DNA from: Acidobacteriota bacterium
GTDB lineage: Bacteria; Acidobacteriota; UBA6911; RPQK01; JAJDTT01
Assembly: GCA_965217775.1 (NCBI GenBank)
Contig: CBDCJH010000002.1
Coordinates: 2,720,001-2,784,000, forward strand
Length of the DNA stretch: 64,000 nt
Direction: 5' to 3'
The stretch's first letter is position 1, and the number at the start of each line of letters is the position of its first letter. Of the stretch, positions 1 to 64,000 are shown one piece after another. The translations under genes and the position numbers were made by a program. A model generated the notes under the pieces. It was not told the DNA's origin and ran no database searches. It saw nothing but the letters and a program-made list of their open reading frames with translations.

Positions 1-407
1 TATCCCAGGACGTAGTCCAGGGCCTCGCTGCTGCCGACCCTCCGGGCTATCCTCCCGATGACCGCCACCAGCTCGGCCTCGAAGTGGACTTCCAGATTCC
101 CCTCTTCGGCCGGATAGACGATGGATTCCCCGGGTCCGATGGCGGCCGTGGAGGGCTTCATGAAGAGCATGGGCTGCGGCGGGTGTTCCTTTCCCCCCTC
201 GGCCGCGTGGTCGGCATAGTTGAGGCCCAGCCCGAAGATCCTGGGCGCAGGCACGGGCGAGAGGATCCGCACGGACTCCAATCGCGTGGCGGTCCCGTCC
301 GGAGTCAGGCTCTCGAAGGGCGTCCCTTCCAGGCGCCGGATCAGTCCCCCCTCTTCCAGGATCCCGTAGTGGATCCGGTCCCCTTCCCGATATCGAACGA
401 TCTTCAT
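1..407 (-). CDS. Fumarylacetoacetate hydrolase family protein (N-terminal part; continues beyond window start)
   Basis: Manual translation from ATG 407: MKIVRYREGD...RIFGLGLNYADHAAE...PMLFMKP...VHFEAELVAVIG, typical FAH motifs. The ATG overlaps the TGA of the upstream gene. Confidence 0.85.
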   Translation of the reverse strand, partial: MKIVRYREGDRIHYGILEEGGLIRRLEGTPFESLTPDGTATRLESVRILSPVPAPRIFGLGLNYADHAAEGGKEHPPQPMLFMKPSTAAIGPGESIVYPAEEGNLEVHFEAELVAVIGRIARRVGSSEALDYVLG

Positions 408-1336
408 CAGCTTCCCCTTTCGATTTCTTCCTGAAACTCCCGGTAAAGCTCTCCGACCTGCGCCTCGCGGGCGTCGCCGTCGTGGACCCCGACTCGAAGC
501 CCGAACTCCACGTTCTGTCCCGGTTCCAGCGACCAGACGCGGCTGGCCATGGGGTTGATGGTCAGGGTCCCCCAATCGGTCACGTACCAGGGATGACCGG
601 CCGTCGAGGAATGGGGAAACAGGGCCACGCCCGCACGGACCCCCCTTCCCAAGGTCCCGGAACCGTCCACCCAATCGGCGCTCTCACGACTGATGTCCCG
701 TCCCCCCTCACGCCCCTCCGAGTCCAGAAGCCTTCCGCCATGGGTCACGGTCAGGGCCTCGATCAGTCGCACCCCGAAAAGTCCATGGCGAGTGGGCCCC
801 AGCTCGAGTCCCCACTGGCCGGCCTGGAGGCGGGAGCGGACGTCGATCCGGTTCGCCCGCTCCCCGGGACGGATGTCCAGCGTCCGGGTCTCGGTCAGGA
901 GGACTCGTCCTTCCGATGCGGCCCATTCCTCCGGACCCCGCCACTGGAGGTTCAACTGGATTCTCAGGTGGTCCGGAGCCAGCTCTTCGGACTCGACTCC
1001 GGTGGTCAGGATCCGTCCCGGCGCCCGGCCCTGGAAGGTCCCGTTCACGTAGAAGTTGTAGGTCCCCTCCTCGGTCTCGTCCGAGGAATAGGGGAAACGG
1101 CACCGGACCCGGTCCAGGGCCACCCAAATGGAATTGTGGTGGGGGTGATCCGCCGGACTCTCGGAGGTGACGGCGAAGCCAGCCGGAGTGAATACCGGGT
1201 AGAGATAGGGCCTGTAGGGCCCCTGGCTCAGTGACAGGATTCGCTTTCCACGCCACCGGACTCCGAGGCGATGCGACGCCGCCCAAGCCCCCCGCGCCAG
1301 CTCGACCTGATCCTCCAGAATTGAGAAAGATTCCAC
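407..1336 (-). CDS. DUF6807/PmoA-like family protein
   Basis: RPYLYPVFTPAG...ESPADHPHHNSIW motif. Start chosen at GTG 1336 (ORF open to 1438). Confidence 0.7.
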   Translation of the reverse strand: MESFSILEDQVELARGAWAASHRLGVRWRGKRILSLSQGPYRPYLYPVFTPAGFAVTSESPADHPHHNSIWVALDRVRCRFPYSSDETEEGTYNFYVNGTFQGRAPGRILTTGVESEELAPDHLRIQLNLQWRGPEEWAASEGRVLLTETRTLDIRPGERANRIDVRSRLQAGQWGLELGPTRHGLFGVRLIEALTVTHGGRLLDSEGREGGRDISRESADWVDGSGTLGRGVRAGVALFPHSSTAGHPWYVTDWGTLTINPMASRVWSLEPGQNVEFGLRVGVHDGDAREAQVGELYREFQEEIERGS

Positions 1337-1436
1337 CAGAACCGCCTGTCGCCGCTGGATTTGCAATCGGGGGACGCCCCAGCCAGAATGACCCGTCAAC
1401 GCCGTGCGGGATGGTCCAACCGACCGGGACGCAATC

Positions 1437-3119
1437 ATGCCCGAGAAGAGATCGGATGTCCAAGGCGACCGGCTGCTGCTGCGGGAAGCCCGCGCCCAAG
1501 GCCGGGGCGCCCTGCTGAAGACCTATTTCCGGCTCTCGGGTCCGGGCTGGCTTCAAAGCGCCCTGACCCTTGGAGGCGGTTCCCTGGCCAGTGGCCTCTA
1601 CCTGGGAACCCTCTCCGGGTTCGCCCTCCTCTGGCTCCAACCGGTGGCCATGATCCTGGGCATCGTCATGCTGGGCGCCATCAGCTACGTCACCCTCTCC
1701 ACGGGCGAGCGTCCCTTTCAGGCCATCAACCGGCACGTGAGCCCCCTCCTGGGATGGGCCTGGGCCATCGCCAGCCTCATGGCCAACATGGTCTGGTCAC
1801 TGCCCCAGTACAGCCTGGCTACCAGCGCGGTCCAGCAGAACCTGCTGCCGGATCTCTTGGGAGCGGACGGCGTCACCGGCGACCTGGGCGGCAAGGTGAT
1901 CATCTGCGCCGTCATCCTCGCGGTCACCATCTCCATCACCTGGCTCTACGGCAAGGGCGGCTGGGGGGTGAAGGTGTACGAGGGGACCCTGAAGGTGGTG
2001 GTGGCACTGATCGTCCTCTGCTTCTTCGGCGTGGTCGTGAAGATGGCCCTCTCCCCGGGCGCCCTGAACTGGGGAGCCGTTCTCTCCGGGTTCGTCCCCG
2101 ACCTGAGCGTCCTGATGCATCCGACCGCTACCTACACCCCCTTCCTGGAGGCGGTCGGCGAGACCTCGCGCGAGTTCTGGAGCGGCAAGATCCTGGGGAT
2201 GCAGCGCGACGTCATGATCAGCGCCAGCGCCACGGCGGTCGGGATCAACATGACCTTCCTGCTGGGCTACTCCCTCCTCTCCCGAGGCTGGAACCGGGAA
2301 TTTCGCGGTCTGGCCATCTTCGACCTGTCCACCGGGATGCTCATCCCCTTCCTGCTGGCCACCAGTTGCGTGGTCATCGCCTCGGCCAGCCAGTTTCACA
2401 CCCGTCCCGCGGCCGGACTGGTCTCGGAGGCGGAGGGGCCGGCGCCTCCTGCCAAATTGGTGGCCGGCTACCAGGGCCTGTTGAGGGAGCGGATTGCAGC
2501 CACCAGTCCGGGGCTGTCCGCGGAAGCGAGTAGCCGGGCGGCCGAGGAGTTGCCGCAGGCGGAGAAGGAAATAGCCGCCATGCTGGTGAAACGGGACGCC
2601 TTCAATCTGGCGGAGTCGCTGGAGCCTCTCACCGGCAGCCTGTTCGCCCGGGTGGTGTTCGGAATCGGCGTGGTGGGAATGGCCCTCTCCAGCATCGCCA
2701 TCCTCATGCTGATCTCGGGGTTCGTCGTCTGCGAGATGCTGGGACTGGAGCCCAAGGGGCGGGCCTATCGGCTGGGCTCACTGGCCGCCGTGGTAGGGGT
2801 GCTGGGGCCCTTCTTCTGGAAGGATGCCCAGTTCTGGCTGGCGGTCCCCACGTCGATCTTCGGGATGGCGCTACTGCCCATTGCGTACATCTCCTTCTTC
2901 TTGCTCATGAACCAGCGGAAGCTGTTGGGCGAGAACCTGCCCCGGGGAGGAAAGCGAGTGGTCTGGAACGTGATGATGGCCCTGGCCACCGGGTTCGCCA
3001 CGTTGGGCTGCGCCTACAGCATCTGGTCCCGGATCGGGGTCCCCGGATTGGTCGCTGCCGGGGGATTCGTGCTGCTGGCGGTGTTGTTCCGGTTTCGACG
3101 GAAGGGCAGTACGGCCTGA
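1437..3119 (+). CDS. NRAMP-like divalent metal cation transporter
   Basis: GPGWLQSALTLGGGS N-terminal motif and many hydrophobic helices. Confidence 0.75.
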   Translation: MPEKRSDVQGDRLLLREARAQGRGALLKTYFRLSGPGWLQSALTLGGGSLASGLYLGTLSGFALLWLQPVAMILGIVMLGAISYVTLSTGERPFQAINRHVSPLLGWAWAIASLMANMVWSLPQYSLATSAVQQNLLPDLLGADGVTGDLGGKVIICAVILAVTISITWLYGKGGWGVKVYEGTLKVVVALIVLCFFGVVVKMALSPGALNWGAVLSGFVPDLSVLMHPTATYTPFLEAVGETSREFWSGKILGMQRDVMISASATAVGINMTFLLGYSLLSRGWNREFRGLAIFDLSTGMLIPFLLATSCVVIASASQFHTRPAAGLVSEAEGPAPPAKLVAGYQGLLRERIAATSPGLSAEASSRAAEELPQAEKEIAAMLVKRDAFNLAESLEPLTGSLFARVVFGIGVVGMALSSIAILMLISGFVVCEMLGLEPKGRAYRLGSLAAVVGVLGPFFWKDAQFWLAVPTSIFGMALLPIAYISFFLLMNQRKLLGENLPRGGKRVVWNVMMALATGFATLGCAYSIWSRIGVPGLVAAGGFVLLAVLFRFRRKGSTA

Positions 3120-3179
3120 GTTGGGGGCTTTCGGGTCGTCCGTGCTCGTAAGAGTCGGCGGTTGGAAACCGCCGCTCCC
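3065..3179 (+). repeat. Copy 1 of a ~110-bp diverged direct repeat (transporter 3' end plus REP); copy 2 starts at 5472 and is interrupted by the intron
   Basis: Both copies encode FVLLAVLFRFRRKG(S/G)TA* with synonymous differences and share the downstream gagttgggggctttc...gctcgtaagagtcggcgg. Confidence 0.85.
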
Positions 3180-3314
3180 GCTCCCAAACTCACCCAAAGG
3201 AGACCAATTTTCGCCATGAATAGCAAAATATTTTCTATTCATGGCGAAAACGACTGCAAGGGAGAGCTGACTGGCCTCGGCCACGCTCCGGTCCGCACAG
3301 GCGCGCCTTCACAG

Positions 3315-3500
3315 ATGACTGGAAACGAGCCAGCGAAACGGCTCAGCATCAATGTGCCAGCCCCTGTACATCGGCGCTTTAAGACGGCGTGTTTCGCTAT
3401 CAGTCGCCAGACGGTCTCTGAGCTACGGCACTTGATCGAAGTCCGTATAATGGAGCTTGAACGTGAGGTCGGAAGCGGTGAATCGCGCGGTCCACGGTGA
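3315..3500 (+). CDS. Small ParG-like ribbon-helix-helix protein
   Basis: KRLSINVPAPVHRRFKTAC pattern. Confidence 0.5.
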   Translation: MTGNEPAKRLSINVPAPVHRRFKTACFAISRQTVSELRHLIEVRIMELEREVGSGESRGPR

Positions 3501-3522
3501 TTCTCCTAGAAGAAGACTGGAC

Positions 3523-3753
3523 ATGAGCTACATCGTAAGCGAACTCTACGAAGCACTCCTCGCCGCTGGCGCACCTGACGACAAGGCTAAGGCTGCGGCG
3601 GCGGCCGTTCCGATCCCGGAACAGCTCGCCACCAGGGCCGACGTTGATGACGTGAAAGCGAACCTGGCAGGGTTGGACAAGCGCGTAGCTCGTTTGGAGT
3701 GGGCCGCGTATGCGGCTCTAGCCCTTTTGGGGAAGTTGGCCTTCTTCAGTTGA
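3523..3753 (+). CDS. Small coiled-coil protein with C-terminal hydrophobic helix (DUF1640-like)
   Basis: ELYEALLAAGAPDDKAKAAA...LATRADV...RVARLEW. Confidence 0.5.
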   Translation: MSYIVSELYEALLAAGAPDDKAKAAAAAVPIPEQLATRADVDDVKANLAGLDKRVARLEWAAYAALALLGKLAFFS

Positions 3754-4161
3754 CCCTCGTCAGGGACAATCCGCGCTCCTCTGCAAGAAGGCAAGAAGCA
3801 CCTCCCACTGCGGAAGATACGGCGTCATTTCCTCGCATATCATCCTGAAGATCTGCAGTGCGCGGAGGACCATCGCTACCTCTCGGCACTCCTTTGCGAA
3901 CGGGAATGTTGAGGGAGACTGCCAGACTAATTCTCAAGCTCGCGACTGCGAAGCATCACCGACCGGCGCCGCCGGTGCGTCACCCACAACCTCGTCGAGC
4001 GGGTCTCCATCTGGAGGCATTGTTTGACTGAAATCAACAGGTCTCGCTGAACCTTTGTCAGCCGTAATTCATCAGTTCCAGTAAGGGTTTGAGTGTCGCT
4101 CCGGTCGTGCCAACGAGATCAACGGCCTCATGAATTCATTCTGAACAGGGAGGAGAAAGCA

Positions 4162-4965
4162 ATGAGAGTCACGCGGATTGGACTGTGTCTACTGGTACTG
4201 GCAATCACGATCGCACCGGTCCGGGCCCGCAACGTCTACGGTCACCTTGTTCTCGGTGGGAGTGACACCGATTTGTCATTCGAATGCATCTTTATGGTCT
4301 CAAACAAAGTCCTCACAGAGCCTTGGGAAGACAAGGTCACGCTTCTGACCGGATCAGACGAGGACTGGGAGGGAAACTGGTCCGTCAACGGAGAGGATTT
4401 CAGCGGCTCAAACTCGTTTCCCGTAGCTTTGGAACCCGCGGGGTCCGCCACCTTCGTCATCACCGGTGACTCCATGATTCGTACCGGTTATCTGGAGTTT
4501 CGCGGTGACCGTTCCTACTTCCACGGGGATCTGGCGACTACATTCTTCTATCAGGTGAAGCAGGGGGGCGAGCTCATCGACTCGATTGGCACGGGACCTA
4601 CGGAGCCTGGGCTCTATTTCGCATTCCCTATCCAGCAAAACTCCCGTATGAGAACGGGAATTGCCTGGGTGGCGCTTGCCCACGTCAAACCCTTGGCGCC
4701 GGAAGAGATCCGCATCGGGATCTTCGACCCGGAAGGCGCAGTCTTCGAAATCAAGACCGTGCCCTACGAAGGATACGAAGCCCAATTCGTGGACGAGTTG
4801 TTTCCGGACCTAACCGGAGGAATTTCAAGGAACCATGATGGTCAATGTGGAGAAATTCATTCACATCACAGTCCTCCGGCAGGATACGCTGGCTTCGGGT
4901 GCGGTCCAGTTCACCAACACACCTCCGGACCATTGGTGTTTCGATGGCGACTGCTCTTTGGGTGA
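4162..4965 (+). pseudogene. Secreted hypothetical protein, probable frameshift near 4820
   Basis: AGGAG RBS and signal peptide. After FVDELFPDL a plausible continuation (EFQGTMMVNV...VLRQ...QFTNTP) lies in another frame. Confidence 0.5.
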
Positions 4966-5060
4966 AGCCAGCCCTTGAATACCTCCGGTGGGCAACACCC
5001 ACGCTCAGTCTCTGTTACCCCGGAGCGGACTGTCAGACAGTCCCAGGTCTAATTTAGCCC

Positions 5061-5470
5061 GTGGACTCGCTGGTGGGGGCAGGTCATGACGGTTCGGTTA
5101 CGAATAGCATGTCATCGCGAATGCCAGTCTTGATCGTCTTGGTCTTCTCGGGAGCATTTTTTTCGGTGGCCAGGGTGATACTGGATCTGAAGAATCGGAC
5201 GAGAGTGCCTGCAGCGTGGTTTGTGACACTTCGTAACGACCCGTACACCAACCGCATCGCGCGCAGGCTGAGCGAGTTCCGAAATAGCCGCATCGTGGAT
5301 CTGCTTATAGATGCGGTCAACGGACAGGAACGTGTATTCGCTGTCGTAGGTGCCGGCCGCGTTGTCATGCAGGAACCTGCCTCACGCGCGACGATTCTTC
5401 CTGTTGATCTACTACCCAACGTTGAAATGCCGAATCCGCGACCATTCATCGGCGCCGTCAAGAGAACGTG
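5061..5470 (+). pseudogene. Gene fragment, possibly a TraB/GumN-like C-terminus
   Basis: RNSRIVD...RVFAVVGAG motif only. Confidence 0.3.
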
Positions 5471-5574
5471 CATTCGTATTGCTTGCTGTGTTGTTTCGGT
5501 TTCGCAGGAAGGGCGGTACGGCCTGAGTTGGGGGCTTTCAGGTCGCCCGTGCTCGTAAGAGTCGGCGGCAAGAA

Positions 5575-7491
5575 GTCACGGTAGGAACGGCAGTTTCCTG
5601 CCGCCCCCCGCACAGATCCGGACGTGCCCGTTAAGGCATCCGGCTCCTACCTTGGGTGTGGACGGCCAGCGGAACCGCTGCCCCGGCCACGGGTGACGGA
5701 TCTTCACGGATGGCCAGAGCAATTCCGTCATCCGTCGCAACCGTCCCCAGCTGAAGCGGTCGCGTTGGGACCGGCGGCGCAAGGCTCGCAGCCACCGCCG
5801 TTGCAGCAGATAGCAGAAACCTCGCAGCCAGCGCGTACTCCCCGGAACCGCAAAATAGTTCAGCCAGCCGTTCAGGACCCGGCTCAACCATTTCCCGACC
5901 TCCCAGTGATCCGCGTGCCGTTGTCTCCACAGCCTCTCCCCCACCCGTTGCAGGGTCCGGTTCATCCGTTTCGCGCTTGGCTTCCGCCCCAGCCGGAAGC
6001 GTCCCTTCCGGGTCTTCGCACAGTAGTGCGTGAACCCCAGAAAGTCGAACGTCTCCGGTTTCCGCTCCCCGCGTCGTCGCCGATCCGCTGCCGCAAATCG
6101 TCCGAACTCCACCAGTCGCGTCTTTTCCGGGTGCAGTTCCAGCCCGAACTCGGCGCACCGTTCCCCCAGGTCTCGGAGAAACCGTTTCGCGTCCGCCCGT
6201 CTCTGGAATCCGGCCACGAAGTCGTCCGCATATCGCACCAGGATCGCTTCGCCTTTCGGGACTCGTGGGCGCCACGTCCGATGGAACCATTGGTCCAGCA
6301 CGTAGTGCAGGTACACGTTGGCCATGACCGGCGAGACGTTGGCGCCCTGAGGCGTCCCTCTCCCCGTGTCCGACCAGGTCCCTTCTTCCATCACGCCGGC
6401 GTTCAGCCACTTGCGCAGCAGCCGCAGCACCCGCCGGTCTCCGATCCGCCGTTCCACGAACTGCATCAGGCAGTCCCGGTCGATCGCATCAAAGAACGTC
6501 CGAATGTCCGCGTCCACGATCCCATTGACTTTCCGCCGTTCGATCCCGTAGGCCAGTGCATCCAGCGCGTCATGCGCCTTCCGTCCGGGCCGGAACCCGT
6601 AGCTGAGCCCGAGAAACTCCGCCTCGTAAATCGGCGTCAGGAGCTCGTCCACGACTGCCTTCTGGAGGATCTTGTCCTCCAGCGCGGCCACGCCGAGCGG
6701 TCGTGTCCTTCCATCCGGCTTGGGGATGTTCACCCGCCGGACGGGAGGCGCTCGGTACGCGCCCCGGTGCACGCGGCGATGCAGGTCCAGCAGTCGCTCT
6801 TCCAGCTTCGCCCCGTACTCCTCCCACCGACCCCATCGATTCCCGGCGCAGCATCCTTCCTCAGTCCGAGGTAGGCGCGGCGCAGGGCCTCCACAGTGAT
6901 ATGGTGCAGCAGCGCGGTCAGTCGCTCCTTGGGGTTTCTCGCGATCGCTCGCCGTATCCGGTCCACCGCTTGGGACACGCTCCCCCGACTCTGCGTCCGG
7001 CGCGTGCTTTGGCTCACCGAATTCCCCTTGGTTCCATCCCTTCGCTCCACCGGCTCCGCCGAGGGTCGCCCCTCTTTGTTCGCCCGCTTCATCGCTACTA
7101 TGGATGAATCCGATTGCTTCGTTCCGTCCATCATGAGTTTCGGGTTACTCCTTTCTCATGCGACCCCGGGGCGACCCCCCGGCGTGAAATGAAGCCCTCC
7201 CAGGTCCCGGAACAAGATTTTGCGTACGTGCCTGGGTTCTTTGACACCGCGGAGCCCGGCCGGCCCTCACCTGGGCGGTCCAGCCGGTGTTGCCTTCGAC
7301 CGCGACTACAGCCTCGGCACTTCCGATCATGGAGCTTTCGATGCTCAATAGCCTGCCCATACGCACCGCTACCGACGCTTCGCCGACACCCTCACGGGTG
7401 CCCACGCACGGCTCGCGGAGAAACGTGGATGGTTAGTCCTTCGTTTCGGCGGACTTCCACCGCCTATCTTGTGCCAGTTAGCCTGGCGCAC
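5575..7491 (-). mobile_element. Group II intron (IIB-type, possibly bacterial class E) inserted in a REP hairpin
   Basis: 5' GTGCG at 7491. Domain V GAGCCGGATGCCTTAACGGGCACGTCCGGATCTG; 3' end ...CCTACCGTGAC at 5575. Encodes an RT. Confidence 0.92.
5576..7134 (-). pseudogene. ltrA: Group II intron reverse transcriptase/maturase, 1-nt frameshift near 6828, no endonuclease domain evident
   Basis: N-terminal ...KDAAPGIDGV in one frame. IPKPDGRTRPLG, YGFRPGR, GTPQG, RYADD, FDFLGF and domain X in the next frame. Confidence 0.9.
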
Positions 7492-7533
7492 AGCCGCCGC
7501 TCCCAGTCGGCGACTGGGAAGTCGTCGCTCCCG

Positions 7534-9330
7534 TCACCAACCCAGGGCGTAGCAGGCTCGGCGGGGGTCGGCGCCGGTGGCCAGGATTCCCGTGGCCGGA
7601 TCGCGCCAGGTGAGGGTGGCTCCCATTCCGCAGACCAGCGCCGGCACGACGTTGTGGCCCAGTCTCCCCAGCTCTCGGCGGGTGGACTCTGAGAACGCCT
7701 CCTCCAGCGAGAGTTGTCCCGGGAAGTAGACGTGGGGATAGAAGGAGTTGCGGAGGCTGTCGCTCCCGAAGCGGGGCGCCTCGATGGATTCCTGGATGTT
7801 CATCCCGAAGACCAGCACGTTGAGCAGGAGTTGCAGGTTGGCCTGGGCTTGATGGTCGCCGCCGGGGCAGCCGACGGTCATGACCGGTTGCCCGTCCTTC
7901 ACCACCAGGTAGCCGACCAGGGTGGTCCGGGGCCGCTTTCCCGGTTCCAGACCGTTGGGGTGGTCCGGCTTCAGGAAGAACATCTCGCTGCGGGTGCTCA
8001 GGGCACAGCCGATCTCGGGGAAGAAAACCGACTTGCCGAAAGACCCGCCGCTGGGCGTGGCACACACCAGGTTTCCATGATGGTCCACCACGGCGATGTG
8101 GGTCGTCCCCTGCTCGGCGTGGCTGGGTCCCTGAAGGGGCGAAGGGGATGGGGCCTCCTGGGACGGACGTTCCCGGGAGTCTTGTGAGTACTTCCAGGGA
8201 TTGCCGGGCGGCGGCGTGTCGGGATGCGCCTTGCCGGGGTCGAGGAGCCGGACCCGCTCGGCCGCGTATTCCATGGAGAGAAGTCCATCCAGGGGAACGC
8301 GGGCGAAATCGGGGTCGCCGTAGAAGGCTTCACGGTCGGCGATCGCCAGCTTCAATGCCTCCACCACGGTGTGGACGTAAGCTGGCGAGTTGTGGCCCAT
8401 GGCCCCGAGGTCGAAGTGCTCCAGGAGATTCAAGGTTTGCAGCAGGACCGGGGCCTGGGACCAGGTCCGCTGGCAGCAGATTTCGTAGCCCCGGTAACGG
8501 GTGCGGGCCGGCTCCTCGAACTTGGCCCGGTAGCCCGCCAAGTCCTCGGCGCTGAGAATCCCTCCGACACTGCGGGCGCATTCCACTAGGGTGCGGGCGA
8601 GGCGTCCCTGGTAGAAGTCTCGCCGGGCGGCCCGGATCCCCTCGATCCGATCCCGTGATCCCCCCGCGTCACAGGCGGCCAGCCGCCGCAACGTTCGGGC
8701 CAAACCGGGTTGAACCAGGAGTGTACCGGGACGGGGGAGTTCTCCGTTCTCGTAGAAGATCTCGTTGCCGCCGGGCGGGTACTGGTCGAACTGGTCCCGG
8801 GTGGCCTGGGAGTCCAGAGCGTCGATCATGTACTCGTAGTGCGGAAATCCCGCCTGAGCCAGGTGGATGGCCGGCTCCAGGACCTGGGACAGCGGGAGTG
8901 TCCCGTATCGCTCCAGGAGAGACAGATACCCGTCCACCGCGCCCGGAACCGTGAAGGAGAGATGGGCGAGGGGTCCGGGACCGGTGGGGATCTCGTCCAG
9001 TCCCTGACTTCGAAAGAAGTCGACCGTGGCCTGTTCGGGAGCCGTTCCCTGACCGCTCAGCGAGAGGAGATCGCCGCTCTCGGCGTCGTAGAGCATGAAG
9101 ACCGACTCGGCCGCAAGCGAGTACGACGCGACCGGTTCGGTCACGGCGGCCGCGAACCCGGCCGCTACCAGGGCGTCGAAGGCATTCCCGCCCCCCAGCA
9201 GCATGCCCATCCCGGCCATGGAGGTCAGGTAGTGGCCGCTGGAGATGACCCCTTGGGTGGCGTAGATCACCGGCCGGCCGGTGGGGGGCCGGCCGCTGGC
9301 GTCGGTCTGGGACGGGATCGGTCGAACCAT
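7534..9330 (-). CDS. Gamma-glutamyltransferase family protein
   Basis: GGNAFDA, TVPG, DREAFYGDPDF, TTHIAVVD nucleophile, PGKRPRTT. Confidence 0.9.
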   Translation of the reverse strand: MVRPIPSQTDASGRPPTGRPVIYATQGVISSGHYLTSMAGMGMLLGGGNAFDALVAAGFAAAVTEPVASYSLAAESVFMLYDAESGDLLSLSGQGTAPEQATVDFFRSQGLDEIPTGPGPLAHLSFTVPGAVDGYLSLLERYGTLPLSQVLEPAIHLAQAGFPHYEYMIDALDSQATRDQFDQYPPGGNEIFYENGELPRPGTLLVQPGLARTLRRLAACDAGGSRDRIEGIRAARRDFYQGRLARTLVECARSVGGILSAEDLAGYRAKFEEPARTRYRGYEICCQRTWSQAPVLLQTLNLLEHFDLGAMGHNSPAYVHTVVEALKLAIADREAFYGDPDFARVPLDGLLSMEYAAERVRLLDPGKAHPDTPPPGNPWKYSQDSRERPSQEAPSPSPLQGPSHAEQGTTHIAVVDHHGNLVCATPSGGSFGKSVFFPEIGCALSTRSEMFFLKPDHPNGLEPGKRPRTTLVGYLVVKDGQPVMTVGCPGGDHQAQANLQLLLNVLVFGMNIQESIEAPRFGSDSLRNSFYPHVYFPGQLSLEEAFSESTRRELGRLGHNVVPALVCGMGATLTWRDPATGILATGADPRRACYALGW

Positions 9331-9332
9331 GT

Positions 9333-9578
9333 CTACGCCATTGCGGATGGGATCAAACAACTGTTGCTGAATTCACCATCGCTCAAGAGCAAACCGGCCG
9401 CTGCAAGAACGATGGAGTTCACGGAGAGGAAGAACGTGTTTACAACTTGACGCCGCGCGGAAAGCGCTTCGGACGTTTCTACGAACAATCGATACTGCGT
9501 CAGCAACGCTTCCGCGTCGCCGGGCGCGGGTTCGCCGTTACGAAACAACTCATCATCAACTGACTTGTCGTTGTTCAT
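9333..9578 (-). pseudogene. Truncated membrane protein resembling RipA-family small membrane effectors
   Basis: LLTQYRLFVETSEALSARRQVVNTFFLSVNS followed by one TM helix, then a premature end abutting the GGT gene. Confidence 0.55.
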
Positions 9579-9972
9579 TGTACAGGTGAGCCACGATCGT
9601 CTTGATGTCCCACGGCATGGGTATTACACCGATTTCCACTAGCGCCGCCGGAGACCGTGCGGCATTTGATTCCAGGTAGACAGCCAGAACACGTCTACCA
9701 AGTTCCGCACTCCTTCGAACCTCCCAGTTCACCGGCTCGCTACGCCAAGTACTCTCGCCGACCAAACAGATCGTCACACTTGACGCTCGAATGAGACGCT
9801 CCGCATGAATCTTCCACGCACCTTCCACGGGTTCCTTGATGGAGTAGTCACGAAAATCTAAACCTGAATGGCCGTATTGCGCCTGATCTCGAAACAGATC
9901 GACGAGCGGCTTGTGCTCCATGGCGAAACTGAGGAACACCCCGGGGGGCGCTGAAGAGTACGTCATCTCCAT
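9556..9972 (-). CDS. TIR-like domain protein (Thoeris ThsB/DUF1863 type)
   Basis: VFLSF...DYSIKEP...IRASSVTICLVG...SEPVNWEV with the catalytic Glu retained. Confidence 0.8.
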   Translation of the reverse strand: MEMTYSSAPPGVFLSFAMEHKPLVDLFRDQAQYGHSGLDFRDYSIKEPVEGAWKIHAERLIRASSVTICLVGESTWRSEPVNWEVRRSAELGRRVLAVYLESNAARSPAALVEIGVIPMPWDIKTIVAHLYNEQRQVS

Positions 9973-10115
9973 CAAACGATTTTACAGGGTGATCCCAATT
10001 GTAACACTCCGCAGGACACTCGCTCCCCTTCCCTAGTTGTTCCTGCAGCGCCGCACCACGGCCCCTCCCGGTGTTGGGCGGGACCGAGGGGGAAATTGGG
10101 TTCCCGGTTGAGCGT

Positions 10116-10183
10116 GGGAGCGGGGGTTTGTAACCCCCGATTCCGGGTTGGCGATGAAGAGGGGGACTACAAGTCCCCCCTCT
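10116..10183. repeat. Pair of REP-like hairpins
   Basis: gggagcgggggtttgtaacccccg and gggggactacaagtccccc. Confidence 0.6.
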
Positions 10184-10220
10184 CAGTTCGAGCTTGTCGT
10201 GGACGGCGGGCCGTGGTCGG

Positions 10221-11687
10221 TCAGGCCAGGATTCGGTCCAACACCTCGCCGTGGACGTCGGTGAGGCGGAAATGGCGGCCCTGGTACTTGTAGGTCAGCC
10301 GCGTGTGGTCGATGCCCAGGCAGTGGAGGAGGGTGGCCTGCAGGTCGTGGACGTGGACCGGGTCCCGGGTGATGTTGTAGGAGAACTCGTCGGTCTCCCC
10401 CAGGACCACGCCCGGACGGACGCCGCCGCCGGTCATCCAGATGGTGAAGCACCGGGGATGATGGTCGCGGCCGTAGTCGGACTCGGTCAGCGGTCCCTGG
10501 CAGTAGACGGTCCGCCCGAACTCGCCGCCCCAGACCACCAGCGTGTCCTCCAGCATTCCCCTCTGCTTCAGGTCCTGCACCAGCGCGGCGGAGGCCTGGT
10601 CGGTGGCCTTGCACTGCTTGGGGAGGGCGGTGGGCAGCTTCCCGTGTTGATCCCAACCCCGGTGGAAGACCTGGATGAATCTCACCCCCCGCTCGGCCAG
10701 GCGCCGGGCGAGCAGACAGTTGGAGGCGAAGGTGCCCGGCTTTCGGGCGTCCTCGCCGTAGAGCTGGAAGATGTGATCCGGCTCGCCGGACAGGTCGGTG
10801 AGCTCGGGCACGGAGGTCTGCATGCGAAAGGCCATTTCGTATTGGGAGATCCGGGCCGAGATCTCGGGGTCGCCCGACTCTTCCAGCTTGATCCGGTTCA
10901 AGCGGTTCAGGGCATCCAGAAAATGCCGGCGGCTATCCCGTCCGAAGCCCTTGGGATCGGAGAGGTAGAGGACCGGATCTCCGACCGAGCGGAACTTGAC
11001 CCCCTGGTAGCGGCTGGGCAGGAAACCGCTTCCCCAGAGGCGGTCGTAGAGCGGCTGTCCTCCGGTCCCCTGGGTGACCATGACCACGAACGCCGGCAGG
11101 TTGCTGTTCTCGTTCCCCAGACCGTAGGCCAACCAGGAGCCCAGACTGGGCCGCCCCGCGATCTGCGCGCCGGTGAGGAGAAAGGTGACGGCCGGATCGT
11201 GATTGATGGCCTCCGTATGCATGGACCGGATGAAGCAGAGGTCGTCGGCGATCTCGGCGGTCCGGGGCAGGAGTTCGCTGATCCAGGCTCCCGACTGGCC
11301 GTGTTGGGCGAACTCGTAGATGGACGGAGCCACGGGAAAACTGCCCTGTTCGGAGGTCATGCTGGTGAGCCGCTGGCCCTGGCGGATGGACTCGGGCAGT
11401 TCCTCGCCGCGGCGGGGGGCCAGGGCCGGCTTGTAGTCGAAAAGGTCCATCTGGGAGGGCCCCCCCGACTGGAACAGCCAGATCACCCGCTTGGCCGTGG
11501 GGGCGAAGTGGGGCAGGGGTGGGACTCCGGGCAAAGCCGCTGTTCGTGTCCCGTCTACGGCGGTCTTTGCAGCCTGAAGGTCTTCCTGGAGCAGCGACCC
11601 CAGGGCGGCGGTCCCGATTCCGGCGGCTGTGGCGCCGAAGAAATGGCGACGGGTCTGCATCAGTCGATATCGGTTCCAGGGATCCAT
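10221..11687 (-). CDS. DUF1501 domain protein
   Basis: Tat-like [40 protein letters not shown]. Confidence 0.9.
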
Positions 11688-11694
11688 GGCGGCG

Positions 11695-14600
11695 TCACTC
11701 CTTGGTAATGGCCTCGTCCAGGTTCAGGATAACGCTGGCGAGGCCGGCGTAGGAAGCCAATTCTTGCGGGTTCAGATTCTCATTCCGGGCCGACGCGCCT
11801 GCGGAGAGGTAGTCCAGTGCCTCCCGGGGCCGGGACTTGAAGTCCTGCTCGAACCGCTCCAGGGCCTGGAAAAGAGCGGTCTGCTCGGACGGCCGGGGCC
11901 AGCGGGCGGTGACCAGACGGAAACCGTAGGCGACACGAGCCAGAGGTGTGGCGCCGCCCTCCACGAGCATGCGCTCGGCCAGACGGCGGGACGTCTCCAG
12001 ATAGGTCTCGTCGTTCATCAGGTTCAGGGCCTGCAGCGGCGTGTTGGTGCGGTCGGTCCGCACCACACAGGCTTCGCGGGTGGAGGCGTCGAACGTCACC
12101 ATGGCCGGCGGCGCTATGGTCCGTCTCCAGTACGTATAGAGACTTCGGCGATAGAGGCTCGCGCCCTGGTCGGCTTCGTAGCCCCGCGTGCGGAACGTCA
12201 ACTCCGTCCAGAGACCGGGGGGCTGGTAGGGCTTGACCGACGGTCCCCCCGGTTTCTCCACCAGAAGCTCCGAAACGGCCAGGGCCTGGTCCCGGATCAC
12301 CTGGGCCGGGAGGCGAAAACGGGGCGCCCGGGCCAGCAACAGGTTCTCCGGGTCCCGCTCGGACAGCTCCGGCGACTGACGGGAGGACTGGCGGTAGGTG
12401 GCGCTGGTCACCACGGTTCTGAGCAACGCCTTGACGTCCCAGCCGCTCTCCATGAACTCCGCGGCCAACCAGTCCAGCAGCCGGGGATGGGTGGGCCGGT
12501 CGCCCTGGGAGCCGAAGTCCTCGGGAGTCCGAACCAGACCGGCTCCGAACAGCTTCTGCCAGAGACGGTTCACCGTCACCCGAGCCGTCAAGGGGTTGGA
12601 CCGATCCACCAACCAACGAGCCAGGCCCAGGCGGTCCGGGACCGGCGCCTCGAACTTCGAGTCCAGGGCCGCCGGGACCCCCGGCTTCACCGGCTCCGTG
12701 TGGGCGTCATAGGCGCCCCGGTCCAGAATGTAGGTCTGGCGCCGCTGGGACCGCTCCTTCATGACCATCACAGTGGGAATGGTGTCGTAGTGGTCCTGGC
12801 GCCGTTGCTGCGCCTCCCGCAGTTCCTGGACGGCCTGCCGAACGGCCTCCGGGGCGTGTCCGCCCTCCAGGAAACAGAGGTCCAGCTTGTCCTGCCGGGT
12901 GACACTGCGTTTCGATGGATCCAGGGCCGCGATCTCCGAGACCGGATCCAGGAGGCCGATCACCCGCGCTTCCCGGTCCGAGAGTGCCCGATCGTAGATC
13001 CGGACCTCGTCGATGAACCCGTCGAAGCGGTCGTCGGGACCCTCGCCGGCGCCGATCCGGAGGTCCCGTTTGGGACCCATGGGGTTGAGCAGGAAGTCGA
13101 ACAGCACCACCGGCTCCTGCAGGACGCCGTCCAGGTGGAGCCGGAACCCGCTCGCGTTGCGTTTGCCGTCGTAGCTCAAGACGACGTGATGCCAGCGGTT
13201 CCGCTCCAGGACCTGCTCCGTCTCCAGACGCGCGCCCAGATCCGACCAGCGGTAGGTGAAGTTGAAGCGCAACTTCCCTTCCCTCAGATAAAGGCCGTAG
13301 CCGCGCCCCCGGAACCGGTCCACGACGCTGGAGAGGATGGCCCCCTGGCCGGACCGGGGATAGAACCAGGCGGAGAGGGTGAACGGGTCCATGTAGTCGA
13401 AGCTGGCGACGGGACCGCCGTTGACGAACCGCCCGTCGAAGCGGCCCGCCTGACCCTTTCGTCCGGGCACGAATTCCAGTTTCGGCTCCGGGCCTCCGTC
13501 CAGGAAGGGAGGTTCGGGCAACGGCTCCTCCGGCTCGGCCGCCGTCGCCTTCTCCTTGGCCTGTTCCTTCTCTTTCTCCTTCTTCTTCTCGGCTTCCTCC
13601 TCCCATACCCGCTTCAGGTTCCCTGTGGTCTCGACCCAATCGCGGTCCAGGGGGAAATGCACCAGCAGGCCCCGATCCAGGGTCCAGTCCTCGCGCCGGC
13701 CCTGTTCCCGGACTTCCTCTTCCCAGGTGCGCTGGGCTCTTCTCCGTTCGTCTTCCAACTCCTCGAGGCGGAGGCTGACCATCCGAACCTGGTCGTCCAG
13801 CTCCTCCAGACGCGCTTCCTGCGACGCCGTCGGCGCCTTGGCCACCGGATCTTCGTTGCCGTAGTTGTAGACGAAGCCCCGCTCGGGGACGTTGTTGAAG
13901 AAGGCGAAGAACCGGTAGTACTCCCGCTGGCTGATGGGGTCGTACTTGTGATCGTGGCAGCGGGCGCACCCCACCGTCAGCCCCATCCAGACGGTCGAGG
14001 TGGTCTCCACCCGGTCGGCCACGTACTCGACCCGCAGCTCCTCGTCGATGGAGCCCCCTTCGGCGCTGGTCCGGTGGTTCCGGTTGAATCCGGTGGCGAC
14101 GATCTGATCCCGTGTCGCTCCCTCCACCAGATCCCCCGCCAGTTGCTCGATGGTGAACTGATGGAAACCGAGGTTCCGGTTGAAGGCGTCGATGACCCAG
14201 TCCCGCCAGCGCCACATCTGACGGATGCCGTCACTCTGGTAGCCGTTGGTGTCGGCGTAGCGGGCCGCTTCGAGCCAGCGAGCCGCCATGTGCTCCCCGT
14301 ACCGGGTGGAGCCCAGCAGGCGGTCCACCAGCTTCTCGTAGGCGTCGGGCGCAGGATCCCGCAAGAAGCGGTCCAGATCCTGGGATGAGGGAGGCAGACC
14401 CGTCAGGTCCAGGGTCACCCGCCGGATCAGCGTCTCCCGTGCGGCCTGGGGCGAGGGCGCGAGGCCGTTCTCTTCCAGGCGGTGCAGGACGAAGGCGTCC
14501 AGACCGTTGCGAACCCATCCGCGATTTTGGACTGGAGGCGGGTTTGGCCTGCGGACCGGGAGGAAGGCCCAGTGAGGCTGCCACCGGGCGCCCTGGTCGA

Positions 14601-14973
14601 TCCAGTTCTCGACCTGGCGAATCTGGAGATCGCTCAAGGGCTCGTGGCCCAGAAAGCCGGGCGGCATTCGGGAGGCCGCATCGGGGCTGGAGATCCTTTG
14701 GAAGAGGGGGCTCTGCCGGGCGCTGCCGGGAACCACGACTGGCCCCTTTCCGTCCCGCTCCGCGGCGATGCCGTCAGCGGTGTCCAGACGCAGGGAGGCT
14801 TGGCGCTGGCCGGCGTCGGGGCCGTGGCAGGAGAAGCATTTCTCGGAGAGGATGGGGCGAATGTCGCGGTTGAAGTCGATGTCGGAAGGGGCGGTTTTCG
14901 CGGCCGCCAGTCCCGGGAGGGCAACTGCCAGACACCAGCCTAAAAAGCAGATCACGGACCGAAGTTCTGGCAT
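11695..14973 (-). CDS. Planctomycete cytochrome c/DUF1549/DUF1553 protein with LamG insert
   Basis: [41 protein letters not shown]...[22 protein letters not shown]. Confidence 0.9.
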
Positions 14974-15067
14974 GATCCCCCGCGGCCATCCCCGGTCGGA
15001 TGCCGTAATGACAGTTGCCGACGGCTGGGAGACATCATAGTCAAGAGGGGTTGCTCAGGCAACGACA

Positions 15068-15236
15068 GGAGGGGCGATTTCCAGTCGCCCATTCTTCGTT
15101 TTGCCCACTTGGAAGACGCTACGCGGAGTGGGGACTCCGTCCTCCCAAGACCCCCCTGGTCGGCGGTTGGAAACCGCCGCTCCTCGGCGACAAGAAAGTC
15201 GCTCCCCCCCAATCGGCGATTGGAAATCGCCGCTCC
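15068..15236. repeat. REP cluster (BIME-like)
   Basis: GGGCGATTTCCAGTCGCCC, GGCGGTTGGAAACCGCCGCTCC, GGCGACAAGAAAGTCGC, GGCGATTGGAAATCGCCGCTCC. Confidence 0.85.
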
Positions 15237-15298
15237 AGCCGATTCTCAAGTAGGATAGCGGCTGAGTTTGGATCGGGGAGCCACGGAGGGCGCAGATT

Positions 15299-16606
15299 TT
15301 GGACCAGACGACAGGCAGCTTGCGGGCGGCCAGAGCACCCGCTTCTCGCCGAGCCGTCGTTTCCTGGTGCTTTTACGACTTCGCCAATTCCCCCTTCACC
15401 ACCTTGGTGGTGACCTTCATCTATTCATCCTACTTCACCCAGGCCATTGCCCCCGACGCGATCTCGGGGACGCTGTCATGGTCCCGGGCCGTTACCATCA
15501 CCGCCTTGGCCGTGGCTCTGCTGTCGCCGATTCTGGGAGTGGTGGCCGATCAAGGCGGCTACCGCAAGTTCTTCCTGCTGCTCTGGACCGGCGCCTGCGT
15601 CCTCTTCACGGCCCTGCTCTACCTGCCCCTCCCGGGCCAGGTCTTCCAGGCTCTGCTCTGGTTCACTCTGGCCAACATCGCTTTCGAACTGTCCTTGGTC
15701 TTCTACAACGCAATGCTTCCGGATATCGCTCCCCAAAATCGCATCGGGCGCATCTCCGGGTATGGGTGGTCCCTGGGTTATGTGGGCGGACTCGCCGCCA
15801 TGGCCGTGGCTTTCGTGGGTTTCGTGGATGCGGCCACTCCCTGGTTCGGTTTCAGCCGGGAGGCCGGTTCGCACATTCGGGCCACGAACCTGGTGGTCGC
15901 CGCCTGGTATGCCGTCTTCACCGTGCCCCTGCTGCTCTGGGTTCGAGAGGTCCAGCCTCGAGCCCGGTTGTCGTCCCGAATGCTGTTGTCTTCCTTCCAC
16001 CATCTGGCGGTCGCCCTCCGCGACGTGCGCCGTTACCGGGAAATCACCAAGCTCCTCCTGGCCCGGCTGCTGTACAACGACGGTCTGGTGACCATCTTCG
16101 CCTTCGGCGGGATCTATGCCACCGGGACCTTCGGCTTCACCTTCTCGGAACTGATGATCTTCGGGCTGGCCCTGAATGTGGCGGCCGGCGTCGGCGCCTT
16201 CTTACTAGGGCACTTGGACGACCGGATCGGCGGGAAGCGGACCATCCAGATCAGCCTCTGGGGGCTCATCATCGCCGCCTTCGTCGCCATCCTGACCAGC
16301 AGCCGCGCCATGTTCTGGGGCGCCTGCATCCTGATCGGCATCTGCTCCGGTCCCAACCAGTCCGCCAGCCGTTCTCTCCTGGGCCGTTTCGTCCCGCGGG
16401 ACAAGGAGAACGAGTTCTACGGCCTCTTCGCCTTCTCGGGCAAGGCGACCGCCTTTCTGGGACCCTTTCTGGTGGGCGTTTTGACCAGCCATTTCGACTC
16501 CCAGAGGGTGGGCATGTCGACCATGATCCTCTTCTTCGCCGCCGGCCTCTGGCTCCTCCGGTACGTCGACGAGGAAAAGGGCTGCCGGGAGTCGGGAAGG
16601 AACTGA
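15299..16606 (+). CDS. MFS transporter (UMF1/Atg22-like)
   Basis: SWCFYDFANSPF, FYNAMLPDIA, GRISGYGWSLGYVGG. Start uncertain. Confidence 0.85.
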   Translation: MDQTTGSLRAARAPASRRAVVSWCFYDFANSPFTTLVVTFIYSSYFTQAIAPDAISGTLSWSRAVTITALAVALLSPILGVVADQGGYRKFFLLLWTGACVLFTALLYLPLPGQVFQALLWFTLANIAFELSLVFYNAMLPDIAPQNRIGRISGYGWSLGYVGGLAAMAVAFVGFVDAATPWFGFSREAGSHIRATNLVVAAWYAVFTVPLLLWVREVQPRARLSSRMLLSSFHHLAVALRDVRRYREITKLLLARLLYNDGLVTIFAFGGIYATGTFGFTFSELMIFGLALNVAAGVGAFLLGHLDDRIGGKRTIQISLWGLIIAAFVAILTSSRAMFWGACILIGICSGPNQSASRSLLGRFVPRDKENEFYGLFAFSGKATAFLGPFLVGVLTSHFDSQRVGMSTMILFFAAGLWLLRYVDEEKGCRESGRN

Positions 16607-16711
16607 TGCCGCTACAAGGCAGGTGCCGTTCGACATCCCCGATGGGACCGGGTTATCCTTTCGCGGGTTTGTGATTCCGGCGTTTGGAAAAATCAGTGTG
16701 AGGAGAATTTC

Positions 16712-18043
16712 ATGACTCAGAGCGTTGCCACGATAGCGGAAAGTTTTCGAGCCCGGACGGCTCGTTCGCGCGAACTGTACGAGGGAGGGACCTCGTATAC
16801 GGCGGGTCCGGCCAAGGGGGCCTACTACTACCGTCCCTATCCTCTCACCATGGACCGGGGAGAGGGCACTCGTCTCTGGGACGTAGACGGGAACGAATAC
16901 CTGGATTGCGCCAATCACCACACGGCCCAGGTGCTCGGGCACAACCATCCTCGAGTGACGGAGGCCGTCTACGCCCAGATTCCCAGGGGCTTGGCCGTGG
17001 GCGCTCCCATGGGGACGGAAGCCCCCATCGCCGAGGAGATGTGCCGAAGGGTCGACTCTCTGGACCGGATCCGCTTCGTCAATTCGGGAACCGAAGCCAC
17101 CCTGCACGCGATTCGGCTGGCTCGCGGATTTACCGGGAAGACGAAGATCGCCAAGTTCGAAGGGGGCTATCACGGCAGTCATGATCCGGTGGAGGTCAGC
17201 GTGGCGCCGCCTCTGGCCAAGGCGGGCCCGGCCCACGCGCCCAACTCGGTTCCGGGGGCGGGGGGGAGTTCTCCCAGCGTGGCCGATGAGGTCGTGGTCC
17301 TGCCCTATGACGACGAAGAGGCGGTGGAACGGCTCATCGTGGAGAACCGGGAAGATCTGGCCTGCGTCATTTTCGATCCCAAGTGCGGGATCCTGCCCAT
17401 CCGGCCCGAATTTGCCCAGGCGGTGCGACGGATCACGCGGGAGAACGGCGTCCTCCTCATCTTCGACGAGATCGTCGCCTTCCGCACGGCTCCGGGAGGG
17501 CTCCAGGCCGTATTCGGCATCGACCCCGACCTGACCTGCTTCGGGAAGATCGTGGGCGGCGGGTTCCCCGTCGGTGCCTTCGGGGGGCGGGCCGACCTGA
17601 TGGATCTCCTGGACAGCAGCAAGCCGGGGACCGGGTTTTCCCAGAGCGGGACCTTCAGCGCCCATCCCCTGGCCATGGCGGCCGGCCTGGCGATGCTCCA
17701 GGAACTGACGCCCGAAGCCTGCGATCACCTGAACCGGCTCGGGGACCGTCTCACCAGCGGCCTCAACCGGATGTTCGCCCGCAGAGGCATCATCGCCCAG
17801 GCCGTCAACACCGGCTCCGTCTTCAGCATCTACTTCGGCGACCACGAGCTGCGGAACTACCGCGACCTGGCCGCCCTCGACAGTTCACTCGTGGCTCCCA
17901 CCTTCCTGGCGCTGCTGGAGGAGGGCTACTTCGTGGGTCACACGCTGGGCATGTGTGCGCTCTCGGTGCCGATGACCGACGGCGATATCGACGGACTGAT
18001 CGAAGCGACCGGCCGGGCCATCGTCCGGGCTCAAGCCGAATAG
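16712..18043 (+). CDS. Class III aminotransferase (glutamate-1-semialdehyde aminomutase-like)
   Basis: NSGTEAT, FEGGYHG, LIFDEI, FGKIVGGGFPVGAFGG, SGTFSAHP. Confidence 0.85.
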   Translation: MTQSVATIAESFRARTARSRELYEGGTSYTAGPAKGAYYYRPYPLTMDRGEGTRLWDVDGNEYLDCANHHTAQVLGHNHPRVTEAVYAQIPRGLAVGAPMGTEAPIAEEMCRRVDSLDRIRFVNSGTEATLHAIRLARGFTGKTKIAKFEGGYHGSHDPVEVSVAPPLAKAGPAHAPNSVPGAGGSSPSVADEVVVLPYDDEEAVERLIVENREDLACVIFDPKCGILPIRPEFAQAVRRITRENGVLLIFDEIVAFRTAPGGLQAVFGIDPDLTCFGKIVGGGFPVGAFGGRADLMDLLDSSKPGTGFSQSGTFSAHPLAMAAGLAMLQELTPEACDHLNRLGDRLTSGLNRMFARRGIIAQAVNTGSVFSIYFGDHELRNYRDLAALDSSLVAPTFLALLEEGYFVGHTLGMCALSVPMTDGDIDGLIEATGRAIVRAQAE

Positions 18044-18187
18044 GAGCGGCGACTTTTTTGTCGCCGACCAGGGGGGTCTAGGGGGGACGGCCGTCCCCCC
18101 TCGGCGAAGCGTCTTCCAACCGGGCGAAACGAAGAATGGGCGACTAGAAATCGCCCCTCCCAGTGGGCGATTGGAAATCGCCCCTCC
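18043..18187. repeat. REP cluster between convergent genes
   Basis: GGAGCGGCGACTTTTTTGTCGCC and GGGCGATTGGAAATCGCCCCTCC; essentially an inverted relative of the 15068 cluster. Confidence 0.85.
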
Positions 18188-19230
18188 TATCCACTATTGA
18201 CCACTTGGTTCCGATCCTCACCCTGCAGCGGCAACTCCACCCAGGCGCCGGAGCGGGCGTGGGAGAGGTGGAAGCCGGCGATGGCTTCCAGGGTCTCGAC
18301 CGCTTCGACGGCCGGATAGGGGAAGGGGGCGGTCCTTTCCAACCAGTCGACGATCTCCACGACCGCCACGTCCATGGAGGTGGCTTGGGCCCGGGGACTG
18401 GGCCATTCCTCGTTCAAGCCGTCCCAGTACTCGATCCTCACCTCCTCGCCTCCGGTGGTGGCCCGGCCCTCGGTGCCGTTGAAGCCGATGACCATGGGGA
18501 CCCGGGCGTAGTCGGCGGCGTCCACCGTGGTCATGAGGCCTCCTTGGAGCCGCATCACGCCCCATCCTCCCGGGTCCTGAAACGCGGGTCCGCGGCAATC
18601 GGGTTTGCCGGCCAGATCCAGGGTGCCCGAGACCGCTTCCACCCGGCGGCCGGTGATGAGGCGGATGGCGTCCAAGACGTGGGTCCCCACGTTTCCCAGG
18701 CGTCCGGTGCTCCACTGGGCCGTCACCGAAGTCAGCTCGCCCAGTCCTCCGGCGGCGATATGGTCCCGCAGCCTCCGGTAGTTGGGGTTGAAACGGCGGT
18801 TGTGGTTGATGGCCAGCAACGACCCGGCTTCGTCGCAGGCGTCCACCATGTCGTGGCCGTCGGCCACGGTGTTGGCGATGGGTTTCTCGCAGAAGATGGC
18901 CCGGACCCCCTGCCGGGCAGAGGCCACCGTCATCTCCTTGTGGACCGGAGTATAGGTGGCCACGCTCACGATGTCGGCATTTTCCTTCTCCAGCATCTCA
19001 CGCCAGTCCGCATAGGTCCCGATCCCGGTCCGTTCGGTGAACCGTTCCCGCCGGCCCAGGTCCCGGCTGCTACCGGCCACCACCTCGACCCGGGGATGGT
19101 TGGCCAAGGCGTCGATGTGGGTCCCGTCCAGGTCCACCACCAACTGGCCCAACGCGTCTCCGGAAACCTGGTCCGCGCCGCCGATGTAGCCCAGACCCAT
19201 GATCACTGCCCGATGCGATTGATTCGTCAT
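18187..19230 (-). CDS. Gfo/Idh/MocA oxidoreductase
   Basis: GLGYIG, FCEKP, NHNRRF, GTHVLD. Confidence 0.9.
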   Translation of the reverse strand: MTNQSHRAVIMGLGYIGGADQVSGDALGQLVVDLDGTHIDALANHPRVEVVAGSSRDLGRRERFTERTGIGTYADWREMLEKENADIVSVATYTPVHKEMTVASARQGVRAIFCEKPIANTVADGHDMVDACDEAGSLLAINHNRRFNPNYRRLRDHIAAGGLGELTSVTAQWSTGRLGNVGTHVLDAIRLITGRRVEAVSGTLDLAGKPDCRGPAFQDPGGWGVMRLQGGLMTTVDAADYARVPMVIGFNGTEGRATTGGEEVRIEYWDGLNEEWPSPRAQATSMDVAVVEIVDWLERTAPFPYPAVEAVETLEAIAGFHLSHARSGAWVELPLQGEDRNQVVNSG

Positions 19231-19461
19231 TCGTTTCACTCCCAAATGTTTTTCTGTCAGATGTCCAAACCGGCCTCAAGATACCGCAAAACGAGGAGGG
19301 AGGAGCGGGTGGCTGGTTCTCACTTTTCTCGCCTCTGGTTATGATGGACCGTTCCATCGACAACAATTCGTCGATCGATCTGGAAACACTTGTGGAATGC
19401 CGGTGGGTTCCCTGTCGATCGCCTGTGGATTCCTTGTGGATCCACGACTGGAGGGATTTCC

Positions 19462-21342
19462 ATGACGGCACAACGAATCTGGTTGCCGGTGGCTGCGGCC
19501 GCCGTCGCCATCGGATTGACTCTCACCTCCCACGCTCGGCCTCCCGAAGGCCCGATTCAGGTCCGGATCTGGAAAAACGTCATGGTGCCGATGCGCGACG
19601 GCGTCCGCCTGGCCACCGACGTCTACCTGCCCAATGGCGAGACCACGCCTCCCGGTCCCTTCCCCACCATCCTCATTCGGCACCCCTACGGGAAGAGCAG
19701 ATCGGGCGCGATCGGCGAGTTCTTCACCACCCACGGCTACGCGGTGGCGATCCAGGACGCGCGGGGCCGGTACGACTCGGAGGGGGAATTCTACATCTAC
19801 GTCAACGAGGGCGAGGACGGATACGACGCCGTGGAATGGATCGCCGCCCAACCCTGGTCCAGCGGCGACGTGGGGACCTACGGTGGATCCTATGGCGCCG
19901 CCTGCCAGAACGCTCTGGCGGCCCTCAGACCGCCTCACCTGAGGACCATGTTCGCCTACGTGGGCACCTCCAACTACATCGAGGACGGAGCGGGCCGAGG
20001 GGGCGCATTCGCCTTGCTGCACAACATGGCCTACGGGTTCCGCCTGGCGCAGTTGGGAAAGGAGGCCGAGTCCGGCGACCCCGACCAGGAGGAGGAATCT
20101 CCCACCCGCCTGGCCCTGAACCGGGCCAACGAGCAACTGGCGAGCTGGCTCATGGCGGCTCCCCTAAAGTCCACCTCCCCGTTGTCGTGGACGCCCTCCT
20201 ATGCGAAGTGGTACGCCGACTGGCGGGCGCATCCCACTTACGACGCCTATTGGAAACAGAACGGCTACAACTTCGAGGAGCGCTACTCCCAATACCCCGA
20301 CATCCCCATCTGCTACATCGGCGGCTGGTACGACATCTTCAAGCGGGGAACCTTGAGGAACTTCCAAGGCCTGACCGGGCGCCAGGGTTACGTCCATCTC
20401 CTGGTGGGACCCTGGACCCACTCAACCGGACGGACCTACGCCGGGGACGTGGACTTCGGTCCGGAGGTGAAGATGACGCTCAAGAAGAAGGCGGTGAAGT
20501 GGTTCGACCAGTTCCTCAAGGGAAAGGACCTGGGACTGGACACGCAACCTCCGGTCCGGTACTTCGTCATGGGCGCCGAATCGGCGAAGCGCAACGAGAA
20601 GGGAAGGCTCCAGAGCGGCGGCGCCTGGAAGAGCTCCGACACGTGGCCGCCTGCAGGGTCACGGCAACTGCGCCTGTACCTGCACGGCGACGGCACTCTT
20701 CGCCGCGAGCCGCCTCGGGAAGCGGGTACGAGCGGGTTCGAATGCGACCCCAGGAAACCGGTGCCCACCATCGGGGGCAACATCGATTCCGGCAAGCAAC
20801 TGGTGCGACGGGGCGCCCATAACCAGGTCCCGGTGGAGGGAGAATTCGCGGCCACCGACCTGCTGCCTCTCTCTTCCCGCTCGGACGTGCTCTCCTTTCA
20901 GACGCCGCCCCTGGAAGAGGAACTGGAGATCGCCGGTCCCATGCGGGTGGAGCTCTGGGTCTCCTCCACGGCCAAGGACACCGACTTCACGGCCAAGCTC
21001 ATGGACGTCTATCCCCCCTCGTCCGACTATCCGGAGGGGTACGCCATGAACCTGGAGGACGGAATCCTCCGCATGCGCTTCCGCGAATCCCGGGAACGGG
21101 AGGAGCTGATGGAGCCGGGCACCGTCTACCGGGTGGAGATCGACCTCTGGGACACGGCGAACCGGTTCCGCAAGGGGCACCGGGTCCGCCTGGACATCTC
21201 CAGCAGCAACTTCCCCTTTTATGACGTCAATCCCAACACAGGAGAGTTCCTGGGGCGCCACACCCACATGAAGAGCGCCGTGAACACGGTCTACCATGCG
21301 CCCGATGGAGCCTCGGCGCTGGTCCTGACCGTGCCGGAATAG
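19462..21342 (+). CDS. CocE/NonD family hydrolase, secreted
   Basis: VPMRDGVRLATDVYLP, QDARGRYDSEG, GGSYG, GGWYD, GPWTH. Confidence 0.92.
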   Translation: MTAQRIWLPVAAAAVAIGLTLTSHARPPEGPIQVRIWKNVMVPMRDGVRLATDVYLPNGETTPPGPFPTILIRHPYGKSRSGAIGEFFTTHGYAVAIQDARGRYDSEGEFYIYVNEGEDGYDAVEWIAAQPWSSGDVGTYGGSYGAACQNALAALRPPHLRTMFAYVGTSNYIEDGAGRGGAFALLHNMAYGFRLAQLGKEAESGDPDQEEESPTRLALNRANEQLASWLMAAPLKSTSPLSWTPSYAKWYADWRAHPTYDAYWKQNGYNFEERYSQYPDIPICYIGGWYDIFKRGTLRNFQGLTGRQGYVHLLVGPWTHSTGRTYAGDVDFGPEVKMTLKKKAVKWFDQFLKGKDLGLDTQPPVRYFVMGAESAKRNEKGRLQSGGAWKSSDTWPPAGSRQLRLYLHGDGTLRREPPREAGTSGFECDPRKPVPTIGGNIDSGKQLVRRGAHNQVPVEGEFAATDLLPLSSRSDVLSFQTPPLEEELEIAGPMRVELWVSSTAKDTDFTAKLMDVYPPSSDYPEGYAMNLEDGILRMRFRESREREELMEPGTVYRVEIDLWDTANRFRKGHRVRLDISSSNFPFYDVNPNTGEFLGRHTHMKSAVNTVYHAPDGASALVLTVPE

Positions 21343-21461
21343 CCGCACAGCCCCCCGGCAAGCGGCCCGGCGCAGACCCGAAGTGCTACAATCTGCGGGC
21401 CGGCGAAACCGGGATCACGCCGGCCACGGCAGATTCCACGAAGTTGCGGAGAACACGATCC

Positions 21462-21860
21462 ATGCGAAAATTCACGACTCGACTCGTCCTGAGCCTGTTC
21501 GGTAGCTGTCTGCTCCTGTTGGCCGCCGGCGCCCACGATTGGGAGGCGCCCGAAGAGGCCAAGAAGATGAAGAACCCCCACGCGGCCACCGACGAAGCCA
21601 TGACCCTGGCCAGGACGCAATACGACGAGAACTGCAAGTTCTGCCACGGTGATACCGGCGGTGCTGATGGTCCGGTGGCGGCCATGCTCAAGGAAAAGCC
21701 CCCTCCGTTCAACGAAGCCGAAGCCATGGCGAAGGTCGCCGACGGTGAACTCTTCTGGAAGATCACCAACGGCAAGGACCCCATGCCCGGCTACCAGAAG
21801 AAGCTCTCCGACGAGGAGCGGTGGCAACTGGTGAACTTCATCCGAACCTTCGCCAAGTGA
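21462..21860 (+). CDS. Monoheme cytochrome c
   Basis: Signal peptide, CKFCH, DGELFWKITNG..MP. Confidence 0.85.
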   Translation: MRKFTTRLVLSLFGSCLLLLAAGAHDWEAPEEAKKMKNPHAATDEAMTLARTQYDENCKFCHGDTGGADGPVAAMLKEKPPPFNEAEAMAKVADGELFWKITNGKDPMPGYQKKLSDEERWQLVNFIRTFAK

Positions 21861-21874
21861 TCCGCTCTTCCGGC

Positions 21875-23758
21875 ATGAAGGGCCCCATCGACCGCCGTCA
21901 CTTTCTGAAGACGAGTTCCGCGTTGGCCGCCGTCTGGAGCGCTTGCGCCCCAGGCCGGCAAGTTGCGGACCCGGCCGCCCGGGAGTGGCAATCCTACGGT
22001 GGAGACGCAGGAGCGAGCCGCTACTCGCCCCTGGACCAGATCAACCGGGCCAACGTCTCCGAGCTGAAGGTGGCCTGGACCCACCGGACCGGGGATGCCC
22101 TCCAGCGACCGTCCACCACCATCGAGTGCACGCCCATCGTGGTGGACGGCCGCATGTACGTCTCCACGGCCACACTTCAGGTGCACGCGCTGGATGCGGC
22201 CACCGGTCGGAAGCTCTGGAGCTTCGATCCCCACGGCGGGAAGCCGCTGCGGGGGTCCCCCGGGGTCAACCGCGCAGTCACCTACTGGCAGAACCCCGCC
22301 CAGCCTGACGACCGCCGGATCTTCCTGCCGGTCAAGGACATGCTCTTCTCCATCGACGCGGGGACCGGGAAGCTGACGCCCGGATTCGGCCAGGACGGGG
22401 TCATCGACCTGAAACAGGACTTCGACCACGACATGACCGGACTCTCCTTCACCCTGACCAGTCCGGTGGTGGCCTACCAGGACCTGATCATCGTGGGAGG
22501 AGGCGGCGCGGAGGGACCCTACCCGGAGGCGCCGGGCCACATCCGGGGCTACGACGCCGCCACCGGAAAGCGGCGCTGGATCTTCCACACCACGCCTCGC
22601 CCTGGCCAGTTCGGAAACGACACCTGGGAAGGAGACTCGTGGAGGACCACGGGCGGGACCAACAATTGGGGCGGCATGAGCCTGGACCCGGAACGGGGCT
22701 GGGTCTTTGCCTCCATCGGCTCCCCTGCATTCGACTTCTACGGGGGCAATCGCAAGGGGGCCAACCTCTTCGGCAACTGCGTCCTGGCGCTGGACGCCTC
22801 CACCGGGGAACGGCAGTGGCACTTCCAGACCGTCCACCACGACGTCTGGGACTACGACCTTCCGTGCCAGCCGGCCCTCATCAACATGACCCAGGGCGGA
22901 CGGAACTTCGAGGCGGTGGTCCAGCCCACCAAGATGGGGATGATCTTCTTCTTCGATCGGGAGACGGGCAAACCGGTCTTCCCCGTGGAGGAACGGCCCA
23001 TGCCCGCCTCGGACGTTCCGGGCGAGGAGCTCTGGCCGACCCAACCCTTTCCCGTGAAGCCCCCTCCCCTGTGCCGGCAGGGGTTCATGCCGGACCAGAT
23101 CACCGACATCACTCCCGACGCCCACGCCTTCGTCAAGGAGATCTACGACCGCTCCCGTGTCGGGGCACTCTACACTCCGCCCAGCCTCCAGGGGACCATC
23201 ATCCACCCGGGCTTCCGCGGTGGAGCTCTCTGGGGCGGATGCAGCCACGACCCGGTGGCCAACCGGCTCTTCGTGAACACCAGCGAATGGACCAACCGGA
23301 TCACGCTGGCTCCCGCCCGGGAGGACCAACCTTTCGACTACGCCCTTCCCGAACGGGCCCTGTTGCAGGACCCGGAGAAATACCCGGCCATCAAGCCCCC
23401 GTGGGGCTACCTGACGGCCATCGATCTGGACTCGGGGGACTTCGTCTGGCGAGTGGTGGCGGGAGGGATTCCGGAGTTGGAGGCTCGCGGAATCACCGGG
23501 ACGGGGAGCCCCATGCACGGCGGAACCATCGCCACGGCCGGAGGCCTGATCTTCGTGGGAGGAAGTTTCGACAAGAAGTTCCGCGCCTACGACTCCAGCA
23601 ACGGCCAGGTGGTCTGGGAGCATCAGTTGAACGCCGGCGGCTTTGCGACCCCGTCCACTTACGAGGCGGAGGGCCGGCAATATGTGGTCATTGCCGCCGG
23701 GGGCGGCCAGGCCGCTTCCAATTCGGGCGATGAATTCGTGGCCTTCGCGCTGGCGTAA
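21875..23758 (+). CDS. PQQ-dependent (glucose dehydrogenase-like) quinoprotein with Tat signal
   Basis: RRHFLK, YSPLDQINRANV, FQTVHHDVWDYDLP, C-terminal GRQYVVIAAGG. Confidence 0.9.
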   Translation: MKGPIDRRHFLKTSSALAAVWSACAPGRQVADPAAREWQSYGGDAGASRYSPLDQINRANVSELKVAWTHRTGDALQRPSTTIECTPIVVDGRMYVSTATLQVHALDAATGRKLWSFDPHGGKPLRGSPGVNRAVTYWQNPAQPDDRRIFLPVKDMLFSIDAGTGKLTPGFGQDGVIDLKQDFDHDMTGLSFTLTSPVVAYQDLIIVGGGGAEGPYPEAPGHIRGYDAATGKRRWIFHTTPRPGQFGNDTWEGDSWRTTGGTNNWGGMSLDPERGWVFASIGSPAFDFYGGNRKGANLFGNCVLALDASTGERQWHFQTVHHDVWDYDLPCQPALINMTQGGRNFEAVVQPTKMGMIFFFDRETGKPVFPVEERPMPASDVPGEELWPTQPFPVKPPPLCRQGFMPDQITDITPDAHAFVKEIYDRSRVGALYTPPSLQGTIIHPGFRGGALWGGCSHDPVANRLFVNTSEWTNRITLAPAREDQPFDYALPERALLQDPEKYPAIKPPWGYLTAIDLDSGDFVWRVVAGGIPELEARGITGTGSPMHGGTIATAGGLIFVGGSFDKKFRAYDSSNGQVVWEHQLNAGGFATPSTYEAEGRQYVVIAAGGGQAASNSGDEFVAFALA

Positions 23759-24269
23759 GCCGGGTTCCCGGGGCCGGCGCCTCGGAGCCGCCGGCCTGAT
23801 TCTGTTCCTTGGTGTCCTGACCGGGGCGGCGCGCACGGAAGACAAGGCGCCGGAGCCTCAGCCCATCCCCTTCAGCCACAAGGTCCATGTGGCCTCCGGG
23901 TTGCGGTGCGCCTTCTGCCATCCCATCGAGGAACCGGGCTTCACGGCGGGACTGCCCGCCGAGTCCAAGTGCATGGTCTGCCACACCGCCGTCAAGAGCG
24001 ACAGTCCGGACATCCTGAAGCTGGCGAAAGCCGCCAAGTCGGGCGAGACGATCCCCTGGGTGCGAATCTACCGGGTTCCGGACTACGTCTGGTTCTCCCA
24101 TGCGCTGCACGCCGTGGACGCCAAGATCGAATGCGCCGCCTGCCACGGGCCCGTCGCCACGCGGGAGGTGTTGGTTCAGGAGAAGCCGACCTCCATGGAC
24201 TTCTGCATGGAGTGCCACGCGGCCCACAAGGCCTCCAACGGCTGCGACGTGTGCCATGTTCGGCAGTAG
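23730..24269 (+). CDS. Pentaheme cytochrome c3-family protein (ActA-like)
   Basis: PQPIPFSHKVH and five CxxCH motifs (CAFCH, CMVCH, CAACH, CMECH, CDVCH). Start uncertain. Confidence 0.8.
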   Translation: MNSWPSRWRKPGSRGRRLGAAGLILFLGVLTGAARTEDKAPEPQPIPFSHKVHVASGLRCAFCHPIEEPGFTAGLPAESKCMVCHTAVKSDSPDILKLAKAAKSGETIPWVRIYRVPDYVWFSHALHAVDAKIECAACHGPVATREVLVQEKPTSMDFCMECHAAHKASNGCDVCHVRQ

Positions 24270-24699
24270 TTGGGAGTATCCATGTTGCAAGTGGTGGGTG
24301 CTAATCGGTGTTTCCATCCCGTGTCGTTAGTGCGTGATCTGTCCGGTCCAAGAGGCACAGGGTTAGGAGGAGCGTTCTTCCGCCGGAGGTGAGGCGGAGA
24401 TCGAACTGGATCCGCCGGGCGCCGTGCAGGGGGCGATGAGTGGACCGATCAACTGGATCGAGGGGCCTGAGATCGTCGACGTCAGTCCTCCGGGAGGTCC
24501 GGATACGCCCTGGGGAGCGTCGGGTCAAGCCTCCGGCTCCTCCGCTTCGCTGCGCCCCTTCGGGTGACCCGACGCTCCCCAGGGCGTGAAGAGCTTTCAT
24601 GGCCGTAAGCAAGCTTCCGGCCAGACCTGACCGGAAGTTCGACAGACGGCCATCAGGGGGTCCACACGCTCCCTTTCCTCACGGGGTCTCTCCGTGGCC

Positions 24700-25647
24700 T
24701 CAGAAGGTCGCTCGGGGCGCTACGGGCAACCAGGTGCGGTCCTGCCGGACGAGGGTGTTGGCCAGGACGATGAGCTTGCGCATGACGGCGACGAGGGCCA
24801 CCTTGCCGGGCTTGCCGCGCTCTCTCAGCCTCCGGTACACCTCGGCCAAGTCGGGGTTCCAGCGCAGGGCGGACACCGCCGGCATGTACAGGAGCCGTCG
24901 CGCCCGCGCCCGTCCGCCGCGGATGAACGCCCGGCCCTGCCAAGCCCCCGACTCGCGCGGAACGGCGGCCAACCCGGCCAGACTGGCGGCGGCCTTGCCG
25001 CTGAGGGCACCCAGCTCGGGCATCTCGGCCAGCAGACCGGCGGCGGTGGTGGCCGCGATCCCCGGGATGGAGGTGAGGATCTCCAACTTGCGGGCCCGCG
25101 CCTCGTCAGCCGCGATCAGCGTCTGCATTTTGCGGTCGATGGTGCGCACGTGACGCTCGAACATGTTGATCTGGGTCTGGTGCTGCTGTTTCAACACGGG
25201 TTCGCGGAGCTGTTGGCGGCGGTTGAGCGTGGCCGTGCGCTGGCGCATCAGCCCGTCCCGGACCATCTGCAGTTCCTGGAGCCGGCGTTGCGTTTTCGAC
25301 GGCGCCGGGGTCCGGCGCGGATCCAGGCTGGCGGCCAACTGGGCCAGTTTCCGAGCGTCTACGGCGTCGGTCTTGGCACGGCTCCCGGTCGCCTCGGCGA
25401 AGCGCCGCGCCTGCCAGGGGTTCACCTTCGCCAGCGGCAGCTTCGCTTTGGACAGCGCTTCCTCGAGGTCCCGGTGGTAGGGGCCGGTGGCCTCGTAGAC
25501 GACGCACTCGACCGGAGTTCCGATCCAATCGATCAGCGCCCGGAAGCCGGCCGGGTCATTGTCGAACTGGGCGGAATGGCCGTCGGCCAGCCGGTGCGCG
25601 TCCAGGTGCGCTTTCGAGATGTCGATGCCTACGGTATGCTGTTTCAT
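24700..25647 (-). CDS. IS110 family recombinase/transposase
   Basis: VGIDISK, YEATG, KTDAVDA (DEDD), SIPGI, ESG catalytic Ser, VAVMRKL. Confidence 0.95.
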   Translation of the reverse strand: MKQHTVGIDISKAHLDAHRLADGHSAQFDNDPAGFRALIDWIGTPVECVVYEATGPYHRDLEEALSKAKLPLAKVNPWQARRFAEATGSRAKTDAVDARKLAQLAASLDPRRTPAPSKTQRRLQELQMVRDGLMRQRTATLNRRQQLREPVLKQQHQTQINMFERHVRTIDRKMQTLIAADEARARKLEILTSIPGIAATTAAGLLAEMPELGALSGKAAASLAGLAAVPRESGAWQGRAFIRGGRARARRLLYMPAVSALRWNPDLAEVYRRLRERGKPGKVALVAVMRKLIVLANTLVRQDRTWLPVAPRATF

Positions 25648-25654
25648 CTTTCCT

Positions 25655-25813
25655 GTCTCCTGTGCTTGTCATTCGGGCCATGATGCCCTTGTATCCATTC
25701 AGGACATCGGGAAAGACGGTGGCCGACCTCACTCCACATCCGGATCTGACGGTCAGCGGCGACACGGTCCAGCCACCGCCGTCCGGGTCGCTCATGAGCG
25801 ACCCGGACGGCCC
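25655..25813 (-). ncRNA. Predicted IS110 bridge RNA
   Basis: 5' 34-bp perfect hairpin 25778-25811. Target guides GTCGCCGCT (25763-25755) and TGGAG (25736-25732). Donor guides ATGGATACA (25698-25690) and GACAAG (25670-25665). Confidence 0.8.
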
Positions 25814-25827
25814 TATTTAAACAGACA

Positions 25828-25978
25828 AGCGGCGACTTTCTTGTCGCCGAACAGGGGGGCAGGGGGGACGGAGTCCCCACTCTACACATTCCGGCCACGG
25901 AATTGCATAGCAGTAAAAGAAGAGCAGGCGACAAGAAAGTCGCCTGTCCCAATGGGCGGCAAGAAAACCGCCCGTCCC
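25828..25978. repeat. REP cluster
   Basis: GGCGACTTTCTTGTCGCC, GGCGACAAGAAAGTCGCC, GGGCGGCAAGAAAACCGCCC. Confidence 0.8.
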
Positions 25979-26023
25979 AAGGTCACTGACAACACCTCTC
26001 TCAGGTGGCATCATATGGTCCTC

Positions 26024-27871
26024 ATGAAATCCGGTATAAGACCAACATACGCCCTTTTCCTGCTCCCGCTCTTGCTGGCCGCGGCCTGCGTCCCGGCGCC
26101 CGATCCGTCCGACGACAACGACTGGCGCTACTACGGCAAGGACCCGGGCGGGACCAGGTACTCCGCTCTGGCTCAGATCAACCGGACCAACGTCCAGGAA
26201 CTGGAGGTGGCCTGGATCTACCGCATGGGCGAGGTGAAGCGCCCGCACCGGACCATCCCCGACCGGATGCAGGCTCCGTGGGAATGCACGCCTCTGGCAG
26301 TGGATGGAGTCCTCTACCTGTCCACGCCTTCCAACCGGGTCATCGCCCTGGAGGCGGAGACGGGCCGGGAGCTCTGGGAGTTCGACCCGCAGGAAGGCAG
26401 CGGCGACGACCGCTTCTACCTCCAGCATCGGGGCGTCTCGTTCTGGGAGGGAACCGTCGACGGGCAACTTCAGCGGCGGATCCTGATGGGGACGGGAGAC
26501 GCCAAGCTGTTCGCGCTGGATGCGGAGACGGGGCAGTTGATCCCCGGGTTCGGCGAGGACGGATGGGTGGATCTGGACGGGGGCATGACCACGCGCTGGC
26601 CCAAGAGCATCTATACGGTCACCTCTCCGGTGGCCGTCTACAAGAACGTGGTGGTCACGGGCTCGCGGCTCAGCTCCGGCCAGGAGAACCAAGGACCCAG
26701 CGGCAAGGTCCGGGCCTGGGACGTGCTCACGGGCGATCTGGTCTGGGAGTTCCACACCGTTCCCCGACCCGGAGAAGCGGGAAACGAGACCTGGGGGGGA
26801 GACTCCTGGAAGGACCGTTCCGGCGCCAACGCCTGGTCCATCATCAGCGTGGACACGGAGCGGGGCTGGGTCTTCGTCCCCACGGCCTCCCCCCTGGGAG
26901 GCGACCGTGACGGTCAGAACCTGTACGGAAACTCCCTGGTCGTGCTGGACGCCCACACCGGAAAACTCATCTGGTACTACCAGGCCGTCCGCCATGACAC
27001 GTGGGACTACGATCTCCCGGCCCAGCCGGTGCTGGTGACCCTGGAACAGGACGGTCACGTGGTCCCGGCGGTGGCTCAGCCCACCAAGATGGGGATGGTC
27101 TTCGTGCTGGATCGGCTGACCGGCAAGCCCCTGCTCCCGGTGGAGGAGCGCCCGGTGCCCCAGACCGGGGGCGGATACAACTGGCCCACCCAGCCCATTA
27201 CCGTCAAACCGCCGCCGCTGGTTCGGCACAACCTGACCCGGGAGGAGGTGAGCCGGGTCACGCCCGAGTCCTACGAATTCTGTCTGGAGCTCTTCGACTC
27301 GCTCCACTACGAGGGCATCTACACGCCTCGGCAGGAGGGGCCGACCCTCATGCTGCCCGGTTCCCTGGGGGGAGCCAACTGGTCCGGATCCTCCTTCGAT
27401 CCCACGACCGGGATCCTCTACGTGAACGTCACCGAGCTGGGGAACGCCCGCGGCGCGGGCCGCCGATTCTGGCAGGACAACAAATGGCCCTGTCAGGAGC
27501 CCCCGTGGGGGACGCTCAACGCAGTGGACCTGAACCGGGGCGAGATCGTCTGGAAGAGCACCCTCGGCGTGGTGGACGAGCTGATGGAGAAGGGCGTCCC
27601 GCAGACGGGGACCCCGAACCTGGGTGGATCGATCGTCACCGCCGGCGGGCTGGTCTTCATCGGAGGCACCAACGACCAGCGGTTCAGGGCATTCGACTCG
27701 GCCTCCGGCGAGGAGCTCTGGGTGGACCTGCTGGAGGCCAACGCGCACGCCACCCCCATGACCTTCTGGGAAGAGAAGAGCGGCAAGCAGTACGTGGTGA
27801 TCGCCGCGGGGGGAGGCAACGTGTTCAGTGACATCACATCCGACGGGCTGGTGGCCTACGCGTTGCCGTGA
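26024..27871 (+). CDS. Second PQQ-dependent dehydrogenase (lipoprotein)
   Basis: LAAAC lipobox, YSALAQINRTNV, YQAVRHDTWDYDLP; paralogous to 21875-23758. Confidence 0.9.
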   Translation: MKSGIRPTYALFLLPLLLAAACVPAPDPSDDNDWRYYGKDPGGTRYSALAQINRTNVQELEVAWIYRMGEVKRPHRTIPDRMQAPWECTPLAVDGVLYLSTPSNRVIALEAETGRELWEFDPQEGSGDDRFYLQHRGVSFWEGTVDGQLQRRILMGTGDAKLFALDAETGQLIPGFGEDGWVDLDGGMTTRWPKSIYTVTSPVAVYKNVVVTGSRLSSGQENQGPSGKVRAWDVLTGDLVWEFHTVPRPGEAGNETWGGDSWKDRSGANAWSIISVDTERGWVFVPTASPLGGDRDGQNLYGNSLVVLDAHTGKLIWYYQAVRHDTWDYDLPAQPVLVTLEQDGHVVPAVAQPTKMGMVFVLDRLTGKPLLPVEERPVPQTGGGYNWPTQPITVKPPPLVRHNLTREEVSRVTPESYEFCLELFDSLHYEGIYTPRQEGPTLMLPGSLGGANWSGSSFDPTTGILYVNVTELGNARGAGRRFWQDNKWPCQEPPWGTLNAVDLNRGEIVWKSTLGVVDELMEKGVPQTGTPNLGGSIVTAGGLVFIGGTNDQRFRAFDSASGEELWVDLLEANAHATPMTFWEEKSGKQYVVIAAGGGNVFSDITSDGLVAYALP

Positions 27872-27911
27872 CCGGTTGGGCCTGCCGTCCACACCCATTG
27901 CCCCATGCAAA

Positions 27912-27938
27912 GAGGGTACCCACAAGGGGTACCCCTAC
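27912..27938. repeat. Second REP family (GTAGGGG..CCC..TGTGGG..CCC type); also at ~35092, ~38491, ~49164, ~49284
   Basis: gagggtacccacaaggggtacccctac vs gagggcgcccacaaggggcgcccctac vs gtaggggcgccccttgtgggtgccctc. Confidence 0.8.
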
Positions 27939-27983
27939 GCACGGCTACGCACGGCGCGGAGAGTCTCGAAGTGCAGCCGTCGT

Positions 27984-28853
27984 TCACGCCACGCCGCTTT
28001 CGTCTATCGGCTCGGAGGCGACGTAGTTCCAGACGAGGGCCAGATTGAACAGGTAGATGATGGACCGAGAGAGACGTTCCGCATCTGAAAAATCATAGCG
28101 GCGGGCGTGCGCAAAACGGTTTCTGTGGTCGTTCATTGCGCGCAGCACGTAGGCCGCCCTCGGGACTGAACCCATCGGCAGCAGATCTTCATCCCGTAAT
28201 CTGGAGACGAGTTCCGGAAAGGAGTATCGCCCAGATCCTTCCACTCCCAGCATCTGTTGAAGATTCCTCTTGATTTCTTCATGAGTGCTCTCGACAAACT
28301 CACGGGGATACAGGATGGGCTCCATCTCCCTCATCCACACTTTGAAGGAGGGGTCTTTCGATACCTGATAGGCCAACTCCTTGACCATGTTTTCCAGGTT
28401 TTGAAGATTCGTTCGCTCGCTGAGATCGATTTCGCTGTCCGTTCGCGACTCAGAGGGTTGGTAAGCCCCCTCGACCAGCTTTTGGGTTTTCCGAGTCGAC
28501 TTCTCGACATTGTCCACCAGGCTCAGAATCGTTTTTACGCCTTCGTCGAGGTCTTCCAGACGCTTCCGGACCGTGATTTTCTCGCGGGGCGAATCAGCGG
28601 GAGCCGGCGGCGGGAGCCGTTTCGAAGCGGGTTCCCGGAGGTCAAATACGGCGGCATCGCGCTTGAACTCTTTCCTCAACTCGCGATAACTCGGAATCGT
28701 CTTTGGATACACCCAGCGCGTTCGGCCGGGATCCCATCGACGGCCGGGGATTTTCTTGGCTCGCTCTTTCTGACCGGGAGCGATCTTTACTTCGTAGTCC
28801 TCTTCGGTCTCCGTGACTTCGATGGGAAAGAAGCTGCCTCTGGAAAACTGCAT
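27984..28853 (-). CDS. Hypothetical protein: HARP-like N-terminus, coiled coil, C-terminal HEPN-like RxxxxH motif
   Basis: KKIPGRRWDPGRTRWVYP and HRNRFAH. Confidence 0.55.
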   Translation of the reverse strand: MQFSRGSFFPIEVTETEEDYEVKIAPGQKERAKKIPGRRWDPGRTRWVYPKTIPSYRELRKEFKRDAAVFDLREPASKRLPPPAPADSPREKITVRKRLEDLDEGVKTILSLVDNVEKSTRKTQKLVEGAYQPSESRTDSEIDLSERTNLQNLENMVKELAYQVSKDPSFKVWMREMEPILYPREFVESTHEEIKRNLQQMLGVEGSGRYSFPELVSRLRDEDLLPMGSVPRAAYVLRAMNDHRNRFAHARRYDFSDAERLSRSIIYLFNLALVWNYVASEPIDESGVA

Positions 28854-28904
28854 TGTCAGTCAGATGGCCACGACGCCGTTCCCGTACCTCGGCGGCCAAC
28901 CGGT

Positions 28905-29732
28905 TCAGTAGACCTTGGGAACAAACCTCTGGATCCCCATGGGGGGCCGGACGTACCCGCCGTCCTCCTGGCGGGGCGGGAGTTCCAGCTCGGGTGGATC
29001 TTTCTGATTGTATTTGAACCGGCTCAGCAGGTGGGAGATGCAGTTGAGGCGGGCCCGGCGCTTGTCGTCGGCGTTGACCACGTACCAGGGCACTTCGGGT
29101 GCGTCCGTCTTGTCGAACATGGCGTCCTTGGCCTTGGAGTACTCGACCCAGCGCAGCCGCGACTCCAGATCCATGGGACTCAGCTTCCAGCGCTTGCGCG
29201 GATCCTTGATCCGGGCCTGGAAGCGGCGTTCCTGTTCCTCGTCGCTCACCGAGAACCAGTACTTGATGAGATGGATGTGGGAACGGAGCAGCATCCGCTC
29301 GAACCGGGGGCAGGAGTAGAGGAATTCCCAGTACTCCTCTTCGGTGCAGAATCCCATGACCCGCTCGACTCCGGCCCGGTTGTACCAGCTCCGGTCGAAG
29401 AGCACGATCTCTCCGGCGGCCGGGAGATGCGCCACGTAGCGCTGAAAATACCACTGGGTCCGCTCGCGCTCGGTCGGCTTGGCCAGGGCGGCCACGCGGA
29501 CCTGGCGCGGGTTCAGCGTCTGGATGATCCGCTTGATGACGCCCCCCTTGCCGGCCGCGTCCCGGCCCTCGAAGAGGACCACGACCTTGAGACCCTCCCG
29601 CGCCACCCAGTCCTGGAGCTTGGTCAACTCCACCTGCAGCCGCCGGAGCTCCGCTTCGTAGTATTTCCGCTTCAGCCGCCGGGGACCCTTCTTCAATCCG
29701 CCGCTGGAGGTCGACTCCGACTGGACGTCCAT
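28905..29732 (-). CDS. ppk2: Polyphosphate kinase 2
   Basis: FEGRDAAGKGG, QWYFQRY, FDRSWYNRAGVERVMGFC, WKLSPMD. Confidence 0.95.
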   Translation of the reverse strand: MDVQSESTSSGGLKKGPRRLKRKYYEAELRRLQVELTKLQDWVAREGLKVVVLFEGRDAAGKGGVIKRIIQTLNPRQVRVAALAKPTERERTQWYFQRYVAHLPAAGEIVLFDRSWYNRAGVERVMGFCTEEEYWEFLYSCPRFERMLLRSHIHLIKYWFSVSDEEQERRFQARIKDPRKRWKLSPMDLESRLRWVEYSKAKDAMFDKTDAPEVPWYVVNADDKRRARLNCISHLLSRFKYNQKDPPELELPPRQEDGGYVRPPMGIQRFVPKVY

Positions 29733-29760
29733 CCTTTCCTCTTCCAAGAAAAATACCAGT

Positions 29761-31548
29761 TCAGCTCCTCCGTTTGAATACGGGAAGCCAACCCAGAATC
29801 AGAGTCGACAGCAGCGTGACGAAGAAGGAGACCGGCAGCGGCCACATCCAGGAAACGGCCTTCAGCCGAACCAGCAGACGGCGCGACCCCAGCGTCACCA
29901 CGTCATCGGGGGCGATGACGGCGGGTGAACCGGGACGGTCGTTGACGCGGACCTCCGTATCCTCGGTCAGAGTACGAATCGACCAGCCCTCGGGCGTTTT
30001 CTCCACGCCGGCATGCCGCGGGGCCACCCCTTCTCCGGTCAGGATGAAGTGATTGTCCTCGGGACTGGATCCGATGGTGTTGGGCGTCTCGGGTAGAGGC
30101 TCCCACCGCGTCGGCTCCTGTCCCTGCTCCAGGACGTAGAGGAAGATGTCCGGGTGGTCCTGGAACCAGTGTCCCAGTGACAAATAGAACCCGGTCGACA
30201 GGCCCAGGAAGGCCGCCAGCACCATGGCGGCGCCGCTGGCCCGGAATTTGAGGAAGGCGGCCACGAACATGCCTCCCAGGGTTCCGATGACATAGGCGAT
30301 GATCCGGGTCGTCAGGTCGAAGATATTGCCCCGGGAGCCTTCGGGAATCGTGTTGAGGAAGAGGCAGAAGAGGACAGCGTAGATGCCGGCCCCCAAGGTG
30401 AACAGCCGGGCCAACCTGAGTTGGCTGGTCTGGGAGAGCGGGTCTTTTCGGAAACGCCCCACGAAGTCGACGGTCAGGACGGTGGCGACTCCGTGCATGC
30501 TGGAATCCAGCGCGGCCATGGCGGTGGAGAAGAGGGCCGCCACCACCAGGCCGGCCAGGCCTCGCGGCAGGATGTGGGCGATGAAGTGGGGGAAGACCTC
30601 GTCGGGCGTCCCCGGTAGCTGGGCCTTGTAGTAGGAGTAGAGGGCGATTCCGCCCAGGCCCAGGAGGATGCCCACGCTCACGTCGGCGGCCTGGTTGGCC
30701 AATATGGAACGGCGGGCCGCGCGGAGCGATCCCGTGGCCAGGTAACGCTGCACCATGAGCTGATCCGAGCCGCAGGTGGAGACCCACCAGACGAAGGCGT
30801 AGATGGCCATCCCCAGCACGCTGACCCGGACGTAGGGGTCGAGGCGGAAGAAGGGCTGGGGCTCGTGGTCCGCCGCCAGAATGTCCTGAAGCCAGGTGAT
30901 GGGCCCGGTCCCGGTGTCGTAGAAGACGTAGCCGATGGTGAAGAGGAGGCCGCCGAAGAGGATGATGAACTGCACCAGGTCGGTCCACATGACGGCCCGC
31001 ATGCCGCCGAGGACCGTGTAGACGACGGCGATGACGCCGACGCCCAACACCACCCAGGTGAAGGGCAGGTCGGCCATCTTGGACATGGCGATGGCGGCGG
31101 TGTAGACGATCATCCCCATCATGGAGAGCCGGATCAGCAGGAACAGGGTCGACCCGAACATCCGCGCGCCGAGGCCGTATTTCTCCTCCAGGTACTCGTA
31201 GGCGCTGGTCAGCCGCTTGCGCATGAAGAAGGGGACGAGGATCAGGACGGCCACCGCCACGCTGAAGGGGACGTGCATCTGCCGGCCCCAGACCCCGATG
31301 CCGTTCTTGATGAACTCGCCGGGTTCCGAGAGATAGGCGATGGTGGAGAGCAGCGAGGCATACATGCTCAGCCCCACCACGAACCAGGGCATCTTGCGGC
31401 CGGCCAGGAAGTATTCGTCGGCCGATTTCTGCCGCTTGCTGAAGTAGTAGCCCAGGAGCAGGACGCACGCGAAGTAGACGGCGACCACCACGTAGTCGAC
31501 GGCTTGCAAACCGTCGTAGCGGTCGACGCGCACCGGGGTTGTGGCCAA
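29761..31548 (-). CDS. Sodium:solute symporter with an FHA-like insertion near the C-terminus
   Basis: EYFLAGRKMPW, SAYEYLE, GGMRAVMWTD, DQLMVQRYL; insert NTIGSSPEDNHFIL...VAPRHA...VRVND. Confidence 0.85.
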   Translation of the reverse strand: MATTPVRVDRYDGLQAVDYVVVAVYFACVLLLGYYFSKRQKSADEYFLAGRKMPWFVVGLSMYASLLSTIAYLSEPGEFIKNGIGVWGRQMHVPFSVAVAVLILVPFFMRKRLTSAYEYLEEKYGLGARMFGSTLFLLIRLSMMGMIVYTAAIAMSKMADLPFTWVVLGVGVIAVVYTVLGGMRAVMWTDLVQFIILFGGLLFTIGYVFYDTGTGPITWLQDILAADHEPQPFFRLDPYVRVSVLGMAIYAFVWWVSTCGSDQLMVQRYLATGSLRAARRSILANQAADVSVGILLGLGGIALYSYYKAQLPGTPDEVFPHFIAHILPRGLAGLVVAALFSTAMAALDSSMHGVATVLTVDFVGRFRKDPLSQTSQLRLARLFTLGAGIYAVLFCLFLNTIPEGSRGNIFDLTTRIIAYVIGTLGGMFVAAFLKFRASGAAMVLAAFLGLSTGFYLSLGHWFQDHPDIFLYVLEQGQEPTRWEPLPETPNTIGSSPEDNHFILTGEGVAPRHAGVEKTPEGWSIRTLTEDTEVRVNDRPGSPAVIAPDDVVTLGSRRLLVRLKAVSWMWPLPVSFFVTLLSTLILGWLPVFKRRS

Positions 31549-32567
31549 AGTCAGGAGGGGTTGAATCGGACTCTCCTCGTAGCGGAAACCGGCCGAGGCG
31601 GACTGTGCAACGGACTACCGGTTGCCGCTCGGATGCCTCGACTCGGCGCAGAGCGTACGTCGGCGCCACCCCATTGGCAAGGTAGGAGGGAGGACATTCC
31701 TGTCCCCCGGAGGGGCGATTTCCAATCCCGACCGTCCCTCAGTCAACAACCATCAAACATTAACGGTTTCAGTCATTTTCCGGGTTCTTCGCCGAATCGG
31801 AAAAGTGTATGTCGATCCGGGGCATGCGACTGCCAAGGGCCTGCGCTCCTGGGCAGCGGCGCACCGGTGGCACAAGATCGCTCCGTCAAGGTCGCGATCG
31901 ACGGTTACCGCGCCTTGCAGGCGAAAGGTCATTTGTGACTCGATTCGGAAGGCGTAAAGGGGGGCTCGTGCCGATCCAGGAATGTGAAAAGGACAAGCCG
32001 GGTGGATTCACAAAAGGCAGTCCCGTCGATTCACCAAGAGGCTTTCCCCGATCTTTTTGCCTTTCATGCAGTTACGCCCATATCCCCAGATCCGCGGTGC
32101 CGATCGGGGGAGATCGCAGGTGGACGGGAGCGCCCCCCCTTTTTGCCTCCCGGATCGGCACGGCGGTGTTGCGCCACTTACATTTGCGCAACACCCCCTG
32201 GGAGGGTCGCTCCCGTCCCAAATATCCCTGCGGGAAGGCCCCTACGAAGAATACTGAAGGACTGTTGTGGCCATCCAAGGCGTCCGTTCCCCCAAGTGGT
32301 GCAACATGATCTATGTAGGACCACAGGCTACAAGTGCCACTGTGGTACGCTTGAAGGGTGAAGATTCTCCGCGTCTGCCAGAGCGACACCGGCAAGCTCC
32401 CTGAGATCCTGGTCGGGTGCTCCATCGTGTCACGCCCCGGCGGGGGGACTCTTGGACCGCCACCGTCCTCAAAGTCATCCAGTGGGGGGAGGATGCCGTC
32501 CTGGTCCGCTATCCGGGCAAAGGTTAGACTGGAGGAAGATAGATAACCTGAAGGACAGGAGAATAGC

Positions 32568-32798
32568 ATGAGCGAAGGAGTAACCATTGCGTCAACGATC
32601 GCGGGGACTTTGGCGAGTATGGGTGTGATGCTCTTGCTGATGAACAAGAGTCTGGATTCCTTCAAGAAGCAGGTCAGTGAACGATTGAGCCAATTCGATG
32701 ATCGGCTCCGCACCGTGGAAACAGGAATGGCGCGGATCGAAGGTGCCCTGTTCCATGGGGATGCTGCCCACCGGGAGGTTAAGGGATCGTCCCGGTGA
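32568..32798 (+). CDS. Small hypothetical protein (TM helix plus coiled coil)
   Basis: AGGAG RBS; DDRLRTVETGMARIEG. Confidence 0.55.
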   Translation: MSEGVTIASTIAGTLASMGVMLLLMNKSLDSFKKQVSERLSQFDDRLRTVETGMARIEGALFHGDAAHREVKGSSR

Positions 32799-33267
32799 TC
32801 GTCGTGATCACCATTGGGAGAGAGCTTGCTTCATGGGCAACTATTTCAACTTCGCAGAGTCTGCGCGCCACACTGGCACGGACTGGCCGCGAAACTATCT
32901 CTAAAGAATCGGGAGGGCTCCCCCGCCCTTTTAGTTTGCGCCGGCAGTGAGCCGGAACATCACCAGCGCGAGATATCCGCCCGACAAGTCCATCGTGCTC
33001 CAGTTGAAACTGGAACTCGGGCAATGGAAATCCCAGTAGCCGGGACTGGCCCCCGAGGGCCCGGTCTTCGACCCGGTCCCCGTGGGCGGCACTGGAGGCC
33101 CGCTTCGGCAAGGAAGTTCTCGAGGAAACCTCCATCGGCACGAACTTCTCACTCAAGGAGAGTCTCCTGAAGAACGGACCCCTGGCGGGGATTCGGGTCC
33201 TGGGTCCGAGAAGGGACCTGCTGCCAAGCCTGCTCCGGCAGGTTCGGGGGATTGCGCAGGAGCGTAG

Positions 33268-33576
33268 ATGAAGGAACCCAAGAAGGTCTTCCGGCCTCTG
33301 ACGGTTCAACAGTTCCGCGAATTGGTCGAGGCGGTGGACAACCCCTACCTGCAAGCCATGGTTGCGGTTATCGGCGGGACGGGGATTCGGAAAGGTGAAA
33401 CCTTGTCACTCACCTGGAAACGCGTGGACCTGAGTCGTCGGCTGCTGTGGGTGGAATTCACCAAGGACGACGAGGGAGATTCCGCAGTTCCCATGCGCTT
33501 GCCTGCATACGGGAGGCACAGGCGAACGAAGACACACAAACAAACCAGGCAACGGGTAGGAATCAGGGAGCAATGA
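33268..33576 (+). pseudogene. Tyrosine integrase fragment
   Basis: KEPKKVFRPLTVQQF...TGIRKGETLSLTWKRVDL..TKDD; matches the 51729-52562 integrase. Confidence 0.8.
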
Positions 33577-33620
33577 TTCAAGCGGAGAATTAGGATAACC
33601 TGTTGAAAAGAAAGGACCAA

Positions 33621-33654
33621 TCCCGTAGCTCAGTTGGACAGAGCAACGGATTTC
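33621..33654 (+). pseudogene. tRNA 5' half (tRNA-Arg-like) forming the element end; degenerate second copy on the minus strand at ~51590-51622
   Basis: CCCGTAGCTCAGTTGGACAGAGCAACGGATTTC has a D arm and 5' anticodon stem; no T arm follows. Confidence 0.75.
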
Positions 33655-33759
33655 CAATCGCCGCTCCCCTTCGGCGACAAGAGAGTCCCCGCTCCTGACG
33701 AGTGCTATGATTGGGGCCGTCTCGGACTGAACAATTCTCTTGGCTTCTTTCCGAATCCC

Positions 33760-34608
33760 ATGAAACTGACCCGCAGAAAAGTCCTCAAGGCCCTCGGAGT
33801 TGGTCTGGGAACCGGCTTCGTCGGACTGAGTGGAACTTGGCTGTATGCGACGAGAGTCGAAACCAAACGCCTGCGTCTCGAGCGCGTCCAGGTGCCCCTC
33901 CCAAGCTTGCCAAGCTCACTGGACGGCCTGCGGATCGTCCTGCTCAGCGACTTCCACCTCTACCCCCACACCCAGATCGAACTCATCGACGCCGCCGTAG
34001 AGATGGCCAACGAGTGCCGGCCCGATCTGGCCCTGCTGGGCGGAGACTACGTGCTCTCCACCGCCGAATCCATCTACGAGCTGGCGCCGGCCCTGGGCCG
34101 CCTGGACGCCCAGTACGGCGTCTTCGCCGTGCTGGGCAACCACGACCACTGGAAAAACTCGGATGCGGTGATCGACGGACTGACTCGCTCCGGCATTCAA
34201 GTCTTCATGAACGAAGGATTGACCCTGTCGGTCGGCCGCCAACCACTCTATCTGGCCGGCGTGGATGACGGATGGGTCCGTCGCCACGACCTGGAAAAGG
34301 CCCTGGCGAATCGCAACGGTGAGGACCCGACCCTGCTCCTGATGCACGAACCGGACTTCGCCGACGACTTCCTGGCCGACGGCCGGGTCCTGCTTCAGCT
34401 TTCGGGCCACAGCCACGGAGGACAGGTCCGCTTCCCCTTCATCGGCTCGCCCTTCCTGCCCCCGTACGGGCGCAAGTACGACCAGGGCCTGTACCGGGTC
34501 GGCCAGGGGTGGCTCTACACCAACGTAGGGATCGGGGTGACGGCCCCTCTGCGTCTGAACTGCCCCCCGGAGGTCACCGAGATCACGCTGGTAGCCCAAA
34601 CCGCCTGA
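33760..34608 (+). CDS. Metallophosphoesterase (YkuE/YaeI-like)
   Basis: SDFH, GGDY, LGNHD, MHEPD, SGHSHGGQ. Confidence 0.92.
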   Translation: MKLTRRKVLKALGVGLGTGFVGLSGTWLYATRVETKRLRLERVQVPLPSLPSSLDGLRIVLLSDFHLYPHTQIELIDAAVEMANECRPDLALLGGDYVLSTAESIYELAPALGRLDAQYGVFAVLGNHDHWKNSDAVIDGLTRSGIQVFMNEGLTLSVGRQPLYLAGVDDGWVRRHDLEKALANRNGEDPTLLLMHEPDFADDFLADGRVLLQLSGHSHGGQVRFPFIGSPFLPPYGRKYDQGLYRVGQGWLYTNVGIGVTAPLRLNCPPEVTEITLVAQTA

Positions 34609-34665
34609 TGCCCCGGCACTCGTGCTATCGTTGCCGCTGACGACACCTTCCGCGGAGGAACGGCA

Positions 34666-34890
34666 ATGGCAGAGCAGATTACTGTATCCGTCGATTCCGA
34701 TGTCGCCAGTGTCTACCGTTCGGCCTCAGACGAAAAGCGTCGCAAACTGGATCTGCTGGTCAACTTGCGTTTGCGTGATGCGACAGAGTCCAGGAAGTCA
34801 CTCAGTGACATCATTTCGGAAGTCAGTCGTAACGCCCAGCGGCGGGGACTGACTCGGGAGATATTGCAATCCATCCTGGACGGTGGATGA
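34666..34890 (+). CDS. Small putative antitoxin
   Basis: GGAGG RBS; C-terminal AQRRGLTREILQSIL; overlaps the PIN remnant. Confidence 0.55.
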   Translation: MAEQITVSVDSDVASVYRSASDEKRRKLDLLVNLRLRDATESRKSLSDIISEVSRNAQRRGLTREILQSILDGG

Positions 34891-34975
34891 CGCGCTACGT
34901 CTTCAAATACAACGTTATGTCAGCGCGTTACTCTTTAGCGATTCTGCGTCCGGGTGGGAGTTCACGGCCATCAAA
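34887..34975 (+). pseudogene. PIN toxin N-terminal remnant
   Basis: MTRYVF..N plus VSALLFSDS across a frameshift. Confidence 0.4.
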
Positions 34976-35212
34976 TCCGGGTTCGCTATCCCTAAGCCGG
35001 CGTCGCCGGAACCAAAATTTCTTCGCCGGAGCGGTGGCGTTCCAGTTCCCGGACCTTCAATTGGCCGCGTCTTGCTCCGCCTTGGATCGAAGAGGGCGCC
35101 CACAAGGGGCGCCCCTACGGAAAATTCTTCGTCCATTTGCACAAGATTTTGGATGTAAGGAACTATGAAATCTCATGCCGTTGCCGTCGCCTCCTCAGCT
35201 ACCTGAACCATC

Positions 35213-36709
35213 ATGAGCCCACTCGACATCGCGATCCTGGTCGTCTACCTGGCGTTTGTCGGCGGCTTGGCCTTCCACTTCTCCCGGCGTCAGAAATCGG
35301 CGGAGGACTACTTCCTGGCCGGTCGCAACCTGCCCGGTTGGGTCGTGGGCTTCTCCATCATGGGGACGATCGTGAGCAGCGCCACCTTCGTGGGCCATCC
35401 CGGCAATGTCTTCTTCAGCGACATGTGGGTCTTCGCCTATCACCTGGCCCTGCCGGTGGTGGTCCTTCTGACCGTGGGGCGGTTCGTGGTCTTCTACCGC
35501 CGCACGCTTCGAATGAGCCCTTACGAGTACCTGGGAACTCGATTCGGTTATCCCGCCCAGGCTTATGCTTCGGCTTCCTTCATCCTGAGCCGGGTCCTGG
35601 ACATGAGCCTGACCGTCTACTTCCTGGGGCTGGCCCTGGCCTTCGTCACTGGCTGGGACGTGTGGTGGGTGATCCTGGTGGTGGGCCTCCTGACCGTGGC
35701 CTATACCCTGGCGGGCGGCATCCGGGGGGTCGTCTGGACCGATTTCCTGCAGGGAATCCTGCTGGTGGGCGGAGGCCTGCTCTGCTCGGCCCTGATCCTG
35801 GGCCGCGGGGACGCGGGCCAGATCCTCACCACCGCCTGGGAGGGGGGCAAGTTCACCCTGGGAAGCTGGGAACCCAGCCTGATCGAGGACAATTTCTGGC
35901 TCCTGTTCGTGGGAGGGATCTTCCACTTCCTGCAGTCATTCGGGACCGACCAGAACATGGTGCAGAGGTACCTGCTGGCCCGCAGCGACCGGGAGGCCCG
36001 CCGCAGCGCCATAACCGGCATCCTCTCCTGCATCCCGATCTGGCTCCTGTTCATGTTCCTGGGAGGCCTGCTCTGGGCCTTCTACCAAGCCGACCCCTCG
36101 GCCCTTCCCCCGGAGGTCGGACAGGTCAAGGACAACATCATTCCCCACTTCATCATGACCGAGTTGCCGCCGGGGCTTCTGGGACTGCTCCTGGCCGGGC
36201 TGCTGGCGGCGGCCATGTCCAGCATGGACTCGGATCTCAACAGCGTTGCGGCAGTGGTGCTGCAGAATTTCTATCGCCGGATGAAACCTGGAGCCGCCCA
36301 GCGCAGCCAGCTCATGGTGGGCCGGGCCGGCGTCGTGGTCGGCGGGCTGCTGTCCATTTTCCTGGCGCAGCAGTGGATCGGAATCGAGTCCCTGGTGAAG
36401 TACTCGCTCGGTCTGGCTCTGGTCGTCTCGGGAGGAAAACTGGGTCTCTTCGCCCTCGGATGGCTCTTTCCGAAGGCCACGTCCAAGGGGGCCTACACCG
36501 GTCTCGCCGCCTGCGTGATGTTCACCCTCTGGGCCGCACTGACCCGGGTGGAGATGCCCAACAGCCAGAGCCCGTTGCTGGATCTGGGCCCCTACAACTT
36601 TCCCTGGATGCCCATGACCATCGGGATGATCGGGCATGTCCTGGTGCTGGCGGTGGGCTATGCCGCCAGCCGGTGGAAGAACAATAGGGAACAGGCTTCT
36701 TCGTCATGA
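35213..36709 (+). CDS. Sodium:solute symporter
   Basis: DYFLAGR, SPYEYL, GGIRGVVWTD, DQNMVQRYL, AAAMSSMDS. Confidence 0.92.
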   Translation: MSPLDIAILVVYLAFVGGLAFHFSRRQKSAEDYFLAGRNLPGWVVGFSIMGTIVSSATFVGHPGNVFFSDMWVFAYHLALPVVVLLTVGRFVVFYRRTLRMSPYEYLGTRFGYPAQAYASASFILSRVLDMSLTVYFLGLALAFVTGWDVWWVILVVGLLTVAYTLAGGIRGVVWTDFLQGILLVGGGLLCSALILGRGDAGQILTTAWEGGKFTLGSWEPSLIEDNFWLLFVGGIFHFLQSFGTDQNMVQRYLLARSDREARRSAITGILSCIPIWLLFMFLGGLLWAFYQADPSALPPEVGQVKDNIIPHFIMTELPPGLLGLLLAGLLAAAMSSMDSDLNSVAAVVLQNFYRRMKPGAAQRSQLMVGRAGVVVGGLLSIFLAQQWIGIESLVKYSLGLALVVSGGKLGLFALGWLFPKATSKGAYTGLAACVMFTLWAALTRVEMPNSQSPLLDLGPYNFPWMPMTIGMIGHVLVLAVGYAASRWKNNREQASSS

Positions 36710-36813
36710 AGGTTCCCGATGAACTGTTGCTCGAAATCCTTAGCGACTTTGTGATTCCGGATGTTGTCCTCCAAATCACCTAGAGGTCGAATGGTAGACT
36801 TCGGCTCAGTAGC

Positions 36814-37623
36814 ATGATCAATCTGCACGAACGGTTGTCGGAATTTTCTTACGGATATGGAGTTACTCGTGAGGTGGAAAACCTACTCGCCAACGCGGGA
36901 TGTCATGTCACGCCGTTTCTCCCAAGTCTGGTGCACGAAGCGAAGCTTGGATTTGATGTAAGCTTTAAGGATCCTGGCTTTATTCTCATGCTGCAGTTTA
37001 AGTTGGGTCAAGAACTTCAGCGGTTTCGCCGCTCGAATCACTCACAAAGCATCCCACCGTTGACGAAGCCATTTTGGCGCTTCGAAATAGATACTTCGGC
37101 GCGCCAGTTTAATAACTTGGTGGAGTTCGAAAACGCCGATGCGCATGTCTATTACGTCGCGCCGCGTTTCTCTGACTGGGTAGCCTATGAACAGGCTTTC
37201 CAAACTAGTCGTGTGCTTCATGAATCACTGATACTTAGGCCATCTGAGATTTTGCGCGGCATTCAAGCGCAGATCGAAAACACAGATGTCCATCGGATTG
37301 TGTACGATGAGACAAACTGCTATTTCTGCTCTGAGTTGTTCAAACTTCGCAGTGTGAAACAGCGTGAGATTTTGGAAAATATAGTCGAGCGAACATCGGA
37401 CGAAACCCTAGAAGAGAGTATCCAACGTCTGTTTGATTGCCTACAAACTGATTCTCGCGGTGAGATCCCCCATGCGCAACAGTGGGAGTATCGCAAACAA
37501 CCCTATGATCGTTCCAGACCAGATGTCGGCGCCAGGGCAGCGATAGTCGGAATGGAGGTCTGGATCCGCGGTGCTCAGTTGGTCTTTGTCACTCAGTCCG
37601 CATCTTGGAGGATAAACCAATGA
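36814..37623 (+). CDS. Hypothetical protein, possible PD-(D/E)XK nuclease fold
   Basis: Lower GC than flanks; E..LGFDVSF......LQFK pattern. Confidence 0.45.
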   Translation: MINLHERLSEFSYGYGVTREVENLLANAGCHVTPFLPSLVHEAKLGFDVSFKDPGFILMLQFKLGQELQRFRRSNHSQSIPPLTKPFWRFEIDTSARQFNNLVEFENADAHVYYVAPRFSDWVAYEQAFQTSRVLHESLILRPSEILRGIQAQIENTDVHRIVYDETNCYFCSELFKLRSVKQREILENIVERTSDETLEESIQRLFDCLQTDSRGEIPHAQQWEYRKQPYDRSRPDVGARAAIVGMEVWIRGAQLVFVTQSASWRINQ

Positions 37624-37829
37624 ATCCCAGTCAAGTGGACCGCCTCAGTCCGACCAAAAATGAGGCGTTCAGCCTTTCCGCATGAGCGGTTTTCGCGACC
37701 GGGCCCCAAATACTCGAGTTAGGCGCTAGAAGGGGACAGTCACTTTCTCGCTCGTTCTTTGTCGACATGGGGGGCGTCTTTCCGGAACTGGGCAGGGGTC
37801 GAGAGGATTCCGGGAGCTTTCCTCACTCC

Positions 37830-38153
37830 TCACATCTCATCCTGCCTTTGCGGTATACGTGCGACCCAGTCTGCCCCAGCAAATGTGACCGCATAAATGA
37901 GCACCTCGCAGGCTTTGTCGTCGACCGTAAAGGCTACGACGGCTTTTCTCCCGGCAGGGATCGCCCGCAAACCGGGTGCTATTTCGTTACGGATGGATCC
38001 CGTGTGAGGAGTTTGTGCCAAGCCCGCGATGGTCCATTCAATCTCGGTCAGCGTCCGATCAGCCGCCACAGACCCCGCGTAATCGAGGACCCATTGGACG
38101 ATGTCTCGAAGATCACGTGCCACCAGCGGATGGAAACGGATGCGGTACGTCAC
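37830..38153 (-). CDS. ParE/RelE family toxin
   Basis: YRIRFHPLVARDLRDI...PHTGSIRNEIAPGLR. Confidence 0.85.
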   Translation of the reverse strand: MTYRIRFHPLVARDLRDIVQWVLDYAGSVAADRTLTEIEWTIAGLAQTPHTGSIRNEIAPGLRAIPAGRKAVVAFTVDDKACEVLIYAVTFAGADWVARIPQRQDEM

Positions 38154-38419
38154 GTCTTCGGATCAGTCCCAATAGTGGCGCGAGCGGTTGAGAAAGCGTG
38201 ATCCTGGTCCACGAACTCGGAACGCGGTGTCTGCATGCGCATGCGGATTTCTTCGGCCAGAGCCGAAAGCGCTACGTTTCGCTCGGTCTCGTCCTGCATC
38301 ATCCGTTCGATGGCAGCCGCCACCGCAGCGCTCCGAGTAGCAAACACGCCTTGGCCCACCTTCTCCGAAAGGTACCGATGGTGGCGATCCGTAAAGCTGA
38401 GGGTCGTTTTGACGGTCAT
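38150..38419 (-). CDS. ParD-like antitoxin
   Basis: MTVKTTLSFTDRHH...GVFATRSAAVAAAIE; overlaps the toxin start. Confidence 0.8.
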   Translation of the reverse strand: MTVKTTLSFTDRHHRYLSEKVGQGVFATRSAAVAAAIERMMQDETERNVALSALAEEIRMRMQTPRSEFVDQDHAFSTARATIGTDPKT

Positions 38420-38565
38420 CCGCACCTCCTTGGTATGACTGAGTCATATACCACTTCGGCGGATCCGGCTCAAGAGGAGGAGAATTCTTGGTCGGGGCGC
38501 CCTTTGTGGGGGCCCTCTTCGGTCCAAAACGGACTGTGCCGGGCGGCCCGAAGGCGAGATAATGA

Positions 38566-39945
38566 GTGATAATATCTACTGAAGGGAAGCGAGTGTCAGG
38601 ACTCTGCGTTTGCGAGTTGTTCGACTCCCGAGGGCGGCCGTTCCGCAACCGGACCGGGACCGGAGGGCTGCACCGCATCCGCTTTATCCTACCGTTGGCC
38701 GTTCTGGCCTTGGTCTCATGCGGCGGCGAGACTTCGAAACAGGCCTCCTCGGACTGCGTCGAGTGCCACCGCGACGTGACTCCCGGCATCGTCACGGACT
38801 GGGAGTTGAGCCGCCACCACGCCGCGGGAGTGGACTGTTCCCTCTGCCATGGCGACCAACATCGCACGGCGGAAGACGTGGCGCTGGTGAAGACCGCAAC
38901 CCCCGATGTCTGCGCCACCTGCCATCCGATTCAGACGGAGCAGTTCCAAGGGGGCAAGCACGCCCTTGCCTGGGTCAGCATGAACGCCATGCCCACGACG
39001 CATTGGCTCCCCATGGCCATGACCGAAGGCATGAAGGGCTGCGGCGGCTGCCATCGAGTCGGGCTCAAGAGCGAGGAAGAGATCCAGCAGTTGAAGGCCG
39101 ACGGCGTCATGTTCGGCTTGGCGTCGTGCGATACCTGCCACACCCGTCACCTCTTTTCCGTCAAGGAGGCTCGTGAACCCCAAGCCTGCCGGACCTGTCA
39201 CATGGGAATCGACCATCCTCAGTGGGAGATGTACTCCTCGTCCAAACACGGCGTCCGGCATCTGCTCAAGCAGACGGGGATCCTGCCGGAACAGGCGGCG
39301 GCACCCACCTGCCAGACGTGCCACATGCCGCAGGGAAATCACGAGGTGCGGACGGCCTGGGGATTCCTGGCGGTGCGGCTGCCCATGCCGGAGGATCAGG
39401 AGTGGGCGGCCGATCGAGCCACGATTCTCCAGGCCCTCGGCGTCTTGGACCCAGACGGTAAACCGACGCCCCGGTTGGAGGTGGTCAAGCAAGCCGATGT
39501 CGCCCGGCTGACTCAAGAGGATTGGCAACACGAGCGCGACCGCATGATCCGAATCTGCGAGCAGTGCCACTCGTCAAACCTGGTGAAAGCGGAGCTGAAA
39601 AAGGGCGATGAGATGATTCGGGAGACCGACCGGCTGCTGGCCGAGGCGATTCGCATCGTCGCTTCCCTCTACCGCGACGGCATCTTGCGGAAGCCGGACC
39701 ACTATGCCTACGACTACCCGGATCTGCTGGCTTTCCACGACGCCCCCTCGACCATCGAACAGCGCCTCTTCAAGATGCACCTGGAACACCGGATGCGCGC
39801 TTTTCAGGGAACGTTTCACAACAATCCGGACTACGCGCTCTGGTACGGTTGGAGCGAGATGCTGCAGGACTTGACCGAGATCAGGACGCTGGCGCAGGAG
39901 TTGCGCGGCAAGCACCAGCCGCCGGTGCGGAGTTCCGCCGAGTGA
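38566..39945 (+). CDS. Octaheme hydroxylamine oxidoreductase-family cytochrome c (start uncertain)
   Basis: Eight CxxCH motifs; CDTCHTRHLFS, CHMGIDHPQWEMYSSSKHG, HNNPDYALWYGW; LVSC lipobox. Confidence 0.85.
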   Translation: MIISTEGKRVSGLCVCELFDSRGRPFRNRTGTGGLHRIRFILPLAVLALVSCGGETSKQASSDCVECHRDVTPGIVTDWELSRHHAAGVDCSLCHGDQHRTAEDVALVKTATPDVCATCHPIQTEQFQGGKHALAWVSMNAMPTTHWLPMAMTEGMKGCGGCHRVGLKSEEEIQQLKADGVMFGLASCDTCHTRHLFSVKEAREPQACRTCHMGIDHPQWEMYSSSKHGVRHLLKQTGILPEQAAAPTCQTCHMPQGNHEVRTAWGFLAVRLPMPEDQEWAADRATILQALGVLDPDGKPTPRLEVVKQADVARLTQEDWQHERDRMIRICEQCHSSNLVKAELKKGDEMIRETDRLLAEAIRIVASLYRDGILRKPDHYAYDYPDLLAFHDAPSTIEQRLFKMHLEHRMRAFQGTFHNNPDYALWYGWSEMLQDLTEIRTLAQELRGKHQPPVRSSAE

Positions 39946-40559
39946 CGGGTGAAGTCATCATCCTAAGCGTCCTGGGGATCGCAGCCCTCGCGGTGATCGC
40001 GGCGCTCGTCCGCCGGCCCGAGTGGACCAACGCCGTCGGGGGCAAGATTCTCGCGTTTCTTGCACTCTTGGCTCTACCGGGGCTCTTGCTTGTGGGCGGA
40101 GCCGGCCGACACTACGAACAGGCCAAGACGACCAGCTTCTGTCTCTCCTGTCACGTCATTCAACCCTACGGAGAGAGCCTTTACATCGACCATCCGCGGT
40201 TCCTTCCCGCCGTTCACTACCAGAACAAGCTCATCCCCGCTGACAAGGCCTGCTACACGTGTCACACGAGTTACACCATGTTCGGGGACGTGGACGACAA
40301 GATCCGCGGCGTGAGGCACGTCTGGCACAGCGTGATGGGCTCCGCGTCCGATCCGGTGAAGCTCTATGCGCCGTTTGAGAACCGGGCCTGTCTGGAATGC
40401 CACGAAGGAGCCAGGTCCTACGAGGAAAACACGGTTCACGCACCGTTTCGGACCGAGCTGATCGCCGGCACGAAATCGTGTCTGATGTGTCACAACCTGA
40501 TTCACGAGGTCACGAAACTGGACCGGTTCGGGCGCTGGGACCCGGAGGCGACGCCATGA
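39942..40559 (+). CDS. NapC/NirT-family tetraheme membrane cytochrome
   Basis: N-terminal TM helices, TTSFCLSCH, CYTCH, CLECH, CLMCH; GTGA overlap with the upstream gene. Confidence 0.8.
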   Translation: MTGEVIILSVLGIAALAVIAALVRRPEWTNAVGGKILAFLALLALPGLLLVGGAGRHYEQAKTTSFCLSCHVIQPYGESLYIDHPRFLPAVHYQNKLIPADKACYTCHTSYTMFGDVDDKIRGVRHVWHSVMGSASDPVKLYAPFENRACLECHEGARSYEENTVHAPFRTELIAGTKSCLMCHNLIHEVTKLDRFGRWDPEATP

Positions 40560-40768
40560 GCCGGATTCGGTCGCTGGGTTTGCGGACTGGACTCGCCGGT
40601 CGCCTCCAAATCGCTGGATTGCTGATCGCGGCCGGGATCGTGGTGGAGTTGGGAACCTTGTTCTGGAACCATCCGATCTCCCTGTTCCTGTTCCTGACCT
40701 TGGGAGCGGGTCTGGTCGGAGCGGGCATGCTTCTCTACTTGTGGTCTGTCGTAACCCGGAGCGAGTGA
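40556..40768 (+). CDS. Small two-helix membrane protein
   Basis: ATGA overlap; hydrophobic. Confidence 0.6.
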   Translation: MSRIRSLGLRTGLAGRLQIAGLLIAAGIVVELGTLFWNHPISLFLFLTLGAGLVGAGMLLYLWSVVTRSE

Positions 40769-40877
40769 CGCCAATTGGAGCCGGACGGGTCCGGCCGCGC
40801 TCTCCGAGGACCGGATCACGCTTGATACGAACGCGGCAATCGAGCAGAGAGAAGGGGACAGTCACGTTTTCGCGCTC

Positions 40878-41150
40878 GGTCTCGCTCGGTCTGGGCTGGT
40901 CGTCTCGGGGGGAACACTGGGCCTCCTCGCCCCGGGATGGCTCTTTCCCATGGCCCCATCCAAGGGCGCCTACACCGGACTCGCCGTCTGCATGCTGTTC
41001 ACTCTGTGGGCCGCCCTGACCCGGGTGGTGATGCCCAACAGCCAGATCCCATTGCTGGATCCGGGCGCCTACAACTTTCTCTGGATACTCATGACCATCG
41101 GGACGATCGGACATGTCCTGGTTTTGGTGGTGGGCAATGCTACCAGCCGG
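40878..41150 (+). pseudogene. Diverged 3' fragment of the 35213-36709 symporter
   Basis: SKGAYTGLAVCMLFTLWAALTRV..PNSQ.PLLD...IGHVLVL matches ~36400-36670. Confidence 0.85.
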
Positions 41151-41168
41151 GGGACGGACGGCGCGGAT

Positions 41169-42167
41169 TCAGGCGCTCACTCGGACGGCCCGGCCGCTCG
41201 TGGCTGATTCTTCTGCGGCCTCGGCAACTCGCAGGGCGCGCCTCCCGTCATCGAAGCCGGGAGACGGCTTGACGCCTCGCTCTACGGCATCCACGAAGGC
41301 GTCGATCTCCCGAGTGAACGCTTCCTGGTACCGCTCGATGAAAAAGGGGTGCAGCCGGTCGCGGGCGGCGGTCCCACCTTCCGTGTAGCGTTCGACGCTG
41401 GTCCGAGTCGGATTGGCGGAGACCAGCATGCCGCGTTCTCCGAACAGCTCGATTCGCTGGTCGTAGCCAAAGGAACAATGGCGCGAGCAGTTGACGTGGC
41501 AGAGAGCGCCCGAGGCCATCCGCAAGACGACCATGGCGCTGTCCACGTCGCCGATTTCTCCGGCACGGGCGTCGAAGAGCACGCTTCCCATGGCCGTGAC
41601 CTCCACGGGCTCTTCGCCGAACAGGAAGCGTGCCACGTCGAAGTCGTGGACCATCATGTCCCGGAATATTCCACCGGAACCCTGAAGAAAGCGCAGGGGC
41701 GGCGGGAATGGATCCCGGCTGCTGATGACCGCCTGCTCCAGGCTGCCGAGCTCGCCGTTGCGGGCAGCCCGGGCCACCGCGCTGTGGCCAGGGTCGAAGC
41801 GCCGGTTGAATCCGATCTGAAACGGCACGCCGGTCTCCGCGAGAACTACTCCGCAGGCGTCCGCCCGCTTCATGTCCAGGTGGATCGGTTTTTCGCAGAA
41901 CACCGCCTTCCCGGCCCGCGCCGCGCCTTCGATCAGATCGCAGTGGGTGCTTGTGGAGGAGGAGATGCAAACGGCATCGAGGGTGGGGTCACCGAGCAGG
42001 GCGTCGACGGAATCGACGGAAACGGACCCGGTCTCAGTTGCGGCGGAGGTGGCGGCGTCAGCATCGACGTCGTAGACACTTGCGAGTTCCACACGGTTGT
42101 TTGCCGCGAGGATTCTTGCGCGCATCCGGCCGATCCTGCCGACTCCGAACAGTCCGAACTTGAGCAT
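41169..42167 (-). CDS. iolG: Inositol 2-dehydrogenase-like Gfo/Idh/MocA oxidoreductase
   Basis: GVGRIG, FCEKP, GFNRRFDP, SRDP, GGIFRDMMVHDFD, GYDQRIE. Confidence 0.8.
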   Translation of the reverse strand: MLKFGLFGVGRIGRMRARILAANNRVELASVYDVDADAATSAATETGSVSVDSVDALLGDPTLDAVCISSSTSTHCDLIEGAARAGKAVFCEKPIHLDMKRADACGVVLAETGVPFQIGFNRRFDPGHSAVARAARNGELGSLEQAVISSRDPFPPPLRFLQGSGGIFRDMMVHDFDVARFLFGEEPVEVTAMGSVLFDARAGEIGDVDSAMVVLRMASGALCHVNCSRHCSFGYDQRIELFGERGMLVSANPTRTSVERYTEGGTAARDRLHPFFIERYQEAFTREIDAFVDAVERGVKPSPGFDDGRRALRVAEAAEESATSGRAVRVSA

Positions 42168-42292
42168 GGAATTCTCCCTGGTTGCGTGACGACGTGGCGG
42201 GCGCTGATGTTGACACCCGGCTCAACTGCGCAGTCGAGTATACAAGTGAAGAGGGGGACAGGAATGTCCCCCCCTCCTATGTTTCCACAATG

Positions 42293-42305
42293 CACACATT
42301 GTGTG
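42293..42305. promoter_or_regulatory. Palindromic putative TA operator CACACA-T-TGTGTG (second copy at 49428-49440)
   Basis: Perfect inverted repeat just upstream of both BrnT-like operons. Confidence 0.55.
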
Positions 42306-42316
42306 ATGATTGACTT

Positions 42317-42604
42317 ATGAGCGACAGTTTCGACTGGAGCACGGAGAAGAATCAAAGACTCGTCGAGCAGCGAGGAATCTCATTCGAGAGCGTCGTCTCC
42401 GCCATAGAGCAAGGTGGCTTGTTGGACGTACGGGAGCACCCGAACCATGATCGCTATCCGGGACAGTTGATCTATGTCGTGGAATCCGACGGGTACATTC
42501 ATCTTGTACCTCTTGAGACGCAGGCTGACGGCACTCGTTTTCTGAAGACGATTATTCCCAGCCGAAAGGCGACGAATGCTTACCGGAGGAGGCAGCCATC
42601 GTGA
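42317..42604 (+). CDS. BrnT-like toxin
   Basis: FDWSTEKNQRL..RGISFE...HPN...FLKTIIPSRKAT. Confidence 0.85.
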   Translation: MSDSFDWSTEKNQRLVEQRGISFESVVSAIEQGGLLDVREHPNHDRYPGQLIYVVESDGYIHLVPLETQADGTRFLKTIIPSRKATNAYRRRQPS

Positions 42605-42903
42605 ACGACAAATTGAGCGTCGAAGAACGCGACATTCTCGACCGATTCGAGCGGGGTGACTTGCGCTCCGCTCCTGGTGCTGAACGCGAAGTTGAGGTGG
42701 CTCGTCAGGCGGCTCGTAATACGTTCAACAAAACCAAGCGAGTGAATCTGCGGGTAACCGAGCGCGACTTCAAACTCGCTCACTCGCGGGCCAGGGAAGA
42801 AGGGATTCCCTATCAAACACTGCTGTCCAGTGTTATCCACAAATACTTGGCCGGCCGGCTGACCGAAAAGAGGTTGCCTTACATCACGGCGCGGGAGAAG
42901 TAG
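42601..42903 (+). CDS. CopG/BrnA-like antitoxin
   Basis: KRVNLRV...AREEGIPYQTLLSSVIHKY. Confidence 0.85.
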   Translation: MNDKLSVEERDILDRFERGDLRSAPGAEREVEVARQAARNTFNKTKRVNLRVTERDFKLAHSRAREEGIPYQTLLSSVIHKYLAGRLTEKRLPYITAREK

Positions 42904-42924
42904 CCCGTCCCTTTCTCAGTCCGG

Positions 42925-43242
42925 CTAACGAATCACGTCCACCTTTAGGCGCAACCCCTCCTGTTTCTGGAGGAAACCGATGATTCGGAACAGGTTTCGG
43001 GCTTGGGGGTTGCCTTTGGGACCGAACATCCGCATCAGGCTCTTGGGAGATTTCTCGGTCAGTCCGCCAAGCGCCTGAAAGCCGATCGTGGCGTTGATGT
43101 AATCGCGTAGTACTGCCTTCCCCGTATCCACGTCATCCGAAAGGAGGCACTCAATCCCTTCCTTGAGCAGCTCTCCGCGGAACTCCGGATCGCTCTCGAT
43201 GCGCGCCTGAATCGTTTCCTTGAAGTCTCGTGTCAATGGCAT
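42925..43242 (-). CDS. Addiction-module antidote HTH protein; cognate toxin reduced to an N-terminal stub (MIEIREYLDTEGRSP, ~43285-43332)
   Basis: MPLTRDFKETIQAR...LRDYINATIGF..KSLMRMFGPKGNP. Confidence 0.8.
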   Translation of the reverse strand: MPLTRDFKETIQARIESDPEFRGELLKEGIECLLSDDVDTGKAVLRDYINATIGFQALGGLTEKSPKSLMRMFGPKGNPQARNLFRIIGFLQKQEGLRLKVDVIR

Positions 43243-43475
43243 GGTTTTCAGGTCTCCGGTCGTTTGCGCCGCCGGTATTCTTGACGGACTACGGCCCTCG
43301 GTGTCCAGGTACTCTCTGATCTCAATCATCACTTCATGGTGCCTGATATGTTACCATCGACAAGTAGCCTGGAGTCAAGATTCTTGCCTGGTCGGAAGAG
43401 GTAGACTGTCCCTTTTTCGTTCCCAAAGACCCTGTCGGCAAAGATGTGATCCAATGCCTCCACAGTAGGCCGTCG

Positions 43476-44891
43476 ATGTCAGGTGCAGCAGGATCGTTGA
43501 GCAGACCACTTGTTGCGAGCGTTCTCGCACTTACCCTGGCTTGTGCCGCGTGCGGTGAACCGGCTGAGGTTCTTGTGGGCAAGGAGCTTCTTGTCCTCGA
43601 AGGGGCCACTCTGATTGACGGAACCGGTGCCGGACCGCGCGAGGACAGCGTCATCGTGGTGGACGGCGACCGAATCATCAGGGTCGGAAGCGCGGGTGAT
43701 TTCCATTTCCCCGACTCGGCACGGCAAAGAGACGTTTCGGGCCACTTCGTGCTGCCGGGATTCATCGACATGCATGTCCATGTTCACCCCAAGGCTCGGA
43801 TCGAGACCGTGGAGGCGTTGCTTGAGTTCGGAGTGACCACGATACGCAGCCCGGGCGCCGCGCAAAGCGCCGGAGTCGAGCTCCGGGATCAGATCGAGGC
43901 GGGCCGGGTTCGGGGGCCGCGGATGATGACCGGCGCCGCCTTCATCGACGGTTCTCCGAGCCGATTCGACTGGACGGTGCCCGTGGCGACACCGGATGAG
44001 ATCCGGGACGTGGTTCGACAACAGGCTGCGGCGGGTGCCGACATGATCAAGCTGTACTGGGACGTGACCCCGGAGCTGACGGCCGCTGCGATTGAAGAGG
44101 CCCACAAGCTCGGTCTGAGGGTCGCCGGCCACCTCCGGGCGACGAGCTGGACCCAGGCGGCAAGACTGGGAATCGATGCCCTGGTCCACAGCGGTGCAGA
44201 GGGACCGACCTGGGAGCTGGTCCCCGAAAGGCACCGGGCCCAACTGAGGGCGCTGCCCTACCCGGAGTTCTACGCCCGTTGGCTCGAGTTGGTGGAGCTT
44301 GACGGCGATCTGATGAGTTCCTTGATTACTGCCCTCGTTGACAACAACGTGACGGTCGACCCGACTCTGGTCGTGATGGAGAGCCTCTACTTCGGTGACG
44401 ACCCGAAGGTTCTCGAGCGGCTCGAGCCGCAGCGGGCTCCGTCCTCGGTGGTCTCGCTTTGGGGTTCGGACTGGCGGCAGCGAAACCCGTTTGTTTTCAC
44501 CAACCCCATGGGAATCGCTCGGGACTTCACGTCCGGCAAGCCCGTATTCCCCGTCGCACTCCAGATCGTGCGGAGGCTTCATGAGGGGGGAGTGAGGCTG
44601 ACCGCAGGGAGCGACCTGGGAATGCCCTGGATCACGCCGGGCGTGAGCCTGCATCGGGAGCTAGAGCTCCTGGTCCAGGCCGGCATCGACGAGGCTGACG
44701 TGATCGTCATGGCGACCCGAAACGGCGCCGAGGGCCTGGGTCTGGAGGATCAGCTCGGAACCGTCGAAGCAGGGAAACTGGCCGACCTGGTCGTGCTCTC
44801 GGCGGATCCACTGTTGGACATCCGCAACACCCGCTCGGTGGCCGCCGTCTACAAGGCTGGCGAACTCCAGTATCAAGCCACGCCACTTTGA
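43476..44891 (+). CDS. Amidohydrolase family lipoprotein (copy 1)
   Basis: LPGFIDMHVH, GVTTIR, GSD, GKLADLVVL. Confidence 0.9.
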   Translation: MSGAAGSLSRPLVASVLALTLACAACGEPAEVLVGKELLVLEGATLIDGTGAGPREDSVIVVDGDRIIRVGSAGDFHFPDSARQRDVSGHFVLPGFIDMHVHVHPKARIETVEALLEFGVTTIRSPGAAQSAGVELRDQIEAGRVRGPRMMTGAAFIDGSPSRFDWTVPVATPDEIRDVVRQQAAAGADMIKLYWDVTPELTAAAIEEAHKLGLRVAGHLRATSWTQAARLGIDALVHSGAEGPTWELVPERHRAQLRALPYPEFYARWLELVELDGDLMSSLITALVDNNVTVDPTLVVMESLYFGDDPKVLERLEPQRAPSSVVSLWGSDWRQRNPFVFTNPMGIARDFTSGKPVFPVALQIVRRLHEGGVRLTAGSDLGMPWITPGVSLHRELELLVQAGIDEADVIVMATRNGAEGLGLEDQLGTVEAGKLADLVVLSADPLLDIRNTRSVAAVYKAGELQYQATPL

Positions 44892-44926
44892 AACGGGCGC
44901 TGATGGTGATGCCCGGTAGAAAAAGG

Positions 44927-45046
44927 GTAGGAGCGGCGGTTTCCTAACCGCCGGCTTCCGGAGTGTCCGGGAACGAACGCGTATCGTGGGCGACGGGTTA
45001 TCGCCCTTCCTTTTTCTTAGAGGGGGACAGGAATGTCCCCCCTCCT
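44927..45046. repeat. REP cluster between convergent amidohydrolase and sialidase-like genes
   Basis: GTAGGAGCGGCGGTTTCCTAACCGCC and GGGGGACAGGAATGTCCCCCCTCCTAC. Confidence 0.8.
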
Positions 45047-46019
45047 ACCGGACGGCCAGCTTCGCAATCGGGATTCGCAGGAAGAACAAACCCGGTCCTC
45101 CCTCCTGATCTTTGTCGATGTCGTAAAAGACCACGCCGATTGTTTTATCGTCGAGTTGCACCGTTCGGGGACAGGCCCGGCCGTTGATCGCCCGGCCCGG
45201 GTTGTAGTACTCAAACACGCCATCCCATGTCTGCCCGTCGTCGTATGAAAGACGATAGCGGATGCGCTCCCCGCCAAAGCCGGGCCCGAGAATCTCCGAG
45301 GCCAGCAGCCAGCCGTTTTTCAGACCGACCATTTCGTGCCGCCAGCCCTGCGAGCTGATGTCCGGAAAGCCTTCGATGGTCTTCCACGTCTTGCCGTTGT
45401 CCGTTGATCGGATGCCGGCGCCGCTGACGAACGTGCCTCTCGGAGTCTGCACAATCGGGATCAACCCATGCATACGGCCATCGCCGAACGGTGTTGCTTT
45501 GGAAGTGGCCGGATCAAACACGAACGTCCGGTCTATCAACGACACGAGCCATTGCTCTGACTTCAGTTCGGTAATGGGGTGCCGGATGACGGATCTGACT
45601 TCGGGATCACGCGGGAATGGCTGCGGGTCGCTCCACGATACTCCGTCGTCATTCGACAGTGAGTACAAGACAGACCGTGGTTCTTTCTGAGTGACCGGCG
45701 TATCCCAGCGGTTCCAGCAATGCAACAGGCGGCCGTCGCTCAGTGTCGTCAGCGAGCCCGGGTAATACGTCTTATCGACGGTATGGACGAACGGCACAGG
45801 TTCGGACCATTTCATTCCTCCGTCCGACGATCGAGTGATGCGCAGGTCCACGTGATTCACCCGCCCGTACGTCACAACGATCGTCCCCGAGCGGGTGACA
45901 CAGGCCGCCGGGTGAATGTGCCCGTCGACCGGGACAGCAACCCGGACCGGTTTCAGTTGATGGTCGCTCGCGACGACCGTTGACACAGCGAATAAAGACA
46001 GCACGGCGAGTCGGTTCAT
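45045..46019 (-). CDS. Sialidase-family (BNR/Asp-box) secreted protein (copy 1)
   Basis: SSDGGMKW, SNDDGVSW, STDNGKTW, SYDDGQTW Asp boxes. Confidence 0.8.
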   Translation of the reverse strand: MNRLAVLSLFAVSTVVASDHQLKPVRVAVPVDGHIHPAACVTRSGTIVVTYGRVNHVDLRITRSSDGGMKWSEPVPFVHTVDKTYYPGSLTTLSDGRLLHCWNRWDTPVTQKEPRSVLYSLSNDDGVSWSDPQPFPRDPEVRSVIRHPITELKSEQWLVSLIDRTFVFDPATSKATPFGDGRMHGLIPIVQTPRGTFVSGAGIRSTDNGKTWKTIEGFPDISSQGWRHEMVGLKNGWLLASEILGPGFGGERIRYRLSYDDGQTWDGVFEYYNPGRAINGRACPRTVQLDDKTIGVVFYDIDKDQEGGPGLFFLRIPIAKLAVR

Positions 46020-46139
46020 CAGATGTCTCCAGATGTTGAACAGGGGATCCTTTGCAAAGAGATTAACTCAGTCGCTACCGAATAAGGAGGTCGACGCCGC
46101 CAATTGCATGGCATTCTCATCCACCTTCTTGATCATTTT

Positions 46140-46445
46140 TCACCCGCTCACTCGGACGGCGCGGCCGGTCCTGGCGGATTCTTCCGCGGCGTCGGCAAGC
46201 AGCAATGCGCGCCTCCCGTCGTCGAAGCCGGGCGTCGGCGGGATGCCGTTCTCGACGGCATCGACGAAGGCGTCGATCTCGCGCACGTACGATTCCTCGT
46301 ACCGCTCGATGAAGAAAGGGTGCAGGCGGTCGCGGGCAGCGGTCCCGTCAGCCGTGTAGCGTTCGACGTTGGTCCGAGTCGGATTCGCGGAAATGAGCAT
46401 CCCGCGTTCTCCGAACAGCTCGATTCGCTGGTCGTAGCCAAAGGC
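46140..46445 (-). pseudogene. 3' fragment of an iolG-like gene
   Basis: Nearly identical to 60225-60530; truncated about 10 bp from the 46455 motif. Confidence 0.88.
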
Positions 46446-46547
46446 GAAAGGACCGGGAGAAGTAGACTGTCCCTTTCTCCGTCATCGGTAAGAACAGGTG
46501 GCGATCGTGGACTATCATTGAAGGACCACCCTATAACGTTATAGGAT

Positions 46548-46898
46548 ATGGACATGAAACAGCCCATCCCGCCCGGAGAGATTTTGCTCGAGGAGTACCT
46601 CAAACCGATGGGGATTTCACAGAATGCCATGGCCCGAGCCATCGGTGTCTCCCCAAGGGCGGTTAACGAAATCGTCCTTGGCCGCCGGTCGATCACTCCG
46701 CCCATGTCGATTCGTTTTGGCGCCTTCTTTGGTCAGTCGGACAAGTTCTGGCATGGCATCCAAGTCGAGTGCGACTTCCGCAAGCTGGCAGGGGACAGGA
46801 ACCGACTGATTGCCGACATTAAACCGGCTGCGGCCGTGGCGGCCCGTGCCGAGAGCCGCCACGGCGCTCGACCGACGCTGCAATCCGGAAGCGCGTAA
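46548..46898 (+). CDS. higA: HigA family antitoxin (orphan)
   Basis: [26 protein letters not shown]...FW..Q. Confidence 0.85.
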
Positions 46899-47195
46899 CG
46901 ACAGGTGGGCCCAATCGTCACCGCGACCCTTTGACGCTTGGACCAGCGCTACAGCGTCAAATTTTCGTGGATCCAACGCCCGAAGCCCAGACGCGTCACG
47001 TGGCTTCTGCGTAGCTGATATCCAGAAAGATCTGGTGGACCACGACCGGGTCCTGGTCGCGGGAGAAGTAGACTGTCTCTTCCTCCGTCCGGCCCGACGG
47101 GGAATGGTAGCGTCCGGTCGCTGGGTGGCGCCAAGCACCGAGGACGTGCATCTCTTCCTGGTTCAGAGAGCACGCATAACGCCAAGTGGCGTCGA

Positions 47196-47795
47196 TCACG
47201 CCAGCAGTTCGTCCATGAGATCGTCAATGAACATATGCGACCAACAGGCGTTACGAAGTTCCTGCCCCTGCGGACGGATATGCGCGTGAATCACACGAGT
47301 ATTTGTGCGATTCTGAACAAGTTCCACCGCAGGCACGAAATCCGCGTCGGCGCTGATGAGGATCGCTTCACCAAACAGGTCGTCGAGCGCCGCTTGAATC
47401 AGGTCCGTGGCAAGCGCCGTATCTACACCCTTCTCGACGGTGCCCCGAAGTACACGTCCACAATGCGGGCACTTGTGCAGGGGTTTTCGACACCCTGGGT
47501 GCTGGCAAGTGTACGGTCCGCGCGGCTTTCGCTCTTTGATGGTGACGCGATAGCCGGGGAAGCCGTTCATCGCGTGGAGGAAGCGGCGGAGGCCGGCGTC
47601 TGCTGGGTTGCGGGGATCGACTGACGCATAGACATGACATCCGGTGTAAACCGCTTCGCCACCCCGATGACGTGTGAGCACATCGGGCAACTTGGCTTTC
47701 CAGGGTATCTGTGGGCGTCCTTGGCCCTTACCTTGGTGGAAACTGTTCCAGGCGATCTGTAGGTTCCAGAAATCCACCAGGATTCGTACACGCAT
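47196..47795 (-). CDS. NYN-domain (LabA/DUF88-like) nuclease with zinc-ribbon insert
   Basis: ILVDFWN, CQHPGC...CPHC, EKGVDTALATD, ISADADFVPAV. Confidence 0.88.
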   Translation of the reverse strand: MRVRILVDFWNLQIAWNSFHQGKGQGRPQIPWKAKLPDVLTRHRGGEAVYTGCHVYASVDPRNPADAGLRRFLHAMNGFPGYRVTIKERKPRGPYTCQHPGCRKPLHKCPHCGRVLRGTVEKGVDTALATDLIQAALDDLFGEAILISADADFVPAVELVQNRTNTRVIHAHIRPQGQELRNACWSHMFIDDLMDELLA

Positions 47796-47804
47796 GGACG
47801 CCTC

Positions 47805-47836
47805 AAAAAAAACAGGGAGCCGATTCCGGCTCCCTG
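47805..47836 (-). terminator. Intrinsic terminator immediately upstream of the NYN start codon
   Basis: CAGGGAGCCG-GAAT-CGGCTCCCTG followed by T8. Confidence 0.8.
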
Positions 47837-47885
47837 GGGTCATAAAGCCCGGCAGCGATGCCGCCGGGGGGGTGTAACACACTCG

Positions 47886-47914
47886 AATGTACGCGTGGCT
47901 CGACACCAAGTCAA
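47886..47914 (-). promoter_or_regulatory. Sigma70-like promoter
   Basis: TTGACT-N17-TACATT. Confidence 0.7.
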
Positions 47915-48072
47915 TCTGACCGCAGCTGGACTTCCCCGATTTTTTTCACGGTCAGGAGAATAGGGGAAGCAAGTTTCGACGAGGGTCGGATCGAGGCGGC
48001 CCGGTGCCCGTGTTCCGGCCAAACAAGAGCTGCTTGATCCGATCCGCAGAGCTCAACGACGCCCGTGAGAAA

Positions 48073-48906
48073 CTACTTCCGGGCCAGTGCCCACGTCTTC
48101 TGCGTGTATGTGACGTAGCTCACGGGGGTCCTGCAAGTCTTGCAGATCGCTCCCCGTTTCCTGACGTCGCGTTTGATGGCCCAGCCGCACGTGATGCACC
48201 GCGCGATATAGCGAGGAGGGGCAAATTCCACTGCGTGGCAGCGGTCGCCGGTGCATCCGACCGAACGCGCGACTGCCTTCCAGGCGGCGTCATGATTATG
48301 CTTGGGGCCGACCAGGGCGTGCGCGATCTCGTGGAGAATCGTGTCCCTGACTTGCGGGCCGGTGGCGTGCAGGCAATAGAGGCGGGAAAGTCCAATGACC
48401 TTGAGGCCGAAAACGCAGACTCCCGCCCGCTTCGAGGTATCCTCGAACTGAAAGCTCCATCCCGTGAGTCCGTGCCGGCTCATCAACCGCTCCGCCTCCG
48501 CCGCAACTTCGGCCAATCTCCGGCCATCGTTGCGATCAGGATTCCGTCCGGCTGGTATCAGCAGACCATACGGAACGTAGTAGCTACCGTGCTCCGTGGC
48601 GACCAGGGCGCGCTTGGGTCCGAGACGCGAGAGGACGCCTTCGAGCGTGCCCCGGCCGTGCGGGACCAGGACCTCGTCATCCGGGCGGAATCGGGCTTTG
48701 AACCGGTCCCGCCTCAGAGTCACTCGCCTCCTACGTCCGCCTTCGTCACGAGCGAGGAAGCCCCACGGCACACCGTAGTCGGTGCCGTCCTCTCCCACGA
48801 TTTCGGCTTTCCGAGGAGTCTTGCGTGCGATGTGCCCACTGATCCAGACACCCTGGTCCCGGAATTTCACGGGATCATGAATGCAGAACTGCGCGGCGCT
48901 AGACAC
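48073..48906 (-). CDS. SprT-like zinc metalloprotease (start uncertain)
   Basis: RAGVC, DTILHEIAHALVG..HNHD..WK, two CxxC motifs. Confidence 0.85.
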   Translation of the reverse strand: MSSAAQFCIHDPVKFRDQGVWISGHIARKTPRKAEIVGEDGTDYGVPWGFLARDEGGRRRRVTLRRDRFKARFRPDDEVLVPHGRGTLEGVLSRLGPKRALVATEHGSYYVPYGLLIPAGRNPDRNDGRRLAEVAAEAERLMSRHGLTGWSFQFEDTSKRAGVCVFGLKVIGLSRLYCLHATGPQVRDTILHEIAHALVGPKHNHDAAWKAVARSVGCTGDRCHAVEFAPPRYIARCITCGWAIKRDVRKRGAICKTCRTPVSYVTYTQKTWALARK

Positions 48907-49451
48907 TGTCCGAACTCACAAAATGATTTGCCGCGCCCTGCCCGGGAGCCGAGTCGTCACAGAGGACGAAGGACCGGCGTCCCTCTGAGAGACGGGACCA
49001 AGAACAGGATCAGCCCGGACCGTCTTCTTTGAATCCGGAACCGAAACCGGGGCTGCGCCCGCCGGACAAGGCACTCTTGGGAGCATACCGAAAGTATATG
49101 ACCGAGGAGCAACGCGTCTCCGCCGGGATGCGTGGAATGGGTCCAGCCGCGCATTCGAATTCCGTAGGGGCGCCCCTTGTGGGTGCCCTCTTCGGCCCGA
49201 ACCAACACAGACCCGGTCGGCCGCCGGGACATGGCGTGGGAGTCACGGGGTGGCCTCTGGGCGATCTCGGTTGCCTGTACTGGGATGGCAACCACAAGGG
49301 TTGCCCCTACCAACGGGAAGCCATCCCACCGGACGGGGGAAGTAGACTGCCCCTCTCTCGTTCCCACCGAAGTTGTCGATTGCCGCCTTTGCGGAGTCGT
49401 CTGGCTCTGGGGCGTGTTTCCGAAATGCACACATTGTGTGATTATTGACTC

Positions 49452-49739
49452 ATGAGCGCCAGTTTCGACTGGAGCACGGAGAAGAATCAAAGACTCATCG
49501 AGCAGCGAGGAATCTCAGTCGAGAGCGCCGTCTCCGCCATAGAGCAAGGCGGCTTGTTGGATGTACTGGAGCACCCGAACCAGGATCGCTACCCGGGACA
49601 GTTGATCTACGTCGTGGAATCCGACGAGTACATTTTTCTTGTACCTTTTGTGACGCAGGCCGACGGCACTCGTTTTCTGAAGACGATTGTTCCCAGCCGA
49701 AAGGCGACGAAAGCTTACCGGAGGAGGCAGCCATCGTGA
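49452..49739 (+). CDS. BrnT-like toxin (copy 2)
   Basis: Close paralog of 42317-42604. Confidence 0.85.
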   Translation: MSASFDWSTEKNQRLIEQRGISVESAVSAIEQGGLLDVLEHPNQDRYPGQLIYVVESDEYIFLVPFVTQADGTRFLKTIVPSRKATKAYRRRQPS

Positions 49740-50011
49740 ACGACAAATTGAGCACCGAAGAGCGCGACATTCTCGACCGATTCGAGCGGGGTGACTTGCG
49801 CTCCGCTCCTGGTGCTGAACGCGAAGTTGAGGTGGCCCGTCAGGCGGCTCGCAATACGTTCAACAAATCCAAGCGAGTGAATCTGCGGGTAACCGAGCGC
49901 GACTTCAAACTCGCTCACTCGCGGGCCAGGGAAGAAGGAATTCCCTATCAAACACTGCTGTCCAGTGTTATCCACAAATACCTGGCCGGCCGCCTGACCG
50001 AAAAGAGGTAG
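49736..50011 (+). CDS. CopG/BrnA-like antitoxin (copy 2)
   Basis: Close paralog of 42601-42903. Confidence 0.85.
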   Translation: MNDKLSTEERDILDRFERGDLRSAPGAEREVEVARQAARNTFNKSKRVNLRVTERDFKLAHSRAREEGIPYQTLLSSVIHKYLAGRLTEKR

Positions 50012-50084
50012 TCGGACATCACGATGTGCGCGAGAAATGGTGACGTTCGATGGGTCCGTCGGCTCCGTACTCCGTAGTCCGTCG

Positions 50085-51497
50085 ATGTCAGGAGCAGCAG
50101 GATTGCTGAGCAGACCTTCTATTGCGATCGCTCTCGCACTTACGCTGGCTTGTGCCGCGTGCGGTGAACCAGCCGAGGTGCTTGTGGGCGAGCGGCTTCT
50201 TGTCCTGGAAGGAGCCACTCTGATTGACGGCACCGGCACCGAACCGCGCGAGGACAGTGCCATCGTGGTGGACGGCGACCGAATCCTCAGGGTCGGCAAC
50301 ACCGGTGAATTCCATTTCCCCGACACGGCACGACGAAGAGAGGTTTCGGGCCACTTCGTGCTTCCAGGATTCATCGACATGCATGTCCATGTTCACCCCG
50401 AGGCTCGGATCGAGACCGTGGAGGCGTTGCTCGAGTTCGGAGTGACCACGATACGCAGCCCGGGCGCCGCTCAAAGCGCCGGCGTCGAGCTCCGGGATCA
50501 GATCGAGGCGGGCCAGGTTCGCGGTCCGCGGATGATTAGCGGCGCCGCTTTCATCAACGGGTCTCCTCGATTCGATTGGACGGTAGCCGTGGAGACGCCG
50601 GATGAGATCCGGGACGTGGTTCGACAACAGGCTGCGGCGGGCGCAGACATGATCAAGCTGTACTGGGACGTGACCCCGGAGCTGATGGCCGCTGCCATCG
50701 AAGAGGCCCACAGGCTGGGTCTGACGGTCGCCGGCCACCTTCGGGCAACGAGCTGGACCCAGGCGGCGCGAATGGGAATCGACGCCTTGCTCCACAGCGG
50801 CGCGGAAGGGCCGACCTGGGAGCTGGTCCCCGAAAGGTACCGGGCCCTACTGCGGGCACTACCCTATCGGGAGTTCTACGCCCGTTGGATCGAGTTGGTG
50901 GAGCTGGACGGCGAACTGATGAGCTCCTTGATCGCCGCTCTCGTTGCCAACAACGTGACGGTCGACCCGACTCTGGTCGCGATGGAAAGCCTCCACTTCG
51001 GTGACGACCCTAAGGTTCTCGAACGGCTCGAGCCTCAGCGGGCTCCGCCCGCGGTCGTCTCGCTTTGGGGTCCGGATTGGCAGGAGCGAAACCCGTTCGT
51101 CTTCACCAACCCGATGGGAGTCGTGCGGAACCTCACGTCCGGCAAGGACGTATTCCCCGTCGCACTCCAGATCGTGCGGAGGCTTCACGAGGGGGGAGTG
51201 AGGCTGACTGCAGGAACCGACGTGGGAACGCCCTGGATCACGCCGGGCGTGAGCCTGCATCGGGAGCTGGAGCTTCTGGTTCAGGCCGGCATCGACGAGG
51301 CTGACGTGATCGTCACGGCGACCCGAAACGGCGCCGAGGGCCTGGGTCTGGAGGACAGGCTCGGAACCGTCGAAGCCGGGAACCTGGCCGACCTGGTCGT
51401 ACTCTCGGCGGATCCGCTGTCGGACATCCGCAACACCCGTTCGGTGACCTCCGTTTACAAGGCCGGCGAACTCGTGTATCCGGCCGCGCCACCTTGA
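50085..51497 (+). CDS. Amidohydrolase family lipoprotein (copy 2)
   Basis: Close paralog of 43476-44891. Confidence 0.9.
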   Translation: MSGAAGLLSRPSIAIALALTLACAACGEPAEVLVGERLLVLEGATLIDGTGTEPREDSAIVVDGDRILRVGNTGEFHFPDTARRREVSGHFVLPGFIDMHVHVHPEARIETVEALLEFGVTTIRSPGAAQSAGVELRDQIEAGQVRGPRMISGAAFINGSPRFDWTVAVETPDEIRDVVRQQAAAGADMIKLYWDVTPELMAAAIEEAHRLGLTVAGHLRATSWTQAARMGIDALLHSGAEGPTWELVPERYRALLRALPYREFYARWIELVELDGELMSSLIAALVANNVTVDPTLVAMESLHFGDDPKVLERLEPQRAPPAVVSLWGPDWQERNPFVFTNPMGVVRNLTSGKDVFPVALQIVRRLHEGGVRLTAGTDVGTPWITPGVSLHRELELLVQAGIDEADVIVTATRNGAEGLGLEDRLGTVEAGNLADLVVLSADPLSDIRNTRSVTSVYKAGELVYPAAPP

Positions 51498-51728
51498 AAC
51501 GGGCGCTTATGGTGACACCCGGTAGAAAAAGGGCAAGCGGCGGTTTCCAACCGCCGAACTCCGGTGGAGCATTGAGGAATGGGCGACTGGAAGTCCGTTG
51601 CTCCGTCCAACTGAGATAAGGTATAGATCCTTTATTTTCAACAGTTTATCCCATTTCTTAGGTCTAATCACTTTCCCTTTTTTGCTGCCCGTTGCCGGTT
51701 TGTTGCCTGTTGCGTTTGTGAGTCTTCG

Positions 51729-52562
51729 TTAGCCTGTGCCTCCCGAATGCTCTGGAGCGCATGCGAACTGACGTACCCCGCATACCGCATCGTCGTGCTG
51801 ATCGCCGAGTGCCCCATCAACTTCTGCACCGTTCTCACGTCCACCCCCTAGCATCAGCCAATGGCAGCAGAGGAATCGTCTCAGATCGGGAAAACCGACT
51901 TTCAACCCCACCTTCTCGGCAGCGCGACGCAACAGTTTGTCGGGAGTCACCCATCTCGTTCCCGTCCGGCTGTTGACGAAGACGTGTGGCGTGTTCAGGT
52001 AGCGAACCAGCCCGACCAGGTCGCGGAACTGCTGAACCGTTAGAGGCTGGAAGGCCTTCTTCGGCTCCTTCAGTTTGGGAAACCGCACCAGCGGGTGCGT
52101 ATCGATCTCCCCACACTCCAGCGCGTAGCAAAACAGCTTGCTGATGGCGGCGATGGCGCGGTTCACCGTGGCCAGTTTGACCTGTTTCTTTCTCTGGGCG
52201 ACGTAGCGGTGCAGGTCTTTGCGTTGGAACTCCTTCAGGGAAATGTTGCCCAGCACGGCGTTGAGCCTCTTGAACGAGAGCGAATAGCGGCGCAAGGAGC
52301 GCAATCGAGGTTTGCAATACTCCTCGATAAATCGCTCGTAGAAACTCCGGACCGTCCAGATCGTGCGGTTTCCTCCGGCGAATTCCCGCTTGAGCTGCTT
52401 CCAGGTGCCGTCCAGGATGCTGGACTCCACCCGAGTTTGGAGCGCCTGTGCGCTCCGGTAGTTGGGGGCGTACTTTCTGAGCCGACGGGATCCGTTCGGC
52501 CAGTACTTGCTGACGACGTATCGTCTCCTCCCCTGGCGATCCTTCACCTTATAGATGCCCAT
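51729..52562 (-). pseudogene. Phage-type tyrosine integrase with internal deletion and frameshift
   Basis: ATVNRAIAAISKLF, FPDLRR; GVDVRTVQKLMGHSAISTTMRYA in a shifted frame; the TGxR segment is missing. Confidence 0.85.
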
Positions 52563-52955
52563 GCATCTCCTCCTTTCTGGATCCGGGTTCTTCGCCGTGG
52601 GGCGAATCGTACCAAGGCTCCAGAGAGAAACGGCGAATCTCTATTCTTTCCTGCGGGAAGTCCGTTAATTTCGGCTAACGGACAGACGAGGACGCCGGGC
52701 CCGGACCTTCACCACGAGGCCAGGCGAGACGCGCCCGATCCCCAAGCAGAAGTCTGCCCAAGCGGGCGCGCCCCACCAGGGGAGCGGGACCCGGTATCCT
52801 TCTTGAAAAGAAAACCCTTTGCAAAATCAGTTGGTGGACCTGCAGTCCGGGCGACGGTCGGGCCGCCGGCATCCTCCAGATCCGGTGCCGGGACCCCGGC
52901 GGCTGGCTTTTTTCTCGAGGAGTCGGCTTCGTAGTCTCCGAGGGAAGGAGATGCC

Positions 52956-54080
52956 ATGAGAATGAGAAACGGCGGCTGCGGCCTCCGAGGAGTTAGGGAA
53001 GCGGGTCTGGTGGCGCTTTTGTTGGTCTCGGCAACGGCTGTGAATGGACAATGGCTGTCCGTTTCGGATTTCGAGCGCTTCCAATTTTACAACGCCTGTC
53101 GCCCCATGGGACTGAGGAGTCACAGCGGCGGGTCGATCGATGCCGGCGCGGATGCCGGCACGTTGGAACATGAGGACGGACGGCCAGGAATGAATCTGGA
53201 TCCCATTGTGGACGTCGCCAAAAGCCGCTTGCGCGCAGAGCGCCTCTACTCATTGTTGGAAAGCGAGTCGAACGGGGCGGCCCTGGTGGTTTCCGTCGAT
53301 GTCAGGGCAGTTTCCCGCGACCTCGTGGCGTATGCCATCGGTCTCGAATACCACAAGCTCGTCACCGATGCCGCCAGCGGACTGGAGAAACTGACGGCCA
53401 CGTGGCGCAACAACTCGATCGTGTGCTGCGACCCCCTCGATCCCGAAAGCATCAGCGAACATCTCGCCCGCGGCCACCTCGATTTCTTCCTGGAGAAGTA
53501 CCGGCAAGTGAACGAGGAGGATTGCCGCCCGCCCTCATTGACGGCCACTGGACGGCTTTCCTGTGCTGGACAGTGGAGCGGCACGGAGTGCTGGATGGAG
53601 TTGTCCAACGTGCCCGGGTGCTACGTCTGGAGTGCTGCTCGCCTGCCGGAGCAGACTGTGACCTGGACGGGCGAGTGTGGCGGGGAACTCGCCCAAGCTC
53701 AGGGAACCCTCAAATGGGCCTGGGATCGGGGCCGGGGCGAGGAGACCGCCGAAGAGACCGGGCATCTGCGGGCCGGCAAGAAGTGGCGCGGCCAGTGGAT
53801 CAGGCGCTACGGGAACGGAACCGTCCACGAAGGGGAGGTTGTAGAGGGGAAGCGGCACGGACGGTGGGTCATTCGACGTGCGGATGGAGCCGTCGTCGAA
53901 GGCTCGTATGTGGAGGGCAAGCGGCACGGCCAGTGGGTCACTCGGCACAAGTCCGGCAAGCGAGAAGTGGTCACCTACAAACACGGCTGGCAAGGCAAAT
54001 CGACCAAGATTCCTGATGAGGACCCCAAAGAGGTCGAAGTCGATGAGAACACGCCGAGGGACGTGGATGGGGATAGGTGA
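52956..54080 (+). CDS. Exported hypothetical protein with MORN-like repeats
   Basis: Signal peptide; EGEVVEGKRHGRW / EGSYVEGKRHGQW. Confidence 0.6.
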   Translation: MRMRNGGCGLRGVREAGLVALLLVSATAVNGQWLSVSDFERFQFYNACRPMGLRSHSGGSIDAGADAGTLEHEDGRPGMNLDPIVDVAKSRLRAERLYSLLESESNGAALVVSVDVRAVSRDLVAYAIGLEYHKLVTDAASGLEKLTATWRNNSIVCCDPLDPESISEHLARGHLDFFLEKYRQVNEEDCRPPSLTATGRLSCAGQWSGTECWMELSNVPGCYVWSAARLPEQTVTWTGECGGELAQAQGTLKWAWDRGRGEETAEETGHLRAGKKWRGQWIRRYGNGTVHEGEVVEGKRHGRWVIRRADGAVVEGSYVEGKRHGQWVTRHKSGKREVVTYKHGWQGKSTKIPDEDPKEVEVDENTPRDVDGDR

Positions 54081-54194
54081 GGGGAAGAGGAAGGGAGTGG
54101 CGCGATTTTATGAAGTCCTTCTTGTCCAAGAGCTCCATCGCATTTTCGAAGAGGGCCTTGTCCGGTGCGATGGTCTCCTCCCGGAGTTCCGCCC

Positions 54195-54345
54195 CCTGTG
54201 GCTCAAGCGGCGTCTGAGGGCCGCCAGCTTGCCGGAGATTATCTCGCCGCACTCGTTCCACGTGTTGGTGGTCACGGATCAGCTCAGCCAGAACCTGCTG
54301 CTTGAGGACATCTAATACCTAGGAGCCTGCGCGGCAGAAATTAAT
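54195..54345 (+). pseudogene. XerD-like recombinase C-terminal fragment
   Basis: LKRRLRAASLPEIISPHSFHVLVVTD; similar to 57023-57100. Confidence 0.6.
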
Positions 54346-54621
54346 CTACTGCGAAAGCGTAGAATCGGTCCATATTTCCCCGATTTCTCGGCGAATAGAA
54401 CAACTATGCACCTCCAAATCGTGAAAATCTGGCCTCGATTCTCCACTTTCTCGCTACGATCATTTCTACCGCGCAGACTCCAAGCCAACCACGCTTGCCC
54501 CCGATCCACTCTGAAGTCTTTGTACAGACCGCAGAGGGAGGGGGAGGTGGGACCATGTTTGCTACAATTCGGTTAAATCATTCCGGTGAACCGATCCAAT
54601 GAAGGGGGCGAAGTTCGATCC

Positions 54622-55116
54622 GTGAAAAAGTCCTCTGTCGAGATCTATGGGTTGGCCGTCTGCTTCGTTACGCTACTTTGTTTCATCATCGCCCTGGGAG
54701 TCGGTCTCTATGACCTGCTTCAGCTCGCCTACCCCGAGTTCACCCTGAATGCTTACGAGTACGAACGGCACCGGTCCAATGACTCATTCCGCGATTCACC
54801 TCGATCTGTGTCCTACGTTCAATGGTCGACTCCACCTGTCCGTGGGACAAGCCCGGACGATGGAAAAACCTATAGGGTCACTCACAGAGGAGTTCCAACG
54901 GTGCCGCAAGGAGGGCCGGAAATTACCGAGGATGAGACCACTCGAAGGCGGAAGGAGAGCTACCGTAGCGTGCTCCGAGTCGAACGCAGACACGCCCGCC
55001 AAAGTCTGGCGTTGGTGGGCATCGTGATGTTGATCGACGTTCTGGTTTTCCTTCCGCACTGGATCTTGGCGCGGCGACCAAGGGTATCGAGATATGACGG
55101 CAGACGTGTCCCGTAG
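54622..55116 (+). CDS. Hypothetical membrane protein
   Basis: Two TM helices, EIYGLAVCF...VFLPHW. Confidence 0.55.
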   Translation: MKKSSVEIYGLAVCFVTLLCFIIALGVGLYDLLQLAYPEFTLNAYEYERHRSNDSFRDSPRSVSYVQWSTPPVRGTSPDDGKTYRVTHRGVPTVPQGGPEITEDETTRRRKESYRSVLRVERRHARQSLALVGIVMLIDVLVFLPHWILARRPRVSRYDGRRVP

Positions 55117-55690
55117 CTTGATGTTTTTGCTGTTGTTCGGCGCGACGAGCGCCTCGGTTCACAATCAGGACCGCTGGAACGTCGCGGACGAGGAGATCGT
55201 GCGCTTGGCGCCCGCAGCATTCGAGGAGGTTCCACCGGCCATTCGGAAGACACTTTCCGACCAAGGCTGCTCGATCCCTCAGACCTGGGGCAACACAGGT
55301 CCGGGCTCGATCCCTCCGCCCTACGACCGGCCTCACAACGTCGTCTCAGGCGAGTTCATGGAAGCCGGACGAACGCAGTGGGCCGCGCTCTGCTCTCGGA
55401 ATCGATCATCAGCGATTGTTGTGATTGATAAGAACGGCCGAATCCGGGCCGAATTCGCATCCGCCCCGGACAGGAGTTATTTGCAAGGTATCGGGGGCGA
55501 AAAGATCGGCTATTCGCGTGCGTTGAGCCCGGCCGGGGCTGATTACATCCTGTCAGTCTACCAGGCCTACGGAGGACCGAAGCCGCCACCGATCGAGCAT
55601 CAAGGCATCGATGATGCCTTTCTTGAAAAGGCCTCCACGGTGCACTACTTCCACGAAGGAATGTGGCTGCGGTTGACTGGTGCGGACTGA
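55094..55690 (+). CDS. Hypothetical exported protein
   Basis: Signal-like N-terminus; clean ORF. Confidence 0.55.
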   Translation: MTADVSRSLMFLLLFGATSASVHNQDRWNVADEEIVRLAPAAFEEVPPAIRKTLSDQGCSIPQTWGNTGPGSIPPPYDRPHNVVSGEFMEAGRTQWAALCSRNRSSAIVVIDKNGRIRAEFASAPDRSYLQGIGGEKIGYSRALSPAGADYILSVYQAYGGPKPPPIEHQGIDDAFLEKASTVHYFHEGMWLRLTGAD

Positions 55691-56190
55691 GCCAGCGAGA
55701 CATCCCCTTTCCCGCCCCGTTGAACTGGCCGGGCGCTCCATTCGAGATCACGACTCGCCAGGACGACTCTTGGACATCGCGTGCCTGCGAACTCTATTCT
55801 GGAGTTTGTCCCCGGGAAGGGACTGTCTCATGGCACACTCGTCGTTATGTTGAATGCCACATAACGACGAGTGGGTCAGGGTTCGAGCGTTGCCCTGCGG
55901 TGCTGGCCAAAGATAGACACAGCGCAAACACCATGTGTTCCGAACCTGGGGAACAAGAGAAAATGGGAAGAGTGAGTCAGCTTTCGAGAGCCGATGCTAC
56001 TGCCTGTTTGTTGCCTGTTCAGGATGTCGAACGTTGGGAGTCAACCACTTGACCGATTCGGCCACGAATCCGGTAAATGAATGAAAACGTTAACCTTCGG
56101 TAGTTATTGACTGTGGGGCAGTCGGGACTGGAAGTCGCCCCTCGTAGCCAAGGCACCGACCCATAGTCCGAAGCTGACGGCGTCGCTGCT

Positions 56191-56748
56191 CTACGGTTGT
56201 AGCTTCGCAATCGGGATCCGCAGGAAGAACACGCCCGGTCCTCCCTCCTGATCTTTGTCGATGTCGTAAAAAACCACGCCGATCGTCTTGTCGTCGAGTT
56301 GCACTGTTCGGGGACAGGCCCGGCCGTGGATCGCCCGGCCCGGGTTGTAGTACTCGAACACGCCATCCCATGTCTGCCCGTCGTCGTATGAGATGCGATA
56401 GCGGATGCGCTCCCCGCCAAAGCCGGGTCCAAGAATCTCCGAGGCCAGCAGCCAGCCGTTTTTCAGACCGACCATTTCGTGCCGCCAGCCCTGCGTGCTG
56501 ATGTCCGGAAAGCCGTCGATGGCCTTCCACGTCTTGGCGTTGTCCGTTGATCGGAGGCCGGCACCGCTGACGAACGTGCCTCGCGGAGTCTGCACGATCG
56601 GGATCAACCCGTGATCACGGCCATCGCCGAACGGTGTTGCTTTGGTAGTGACCGGGTCAAACACAAACGTCCGGTCGATCAACGACACGAGCCATTGCCC
56701 TGAGTTCAGTTCGGTAACGGGGTGTCTGATGACGGATCTGACTTCGGG
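56191..56748 (-). pseudogene. 3' fragment of a sialidase-like gene
   Basis: Matches 59133-59690 from PEVRSVIRHP onward. Confidence 0.88.
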
Positions 56749-56749
56749 G

Positions 56750-57100
56750 CGGCACGACTGGGCGGTCCTGGGGACGCTCATCCATACGGGCGCCCGGGTC
56801 GAGGCTGTCTTCCGACTCCGGATCCAGGATCTGCGGGATCACGGCAACCACCGGGTGCTGCAGTTTGCGGAAAAAGGAGGAAAGGTCCGGGAGATCTCCG
56901 TGCACCGCGACCTGGACGAATAGCTCGCTGGCGGGCCCAAGGACTCGGGGCCGTTTCGCGCCGGCCAGGGGCGCGACCGTCCCCTCACCGGTGAGTCCCT
57001 GACGCCTCACGCCCTCGAGCGCATGCTCAGGCGGCGCCTGGCCACCGCCGGGTTGCCGGAGAATCTCTCGTCGCACTCCTTTCGGGTCCTGGTAGTCACA
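56750..57100 (+). pseudogene. XerD-like tyrosine recombinase remnant
   Basis: DWAVLGTLIHTGARV...EKGGKVREI, internal stop, then RRRLATAGLPENLSSHSFRV. Confidence 0.75.
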
Positions 57101-57562
57101 GATCCGCACAGATTCAACGGATCCACGCAGATGGCGGTTCACGCTTGTCTTGTCAGACAGTCTTATAGACAGAAGCAGTCGTTTGGATTCAGCGGTGACA
57201 GAGCAAGTCTTTGGATATTTTCAGCATGGCCCCTGAGAAGGCGGAATCGGGAGACTTCGCATGCGTACCATGATCTCCTGCGTGCTCATTTCCCTCTTGT
57301 GCTTGGGGGTCTACGAGGCGTTCCGAAAGTTTCTCTCTCTACAACAAGAGCACGACCTCACGTTGCCAGTGGAATCACATTTCAGAGTAGAGAGTTCTTG
57401 CCGGAAAGGTGTTTTTGTGAGGTCGCCGAGGGATGCAGCCCTCGACGACCTCTTTGCTAACTCGCCCTGTGCTATGAGGTGAGCCAGTCTAGCGGGGAGT
57501 CTACACTTTTGTGACGACTCCCAACCATTATTGCACAGGGCCTTCACCTAAGGAGGTCCGCC

Positions 57563-58348
57563 ATGCGGCGTGTCTACAACACCAGAGTCGCTTTCGTCGT
57601 GACCAGCCTCATCATCCTGAGTTGTTTCTGGGTATCCGATTCTGTGTGCCGTGCAGGTACGGGCGAACAGGACTTGGCATTTGGAACCTCAGAGTGGTGT
57701 CTGCCCGAGGGGGAAACCAAGTTCCCGCAAGAGTACAGGGGGCTGCTCAATCAGGCTTACAAGTCCCTGCCCGAGTGGTTGAGGTTCCCTTCGGCGTTCC
57801 AGTGCATTGCATTTCTCGAGGTGGATCAAAGTCACAGAGTCGGTTCATATGTCAGAGGGAGTGCCATTCTGTTTACCAGCCGGTGGCCAAAAATTTGGGA
57901 TTCGCTTCCAAGGCATCGGGTCCTGGAAGAGATGAGGACAACCCTGTCCCACGAACTTGGGCACATGCTGCTCAGGGACCTGGAGCGGGAGCGGAGGACA
58001 CAGTATTTCCGGTTGTCGTGGCAGCCGGATCTTTCACGGATCTCTTCCCCACACGATGGTTACCCCTACACCTGGGTGGCCAAAAAGGGATCGTGTTTCG
58101 TCGGCAGAACGGCCGCGAGTCCGACAGCATACTCCAGGACCAATCCGGGAGAAGACTGGTCCGTGACCGTACAGGTTTTCGTGACGGACCGGAGGCGGTT
58201 GCAAATAACATGTCCTGAAAAGTTTGAGGCCATGCGCCAGATTGAGCGGGAATGGCAGAGTGCCGGCAAGCGAGGCGGGACTGGCGAGGTCAATCTGGAC
58301 CGTGGACCGGTTGCTTCCAAGTTAGAGGCAGATTTCCCGCCACAATAA
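57563..58348 (+). CDS. Putative secreted zinc-dependent peptidase-like protein
   Basis: HELGH and YSRTNPGEDW. Confidence 0.6.
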   Translation: MRRVYNTRVAFVVTSLIILSCFWVSDSVCRAGTGEQDLAFGTSEWCLPEGETKFPQEYRGLLNQAYKSLPEWLRFPSAFQCIAFLEVDQSHRVGSYVRGSAILFTSRWPKIWDSLPRHRVLEEMRTTLSHELGHMLLRDLERERRTQYFRLSWQPDLSRISSPHDGYPYTWVAKKGSCFVGRTAASPTAYSRTNPGEDWSVTVQVFVTDRRRLQITCPEKFEAMRQIEREWQSAGKRGGTGEVNLDRGPVASKLEADFPPQ

Positions 58349-58573
58349 TGCGAGTGCTGACAATTAGCGTATTTGTGAATCACCGGGACCGCCATTTGTG
58401 AATCCACCCGGCTTGTACGTTACCGCGATCCAGTGGAGGAAAAGGCTCCACCACAGAGGAGACGATGCAGAATCACGTGAGACAATCGTAGCAAGATACT
58501 GAGAAATTTCGCCTTGGCACGCATCCAAGTCTATGGTGACCACAATTTTCAGGGTGAACGGATCGGAGGAACC

Positions 58574-58846
58574 ATGATCTCAAAACACAAAGCAATATTG
58601 GTTGACTGGTACAGCCGGGTCGTGTTTGGAGTGATTGCGCTATCGCTCGCAATGCTGGCGGGCCAAGGGGCGTGTTCGATGGAACCGGTCGCGCGCGCGC
58701 AGTCCGGACCATGTGGGCCACCCGATCAACCGTGCTTTGTTCGGATCCTGGCTCTTGAAGATATGATCCAGGTTGATCAAACGTACCGACAACAACCCAG
58801 GTTGAGAGTGCACGTGGTCAATCGGGTGAATACTTCTTCTAAGTAG
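58574..58846 (+). CDS. Small hypothetical membrane/exported protein
   Basis: GGAG RBS; VDWYSRVVFGVIALSL. Confidence 0.4.
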   Translation: MISKHKAILVDWYSRVVFGVIALSLAMLAGQGACSMEPVARAQSGPCGPPDQPCFVRILALEDMIQVDQTYRQQPRLRVHVVNRVNTSSK

Positions 58847-58960
58847 AATCAGGGAGTCGGGCGCAGGGTATAGCCTCCGATAAAGGGAACTATGCGGGTC
58901 TGTCCGGTAAGGCGGATCGGAAACGAGGAAGGGTGTGTCGGCGTTCAGGAACCGATTCTG

Positions 58961-59106
58961 CTGCCTGTTTGTTGCCTGTTCAGAACGTCAAACATAGCGA
59001 GTCAACTACTTTACCGATTTGGCGAAGAACCCGGACAACATTGAAAACGTTAACGTTCGGTAGTTGTTGACTGTGGCACAGTCGGGAAGGAAAGTCCCCC
59101 CCTCCT
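58961..59106. repeat. Third copy of the integrase-element end, fused to a REP half
   Basis: tgcctgtttgttgcctgttcag...gaaaacgttaac.ttcggtagtt.ttgactgtgg..cagtcggga matches 56000-56136 and, inverted, 31717-31800. Confidence 0.8.
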
Positions 59107-59132
59107 AACCCGATGCTGACGGTGTCGCTGCT

Positions 59133-60104
59133 CTACGGCTCCAGCTTCACAATCGGGATTCGCAGGAAGAACACACCCGGTCCTCCCTCCTGATCTTTGT
59201 CGATGTCGTAAAAGACCACGCCGATTGTCTTGTCGTCGAGCTGCACTGTTCGGGGACAGGCCCGGCCGTTGATCGCCCGGCCAGGGTTGTAGTACTCAAA
59301 CACGCCATCCCATGTCTGCCCGTCGTCGTATGAGATGCGATAGCGGATGCGCTCACCGCCAAAGCCTGGTCCGAGAATCTCCGACGCCAGCAGCCAGCCG
59401 TTTTTCAGACCGACCATTTCGTGCCGCCAGCCCTGCGTGCTGATGTCGGGAAAGCCGTCGATGGCCTTCCACGTCTTGCCGTTGTCCGTTGATCGGAGGC
59501 CGGCACCGCTGACGAACGTGCCTCGCGGGGTCTGCACGATCGGGATCAACCCGTGATCACGGCCATCGCCGAACGGTGTTGCTTTGGAAGTGGCCGGATC
59601 AAACACAAACGTCCGGTCGATCAACGACGTGAGCCATTGCCCTGAGTTCAGTTCGGTAACGGGGTGCCTGATGACGGATCTGACTTCGGGATCACGCGGG
59701 AATGGTTGCGGGTCGCTCCAGGATACTCCTTCGTCACTCGACAGGGAGTACAAGACAGACCGTGGTTCTTTCTGAGTGACCGGCGTATCCCAGCGGTTCC
59801 AGCAATGCACCAGGCGGCCGTCGCTCAGCGTCGTCAGCGAGCCCGGGTAGTAGGTCTTGTCGACAGTATGGACAAAGGGAACTGGCTCGGACCATGTCAT
59901 TCCTCCGTCCGACGATCGAGTGATGCGCAGGTCCACGTGATTCACTCGCCCGTACGTCACAACGATGGTCCCCGAGCGGGTGACACAGGCCGCCGGGTGA
60001 ATGTGCCCGTCGACCGGGACGGCAATCCGGACCGGTTTCAGTTGATGGTCGCTCGCGACGACCGTTGACACAGCGAATAAAGACAGCACGGCGAGTCGGT
60101 TCAT
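59133..60104 (-). CDS. Sialidase-family (BNR) secreted protein (second full copy)
   Basis: Close paralog of 45045-46019. Confidence 0.8.
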   Translation of the reverse strand: MNRLAVLSLFAVSTVVASDHQLKPVRIAVPVDGHIHPAACVTRSGTIVVTYGRVNHVDLRITRSSDGGMTWSEPVPFVHTVDKTYYPGSLTTLSDGRLVHCWNRWDTPVTQKEPRSVLYSLSSDEGVSWSDPQPFPRDPEVRSVIRHPVTELNSGQWLTSLIDRTFVFDPATSKATPFGDGRDHGLIPIVQTPRGTFVSGAGLRSTDNGKTWKAIDGFPDISTQGWRHEMVGLKNGWLLASEILGPGFGGERIRYRISYDDGQTWDGVFEYYNPGRAINGRACPRTVQLDDKTIGVVFYDIDKDQEGGPGVFFLRIPIVKLEP

Positions 60105-60224
60105 CAGATGTCTCCAGATGTTGAACAAGGGATCCTGTGCAAAAAGAATAACTCAGACGCCATGGAATAAGGAGGCCGACGACGCCTATTGCATGGCATT
60201 CTCATCCACCTTCTTGATCATCTT

Positions 60225-61223
60225 TCACCCGCTCACTCGGACGGCGCGGCCGGTCCTGGCTGATTCTTCCGCGGCGTCGGCAAGCAGCAATGCGCGCCTC
60301 CCGTCGTCGAAGCCGGGCATCGGCGGGACGCCTTCCTCCACGGCATCGACGAAGGCGTCGATCTCGCGCACGTACGATTCCTGGTACCGCTCGATGAAGA
60401 AAGGGTGCAGGCGGTCGCGGGCAGCGGTCCCGTCGGCCGTGTAGCGTTCGACGTTGGTCCGAGTCGGATTCGCGGAAATGAGCATCCCGCGTTCTCCGAA
60501 CAGCTCGATTCGCTGGTCGTAGCCAAAGGCACACCGTCGAGAGCAGTTGATGTGGCACAGAGCGCCGGAGGCCATCCGCAACAGAGCCATGGCGCTGTCC
60601 ACGTCGCCGGCTTCGCCGATGCGCGGGTCCACCAGCACGCCGGACATGGCCGTGACCTCCACCGGCTCTTCGTCGAACAGGACATGAGCCATGTCGAAGT
60701 CGTGGATCATCAGGTCCCGGAACAGTCCCCCGGAATGCGGAATGTAGTCGAGGCGTGGTGGGAACGGATCGCGGCTGCTGATCACGGCCTGCTCAAGCCT
60801 TCCGATCTCGCCGTCGCGAGCCGCCCGGCGCAGCGCATCATGGCTCGGATCGAAGCGCCGGTTGAATCCGATCTGGAACGGGACGCCCGTCGCCGCGAGA
60901 ACGGCCCCGCATGCGTCCACGCGTGACATACTGAGGTCGATCGGCTTTTCGCAGAGCACGGCCTTGCCTGCCCGAGCCGCTCGCTCAATCAGCTCGCAGT
61001 GGGTGCTGGTGGAGGAGGCGATCATGACCGCATCCAGAGCATCGACTCCGAGCAGGTCTTCGACGGAGTCAACGGACGCGGACCCGGTCTCAGTTGCTGC
61101 GGCGGCGCTGGCGCCGGTATCAACGTCGTAGATTCCCACCAGTTCCACCCGGTCGTGGGCCGCCAGGTTCCTCGCGTGCATCCGGCCGATCCGGCCGGCT
61201 CCGAACAGTCCGATTCTGAGCAT
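60225..61223 (-). CDS. iolG: Inositol 2-dehydrogenase-like oxidoreductase (second full copy)
   Basis: GAGRIG, CEKP, GFNRRFDP, GGLFRDLMIHDFD. Confidence 0.8.
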   Translation of the reverse strand: MLRIGLFGAGRIGRMHARNLAAHDRVELVGIYDVDTGASAAAATETGSASVDSVEDLLGVDALDAVMIASSTSTHCELIERAARAGKAVLCEKPIDLSMSRVDACGAVLAATGVPFQIGFNRRFDPSHDALRRAARDGEIGRLEQAVISSRDPFPPRLDYIPHSGGLFRDLMIHDFDMAHVLFDEEPVEVTAMSGVLVDPRIGEAGDVDSAMALLRMASGALCHINCSRRCAFGYDQRIELFGERGMLISANPTRTNVERYTADGTAARDRLHPFFIERYQESYVREIDAFVDAVEEGVPPMPGFDDGRRALLLADAAEESARTGRAVRVSG

Positions 61224-61456
61224 GGAATTCCCCTTGGTTCGGTGACGACGGGGTAGGCGCTGAAGTTGACGCCCCGCCCAACTGGGCACTCTGAGTATAC
61301 AATTGGGTCGTTGCCAGAGTCGTCTCCTGATTCTCGTGAGGGGTAGCGATGGATCGTTCGCGGATGTCTCGTAGTTTTCCAGTTCCGCATCTGTGGTCAA
61401 GTCCGGGCCTTGATACGCGTCGAATTGTGGGATCTCGGCGGTGTGGGTTTGCCTAG

Positions 61457-61565
61457 GAGGCTGTCCGAGAATGCGATTTGTCCCCAAATCGATATTCTTA
61501 AGTTGTTGATTTATAAGGAGTTAGGTTTTTAACAATCGTGATTTTTCGAGTTCTCGGACAGCCTC
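61457..61565. mobile_element. 109-bp MITE with 15-bp terminal inverted repeats and CTAG flanks
   Basis: CTAG-GAGGCTGTCCGAGAA...TTCTCGGACAGCCTC-CTAG; an additional right end at 62480-62494 followed by CTAG. Confidence 0.8.
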
Positions 61566-61569
61566 CTAG

Positions 61570-61885
61570 TGAACCACATCCACCTTTGGTCACAAGCGTT
61601 CTTGCTCCCGCAGGCGGCCGATGATCCGGACCAGGTCTCGGGCACGAGGATTGCCTTTGGGATCCAACATACGCCTCAGACTCCTGGGCGACTTCCCGGT
61701 CCGCCTACCAAGTGCCTGAAACCGTATCGTGCTGTTGACATAGTCGCGCAACATCGCCTTGCAGGTATCCACGTCTCCCCAATGGAGGCACTCGAGTCCC
61801 CTCCTTGACCAGTTCCTCGCGGAACGCAGGATCGCTCTCGATGCGCACGTGGATCGTCGCGCTGAAGTTCTGAGTCAGGGTCATG
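61570..61885 (-). pseudogene. Frameshifted addiction-module antidote (paralog of 42925-43242)
   Basis: MTLTQNFSATIHVRIESDPAFREEL / LRDYVNSTIRF..KGNP. Confidence 0.75.
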
Positions 61886-62108
61886 ATGTTCAAGTCTCCA
61901 TTCGCTCCCCCATCGTACCGCGTCAGCCTCATTAGAAGCCTGGAACGTCAAAGACATGACGAAACCCTCGAATTGGCAGTCCGTCGCCGGGACACGGCGG
62001 GTCTGGCAGTGTTCTGATATCGTGTTGGGCAAGAGTGGATTCGACGACGCGAACTCCAAAATAGCTGAGGTCCCGTAATTCAACGGTTTATGTGAAAGAC
62101 TCGTAACG

Positions 62109-62342
62109 ATGAGAAAGATCAAGGCGAAGTATTCGAAGGGTGTGTTCGTTCCTCACGAGAGGCTCGATCTCAAAGAGGGCGTGGAAGTCGTCGAGTCAGT
62201 CGGAGAGTTTGCATCCCCGGACAGCGCTGTCGAGTGGCTCAGGGCGTCAGCCGGCGGGTGGATCGGAATGCACGATCCGACGCAGTTCAAGCGGATGATC
62301 TACGAAGCTCGGATAGCCGGTTCCAGGCAAGTTCGGGAGTAG
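62109..62342 (+). CDS. AF2212/DUF104-like antitoxin (orphan)
   Basis: IKAKYSKGVFVPHERLDLKEGVEV. Confidence 0.7.
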   Translation: MRKIKAKYSKGVFVPHERLDLKEGVEVVESVGEFASPDSAVEWLRASAGGWIGMHDPTQFKRMIYEARIAGSRQVRE

Positions 62343-62599
62343 TAGATCATTGCAGTATTTGTCGGAATTAGAGCAATCCATCGGTTCCCTCGGCTTCGGA
62401 GGCCAGGATTCGAGGGTCTTCGGAGCCTTGGGCCATTGCCCCTGAGCACGGTTATGGGTGAAGGTCGCTCAATGCCGAATTCTCGGACAGGCTCCTAGGC
62501 TCTACTAGAGAGGTAGCTTTCACCTTCGACGTCCTCCCTTCCCGAAGCCAGATGGTGTATTCCTTTTCCTTTGGTGAGGCCACAATAATCCCCCTTGCT

Positions 62600-63025
62600 T
62601 TACAGAGGCCGTCGACCAGGCACTATTCCGGCAAGGCCGTACGGGCGTGGGGCAGGGACAGTCGACGGCTTCCGCCGATTGCAAATGGGATCGAGTAGAG
62701 AGATCAGAAATCTCTCGTGCTTCAAACGCTCCACCTTGTCACTCTCTATCATGTACTGAACCCCTGTCGCCCCATGCTTCCAGATGTCGTGCCACTTGTT
62801 GTTTACGTGCTCGGACATCCGCCGATAGACATCCTTTGACTCGCCCACGTAAATCACCTTGCCGTGCTGGTCCAGAATCGTGTAGACCCCTGGGGTCGGC
62901 AGGTATTTCCGGGGCGTGAAAAGGGACTCTGGCCTATTTATCACGTCTACGAGGGACATGAGTCCTTGTGACCGGCGTTGCTGTTTATTGTACTCATCTG
63001 CCATCCACTGAATCGAGAATTCCAT
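62600..63025 (-). CDS. GIY-YIG nuclease family protein
   Basis: PGVYTI...VIYVGES..VYRRMSEH...E..LI..LDP.CN. Confidence 0.8.
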   Translation of the reverse strand: MEFSIQWMADEYNKQQRRSQGLMSLVDVINRPESLFTPRKYLPTPGVYTILDQHGKVIYVGESKDVYRRMSEHVNNKWHDIWKHGATGVQYMIESDKVERLKHERFLISLLDPICNRRKPSTVPAPRPYGLAGIVPGRRPL

Positions 63026-63265
63026 CGTCTCCTCCTATTCACATGGACTTATAGCACCTTACCCTGACAGAGTTTGCGGTGACAGGAGTATCATTTAGAG
63101 TGTGGTGAGGCGTGGAATGTGGCCGATAGGCTGCCCGTCCTGGCGGAATTGGCAGACTCTAAGCTTTAGGCGGGTCCTGGCTGGTTGCGACCATATCCTC
63201 CTTACCATACCACAGTTGAAGTCTGACTCAGAGGGTGTCAAGTAGGCTTTATACTTCCCTAAGAT

Positions 63266-64000
63266 TTAGAAGGGTAAATCATGCCTTGAATCCTCTCCAT
63301 CTGGGTCGTCAATTGGGGCATCGGTACTTTCAGTTCCCTCATCTGCCGTGTCCACACTCCTATTTCGCGCTATCCCTTGCCAATCATTTCCAATAGCATT
63401 CCAATTAATGCGTCGCATTTCTTCTCCCGTCCAAACGTTCCAAAAGTCAGGATCATCGGAGCGAGGCTGTTGCTCTTTGGGCAGGTCGTTCATCTTTAGA
63501 AGAACCGGTAGCTCTGATGCCCAACCAAGCAGGATTGCACTCTGCGAGGGTAGTGAAGGCAACTCGCGAAGAAGACCTCTGAGGTTATCGGGGACAAGCC
63601 TGCTGACAAGTTCCTGGTCACGGTCGTTGCTAATTCGGTGTAGAAGAAATGTATTGCATTGAGACAGAACTGCCGGAGAAAGCTCAGACGGTCTTTGAGA
63701 AGACAAGACCAAGCCAAGTCCGAACTTCCGCCCTTCGCGGGCGATTCGTTCGAAGACTTGGCAACAGACAGTTGCAGCGTCCTGGTTCTCAAGGTCTTCC
63801 CGGTAGCGTTTGATGAATGTATGCGCCTCTTCCATCACCAAGACAGTCGGGAGTGAGACGCCGTTAAGCTTAACGTAGCGCTGGAGTGTTTCAAAAACCA
63901 TGCGGGCGATCACTGCTGTGACGACATGGACAACCTCTGCCGGTACTAAGGAAAGGTCGATGACGGACACGCAACTATCTTTAGCGTCATCGCTTCCGAT
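63266..64000 (-). CDS. HerA/DUF87 ATPase, C-terminal part (starts beyond window end)
   Basis: LVMEEAH Walker B, IAREGRKFGLGLVLSSQRPSEL, SQCNTFLLHR; lower GC. Confidence 0.88.
   Translation of the reverse strand: MGSDDAKDSCVSVIDLSLVPAEVVHVVTAVIARMVFETLQRYVKLNGVSLPTVLVMEEAHTFIKRYREDLENQDAATVCCQVFERIAREGRKFGLGLVLSSQRPSELSPAVLSQCNTFLLHRISNDRDQELVSRLVPDNLRGLLRELPSLPSQSAILLGWASELPVLLKMNDLPKEQQPRSDDPDFWNVWTGEEMRRINWNAIGNDWQGIARNRSVDTADEGTESTDAPIDDPDGEDSRHDLPF

Follow-up and report, generated by a model that had tools for sequence, protein, structure and literature searches.

Decayed integrative elements in an acidobacterial genome whose integrase lineage very probably switched from a tRNA-Arg gene to REP hairpins

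Results

Two decayed copies of related elements lie in the window (the whole 64,000-nt stretch of DNA analysed). The first, E1 (31717–33659, + strand, 1,943 bp), is bounded by 11-bp GATTTCCAATC repeats at 31717–31727 and 33649–33659, which occur nowhere else on the + strand of the window; the left junction core is preceded by a REP left half (GGAGGGGC) and the right one is followed by a REP right half (GCCGCTCC). Adjoining the right core on its inner side is a vestigial tRNA-Arg(TCT) 5′ half (33622–33648, + strand; CCCGTAGCTCAGTTGGACAGAGCAACG running into the core) that spans the sequence from the 3′ part of the acceptor stem to the anticodon stem. An earlier note on this DNA had seen a tRNA-Arg-like half at the integrase-side end, and the stretch is indeed identical to the host tRNA-Arg(TCT) gene at 35/38 positions. 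An integrase remnant is present at 33268–33560 (+ strand), where tblastn with an intact homologue (P0001, below) matched residues 188–256 and 351–377 only, of 385 aa. A conserved GC-rich module of ~370 nt (31880–32245, + strand), found in most elements as judged by BLAST coverage, is probably structured: RNAalifold gave 85 pairs, 11 of them with compensatory changes, and a comparison with Rfam returned no match.

The second copy, E2 (51585–56136, − strand, 4,552 bp), lies inside a REP-A loop between two GACTTCCAGTC repeats (minus strand, 51585–51595 and 56126–56136, nowhere else on that strand of the window). Its − strand features are a diverged vestige of the tRNA-Arg 5′ half (51596–51621, CCTTATCTCAGTTGGACGGAGCAACG plus core); an integrase pseudogene (51671–52625) that has lost residues ~211–260, R228 and K253 among them, and carries an H-to-P change in the HxxR box and a frameshift near residue 327; right-arm repeats (CAACAGGCAACAAACCGGCAACGGGCAG, 51685–51712) within the 3′ coding end of the integrase; and a conserved left end (55985–56125) that includes arm repeats GAACAGGCAACAAACAGGCAG at 56000–56020. 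Three cargo ORFs of 374, 176 and 198 aa (52956–55690, + strand), to which no function was assigned, had no Pfam match; PADLOC, applied to the 374-aa ORF alone, gave no match either. The direct repeats that had been said to bound two related elements thus map to both ends of each, and both flanks of E1 and of E2 are REP halves. Both integrases in the window are dead, and the two elements are relics.

A conserved left end of ~150 bp is found in E1 (where ~90 bp is kept), in E2 and, in agreement with the third copy claimed earlier, on its own at 58961–59096 (− strand), where the junction GACTTTCCTTC directly adjoins a REP left half of GGAGGGGGG type and no integrase follows. The paralogous amidohydrolase/BNR intergenic region (44935–45042) contains the unoccupied REPs GGCGGTTTCCTAACCGCC and GGGGGACAGGAATGTCCCCCC; as had been described for the amidohydrolase/sialidase interval 44892–45045, there are other REPs there and no element. 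ARAGORN found no tRNA genes in the window.

Does removal of an element restore an intact REP, as the earlier note held? For E2 it does: a congeneric genome (G006) has the exact empty site, an intact REP (GGGCGACTGGAAATCGCCCC) at which the flanks overlap by exactly 11 bp in otherwise colinear DNA. For E1 the restored hairpin carries one mismatch, and in G006 the left and right flanks of E1 fall in separate REPs, ~110 bp apart; the E1 site is therefore a REP site where ‘remove and restore’ is only approximate, and at least one copy has had a more complex history. The E1 insertion is common to G007 (98% identical), and in G005 the REP at the E1 site holds a different element lineage. A T-A/C-G difference between the two cores, previously regarded as compensatory, proved to be ordinary REP variation, the core pattern GAYTTYYARTC occurring as GATTTCCAGTC 65 times, as GATTTCCAATC 41 times and as GACTTCCAGTC 21 times.

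Element ends were shared well beyond the window, with eight left ends in this genome and 26–30 in each of two congeners. Copies of ACAGGCAAC/CAGGCA repeats lie at 56000–56020, 58961–58981 and 51685–51712, and such repeats were kept in 24/25 real left ends aligned (one further row was spurious and was left out) and also in right ends. Arm-like repeats near the ends, as proposed before, are confirmed by these counts; the left end that lacks them is that of E1. Direct repeats of CAGGCAAC type, putative arm sites, were conserved in left and right ends of all classes, tRNA-targeting copies included. Four left ends in this genome (E1, E2, E3 and L4) abut REP-A left halves, and L5 and L8 abut other REP variants. 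With these six and the 22/22 paired elements of one congener described below, further copies of the ends are non-randomly placed, at a REP or at tRNA-Arg, as had been predicted.

REP-A comprises ~115 copies of GGGGCGAYTTCYARTCGCCC-type units in the 6.4-Mb genome, and REP-B 116 copies of GGCGGTT(A)GGAAACCGCC; both are short, palindromic, hairpin-forming and of high copy number, and are thus REPs by definition. For a 20-mer family of ~115 copies in a genome of this size, chance is excluded as an explanation of the REP sites. In this genome ~115 REP-A copies had no adjoining element sequence, against four that were occupied. REP-B lay within 90 nt of REP-A in 18/59 cases. ARAGORN calls REP doublets tRNA-Gly(tcc), with the REP hairpin in the place of the anticodon arm; the idea that the REP stem-loop mimics an anticodon arm is thereby upheld independently. 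Three PF01797 matches mark RAYT-like genes; a REP-A lies 63 bp downstream of one of them and another lies ~1 kb from a second. REP arrays differ between congeners, and the half-sites of targeted REPs vary (GGCGA, GGGGA, GGGGT). In one genome (G004) unoccupied exact GGGGGACTGTTAGTCCCCC sites numbered only 7 versus 16 occupied, which was unexpected and counts against that variant as an abundant pre-existing target.

The search for an intact integrase homologue that the earlier note had called for succeeded in E3 (C2:798855–821293), which encodes P0001 (385 aa; 93.8 bits against Pfam Phage_integrase PF00589, cut-off 27.1). The catalytic residues R228, K253, R316, H339 and Y348 do not vary across 23 sequences and align with XerD, a set that neither window copy preserves, given the losses in E2 and the two fragments in E1; 34 of 55 integrase loci (counted after removal of two false rows) were uninterrupted. 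The AlphaFold model of P0001 (pLDDT 82.6) has strands at 27–31, 37–44 and 51–56 and a helix at 59–75 at the N-terminus, and aligns with full-length lambda Int (1z1b, 1z1g, 5j0n) over 342–356 columns; P0001 is accordingly predicted from the model to be a lambda-type three-domain integrase with an N-terminal arm-binding domain. An integron integrase (PDB 2a3v) was among its fold and sequence matches; P0001 scored 68 bits, far below the integron-integrase cut-off of 265, and Tn1549 Int was among its fold matches.

In one congener, all 22 paired elements (2.7–25 kb) have one REP half on either side, with a block common to both ends that is centred on the REP loop. This block, the stretch over which attP and REP agree, measures 7, 10, 11, 14 or 15 bp according to class, and exactly 7 bp in 4/22; the minimum of 7 bp is the counterpart of the anticodon loop. 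A transposon with a fixed-length target-site duplication was rejected on account of this variation. Among 46 right junctions surveyed, 2 were at tRNA-Arg, 14 at REP-A, 7 at TTTCCTA/TTTCCAA, 7 at CTAACAG, 8 at CTGTTAG, 2 at CTTTCCTG and 1 each at CTTTTAG and CTTTCAG, with 2 diverged and 2 unreadable. Two copies at separate loci (L024 and L049) show 100% identity across 2,796 bp, the identity stopping at the REP edges, which establishes that mobility is recent. No excisionase or directionality factor was found, and the minimal 2.7-kb elements had no second conserved ORF. The range of element sizes (2.7–25 kb) is compatible with REPs serving as cargo-loading sites.

In a congener (G003) a member of this element family (~47 kb) occupies a real tRNA-Arg(TCT) gene, with both attL and attR found: at attR an intact tRNA-Arg(TCT) lies 47 bp after the integrase gene, and attL reads native upstream sequence, displaced 5′ half, GACTTCTAATC and then left end. 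The tRNA-Arg(TCT) locus of the present genome (C2:3954257–3954331, anticodon region GACTTCTAATC) is the orthologous empty site matching this insertion, so that empty and occupied sites of both kinds, REP and tRNA, are established. The Islander signature of a regenerated intact tRNA plus a displaced fragment was seen only in this G003 relative, and in neither E1 nor E2. Among more distant integrase relatives, 22/23 had an intact tRNA within ~135 bp of the integrase 3′ end, compared with 0/3 REP-type loci; the tRNA 5′ half was co-directional with the integrase gene in only 5/22 of the tRNA-adjacent relatives.

In the integrase tree, the 33 REP-type integrases formed one clade (SH-aLRT 95) nested among tRNA-targeting ones, requiring one change of state; its sister was the G003 tRNA-Arg copy, and the next branch held two tRNA-Arg copies (71% identity). 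With outgroups beside tRNAs and a single nested REP clade, the switch ran from tRNA to REP, and the earlier proposal of retargeting from a tRNA to a multicopy REP is borne out. Resolution within the REP clade was poor, with CTGTTAG and CTAACAG classes interleaved, indicating that core changes are frequent and not simply lineage-bound.

Discussion

The most satisfactory account of E1 and E2, and one that we hold with considerable confidence, is that they are dead copies of integrative elements whose integrase lineage switched from tRNA-Arg(TCT) to REP hairpins. The elements would have been moved by a lambda-type (three-domain, arm-binding) tyrosine integrase, and for the ancestral one the site of recombination would have been the tRNA-Arg(TCT) anticodon loop, with the tRNA 5′ half carried in attP so that integration rebuilt the gene. 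Within one Acidobacteriota genus, a lineage of this integrase would then have turned to REP hairpins, which share the duplex architecture of the anticodon arm, with a 7–8-nt centre between two inverted, G-rich half-sites, most of which end GA/TC. The integrase itself probably catalyses REP integration, with strand exchange within the 7 bp corresponding to the anticodon loop or REP loop, where the exact positions of cleavage would fall. The attP overlap of each sub-lineage would have been altered to match its own REP loop (TTTCCAA/CTTCCAG, TTTCCTA, CTAACAG, CTGTTAG and others), and the tRNA half, no longer of use, would persist within the core/arm region and decay there. Given the many copies of REPs, such elements would behave like transposons; they carry from 0 to ~22 kb of cargo.

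The same mechanics might be served by an integrase that reads structure, whether that of a REP hairpin or cruciform extruded from the duplex or, as at integron attC, that of a folded single strand; an anticodon arm would then be equivalent to any G-rich REP hairpin with a 7–8-nt loop, and specificity would come only from the 7-bp overlap of attP. The stems of targeted REPs do differ (GGGGCGA, GGGGGGA, GGAGTGGGGG(T)) while the hairpin geometry is the same, one REP family serves as a target with its loop in either orientation, the tRNA finder mistakes the REP hairpin for an anticodon arm, and the matches to P0001 include an integron integrase. Yet all half-sites fit the loose word (G/C)G(G/C)G(A/T/G) beside the overlap, so that ordinary duplex recognition suffices; the predicted arm-binding domain and conserved arm repeats are typical of duplex attP/attB synapsis; and in most classes attP forms no good hairpin (ACGGA...TCCCG), all of which renders structure reading distinctly improbable. 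It is fairly unlikely that the integrase selects its targets by shape plus a 7-bp match, any palindromic hairpin with a G-rich stem and a 7–8-nt loop being a substrate and the anticodon arm the ancestral case. Were this so, a change of attP overlap would suffice to reach a new repeat family, and the enzyme would be a naturally reprogrammable lambda-type integrase, with REP arrays as landing pads for cargo assembly.

It might also be supposed that the elements themselves bring or generate the REP halves, perhaps as terminal inverted repeats or target duplications, and that REPs are solo scars rather than pre-existing targets, seeing that REP halves occur at every junction and that one core variant in G004 has more occupied than empty sites. 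This is scarcely credible: it is contradicted by the orthologous empty site in G006, an intact REP in colinear DNA, and by the excess of element-free REP-A copies given above, the shared block shows no fixed duplication, and outside the core REPs have no similarity to element ends. Movement by another agent, whether a RAYT (Y1 transposase) working on REP hairpins or REP–REP homologous recombination, with integrase and tRNA half as passengers from an old tRNA-integrated island, could draw on the three RAYT-like matches and on REPs being recombination-prone, their arrays differing between congeners. However, the elements are always delimited by the same left end with arm repeats and by the same tRNA half next to the integrase, most integrase genes are intact (34/55) and their clades track core classes, and the junctions lie at the middle of the loop and show attP/attB-type identity, just as they do in the tRNA gene; such an agent is highly improbable.

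No published precedent was found; several known systems come close to this family. Williams (2002) reportedly described tyrosine-integrase islands and prophages as entering tRNA genes at the anticodon-loop sublocation. The Islander database, in the part of its description drawn on here (PMC4383910), concerns genomic islands integrated in tRNA genes. The present family resembles tRNA-gene islands in integrase family, three-domain build, crossover in a 7-nt anticodon loop flanked by a symmetric stem and possession of an attP with part of the tRNA gene, the G003 copy being a textbook case with regenerated tRNA-Arg(TCT) and displaced fragment. It differs in that most copies, both window ones included, are in REP loops, that there are tens of targets per genome rather than one, and that the part carried is a 5′ half co-directional with the integrase, an arrangement seen in 5/22 tRNA-adjacent relatives.

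REP-targeting insertion sequences, which Tobes and Pareja (2006) and later work are said to have described (IS1397/ISKpn1, ISPpu9/10 and the IS110-family IS621 with its bridge RNA), likewise use REP hairpins as multicopy, harmless landing sites, but with DDE or DEDD/IS110-type transposases; here there would be a lambda-type tyrosine integrase, attP arms, conservative site-specific recombination and variable cargo. Integrons also combine a tyrosine recombinase with many palindromic sites, diverse in sequence and of common hairpin shape, although IntI has no arm-binding domain and recombines a folded single strand, and P0001 scores well short of the IntI cut-off. Tn916/Tn1549 and CTnDOT are similarly integrase-driven and use many chromosomal sites, tolerating heterologous overlaps at loose AT-rich or short consensus sites, whereas the present elements enter a defined repeat family and have the same overlap at their left and right ends. 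As in REP/REPIN-RAYT systems, to the extent that the portions of PMC3116915 and PMC3337134 drawn on here describe them, there are extragenic palindromes, often doublets, and Y1-transposase-like genes, but here the REPs are what is targeted, not what moves.

Site-specific integrases are valued for being hard to retarget, and this family is a natural retargeting series. It offers ancestral tRNA-Arg sites and derived sites in at least six REP loop classes, with occupied and empty examples of both kinds, along with the attP sequences that match them and dozens of intact enzymes that are closely related; each new target goes with a change in the 7-bp overlap and with few other obvious changes. A single-site element that gained a multicopy site has reached 26–30 copies per genome, with minimal 2.7-kb IS-like forms, and a new class of enzyme is added to the elements known to exploit REPs. 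Retargeting would also account for the orphan tRNA halves and the false tRNA calls in these genomes.

Element ends and their tRNA-like half

The window (C2:2720001–2784000) belongs to a genome (6.43 Mb, 62% G+C) whose close relatives are MAGs titled Acidobacteriota, and ARAGORN found no tRNA gene in the window. The two decayed integrase elements present there, E1 (31717–33659, +) and E2 (51585–56136, −), carry at both borders the repeats GATTTCCAATC and GACTTCCAGTC, respectively, each absent elsewhere from that strand of the window, bearing out the 11-bp direct repeats described in the earlier note. At the integrase end of each copy a tRNA 5′ half runs into the border repeat; the E1 half is identical at 35/38 positions to the genome's own tRNA-Arg(TCT) (C2:3954257–3954331), which upholds its description as tRNA-Arg-like. 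The anticodon stem-loop of that tRNA reads ACG-GACTTCTAATC-CGT, and the 11-bp repeat therefore spans the anticodon loop and, to either side of it, two pairs of the stem. The opposite (left) end is a conserved stretch of ~150 bp with eight copies in this genome, among them a solo copy at 58961–59096, the third copy noticed previously, and both ends carry CAGGCAAC-type repeats, as had been said of arm-like sequences there. In REP-type copies the acceptor 5′ end is missing from the tRNA halves, many of which also have broken D-stem pairs, as would be expected of a vestige.

The surrounding region holds tandem paralogous pairs (43446–46019, 50037–56781 and 59133–60128), each an amidohydrolase (PF01979) facing a BNR/sialidase-like gene (PF13088), with 89–93% DNA identity between pairs; 2/3 BNR-side copies have an element end in their intergenic REPs.

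The target is a REP

E1, E2, a full copy elsewhere in this genome (E3, C2:798855–821293) and a fourth left end are flanked by the two halves of GGAGGGGC-GAYTTCYARTC-GCCCAYTCC, a hairpin unit (REP-A) present in about 115 copies. A partner hairpin, REP-B (GGCGGTT(A)GGAAACCGCC), has 116 copies, and doublets are frequent (REP-B lies ≤90 nt away for 18/59 REP-A). There are three matches to Y1 (RAYT-like) transposases, with REP-A 63 bp downstream of one. By copy number and hairpin form, the target of the elements is a true REP.

The claim that removing either element restores an intact REP proved right for E2 and only approximate for E1. In the congener G006 the E2 flanks lie in colinear order with an overlap of exactly 11 bp, and the site there is an intact REP, GGGCGACTGGAAATCGCCCC, so that a related genome does have a REP at the empty position. 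For E1, REP-A is present at the left flank in G006, but the right flank corresponds to a second, inverted REP ~110 bp beyond the first. The E1 insertion is common to G007 (98% identical), and in G005 the same REP holds a different, intact 2.7-kb element with the core GATTTCTAGTC; this REP has therefore been used recurrently. The E1 site was probably remodelled later, and its history is not simple. Assembled public reads (Logan contigs from four runs, over 51000–56700) were short and broken at repeats, and neither recombination nor excision was seen; a few joints and loose ends at the E2 junctions might derive from whichever REP or related element, and speak neither for nor against excision or empty sites.

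A member of the same family in the congener G003 (integrase 85% identical) is lodged in a real tRNA-Arg(TCT). Its attR is the intact tRNA gene, 47 bp past the integrase gene; attL, ~47 kb off, reads from native upstream DNA through the displaced 5′ half and GACTTCTAATC into the conserved left end. The outer flanks are the same as those of the unoccupied tRNA-Arg(TCT) in the present genome.

Junctions across relatives

Searching gave 54 related loci. With two false rows dropped and E3 counted, the integrase gene is uninterrupted at 34 of 55 integrase loci. Tabulation of 46 aligned right junctions, REP versus tRNA-Arg, placed two at an intact tRNA-Arg(TCT) and 14 at REP-A, the rest being TTTCCTA or TTTCCAA followed by CCCCC (7), CTAACAG (7), CTGTTAG, which is the CTAACAG REP with its loop in the other orientation (8), CTTTCCTG (2), CTTTTAG (1) and CTTTCAG (1), with two diverged and two unreadable. 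Left ends numbered 30 and 26 in two congeners. Pairing each integrase with the nearest left end on the same strand gave sizes of 2.7 to 25.1 kb for 25 elements. Two copies of 2,796 bp at distant loci are 100% identical, the match breaking off at the REP edges, and mobility is therefore recent.

All 22 elements on one chromosome for which both ends were available have a shared block of 7–15 bp at the two ends, flanked externally by REP half-stems. In four of these the block is exactly 7 nt (attL ...GGGGGT-TTTCCTA-TCCcga, attR ...acgGA-TTTCCTA-CCCCCAC) and aligns with anticodon-loop positions 32–38, which places strand exchange there. The CTGTTAG/CTAACAG loop had, in one genome, 16 occupied sites and only 7 empty exact ones. 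Elements with these two cores (L015–L049, one congener chromosome) use the same REP family and carry different versions of the tRNA half, and the two orientations are interleaved on the integrase tree, implying that the core has flipped frequently.

At C2:about 828200–828250 an orphan tRNA-Arg-like 5′ half runs into GACTGTCAGTC and then a REP right half, and no integrase lies upstream. This is apparently what is left of a further core class, CTGTCAG, a core that recurs at a left end in G001 (L081). Two left ends at C2:4125331 (+) and 4137033 (−) (L003) face one another at a distance of 11.7 kb; BLAST detected neither a right end nor an integrase in the interval, and the pair may have arisen when two elements recombined. 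At L112 (G005 C1:about 410800) a 24-nt tRNA half and a core are followed directly by a left end, as in an attP-like chromosomal junction. There is no integrase upstream of this junction, and L112 was not counted as evidence of tandem integration.

Integrase and element contents

Both integrases of the window are dead: that of E2 lacks approximately residues 211–260, including catalytic R228 and K253, has H to P in its HxxR box and is frameshifted, and that of E1 survives only as residues 188–256 and 351–377. An intact homologue was sought and found in E3 (L001/L002), a full element of 22.4 kb and the only copy in this genome with an intact integrase (P0001, 385 aa, at L002:8053–9210). P0001 matches the Phage_integrase profile at 93.8 bits, with the Xer and integron family cut-offs far above its scores, and R228, K253, R316, H339 and Y348 are invariant in 23 integrase sequences. 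Its AlphaFold model (mean pLDDT 82.6) has three N-terminal strands and a helix, then core-binding and catalytic domains, and can be aligned with full-length lambda integrase over 342–356 columns. The predicted fold, together with repeats conserved in both arms, points to a heterobivalent lambda-type mechanism. A second conserved ORF that might be an excisionase or directionality factor was sought in eight minimal elements, and none was found.

E3 encodes a type II restriction enzyme (PADLOC REase_II, 464 bits) adjoining an EcoRI-like adenine methylase, along with an IS1595-family transposase and proteins of the DinB_2, DUF6615, DUF6988 and DUF4145 families; a further left end, truncated, is nested within it at C2:800594. 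The ORFs of E2 have no Pfam matches, and no common cargo theme was established from E3 and E2. A module of ~370 nt, GC-rich and conserved, lies ~400 nt in from the left end of most elements (window 31880–32245; L024:1850–2294; L001:3301–3696; C2:2413992–2414364; others). It is found in both orientations and also outside elements; in G023 all 11 matches to the element query lie in the module region, and the left end is absent. Its predicted multi-stem fold has 85 pairs, 11 of them with compensatory changes. The module has no Rfam match, nor has window 31000–60000 at E up to 0.1. A role as RNA guide for target choice was considered and dropped, as its two sequence types do not track core classes. 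A MITE-like repeat of ~170 bp inside E2 (54317–54490) has copies of 96–99% identity in this genome (e.g. C2:2335682, 1252860, 1878843) and in G001, G002, G004, G005, G006 and G007, and its summed word depth in public contigs is hundreds-fold above its surroundings.

Polarity of the switch from tRNA to REP

Homologues at E ≤ 1e-40 occur in 35/76 genomes of the order. Among distant relatives (32–85% identity), 22/23 loci have an intact tRNA gene (Arg, Leu, Thr or Asp) within ~135 bp of the integrase 3′ end, compared with 0/3 REP-type control loci. Five of these 22 are co-directional, with the element supplying the 5′ half as in the window copies, and among them are the two nearest outgroups (71% identity; tRNA-Arg TCT and TCG), which also have the arm repeats and the TTGAA..AAAGGAT spacer. 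All 33 REP-type integrases fall into one clade (SH-aLRT 95); the G003 tRNA-Arg copy is sister to it, and the 71% pair branches next. A single change of state, from tRNA to REP, suffices on this tree, and the nesting of the REP clade and the outgroup tRNA genes support the retargeting proposed in the earlier note. The tree excludes L146, L148 and L156 (internal stops), L158 (<250 aa), L042 (the L135 locus) and the false L050 and L051; it was used in place of an earlier tree without outgroups, which held those false rows and was unable to polarise the switch. None of the conclusions depends on the unpublished genome G016. The loop TTTCTAA, which differs from the tRNA's CTTCTAA at a single position, occurs in some REP-A variants (two unoccupied copies, and L036, occupied), and these are a plausible stepping stone.

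Proposed mechanism and relation to known systems

In the mechanism that we propose, attP would be formed by joining the right end to the left, in the order arm repeats, spacer, tRNA 5′ half ending (A/G)CGGA, 7-bp overlap, TCCCGACTG..., ~110 bp and arm repeats. The attB would be a dyad of G-rich half-sites around a 7–8-nt centre (ACGGA/TCCGT in the tRNA; GGCGA/TCGCC, GGGGA/TCCCC or GGGGT/CCCCC in REPs), and integration would require identity of the overlap, which is the main difference among sub-lineages. That the integrase reads hairpin shape, rather than a loose half-site word, seems to us unlikely, and the bolder version, a reprogrammable, structure-reading integrase, is improbable.

The G003 copy belongs with the classical tDNA-integrating islands. 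The window copies fail that definition, having a tRNA gene at neither end; they appear to act as such islands do, at a surrogate site. REPs are known targets of DDE and IS110-type insertion sequences. No tyrosine integrase that targets them was found in the open full-text literature searched, passages of PMC3390384 included.

The resemblance of the REP stem-loop to an anticodon arm, suggested earlier, is seen independently by ARAGORN, which misreads REP doublets or arrays as tRNA-Gly(tcc) (C2:117489 and 4661454) or tRNA-Ser(gga) (C2:1906447, 2649412 and 4307977); in the tRNA-Gly(tcc) calls the REP-A hairpin is taken for the anticodon arm and the partner hairpin for the T arm. These calls are of odd length (76–95 nt), and such false tRNAs may sit in the automatic annotation of these genomes.

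Follow-up and report, generated by a model that had tools for sequence, protein, structure and literature searches.

What are the short repeats that separate accessory genes in a variable Acidobacteriota locus, and do genes move by way of them? The stretch of DNA analysed here, which we call the window, is 64,000 nucleotides long. It contains seven directional sites, and the modules between these sites differ among eight congeneric genomes. An earlier note, made from the sequence alone, took the sites for part of a possible integron-like or one-ended gene-capture system. We conclude instead that they are orphan (solo) terminal inverted repeats (TIRs) of the little-studied TIRtron family, now preferred joints for accessory-module exchange, a reading to which we assign a probability of roughly 0.75. 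The sites are not an integron. Comparison among related species indicates that accessory gene modules have been swapped at these stray TIR copies.

Solo sites and their cargo in the window

The pattern GAGAAGTAGACTGTCCCYTT, with 0-3 mismatches allowed, matched six of the seven sites (at 37730 on the minus strand and at 42895, 43396, 46457, 47063 and 49337), against an expectation of 0.00 from 100 shuffles. The seventh, 40848-40872 on the minus strand, was confirmed by eye and with a 25-nt PWM, which on the whole 64-kb window returned exactly seven sites and no others. All seven sites announced in the earlier note were thus recovered. They are singlets at least 500 bp apart, two on the minus strand and five on the plus strand. 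The sites, their neighbours and a related half-site are as follows.

37726-37750, minus: solo TIR-like site CGAGAAAGTGACTGTCCCCTTCTAG; a 1-kb stretch specific to this genome (G000) on one side, the parDE/cytochrome module on the other
37830-38153, minus: ParE, by family match
40848-40872, minus: solo site CGAAAACGTGACTGTCCCCTTCTCT, after a NapC/NirT-type cytochrome gene
40881-41154, plus: 3' fragment of a sodium:solute symporter gene, starting 9 bp from the site (self-BLAST)
42889-43464, no strand: 576-bp stretch with two direct sites and a 135-aa ORF; 50 bp stand in its place in the paralogous block
42894-42918, plus: decayed solo site GGAGAAGTAGCCCGTCCCTTTCTCA, overlapping the stop codon of a BrnA-like gene
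42925-43332, minus: 135-aa ORF inside the 576-bp stretch
43395-43419, plus: solo site GAAGAGGTAGACTGTCCCTTTTTCG, upstream of an amidohydrolase gene
46139-46444, minus: GFO/IDH/MocA oxidoreductase gene, 3' fragment; 11-12 bp separate its end from the next site
46456-46480, plus: best copy GGAGAAGTAGACTGTCCCTTTCTCC, joining a duplicated BNR and GFO fragment to higA
47062-47086, plus: solo site GGAGAAGTAGACTGTCTCTTCCTCC; higA on one side, the NYN/SprT module on the other
49336-49360, plus: solo site GGGGAAGTAGACTGCCCCTCTCTCG; SprT on one side, a second BrnT/BrnA copy on the other
50032-50044, plus: half-site GAGAAATGGTGAC, consisting of the left arm alone, where the paralogous BrnTA and amidohydrolase blocks meet

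The best copy has the form GGAGAA-N13-TTCTCC, as had been noticed before. Most of the cargo proposed earlier was also found by family searches: HigA (TIGR02607, 88 bits), the multihaem cytochromes, the NYN and SprT-like proteins and parDE, the ParD match being weak. The exception is the supposed antidote gene between the 42895 and 43395 sites, where the 135-aa ORF has no protein family match. Its reported absence from the second block is true of the 576-bp stretch but not of the BrnA-like antitoxin, whose frame is open in both paralogous blocks.

Self-BLAST recovered both of the host-gene fragments that had been described beside the sites near 40851 and 46455. The symporter fragment matches 36403-36677 at 86.5% identity; this segment forms the 3' end of the full symporter gene, 35213-36709 (Pfam). 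The oxidoreductase fragment aligns at 85% identity with the 3' end of the GFO/IDH/MocA gene at 41169-42167. It is included in a duplication, 45056-46445, that matches 59141-60530 at 94.6% identity and itself ends 11-12 bp from the site.

The motif is the end of a TIRtron

The motif is not confined to this locus, as a locus-specific capture system would have it. The genome holds 253 distinct copies of a 25-bp near-palindrome with the consensus AGAGAAGGTGAC-T-GTCCCCTTCTCT (~25 bp), whose conserved half is GACTGTCCCCTTCTC (GAGAAGGGGACAGTC on the opposite strand). Its core, GACTGTCCC, occurs 255 times, against 42-84 times for five control 9-mers made by one-letter changes and one rearranged order. 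The PWM gave 448 strand-hits in the genome and 5 in the reversed genome; 368 of the 448 (~82%) are intergenic, though ~86% of the genome is called coding. Sites are dispersed over 78 clusters, and 178 of the 253 lie in 26 clusters of at least four. The arm next to GAC varies (GTAGAC, GGTGAC, ATAGAC, ACAGAC, CGAGAC), each variant being specific to certain clusters. A second copy elsewhere was found for 230 of 506 site flanks versus 169 of 800 control flanks, and arrays are duplicated as blocks, also between plasmid C1 and the chromosome. No Rfam family matched the site.

Where does such a repeat come from? The earlier note had raised a co-occurring HUH/RAYT gene, and there is one: a family of 311-aa RAYT-like Y1/HUH genes has the motif at both ends. 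G000 contains 11 full-length paralogues (12 matches in all), congeners have 2-11 matches each, and the range for relatives is 4-12 per genome. In G000 an outward-pointing site lies 110-280 bp upstream of all 11 full-length paralogues, a GGAATCGAGACTGTCCCTTTCCG-type outward site lies ~150-260 bp downstream of at least six of them, and homology between the gene copies ends at the motif on both sides. Among loci of the relatives, the upstream site is in the outward orientation in 50 of 50 and the downstream site is present in 36 of 50.

The protein matches Pfam Y1_Tnp (PF01797) at 37.3 bits (cut-off 23). Its best NCBIfam match, 'REP-associated tyrosine transposase' (REP_Tyr_transpos), reaches 50.7 bits, below the cut-off of 80. 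Across 22 homologues, the two histidines of the HUH motif (H63 and H65) and the tyrosine Y162 do not vary. In a Foldseek search with the predicted model, 4ER8 ranked first (E 4.7e-6), a structure of the E. coli RAYT in complex with a REP hairpin; IS200/IS608/ISDra2 transposases came next, and 2A6M, 2XM3 and other structures of the IS200/IS605 type are among the hits. The C-terminal part is conserved, with low model confidence for residues 223-262. No tnpB was seen beside the copies.

The motif and this enzyme clade occur together. The exact motif 15-mer is present at least twice in 10 of 31 genomes (G000-G008 and G023, the last from another family). Exactly these ten have a TIRYT homologue of at least 73% identity; the other 21 have one of at most 58% or none.

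This arrangement is that of the TIRtron and its gene for a TIRYT (TIR-associated tyrosine transposase), which Di Nocera, De Gregorio & Rocco described in 2013 (PMC3733652) and which Quentin et al. in 2018 (PMC6006769) connected with TnpA-Y1 subclass 2.1. The motif is thus essentially the end of a described element type, a result that the earlier note had named as telling against its own reading. In the portions of these accounts drawn on here, TIRYT genes are flanked by TIRs whose majority type has the common motif GGGGWSAS (PMC3733652), and a sharply defined Acidobacteria TIRYT group and dispersed TIR families are described (PMC3733652; PMC6006769). The same portions give one to three TIRYT genes, three in K. 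versatilis, with class 2 at low copy except for subclass 2.3 (PMC3733652; PMC6006769); subclass 2.1 has a C-terminal HTH or DnaA_C-like extension (PMC6006769). Our family likewise has a RAYT-like Y1/HUH gene between inverted repeats that form no stable hairpins; GGGGACAG, in the conserved half of the site, fits GGGGWSAS (PMC3733652); TIR copies make up a dispersed repeat family, single, paired or clustered, as in those portions; and the protein is longer than classical RAYTs. It differs in having 11 full-length paralogues rather than a low copy number, in which it resembles subclass 2.3 as characterized there (PMC6006769), and in its roughly 250 solo repeats with cluster-specific arm variants. 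Its tyrosine motif is Y---NA, not Y---NP, and a Pfam search of the C-terminal 130 residues (180-311) for HTH or DnaA_C returned nothing even at E <=10. Those portions of the TIRtron accounts make no mention of repeats at cassette junctions of a hypervariable locus (PMC3733652; PMC6006769).

The REPtron, as far as the cited portions of its literature describe it, is the other close relative: REP, BIME and REPIN sequences with their RAYT (Nunvar 2010, PMC2817692; Bertels & Rainey 2011, PMC3116915; Messing 2012, PMC3479197). Shared with it are short extragenic repeats in hundreds of copies, a cognate Y1 gene between inverted copies, mostly vertical inheritance and a predicted fold nearest to the E. 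coli RAYT 4ER8. A REP, however, is an imperfect palindrome of 20-40 nt that forms a stable stem-loop, whereas our site folds like its shuffles. No GTAG/CGTC tag is conserved at one end of the site, and GTAG is found only in the arm variant of the window; the sites in the window are singlets, not the inverted doublets of REPINs; and the enzyme gene is multi-copy here.

IS200/IS605 elements and their non-autonomous PATE derivatives have direct subterminal hairpins and near-identical copies that transpose as units. The TIRYT shares their Y1/HUH catalytic fold, but its ends are inverted, its paralogues within a genome are 83-92% identical, and for 34 of 59 copies an orthologue stands at the same position in another species. 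The age of the copies argues that activity is rare or has ceased.

The window itself contains no TIRYT gene. The closest ones are reached ~94 kb upstream, at C2:2626206-2627141, and ~90 kb downstream, at C2:2873633-2874562; an enzyme working on the window's sites would therefore have to act in trans, as the earlier note had supposed. The window's arm variant is GAGAAGTAGAC; this exact arm was found at no TIRYT in G000, and the nearest bona fide TIRs carry GAAGAAGTAAAC (in G023) and AGAGAAATAGAC (at C2:2873633).

Homology breakpoints at the sites

Sites coincide with module boundaries, and the early claim about cassettes has held up in part. Flank continuity is broken in 140 of 165 informative comparisons at sites, versus 906 of 2776 at intergenic control points (33%) and 214 of 3067 at genic points; these comparisons involve kin genomes and are not independent, and some of the signal is necessarily due to insertion or decay of the sites themselves, which ends BLAST alignments. 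'Split' cases are about six times more frequent at sites (25/165) than at intergenic controls (64/2776). Within the window, six of the seven sites lie at most 12 bp from a homology breakpoint, where the intergenic null has a mean of 2.2 (P about 0.006). Only the 47062 site lacks a breakpoint within 60 bp, the nearest being 108 bp away.

Individual sites illustrate both exchange and persistence. At the 37726-37750 site, junctions in metagenome contigs run right up to either edge: 36678 is joined to 37724, and 37753 to 38187. The 40848 site is kept at the same place in G006, while G008 and G004 have an orthologue of the 42894 site, of which G001 has a decayed form. At 43395 the left flank is conserved beside a site in five relatives, with a different right neighbour in G005 and G008. 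The left flank of the 49336 site has a different right partner in G003, and its right flank a different left partner in G002. One G003 site unites the left flank of window site 49336 with the right flank of window site 43395. In Logan contigs, apparent site-to-site joints (42275>46454 and 46481>49339) have sides of just 24-26 letters, which are the repeat itself.

The junctions have some regularity. An indel boundary falls exactly after the central GAC in two cases: a half-site in G008 against a full site in G004, and the half-site at 50032-50044, where homology to the 42.9-kb copy stops inside the site. Clean site-bearing indels between species measure ~55-85 bp. A MITE is a short non-coding unit with terminal inverted repeats and a target-site duplication; in the three empty-site comparisons, a small sample, no flanking duplication was seen. 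In all three instances of a 5'-truncated gene fragment (window 40881, window 46444 and G002 L033:13831) the fragment abuts the variable arm in the same geometry. Which flank is conserved shows no polarity (61 versus 37).

Exchange at the sites and its possible agents

Orphan TIR copies most probably became joints as follows. TIRYT, a RAYT-like Y1/HUH single-strand-DNA tyrosine transposase encoded between two outward-pointing ~25-bp near-palindromes, would first have scattered short units of ~45-85 bp, each bearing a TIR, over intergenic DNA. Segmental duplication would then have multiplied modules of gene plus site locally, and the sites of one array would share variant and orientation because of this multiplication. 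The dispersed copies would thereafter be preferred joints for the insertion, loss, duplication and re-ordering of modules: toxin-antitoxin pairs, SprT/NYN, the cytochrome operon and gene fragments. Judged by the alignments, plain segmental duplication accounts for a large part of how the arrays are built.

Integron cassette arrays and CALINs alternate co-oriented short sites with small accessory or toxin-antitoxin genes, and their content differs among close relatives. The window looks much like this, as do other clusters in the genome, and it has tyrosine-recombinase fragments at 33298-33516 and 51729-52562. Could the sites be attC-like and used by an integrase or a XerD-like enzyme? We give this almost no credence. 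As the earlier note itself had observed, there is no intI and no attC: searched through the whole genome, TIGR02249 reaches 80.6 bits at most, its cut-off being 265, and the 25-bp sites lack attC architecture (57-141 bp, with an R''-L''/L'-R' bulged hairpin). None of 10 site strands folds in a way that stands out from its shuffles (z -1.06 to +1.08; for the best strand, at -1.06, 25 of 200 shuffles fold at least as well). PF00589 matches in the window are confined to 33298-33516 and 51779-51847, and there is none at ~54200 or ~56750, where XerD-like remnants had been proposed; the integrase-like fragment at 51.6-52.0 kb is part of a separate multi-copy repeat. Genes have no fixed orientation to the sites, which occupy many clusters, not one platform, and the motif is tied genome-wide to Y1/HUH genes, not to integrases. 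Of the cassette or capture reading, the directional sites at module boundaries survive; its integron-like, XerD and locus-specific parts do not. A regulatory role, as the site of a dimeric transcription factor or as a promoter or terminator element common to accessory operons, is very improbable. The dyad symmetry is typical of operators, most hits are intergenic and sites often adjoin HTH or toxin-antitoxin genes. But the intergenic hits, 368 in all, show no preference for divergent or upstream positions (84 convergent, 68 divergent, 216 tandem); both orientations are equally frequent in each class, and there is no bias relative to gene direction genome-wide. Neither a T-run nor a stable hairpin for termination was found at the sites. 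Moreover, the motif delimits the homology of TIRtron copies and is inserted or absent between species as short indels.

The sites might also be passive, REP-like repeats left over from TIRtron ends, old and immobile, which perhaps serve the host, for example by binding a protein, and there would be no enzyme-specific exchange. Copies would mark junctions only because dispensable, duplication-rich intergenic DNA is where they accumulate, and because RecA-dependent or illegitimate recombination is favoured by short repeats. Several sites of the window are very old and have kept their place across species (42894, present or decayed in G008, G004 and G001), TIRYT paralogues are diverged and often positionally orthologous, and arrays have been duplicated as blocks, including C1 versus the chromosome; the frequent breaks at intergenic controls of the locus and the lack of polarity fit as well. 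We nevertheless consider such passivity unlikely. Against it stand the excess of 'split' junctions, the clean indels carrying a site and the two boundaries exactly after the central GAC. Homology also breaks inside the 25-bp element or at most 12 bp from it, and for efficient homologous recombination this element is short and has mismatches.

If orphan TIR copies are joints, what does the joining? We infer that it may be TIRYT itself that cuts and joins at the sites, and not the host's homologous or illegitimate recombination acting through them. By analogy with IS200/IS605, it is conceivable that co-oriented end pairs define an excisable single-strand segment, and gene capture by one-ended events is possible. 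More doubtful, and offered tentatively, is the idea that the dispersed TIR copies are the working sites of TIRYT-driven cassette exchange, a single-strand-DNA (HUH) counterpart of the integron. Any segment flanked by two co-oriented sites, or by one site and a pseudo-site within a gene, could be cut out and rejoined beside another site. Cutting would take place at or near the central GAC|T, as the two half-site junctions suggest. If this is true, TIRYT exchange would produce variable arrays of toxin-antitoxin and other accessory genes, together with 5'-truncated gene fragments abutting the variable arm.

Repeated sites and the modules between them

The earlier note described seven copies of a directional repeat in the window, and all seven are present. 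Its pattern, allowing three mismatches, matches six positions, 37730(-), 42895, 43396, 46457, 47063 and 49337, where 100 dinucleotide-preserving shuffles give an expectation of 0; the seventh site lies at 40848-40872. A 25-nt weight matrix derived from genome-wide copies finds exactly these seven sites across the 64 kb, two on the minus strand followed by five on the plus strand. We name them by their starts: 37726, 40848, 42894, 43395, 46456, 47062 and 49336. The cargo proposed in the same note was largely borne out by domain matches.

Sites and cargo in the window
Window variant of the 25-nt site: GGAGAAGTAGACTGTCCCTTTCTCC
40848-40872, minus strand: seventh site, CGAAAACGTGACTGTCCCCTTCTCT
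Cargo: ParE with an adjoining weak ParD, and multihaem and NapC/NirT cytochromes
Cargo: GFO/IDH/MocA oxidoreductase (GFO)
Cargo: BrnT-like/BrnA-like pair (weak Pfam matches, under gathering cut-offs)
Cargo: ORF of 135 aa without a family match (ORF135)
Cargo: amidohydrolase and BNR-repeat protein
Cargo: HigA (TIGR02607, 88 bits), NYN and SprT-like proteins
Cargo: second BrnT/BrnA pair and second amidohydrolase

Two further stretches look repetitive. One, 49040-49290, separates SprT from site 49336; over it the contigs of each of the four public runs reach a summed depth of about 1355-1519, against about 50-140 in adjoining bins, with many loose ends and alternative joints, and 35 bp of it (49160-49194) match 35088-35122 in inverted orientation at 97%. 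Probably this is a further small repeat of high copy number, or a MITE. Downstream, an integrase-like gene of 277 aa (51729-52562, minus) retains N-terminal SAM-like integrase domains only, plus a short PF00589 remnant. About 420 bp covering its 5' part and upstream region (51581-52000) recur in dozens of copies at 80-90% identity in two congeners (G004, G005), with several further copies in the source genome (G000), G006 and G007. This looks like a multi-copy tyrosine-recombinase element, truncated here.

A duplicated patchwork surrounds the sites. Duplications end 6-12 bp from sites 40848, 42894 and 46456 and 50-60 bp from sites 43395 and 49336.

Duplicated segments found by self-comparison of the window
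45056-46445 and 59141-60530: 94.6% identity
43465-44953 and 50074-51556: 90%
42280-42888 and 49415-50023: 94%
46139-46444 and 41168-41473: 85%
40881-41154 and 36403-36677: 86.5%

A second block of BNR, GFO (420 aa) and ORF135-like genes at 59133-61932 is the apparent source of the BNR and GFO 3' fragment duplicated at 45056-46445; the two copies are 99% identical over the final 190 bp.

The enzyme whose ends the sites match

Which enzyme is associated with such a repeat? A Pfam Y1_Tnp search of the source genome returns three genes. One, at C2:2626206-2627141 on the contig that holds the window, encodes a 311-aa protein and is flanked by four outward-pointing motif copies, two lying 244-278 bp upstream and two lying 206-255 bp downstream. 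The other two, C2:5635244-5635945 and C2:4665597-4666268, have no motif copy within 6 kb and were therefore rejected as cognate enzymes; they are RAYT-like Y1 genes of 233 and 223 aa, scoring 70 and 78 bits against NCBIfam REP_Tyr_transpos, just below its cut-off.

Searched against its own genome, the 311-aa protein finds 12 matches, 11 of them full-length (83-100% identity, one with a TAG stop) and one a fragment. Every full-length paralogue has an outward-pointing upstream motif 110-280 bp away, and at least 6 of the 11 have an outward-pointing downstream copy of the GGAATCGAGACTGTCCCTTTCCG type at about 150-260 bp. When the flanks are aligned, similarity extends from the gene to the motif and ends there on both sides. 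At 50 loci in other genomes the upstream motif is present in the same orientation without exception (the palindromic matrix scored two of these copies on the opposite strand, the gene-strand reading being GGGGACAGTC), and the downstream motif is present at 36 of the 50; for two loci there was no downstream flank. Some of these genuine ends carry arms close to the window variants: GAAGAAGTAAAC in G023, a genome of another family, and AAAGAAAGTGAC at L067, a locus from a relative. The window sites are thus the same motif as the ends of this element.

RAYT-like genes flanked by terminal inverted repeats (TIRs) have been named TIRYTs, and the whole units TIRtrons (Di Nocera et al. 2013, PMC3733652). 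According to that paper, GGGGWSAS is common to many TIRYT-flanking repeats, some TIR families are dispersed, moderately abundant and 'organized as REPs in dimers or clusters', and no TIRYT group is more sharply defined than the one from Acidobacteria. Within the conserved half of our motif, GGGGACAG fits GGGGWSAS. Quentin et al. (2018, PMC6006769) place most TIRYTs in TnpA-Y1 subclass 2.1, whose long proteins carry an HTH at the C terminus and whose genes lack neighbouring REP-like hairpins; for subclass 2.3 they note more than five diverged copies in a genome. Bertels et al. (2017, PMC5581495) treat the groups into which RAYTs fall and the low copy numbers of these.

The 311-aa protein is itself a member of this enzyme family. 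It matches Pfam Y1_Tnp at 37.3 bits; its best NCBIfam model is 'REP-associated tyrosine transposase' (50.7 bits, under the cut-off of 80), and some sources name its homologues 'REP element-mobilizing transposase RayT'. Across 22 homologues (51-100% identity) neither the HUH histidines of GNHFH (H63, H65) nor the tyrosine of YVELNAVRAG (Y162) varies. An AlphaFold2 model (mean pLDDT 72.5, good for residues 10-220) has as its closest fold 4ER8, the E. coli RAYT on a REP hairpin (E 4.7e-6), followed by the IS200, IS608 and ISDra2 transposases. Among PDB entries this RAYT link comes from the fold search only, a sequence search of the PDB giving no match at E of 0.01 or below. No Pfam domain, HTH included, was detected in the C-terminal 130 residues.

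We also considered other systems that might account for the sites. Integron-type explanations were rejected: we found no IntI over the cut-off, no attC-like fold and no Rfam family, the single Rfam match (E 0.12, an archaeal snoRNA model within brnT) being taken as chance. The XerD-like remnants that the earlier note had placed at about 54200 and 56750 did not materialize, as PF00589 has no match there and five ORFs of 52.9-56.9 kb (52956-54080, 53878-54315, 54586-55116, 55094-55690 and 56642-56923) gave no Pfam match. A stable hairpin of the REP type was set aside likewise: for ten site-bearing single strands the folds are no better than those of shuffles (z -1.06 to +1.08), in line with a TIR rather than a REP. 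Finally, the sites have no bias in orientation or position. Across the source genome their neighbouring genes are tandem in 216 cases, convergent in 84 and divergent in 68, and the two site orientations are equally common; this lack of preference for gene direction argues against a promoter, operator or terminator.

Distribution within and between genomes

The repeat is a family of the whole genome (6.43 Mb, with a second contig, C1, of 144 kb), in which the window spans C2:2720001-2784000. Its 9-mer core GACTGTCCC is found 255 times; five altered 9-mers, with one letter changed or, in one case, the order rearranged, are found 42-84 times. With a threshold of 16 bits, an iterated matrix whose consensus is AGAGAAGGTGAC-T-GTCCCCTTCTCT scores 448 strand-hits, and 5 when the genome is reversed. 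Of the two halves, GACTGTCCCCTTCTC is conserved and the opposite arm takes several forms (GAGAAGGTGAC, GAGAAGTAGAC, GAAAAATAGAC, GAAAAACAGAC, GGAATCGAGAC). The matrix turned palindromic during iteration, and site orientation was therefore taken from the asymmetric core. Although about 86% of the genome is called coding by our crude, codon-usage-based caller, 368 of the 448 strand-hits are intergenic.

These hits represent 253 distinct sites, 178 of them in 26 clusters of at least four. A cluster usually has a single arm variant and a single orientation, the latter judged by eye to be cluster-specific and not replichore-wide. Local duplication largely explains this uniformity: modules of gene plus site are locally duplicated, and a second genomic copy of at least 120 bp exists for 230 of 506 site flanks, compared with 169 of 800 control intergenic flanks. 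C1 and the chromosome have whole arrays in common; C1:66085-68346 and C1:122729-128583 correspond to C2:5225270-5227569 and C2:5168908-5175032, arrays and flanks being 89-99% identical. Other arrays carry small ORFs of no known family, TumE-like and MazF-like toxins, HTH proteins and GFO paralogues.

Partial copies also occur in the source genome. Tandem half-sites such as GAGAAGGGGAC-N6-GAGAAGGGGAC are found (examples among C2:1203006/1203023, 3908780, 3015370 and 1818637), GGAATCGAGAC repeats without the other half stand beside TIRtron ends, and the second half is missing in 43 of 154 conserved-arm occurrences, some of the 43 probably by chance.

Motif and enzyme occur together. The exact 15-mer GACTGTCCCCTTCTC has 4-55 copies in each of the nine genomes of the genus and in G023, the sole genome outside the genus with the motif among those searched; the other 21 searched genomes of the order, six of the sister genus among them, have 0-1. 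Homologues of at least 73% identity to the 311-aa protein are found only in the same ten genomes, the remainder having at most 58% or none. In terms of independent lineages, this co-occurrence counts as two rather than ten. Both of the identical TIRYT copies in G023 have motif-bearing ends, which suggests that gene and repeat arrived there together horizontally. Most of the 55 exact motif copies of G023 are packed, about 25-210 bp apart, into a few dense arrays at C1:1.42-1.49 Mb, adjoining one of the two TIRYT genes.

TIRYT units themselves are mostly old and resident, since 34 of 59 copies, including 4 of the 11 in the source genome, have a positional orthologue in another species. Two copies in the source genome are inverted relative to the flanks of another species: C2:2873633 against L077 in G001, and C2:3907385 against L062 in G006. 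The outer flanks match in swapped order, so the unit was inverted between its inverted repeats in one of the species.

Sites at the joints of exchanged modules

The locus is syntenic in all eight congeners, with a symporter, the cytochrome operon, GFO, amidohydrolase and BNR conserved and the modules between them variable.

Interval between GFO and amidohydrolase (comparison across species at one locus)
G000: brnTA-site-ORF135-site
G006: site-site-ORF
G003: other genes, then SprT-site
G002 and G005: longer arrays of SprT, a 292-aa gene, higA and brnTA, with co-oriented sites between

Some sites join what is separate in the window. Site L031:12691 of G003 combines the left flank of window site 49336 (SprT) with the right flank of 43395 (amidohydrolase). 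In G002, site L033:16938 joins higA to brnT, where G000 has higA-site-NYN-SprT-site-brnT. In G006, the unit site-cytochrome operon-site is flanked by two copies of a stretch of about 450 bp (symporter 3' end plus GFO 3' end).

Homology breakpoints, taken as BLAST alignment ends, lie within 12 bp of six of the seven window sites, against a mean of 2.2 for random intergenic placement (P about 0.006); when the tolerance is narrowed to 5 bp, four of seven sites qualify (P 0.07). Over the eight loci compared, 140 of 165 informative comparisons find the 150-bp flanks on either side of a site non-adjacent, or not both present, in the other genome, against 906 of 2776 intergenic points at least 80 bp from any site and 214 of 3067 genic points; these comparisons are between kin and hence non-independent, and part of the signal must stem from the sites' own insertion or decay. 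Both flanks are present but apart in 25 of the 165, against 64 of the 2776 intergenic controls. Which flank stays conserved shows no clear asymmetry (61 against 37, again non-independent). Genes truncated at the 5' end adjoin the variable arm in the same geometry in three cases, too few to weigh (window 40881 and 46444, and L033:13831 in G002).

Comparisons with empty sites reveal site-bearing indels of about 55-85 bp. In two instances an indel boundary lies exactly after the central GAC.

Indel boundaries after GAC
G008 half-site AGAGAAGGCGAC, against a full site plus 44 bp in G004
Window 50032-50044, half-site GAGAAATGGTGAC

Contigs of four public runs (Logan), compared over 36500-52500, contain other joints at site 37726-37750, which meet it from one side or the other: 36678>37724, 37753>38187 and 41311>37743, each in three of the four runs. 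(Three runs contain 51-61% of sampled words of 41000-50000, and one contains 28%.) These joints agree with the arrangements in G006 and G004. Apparent site-to-site joints, 42275>46454 and 46481>49339, were discounted because their sides, of 24-26 letters, match only the repeat itself.

We conclude, with a probability of roughly 0.75, that the sites are orphan TIRtron end-repeats found where accessory modules were swapped between related species. The copies would have been seeded by TIRYT acting in trans, and the enzyme may still cut and join at them. That the exchange of cassettes is active and enzyme-driven seems to us unlikely; host recombination may instead make use of passive relics.

We know of no demonstrated activity or biological role for TIRYT/TIRtron elements, although the elements themselves have been described. 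A narrow literature search found no paper on this genus, and we do not claim the system as unpublished. The genus is an unusually rich case: it offers 11 paralogous genes for the enzyme, end-repeats in about 250 copies, and eight relatives with complete or near-complete genomes, in which the repeats stand where shuffled accessory modules meet. Should the enzyme act at these sites, this would be a new way of exchanging gene cassettes, in a phylum where genetic work is difficult. Otherwise the repeats remain useful markers of plasticity zones, and a warning against calling co-oriented intergenic repeats integron-like arrays.
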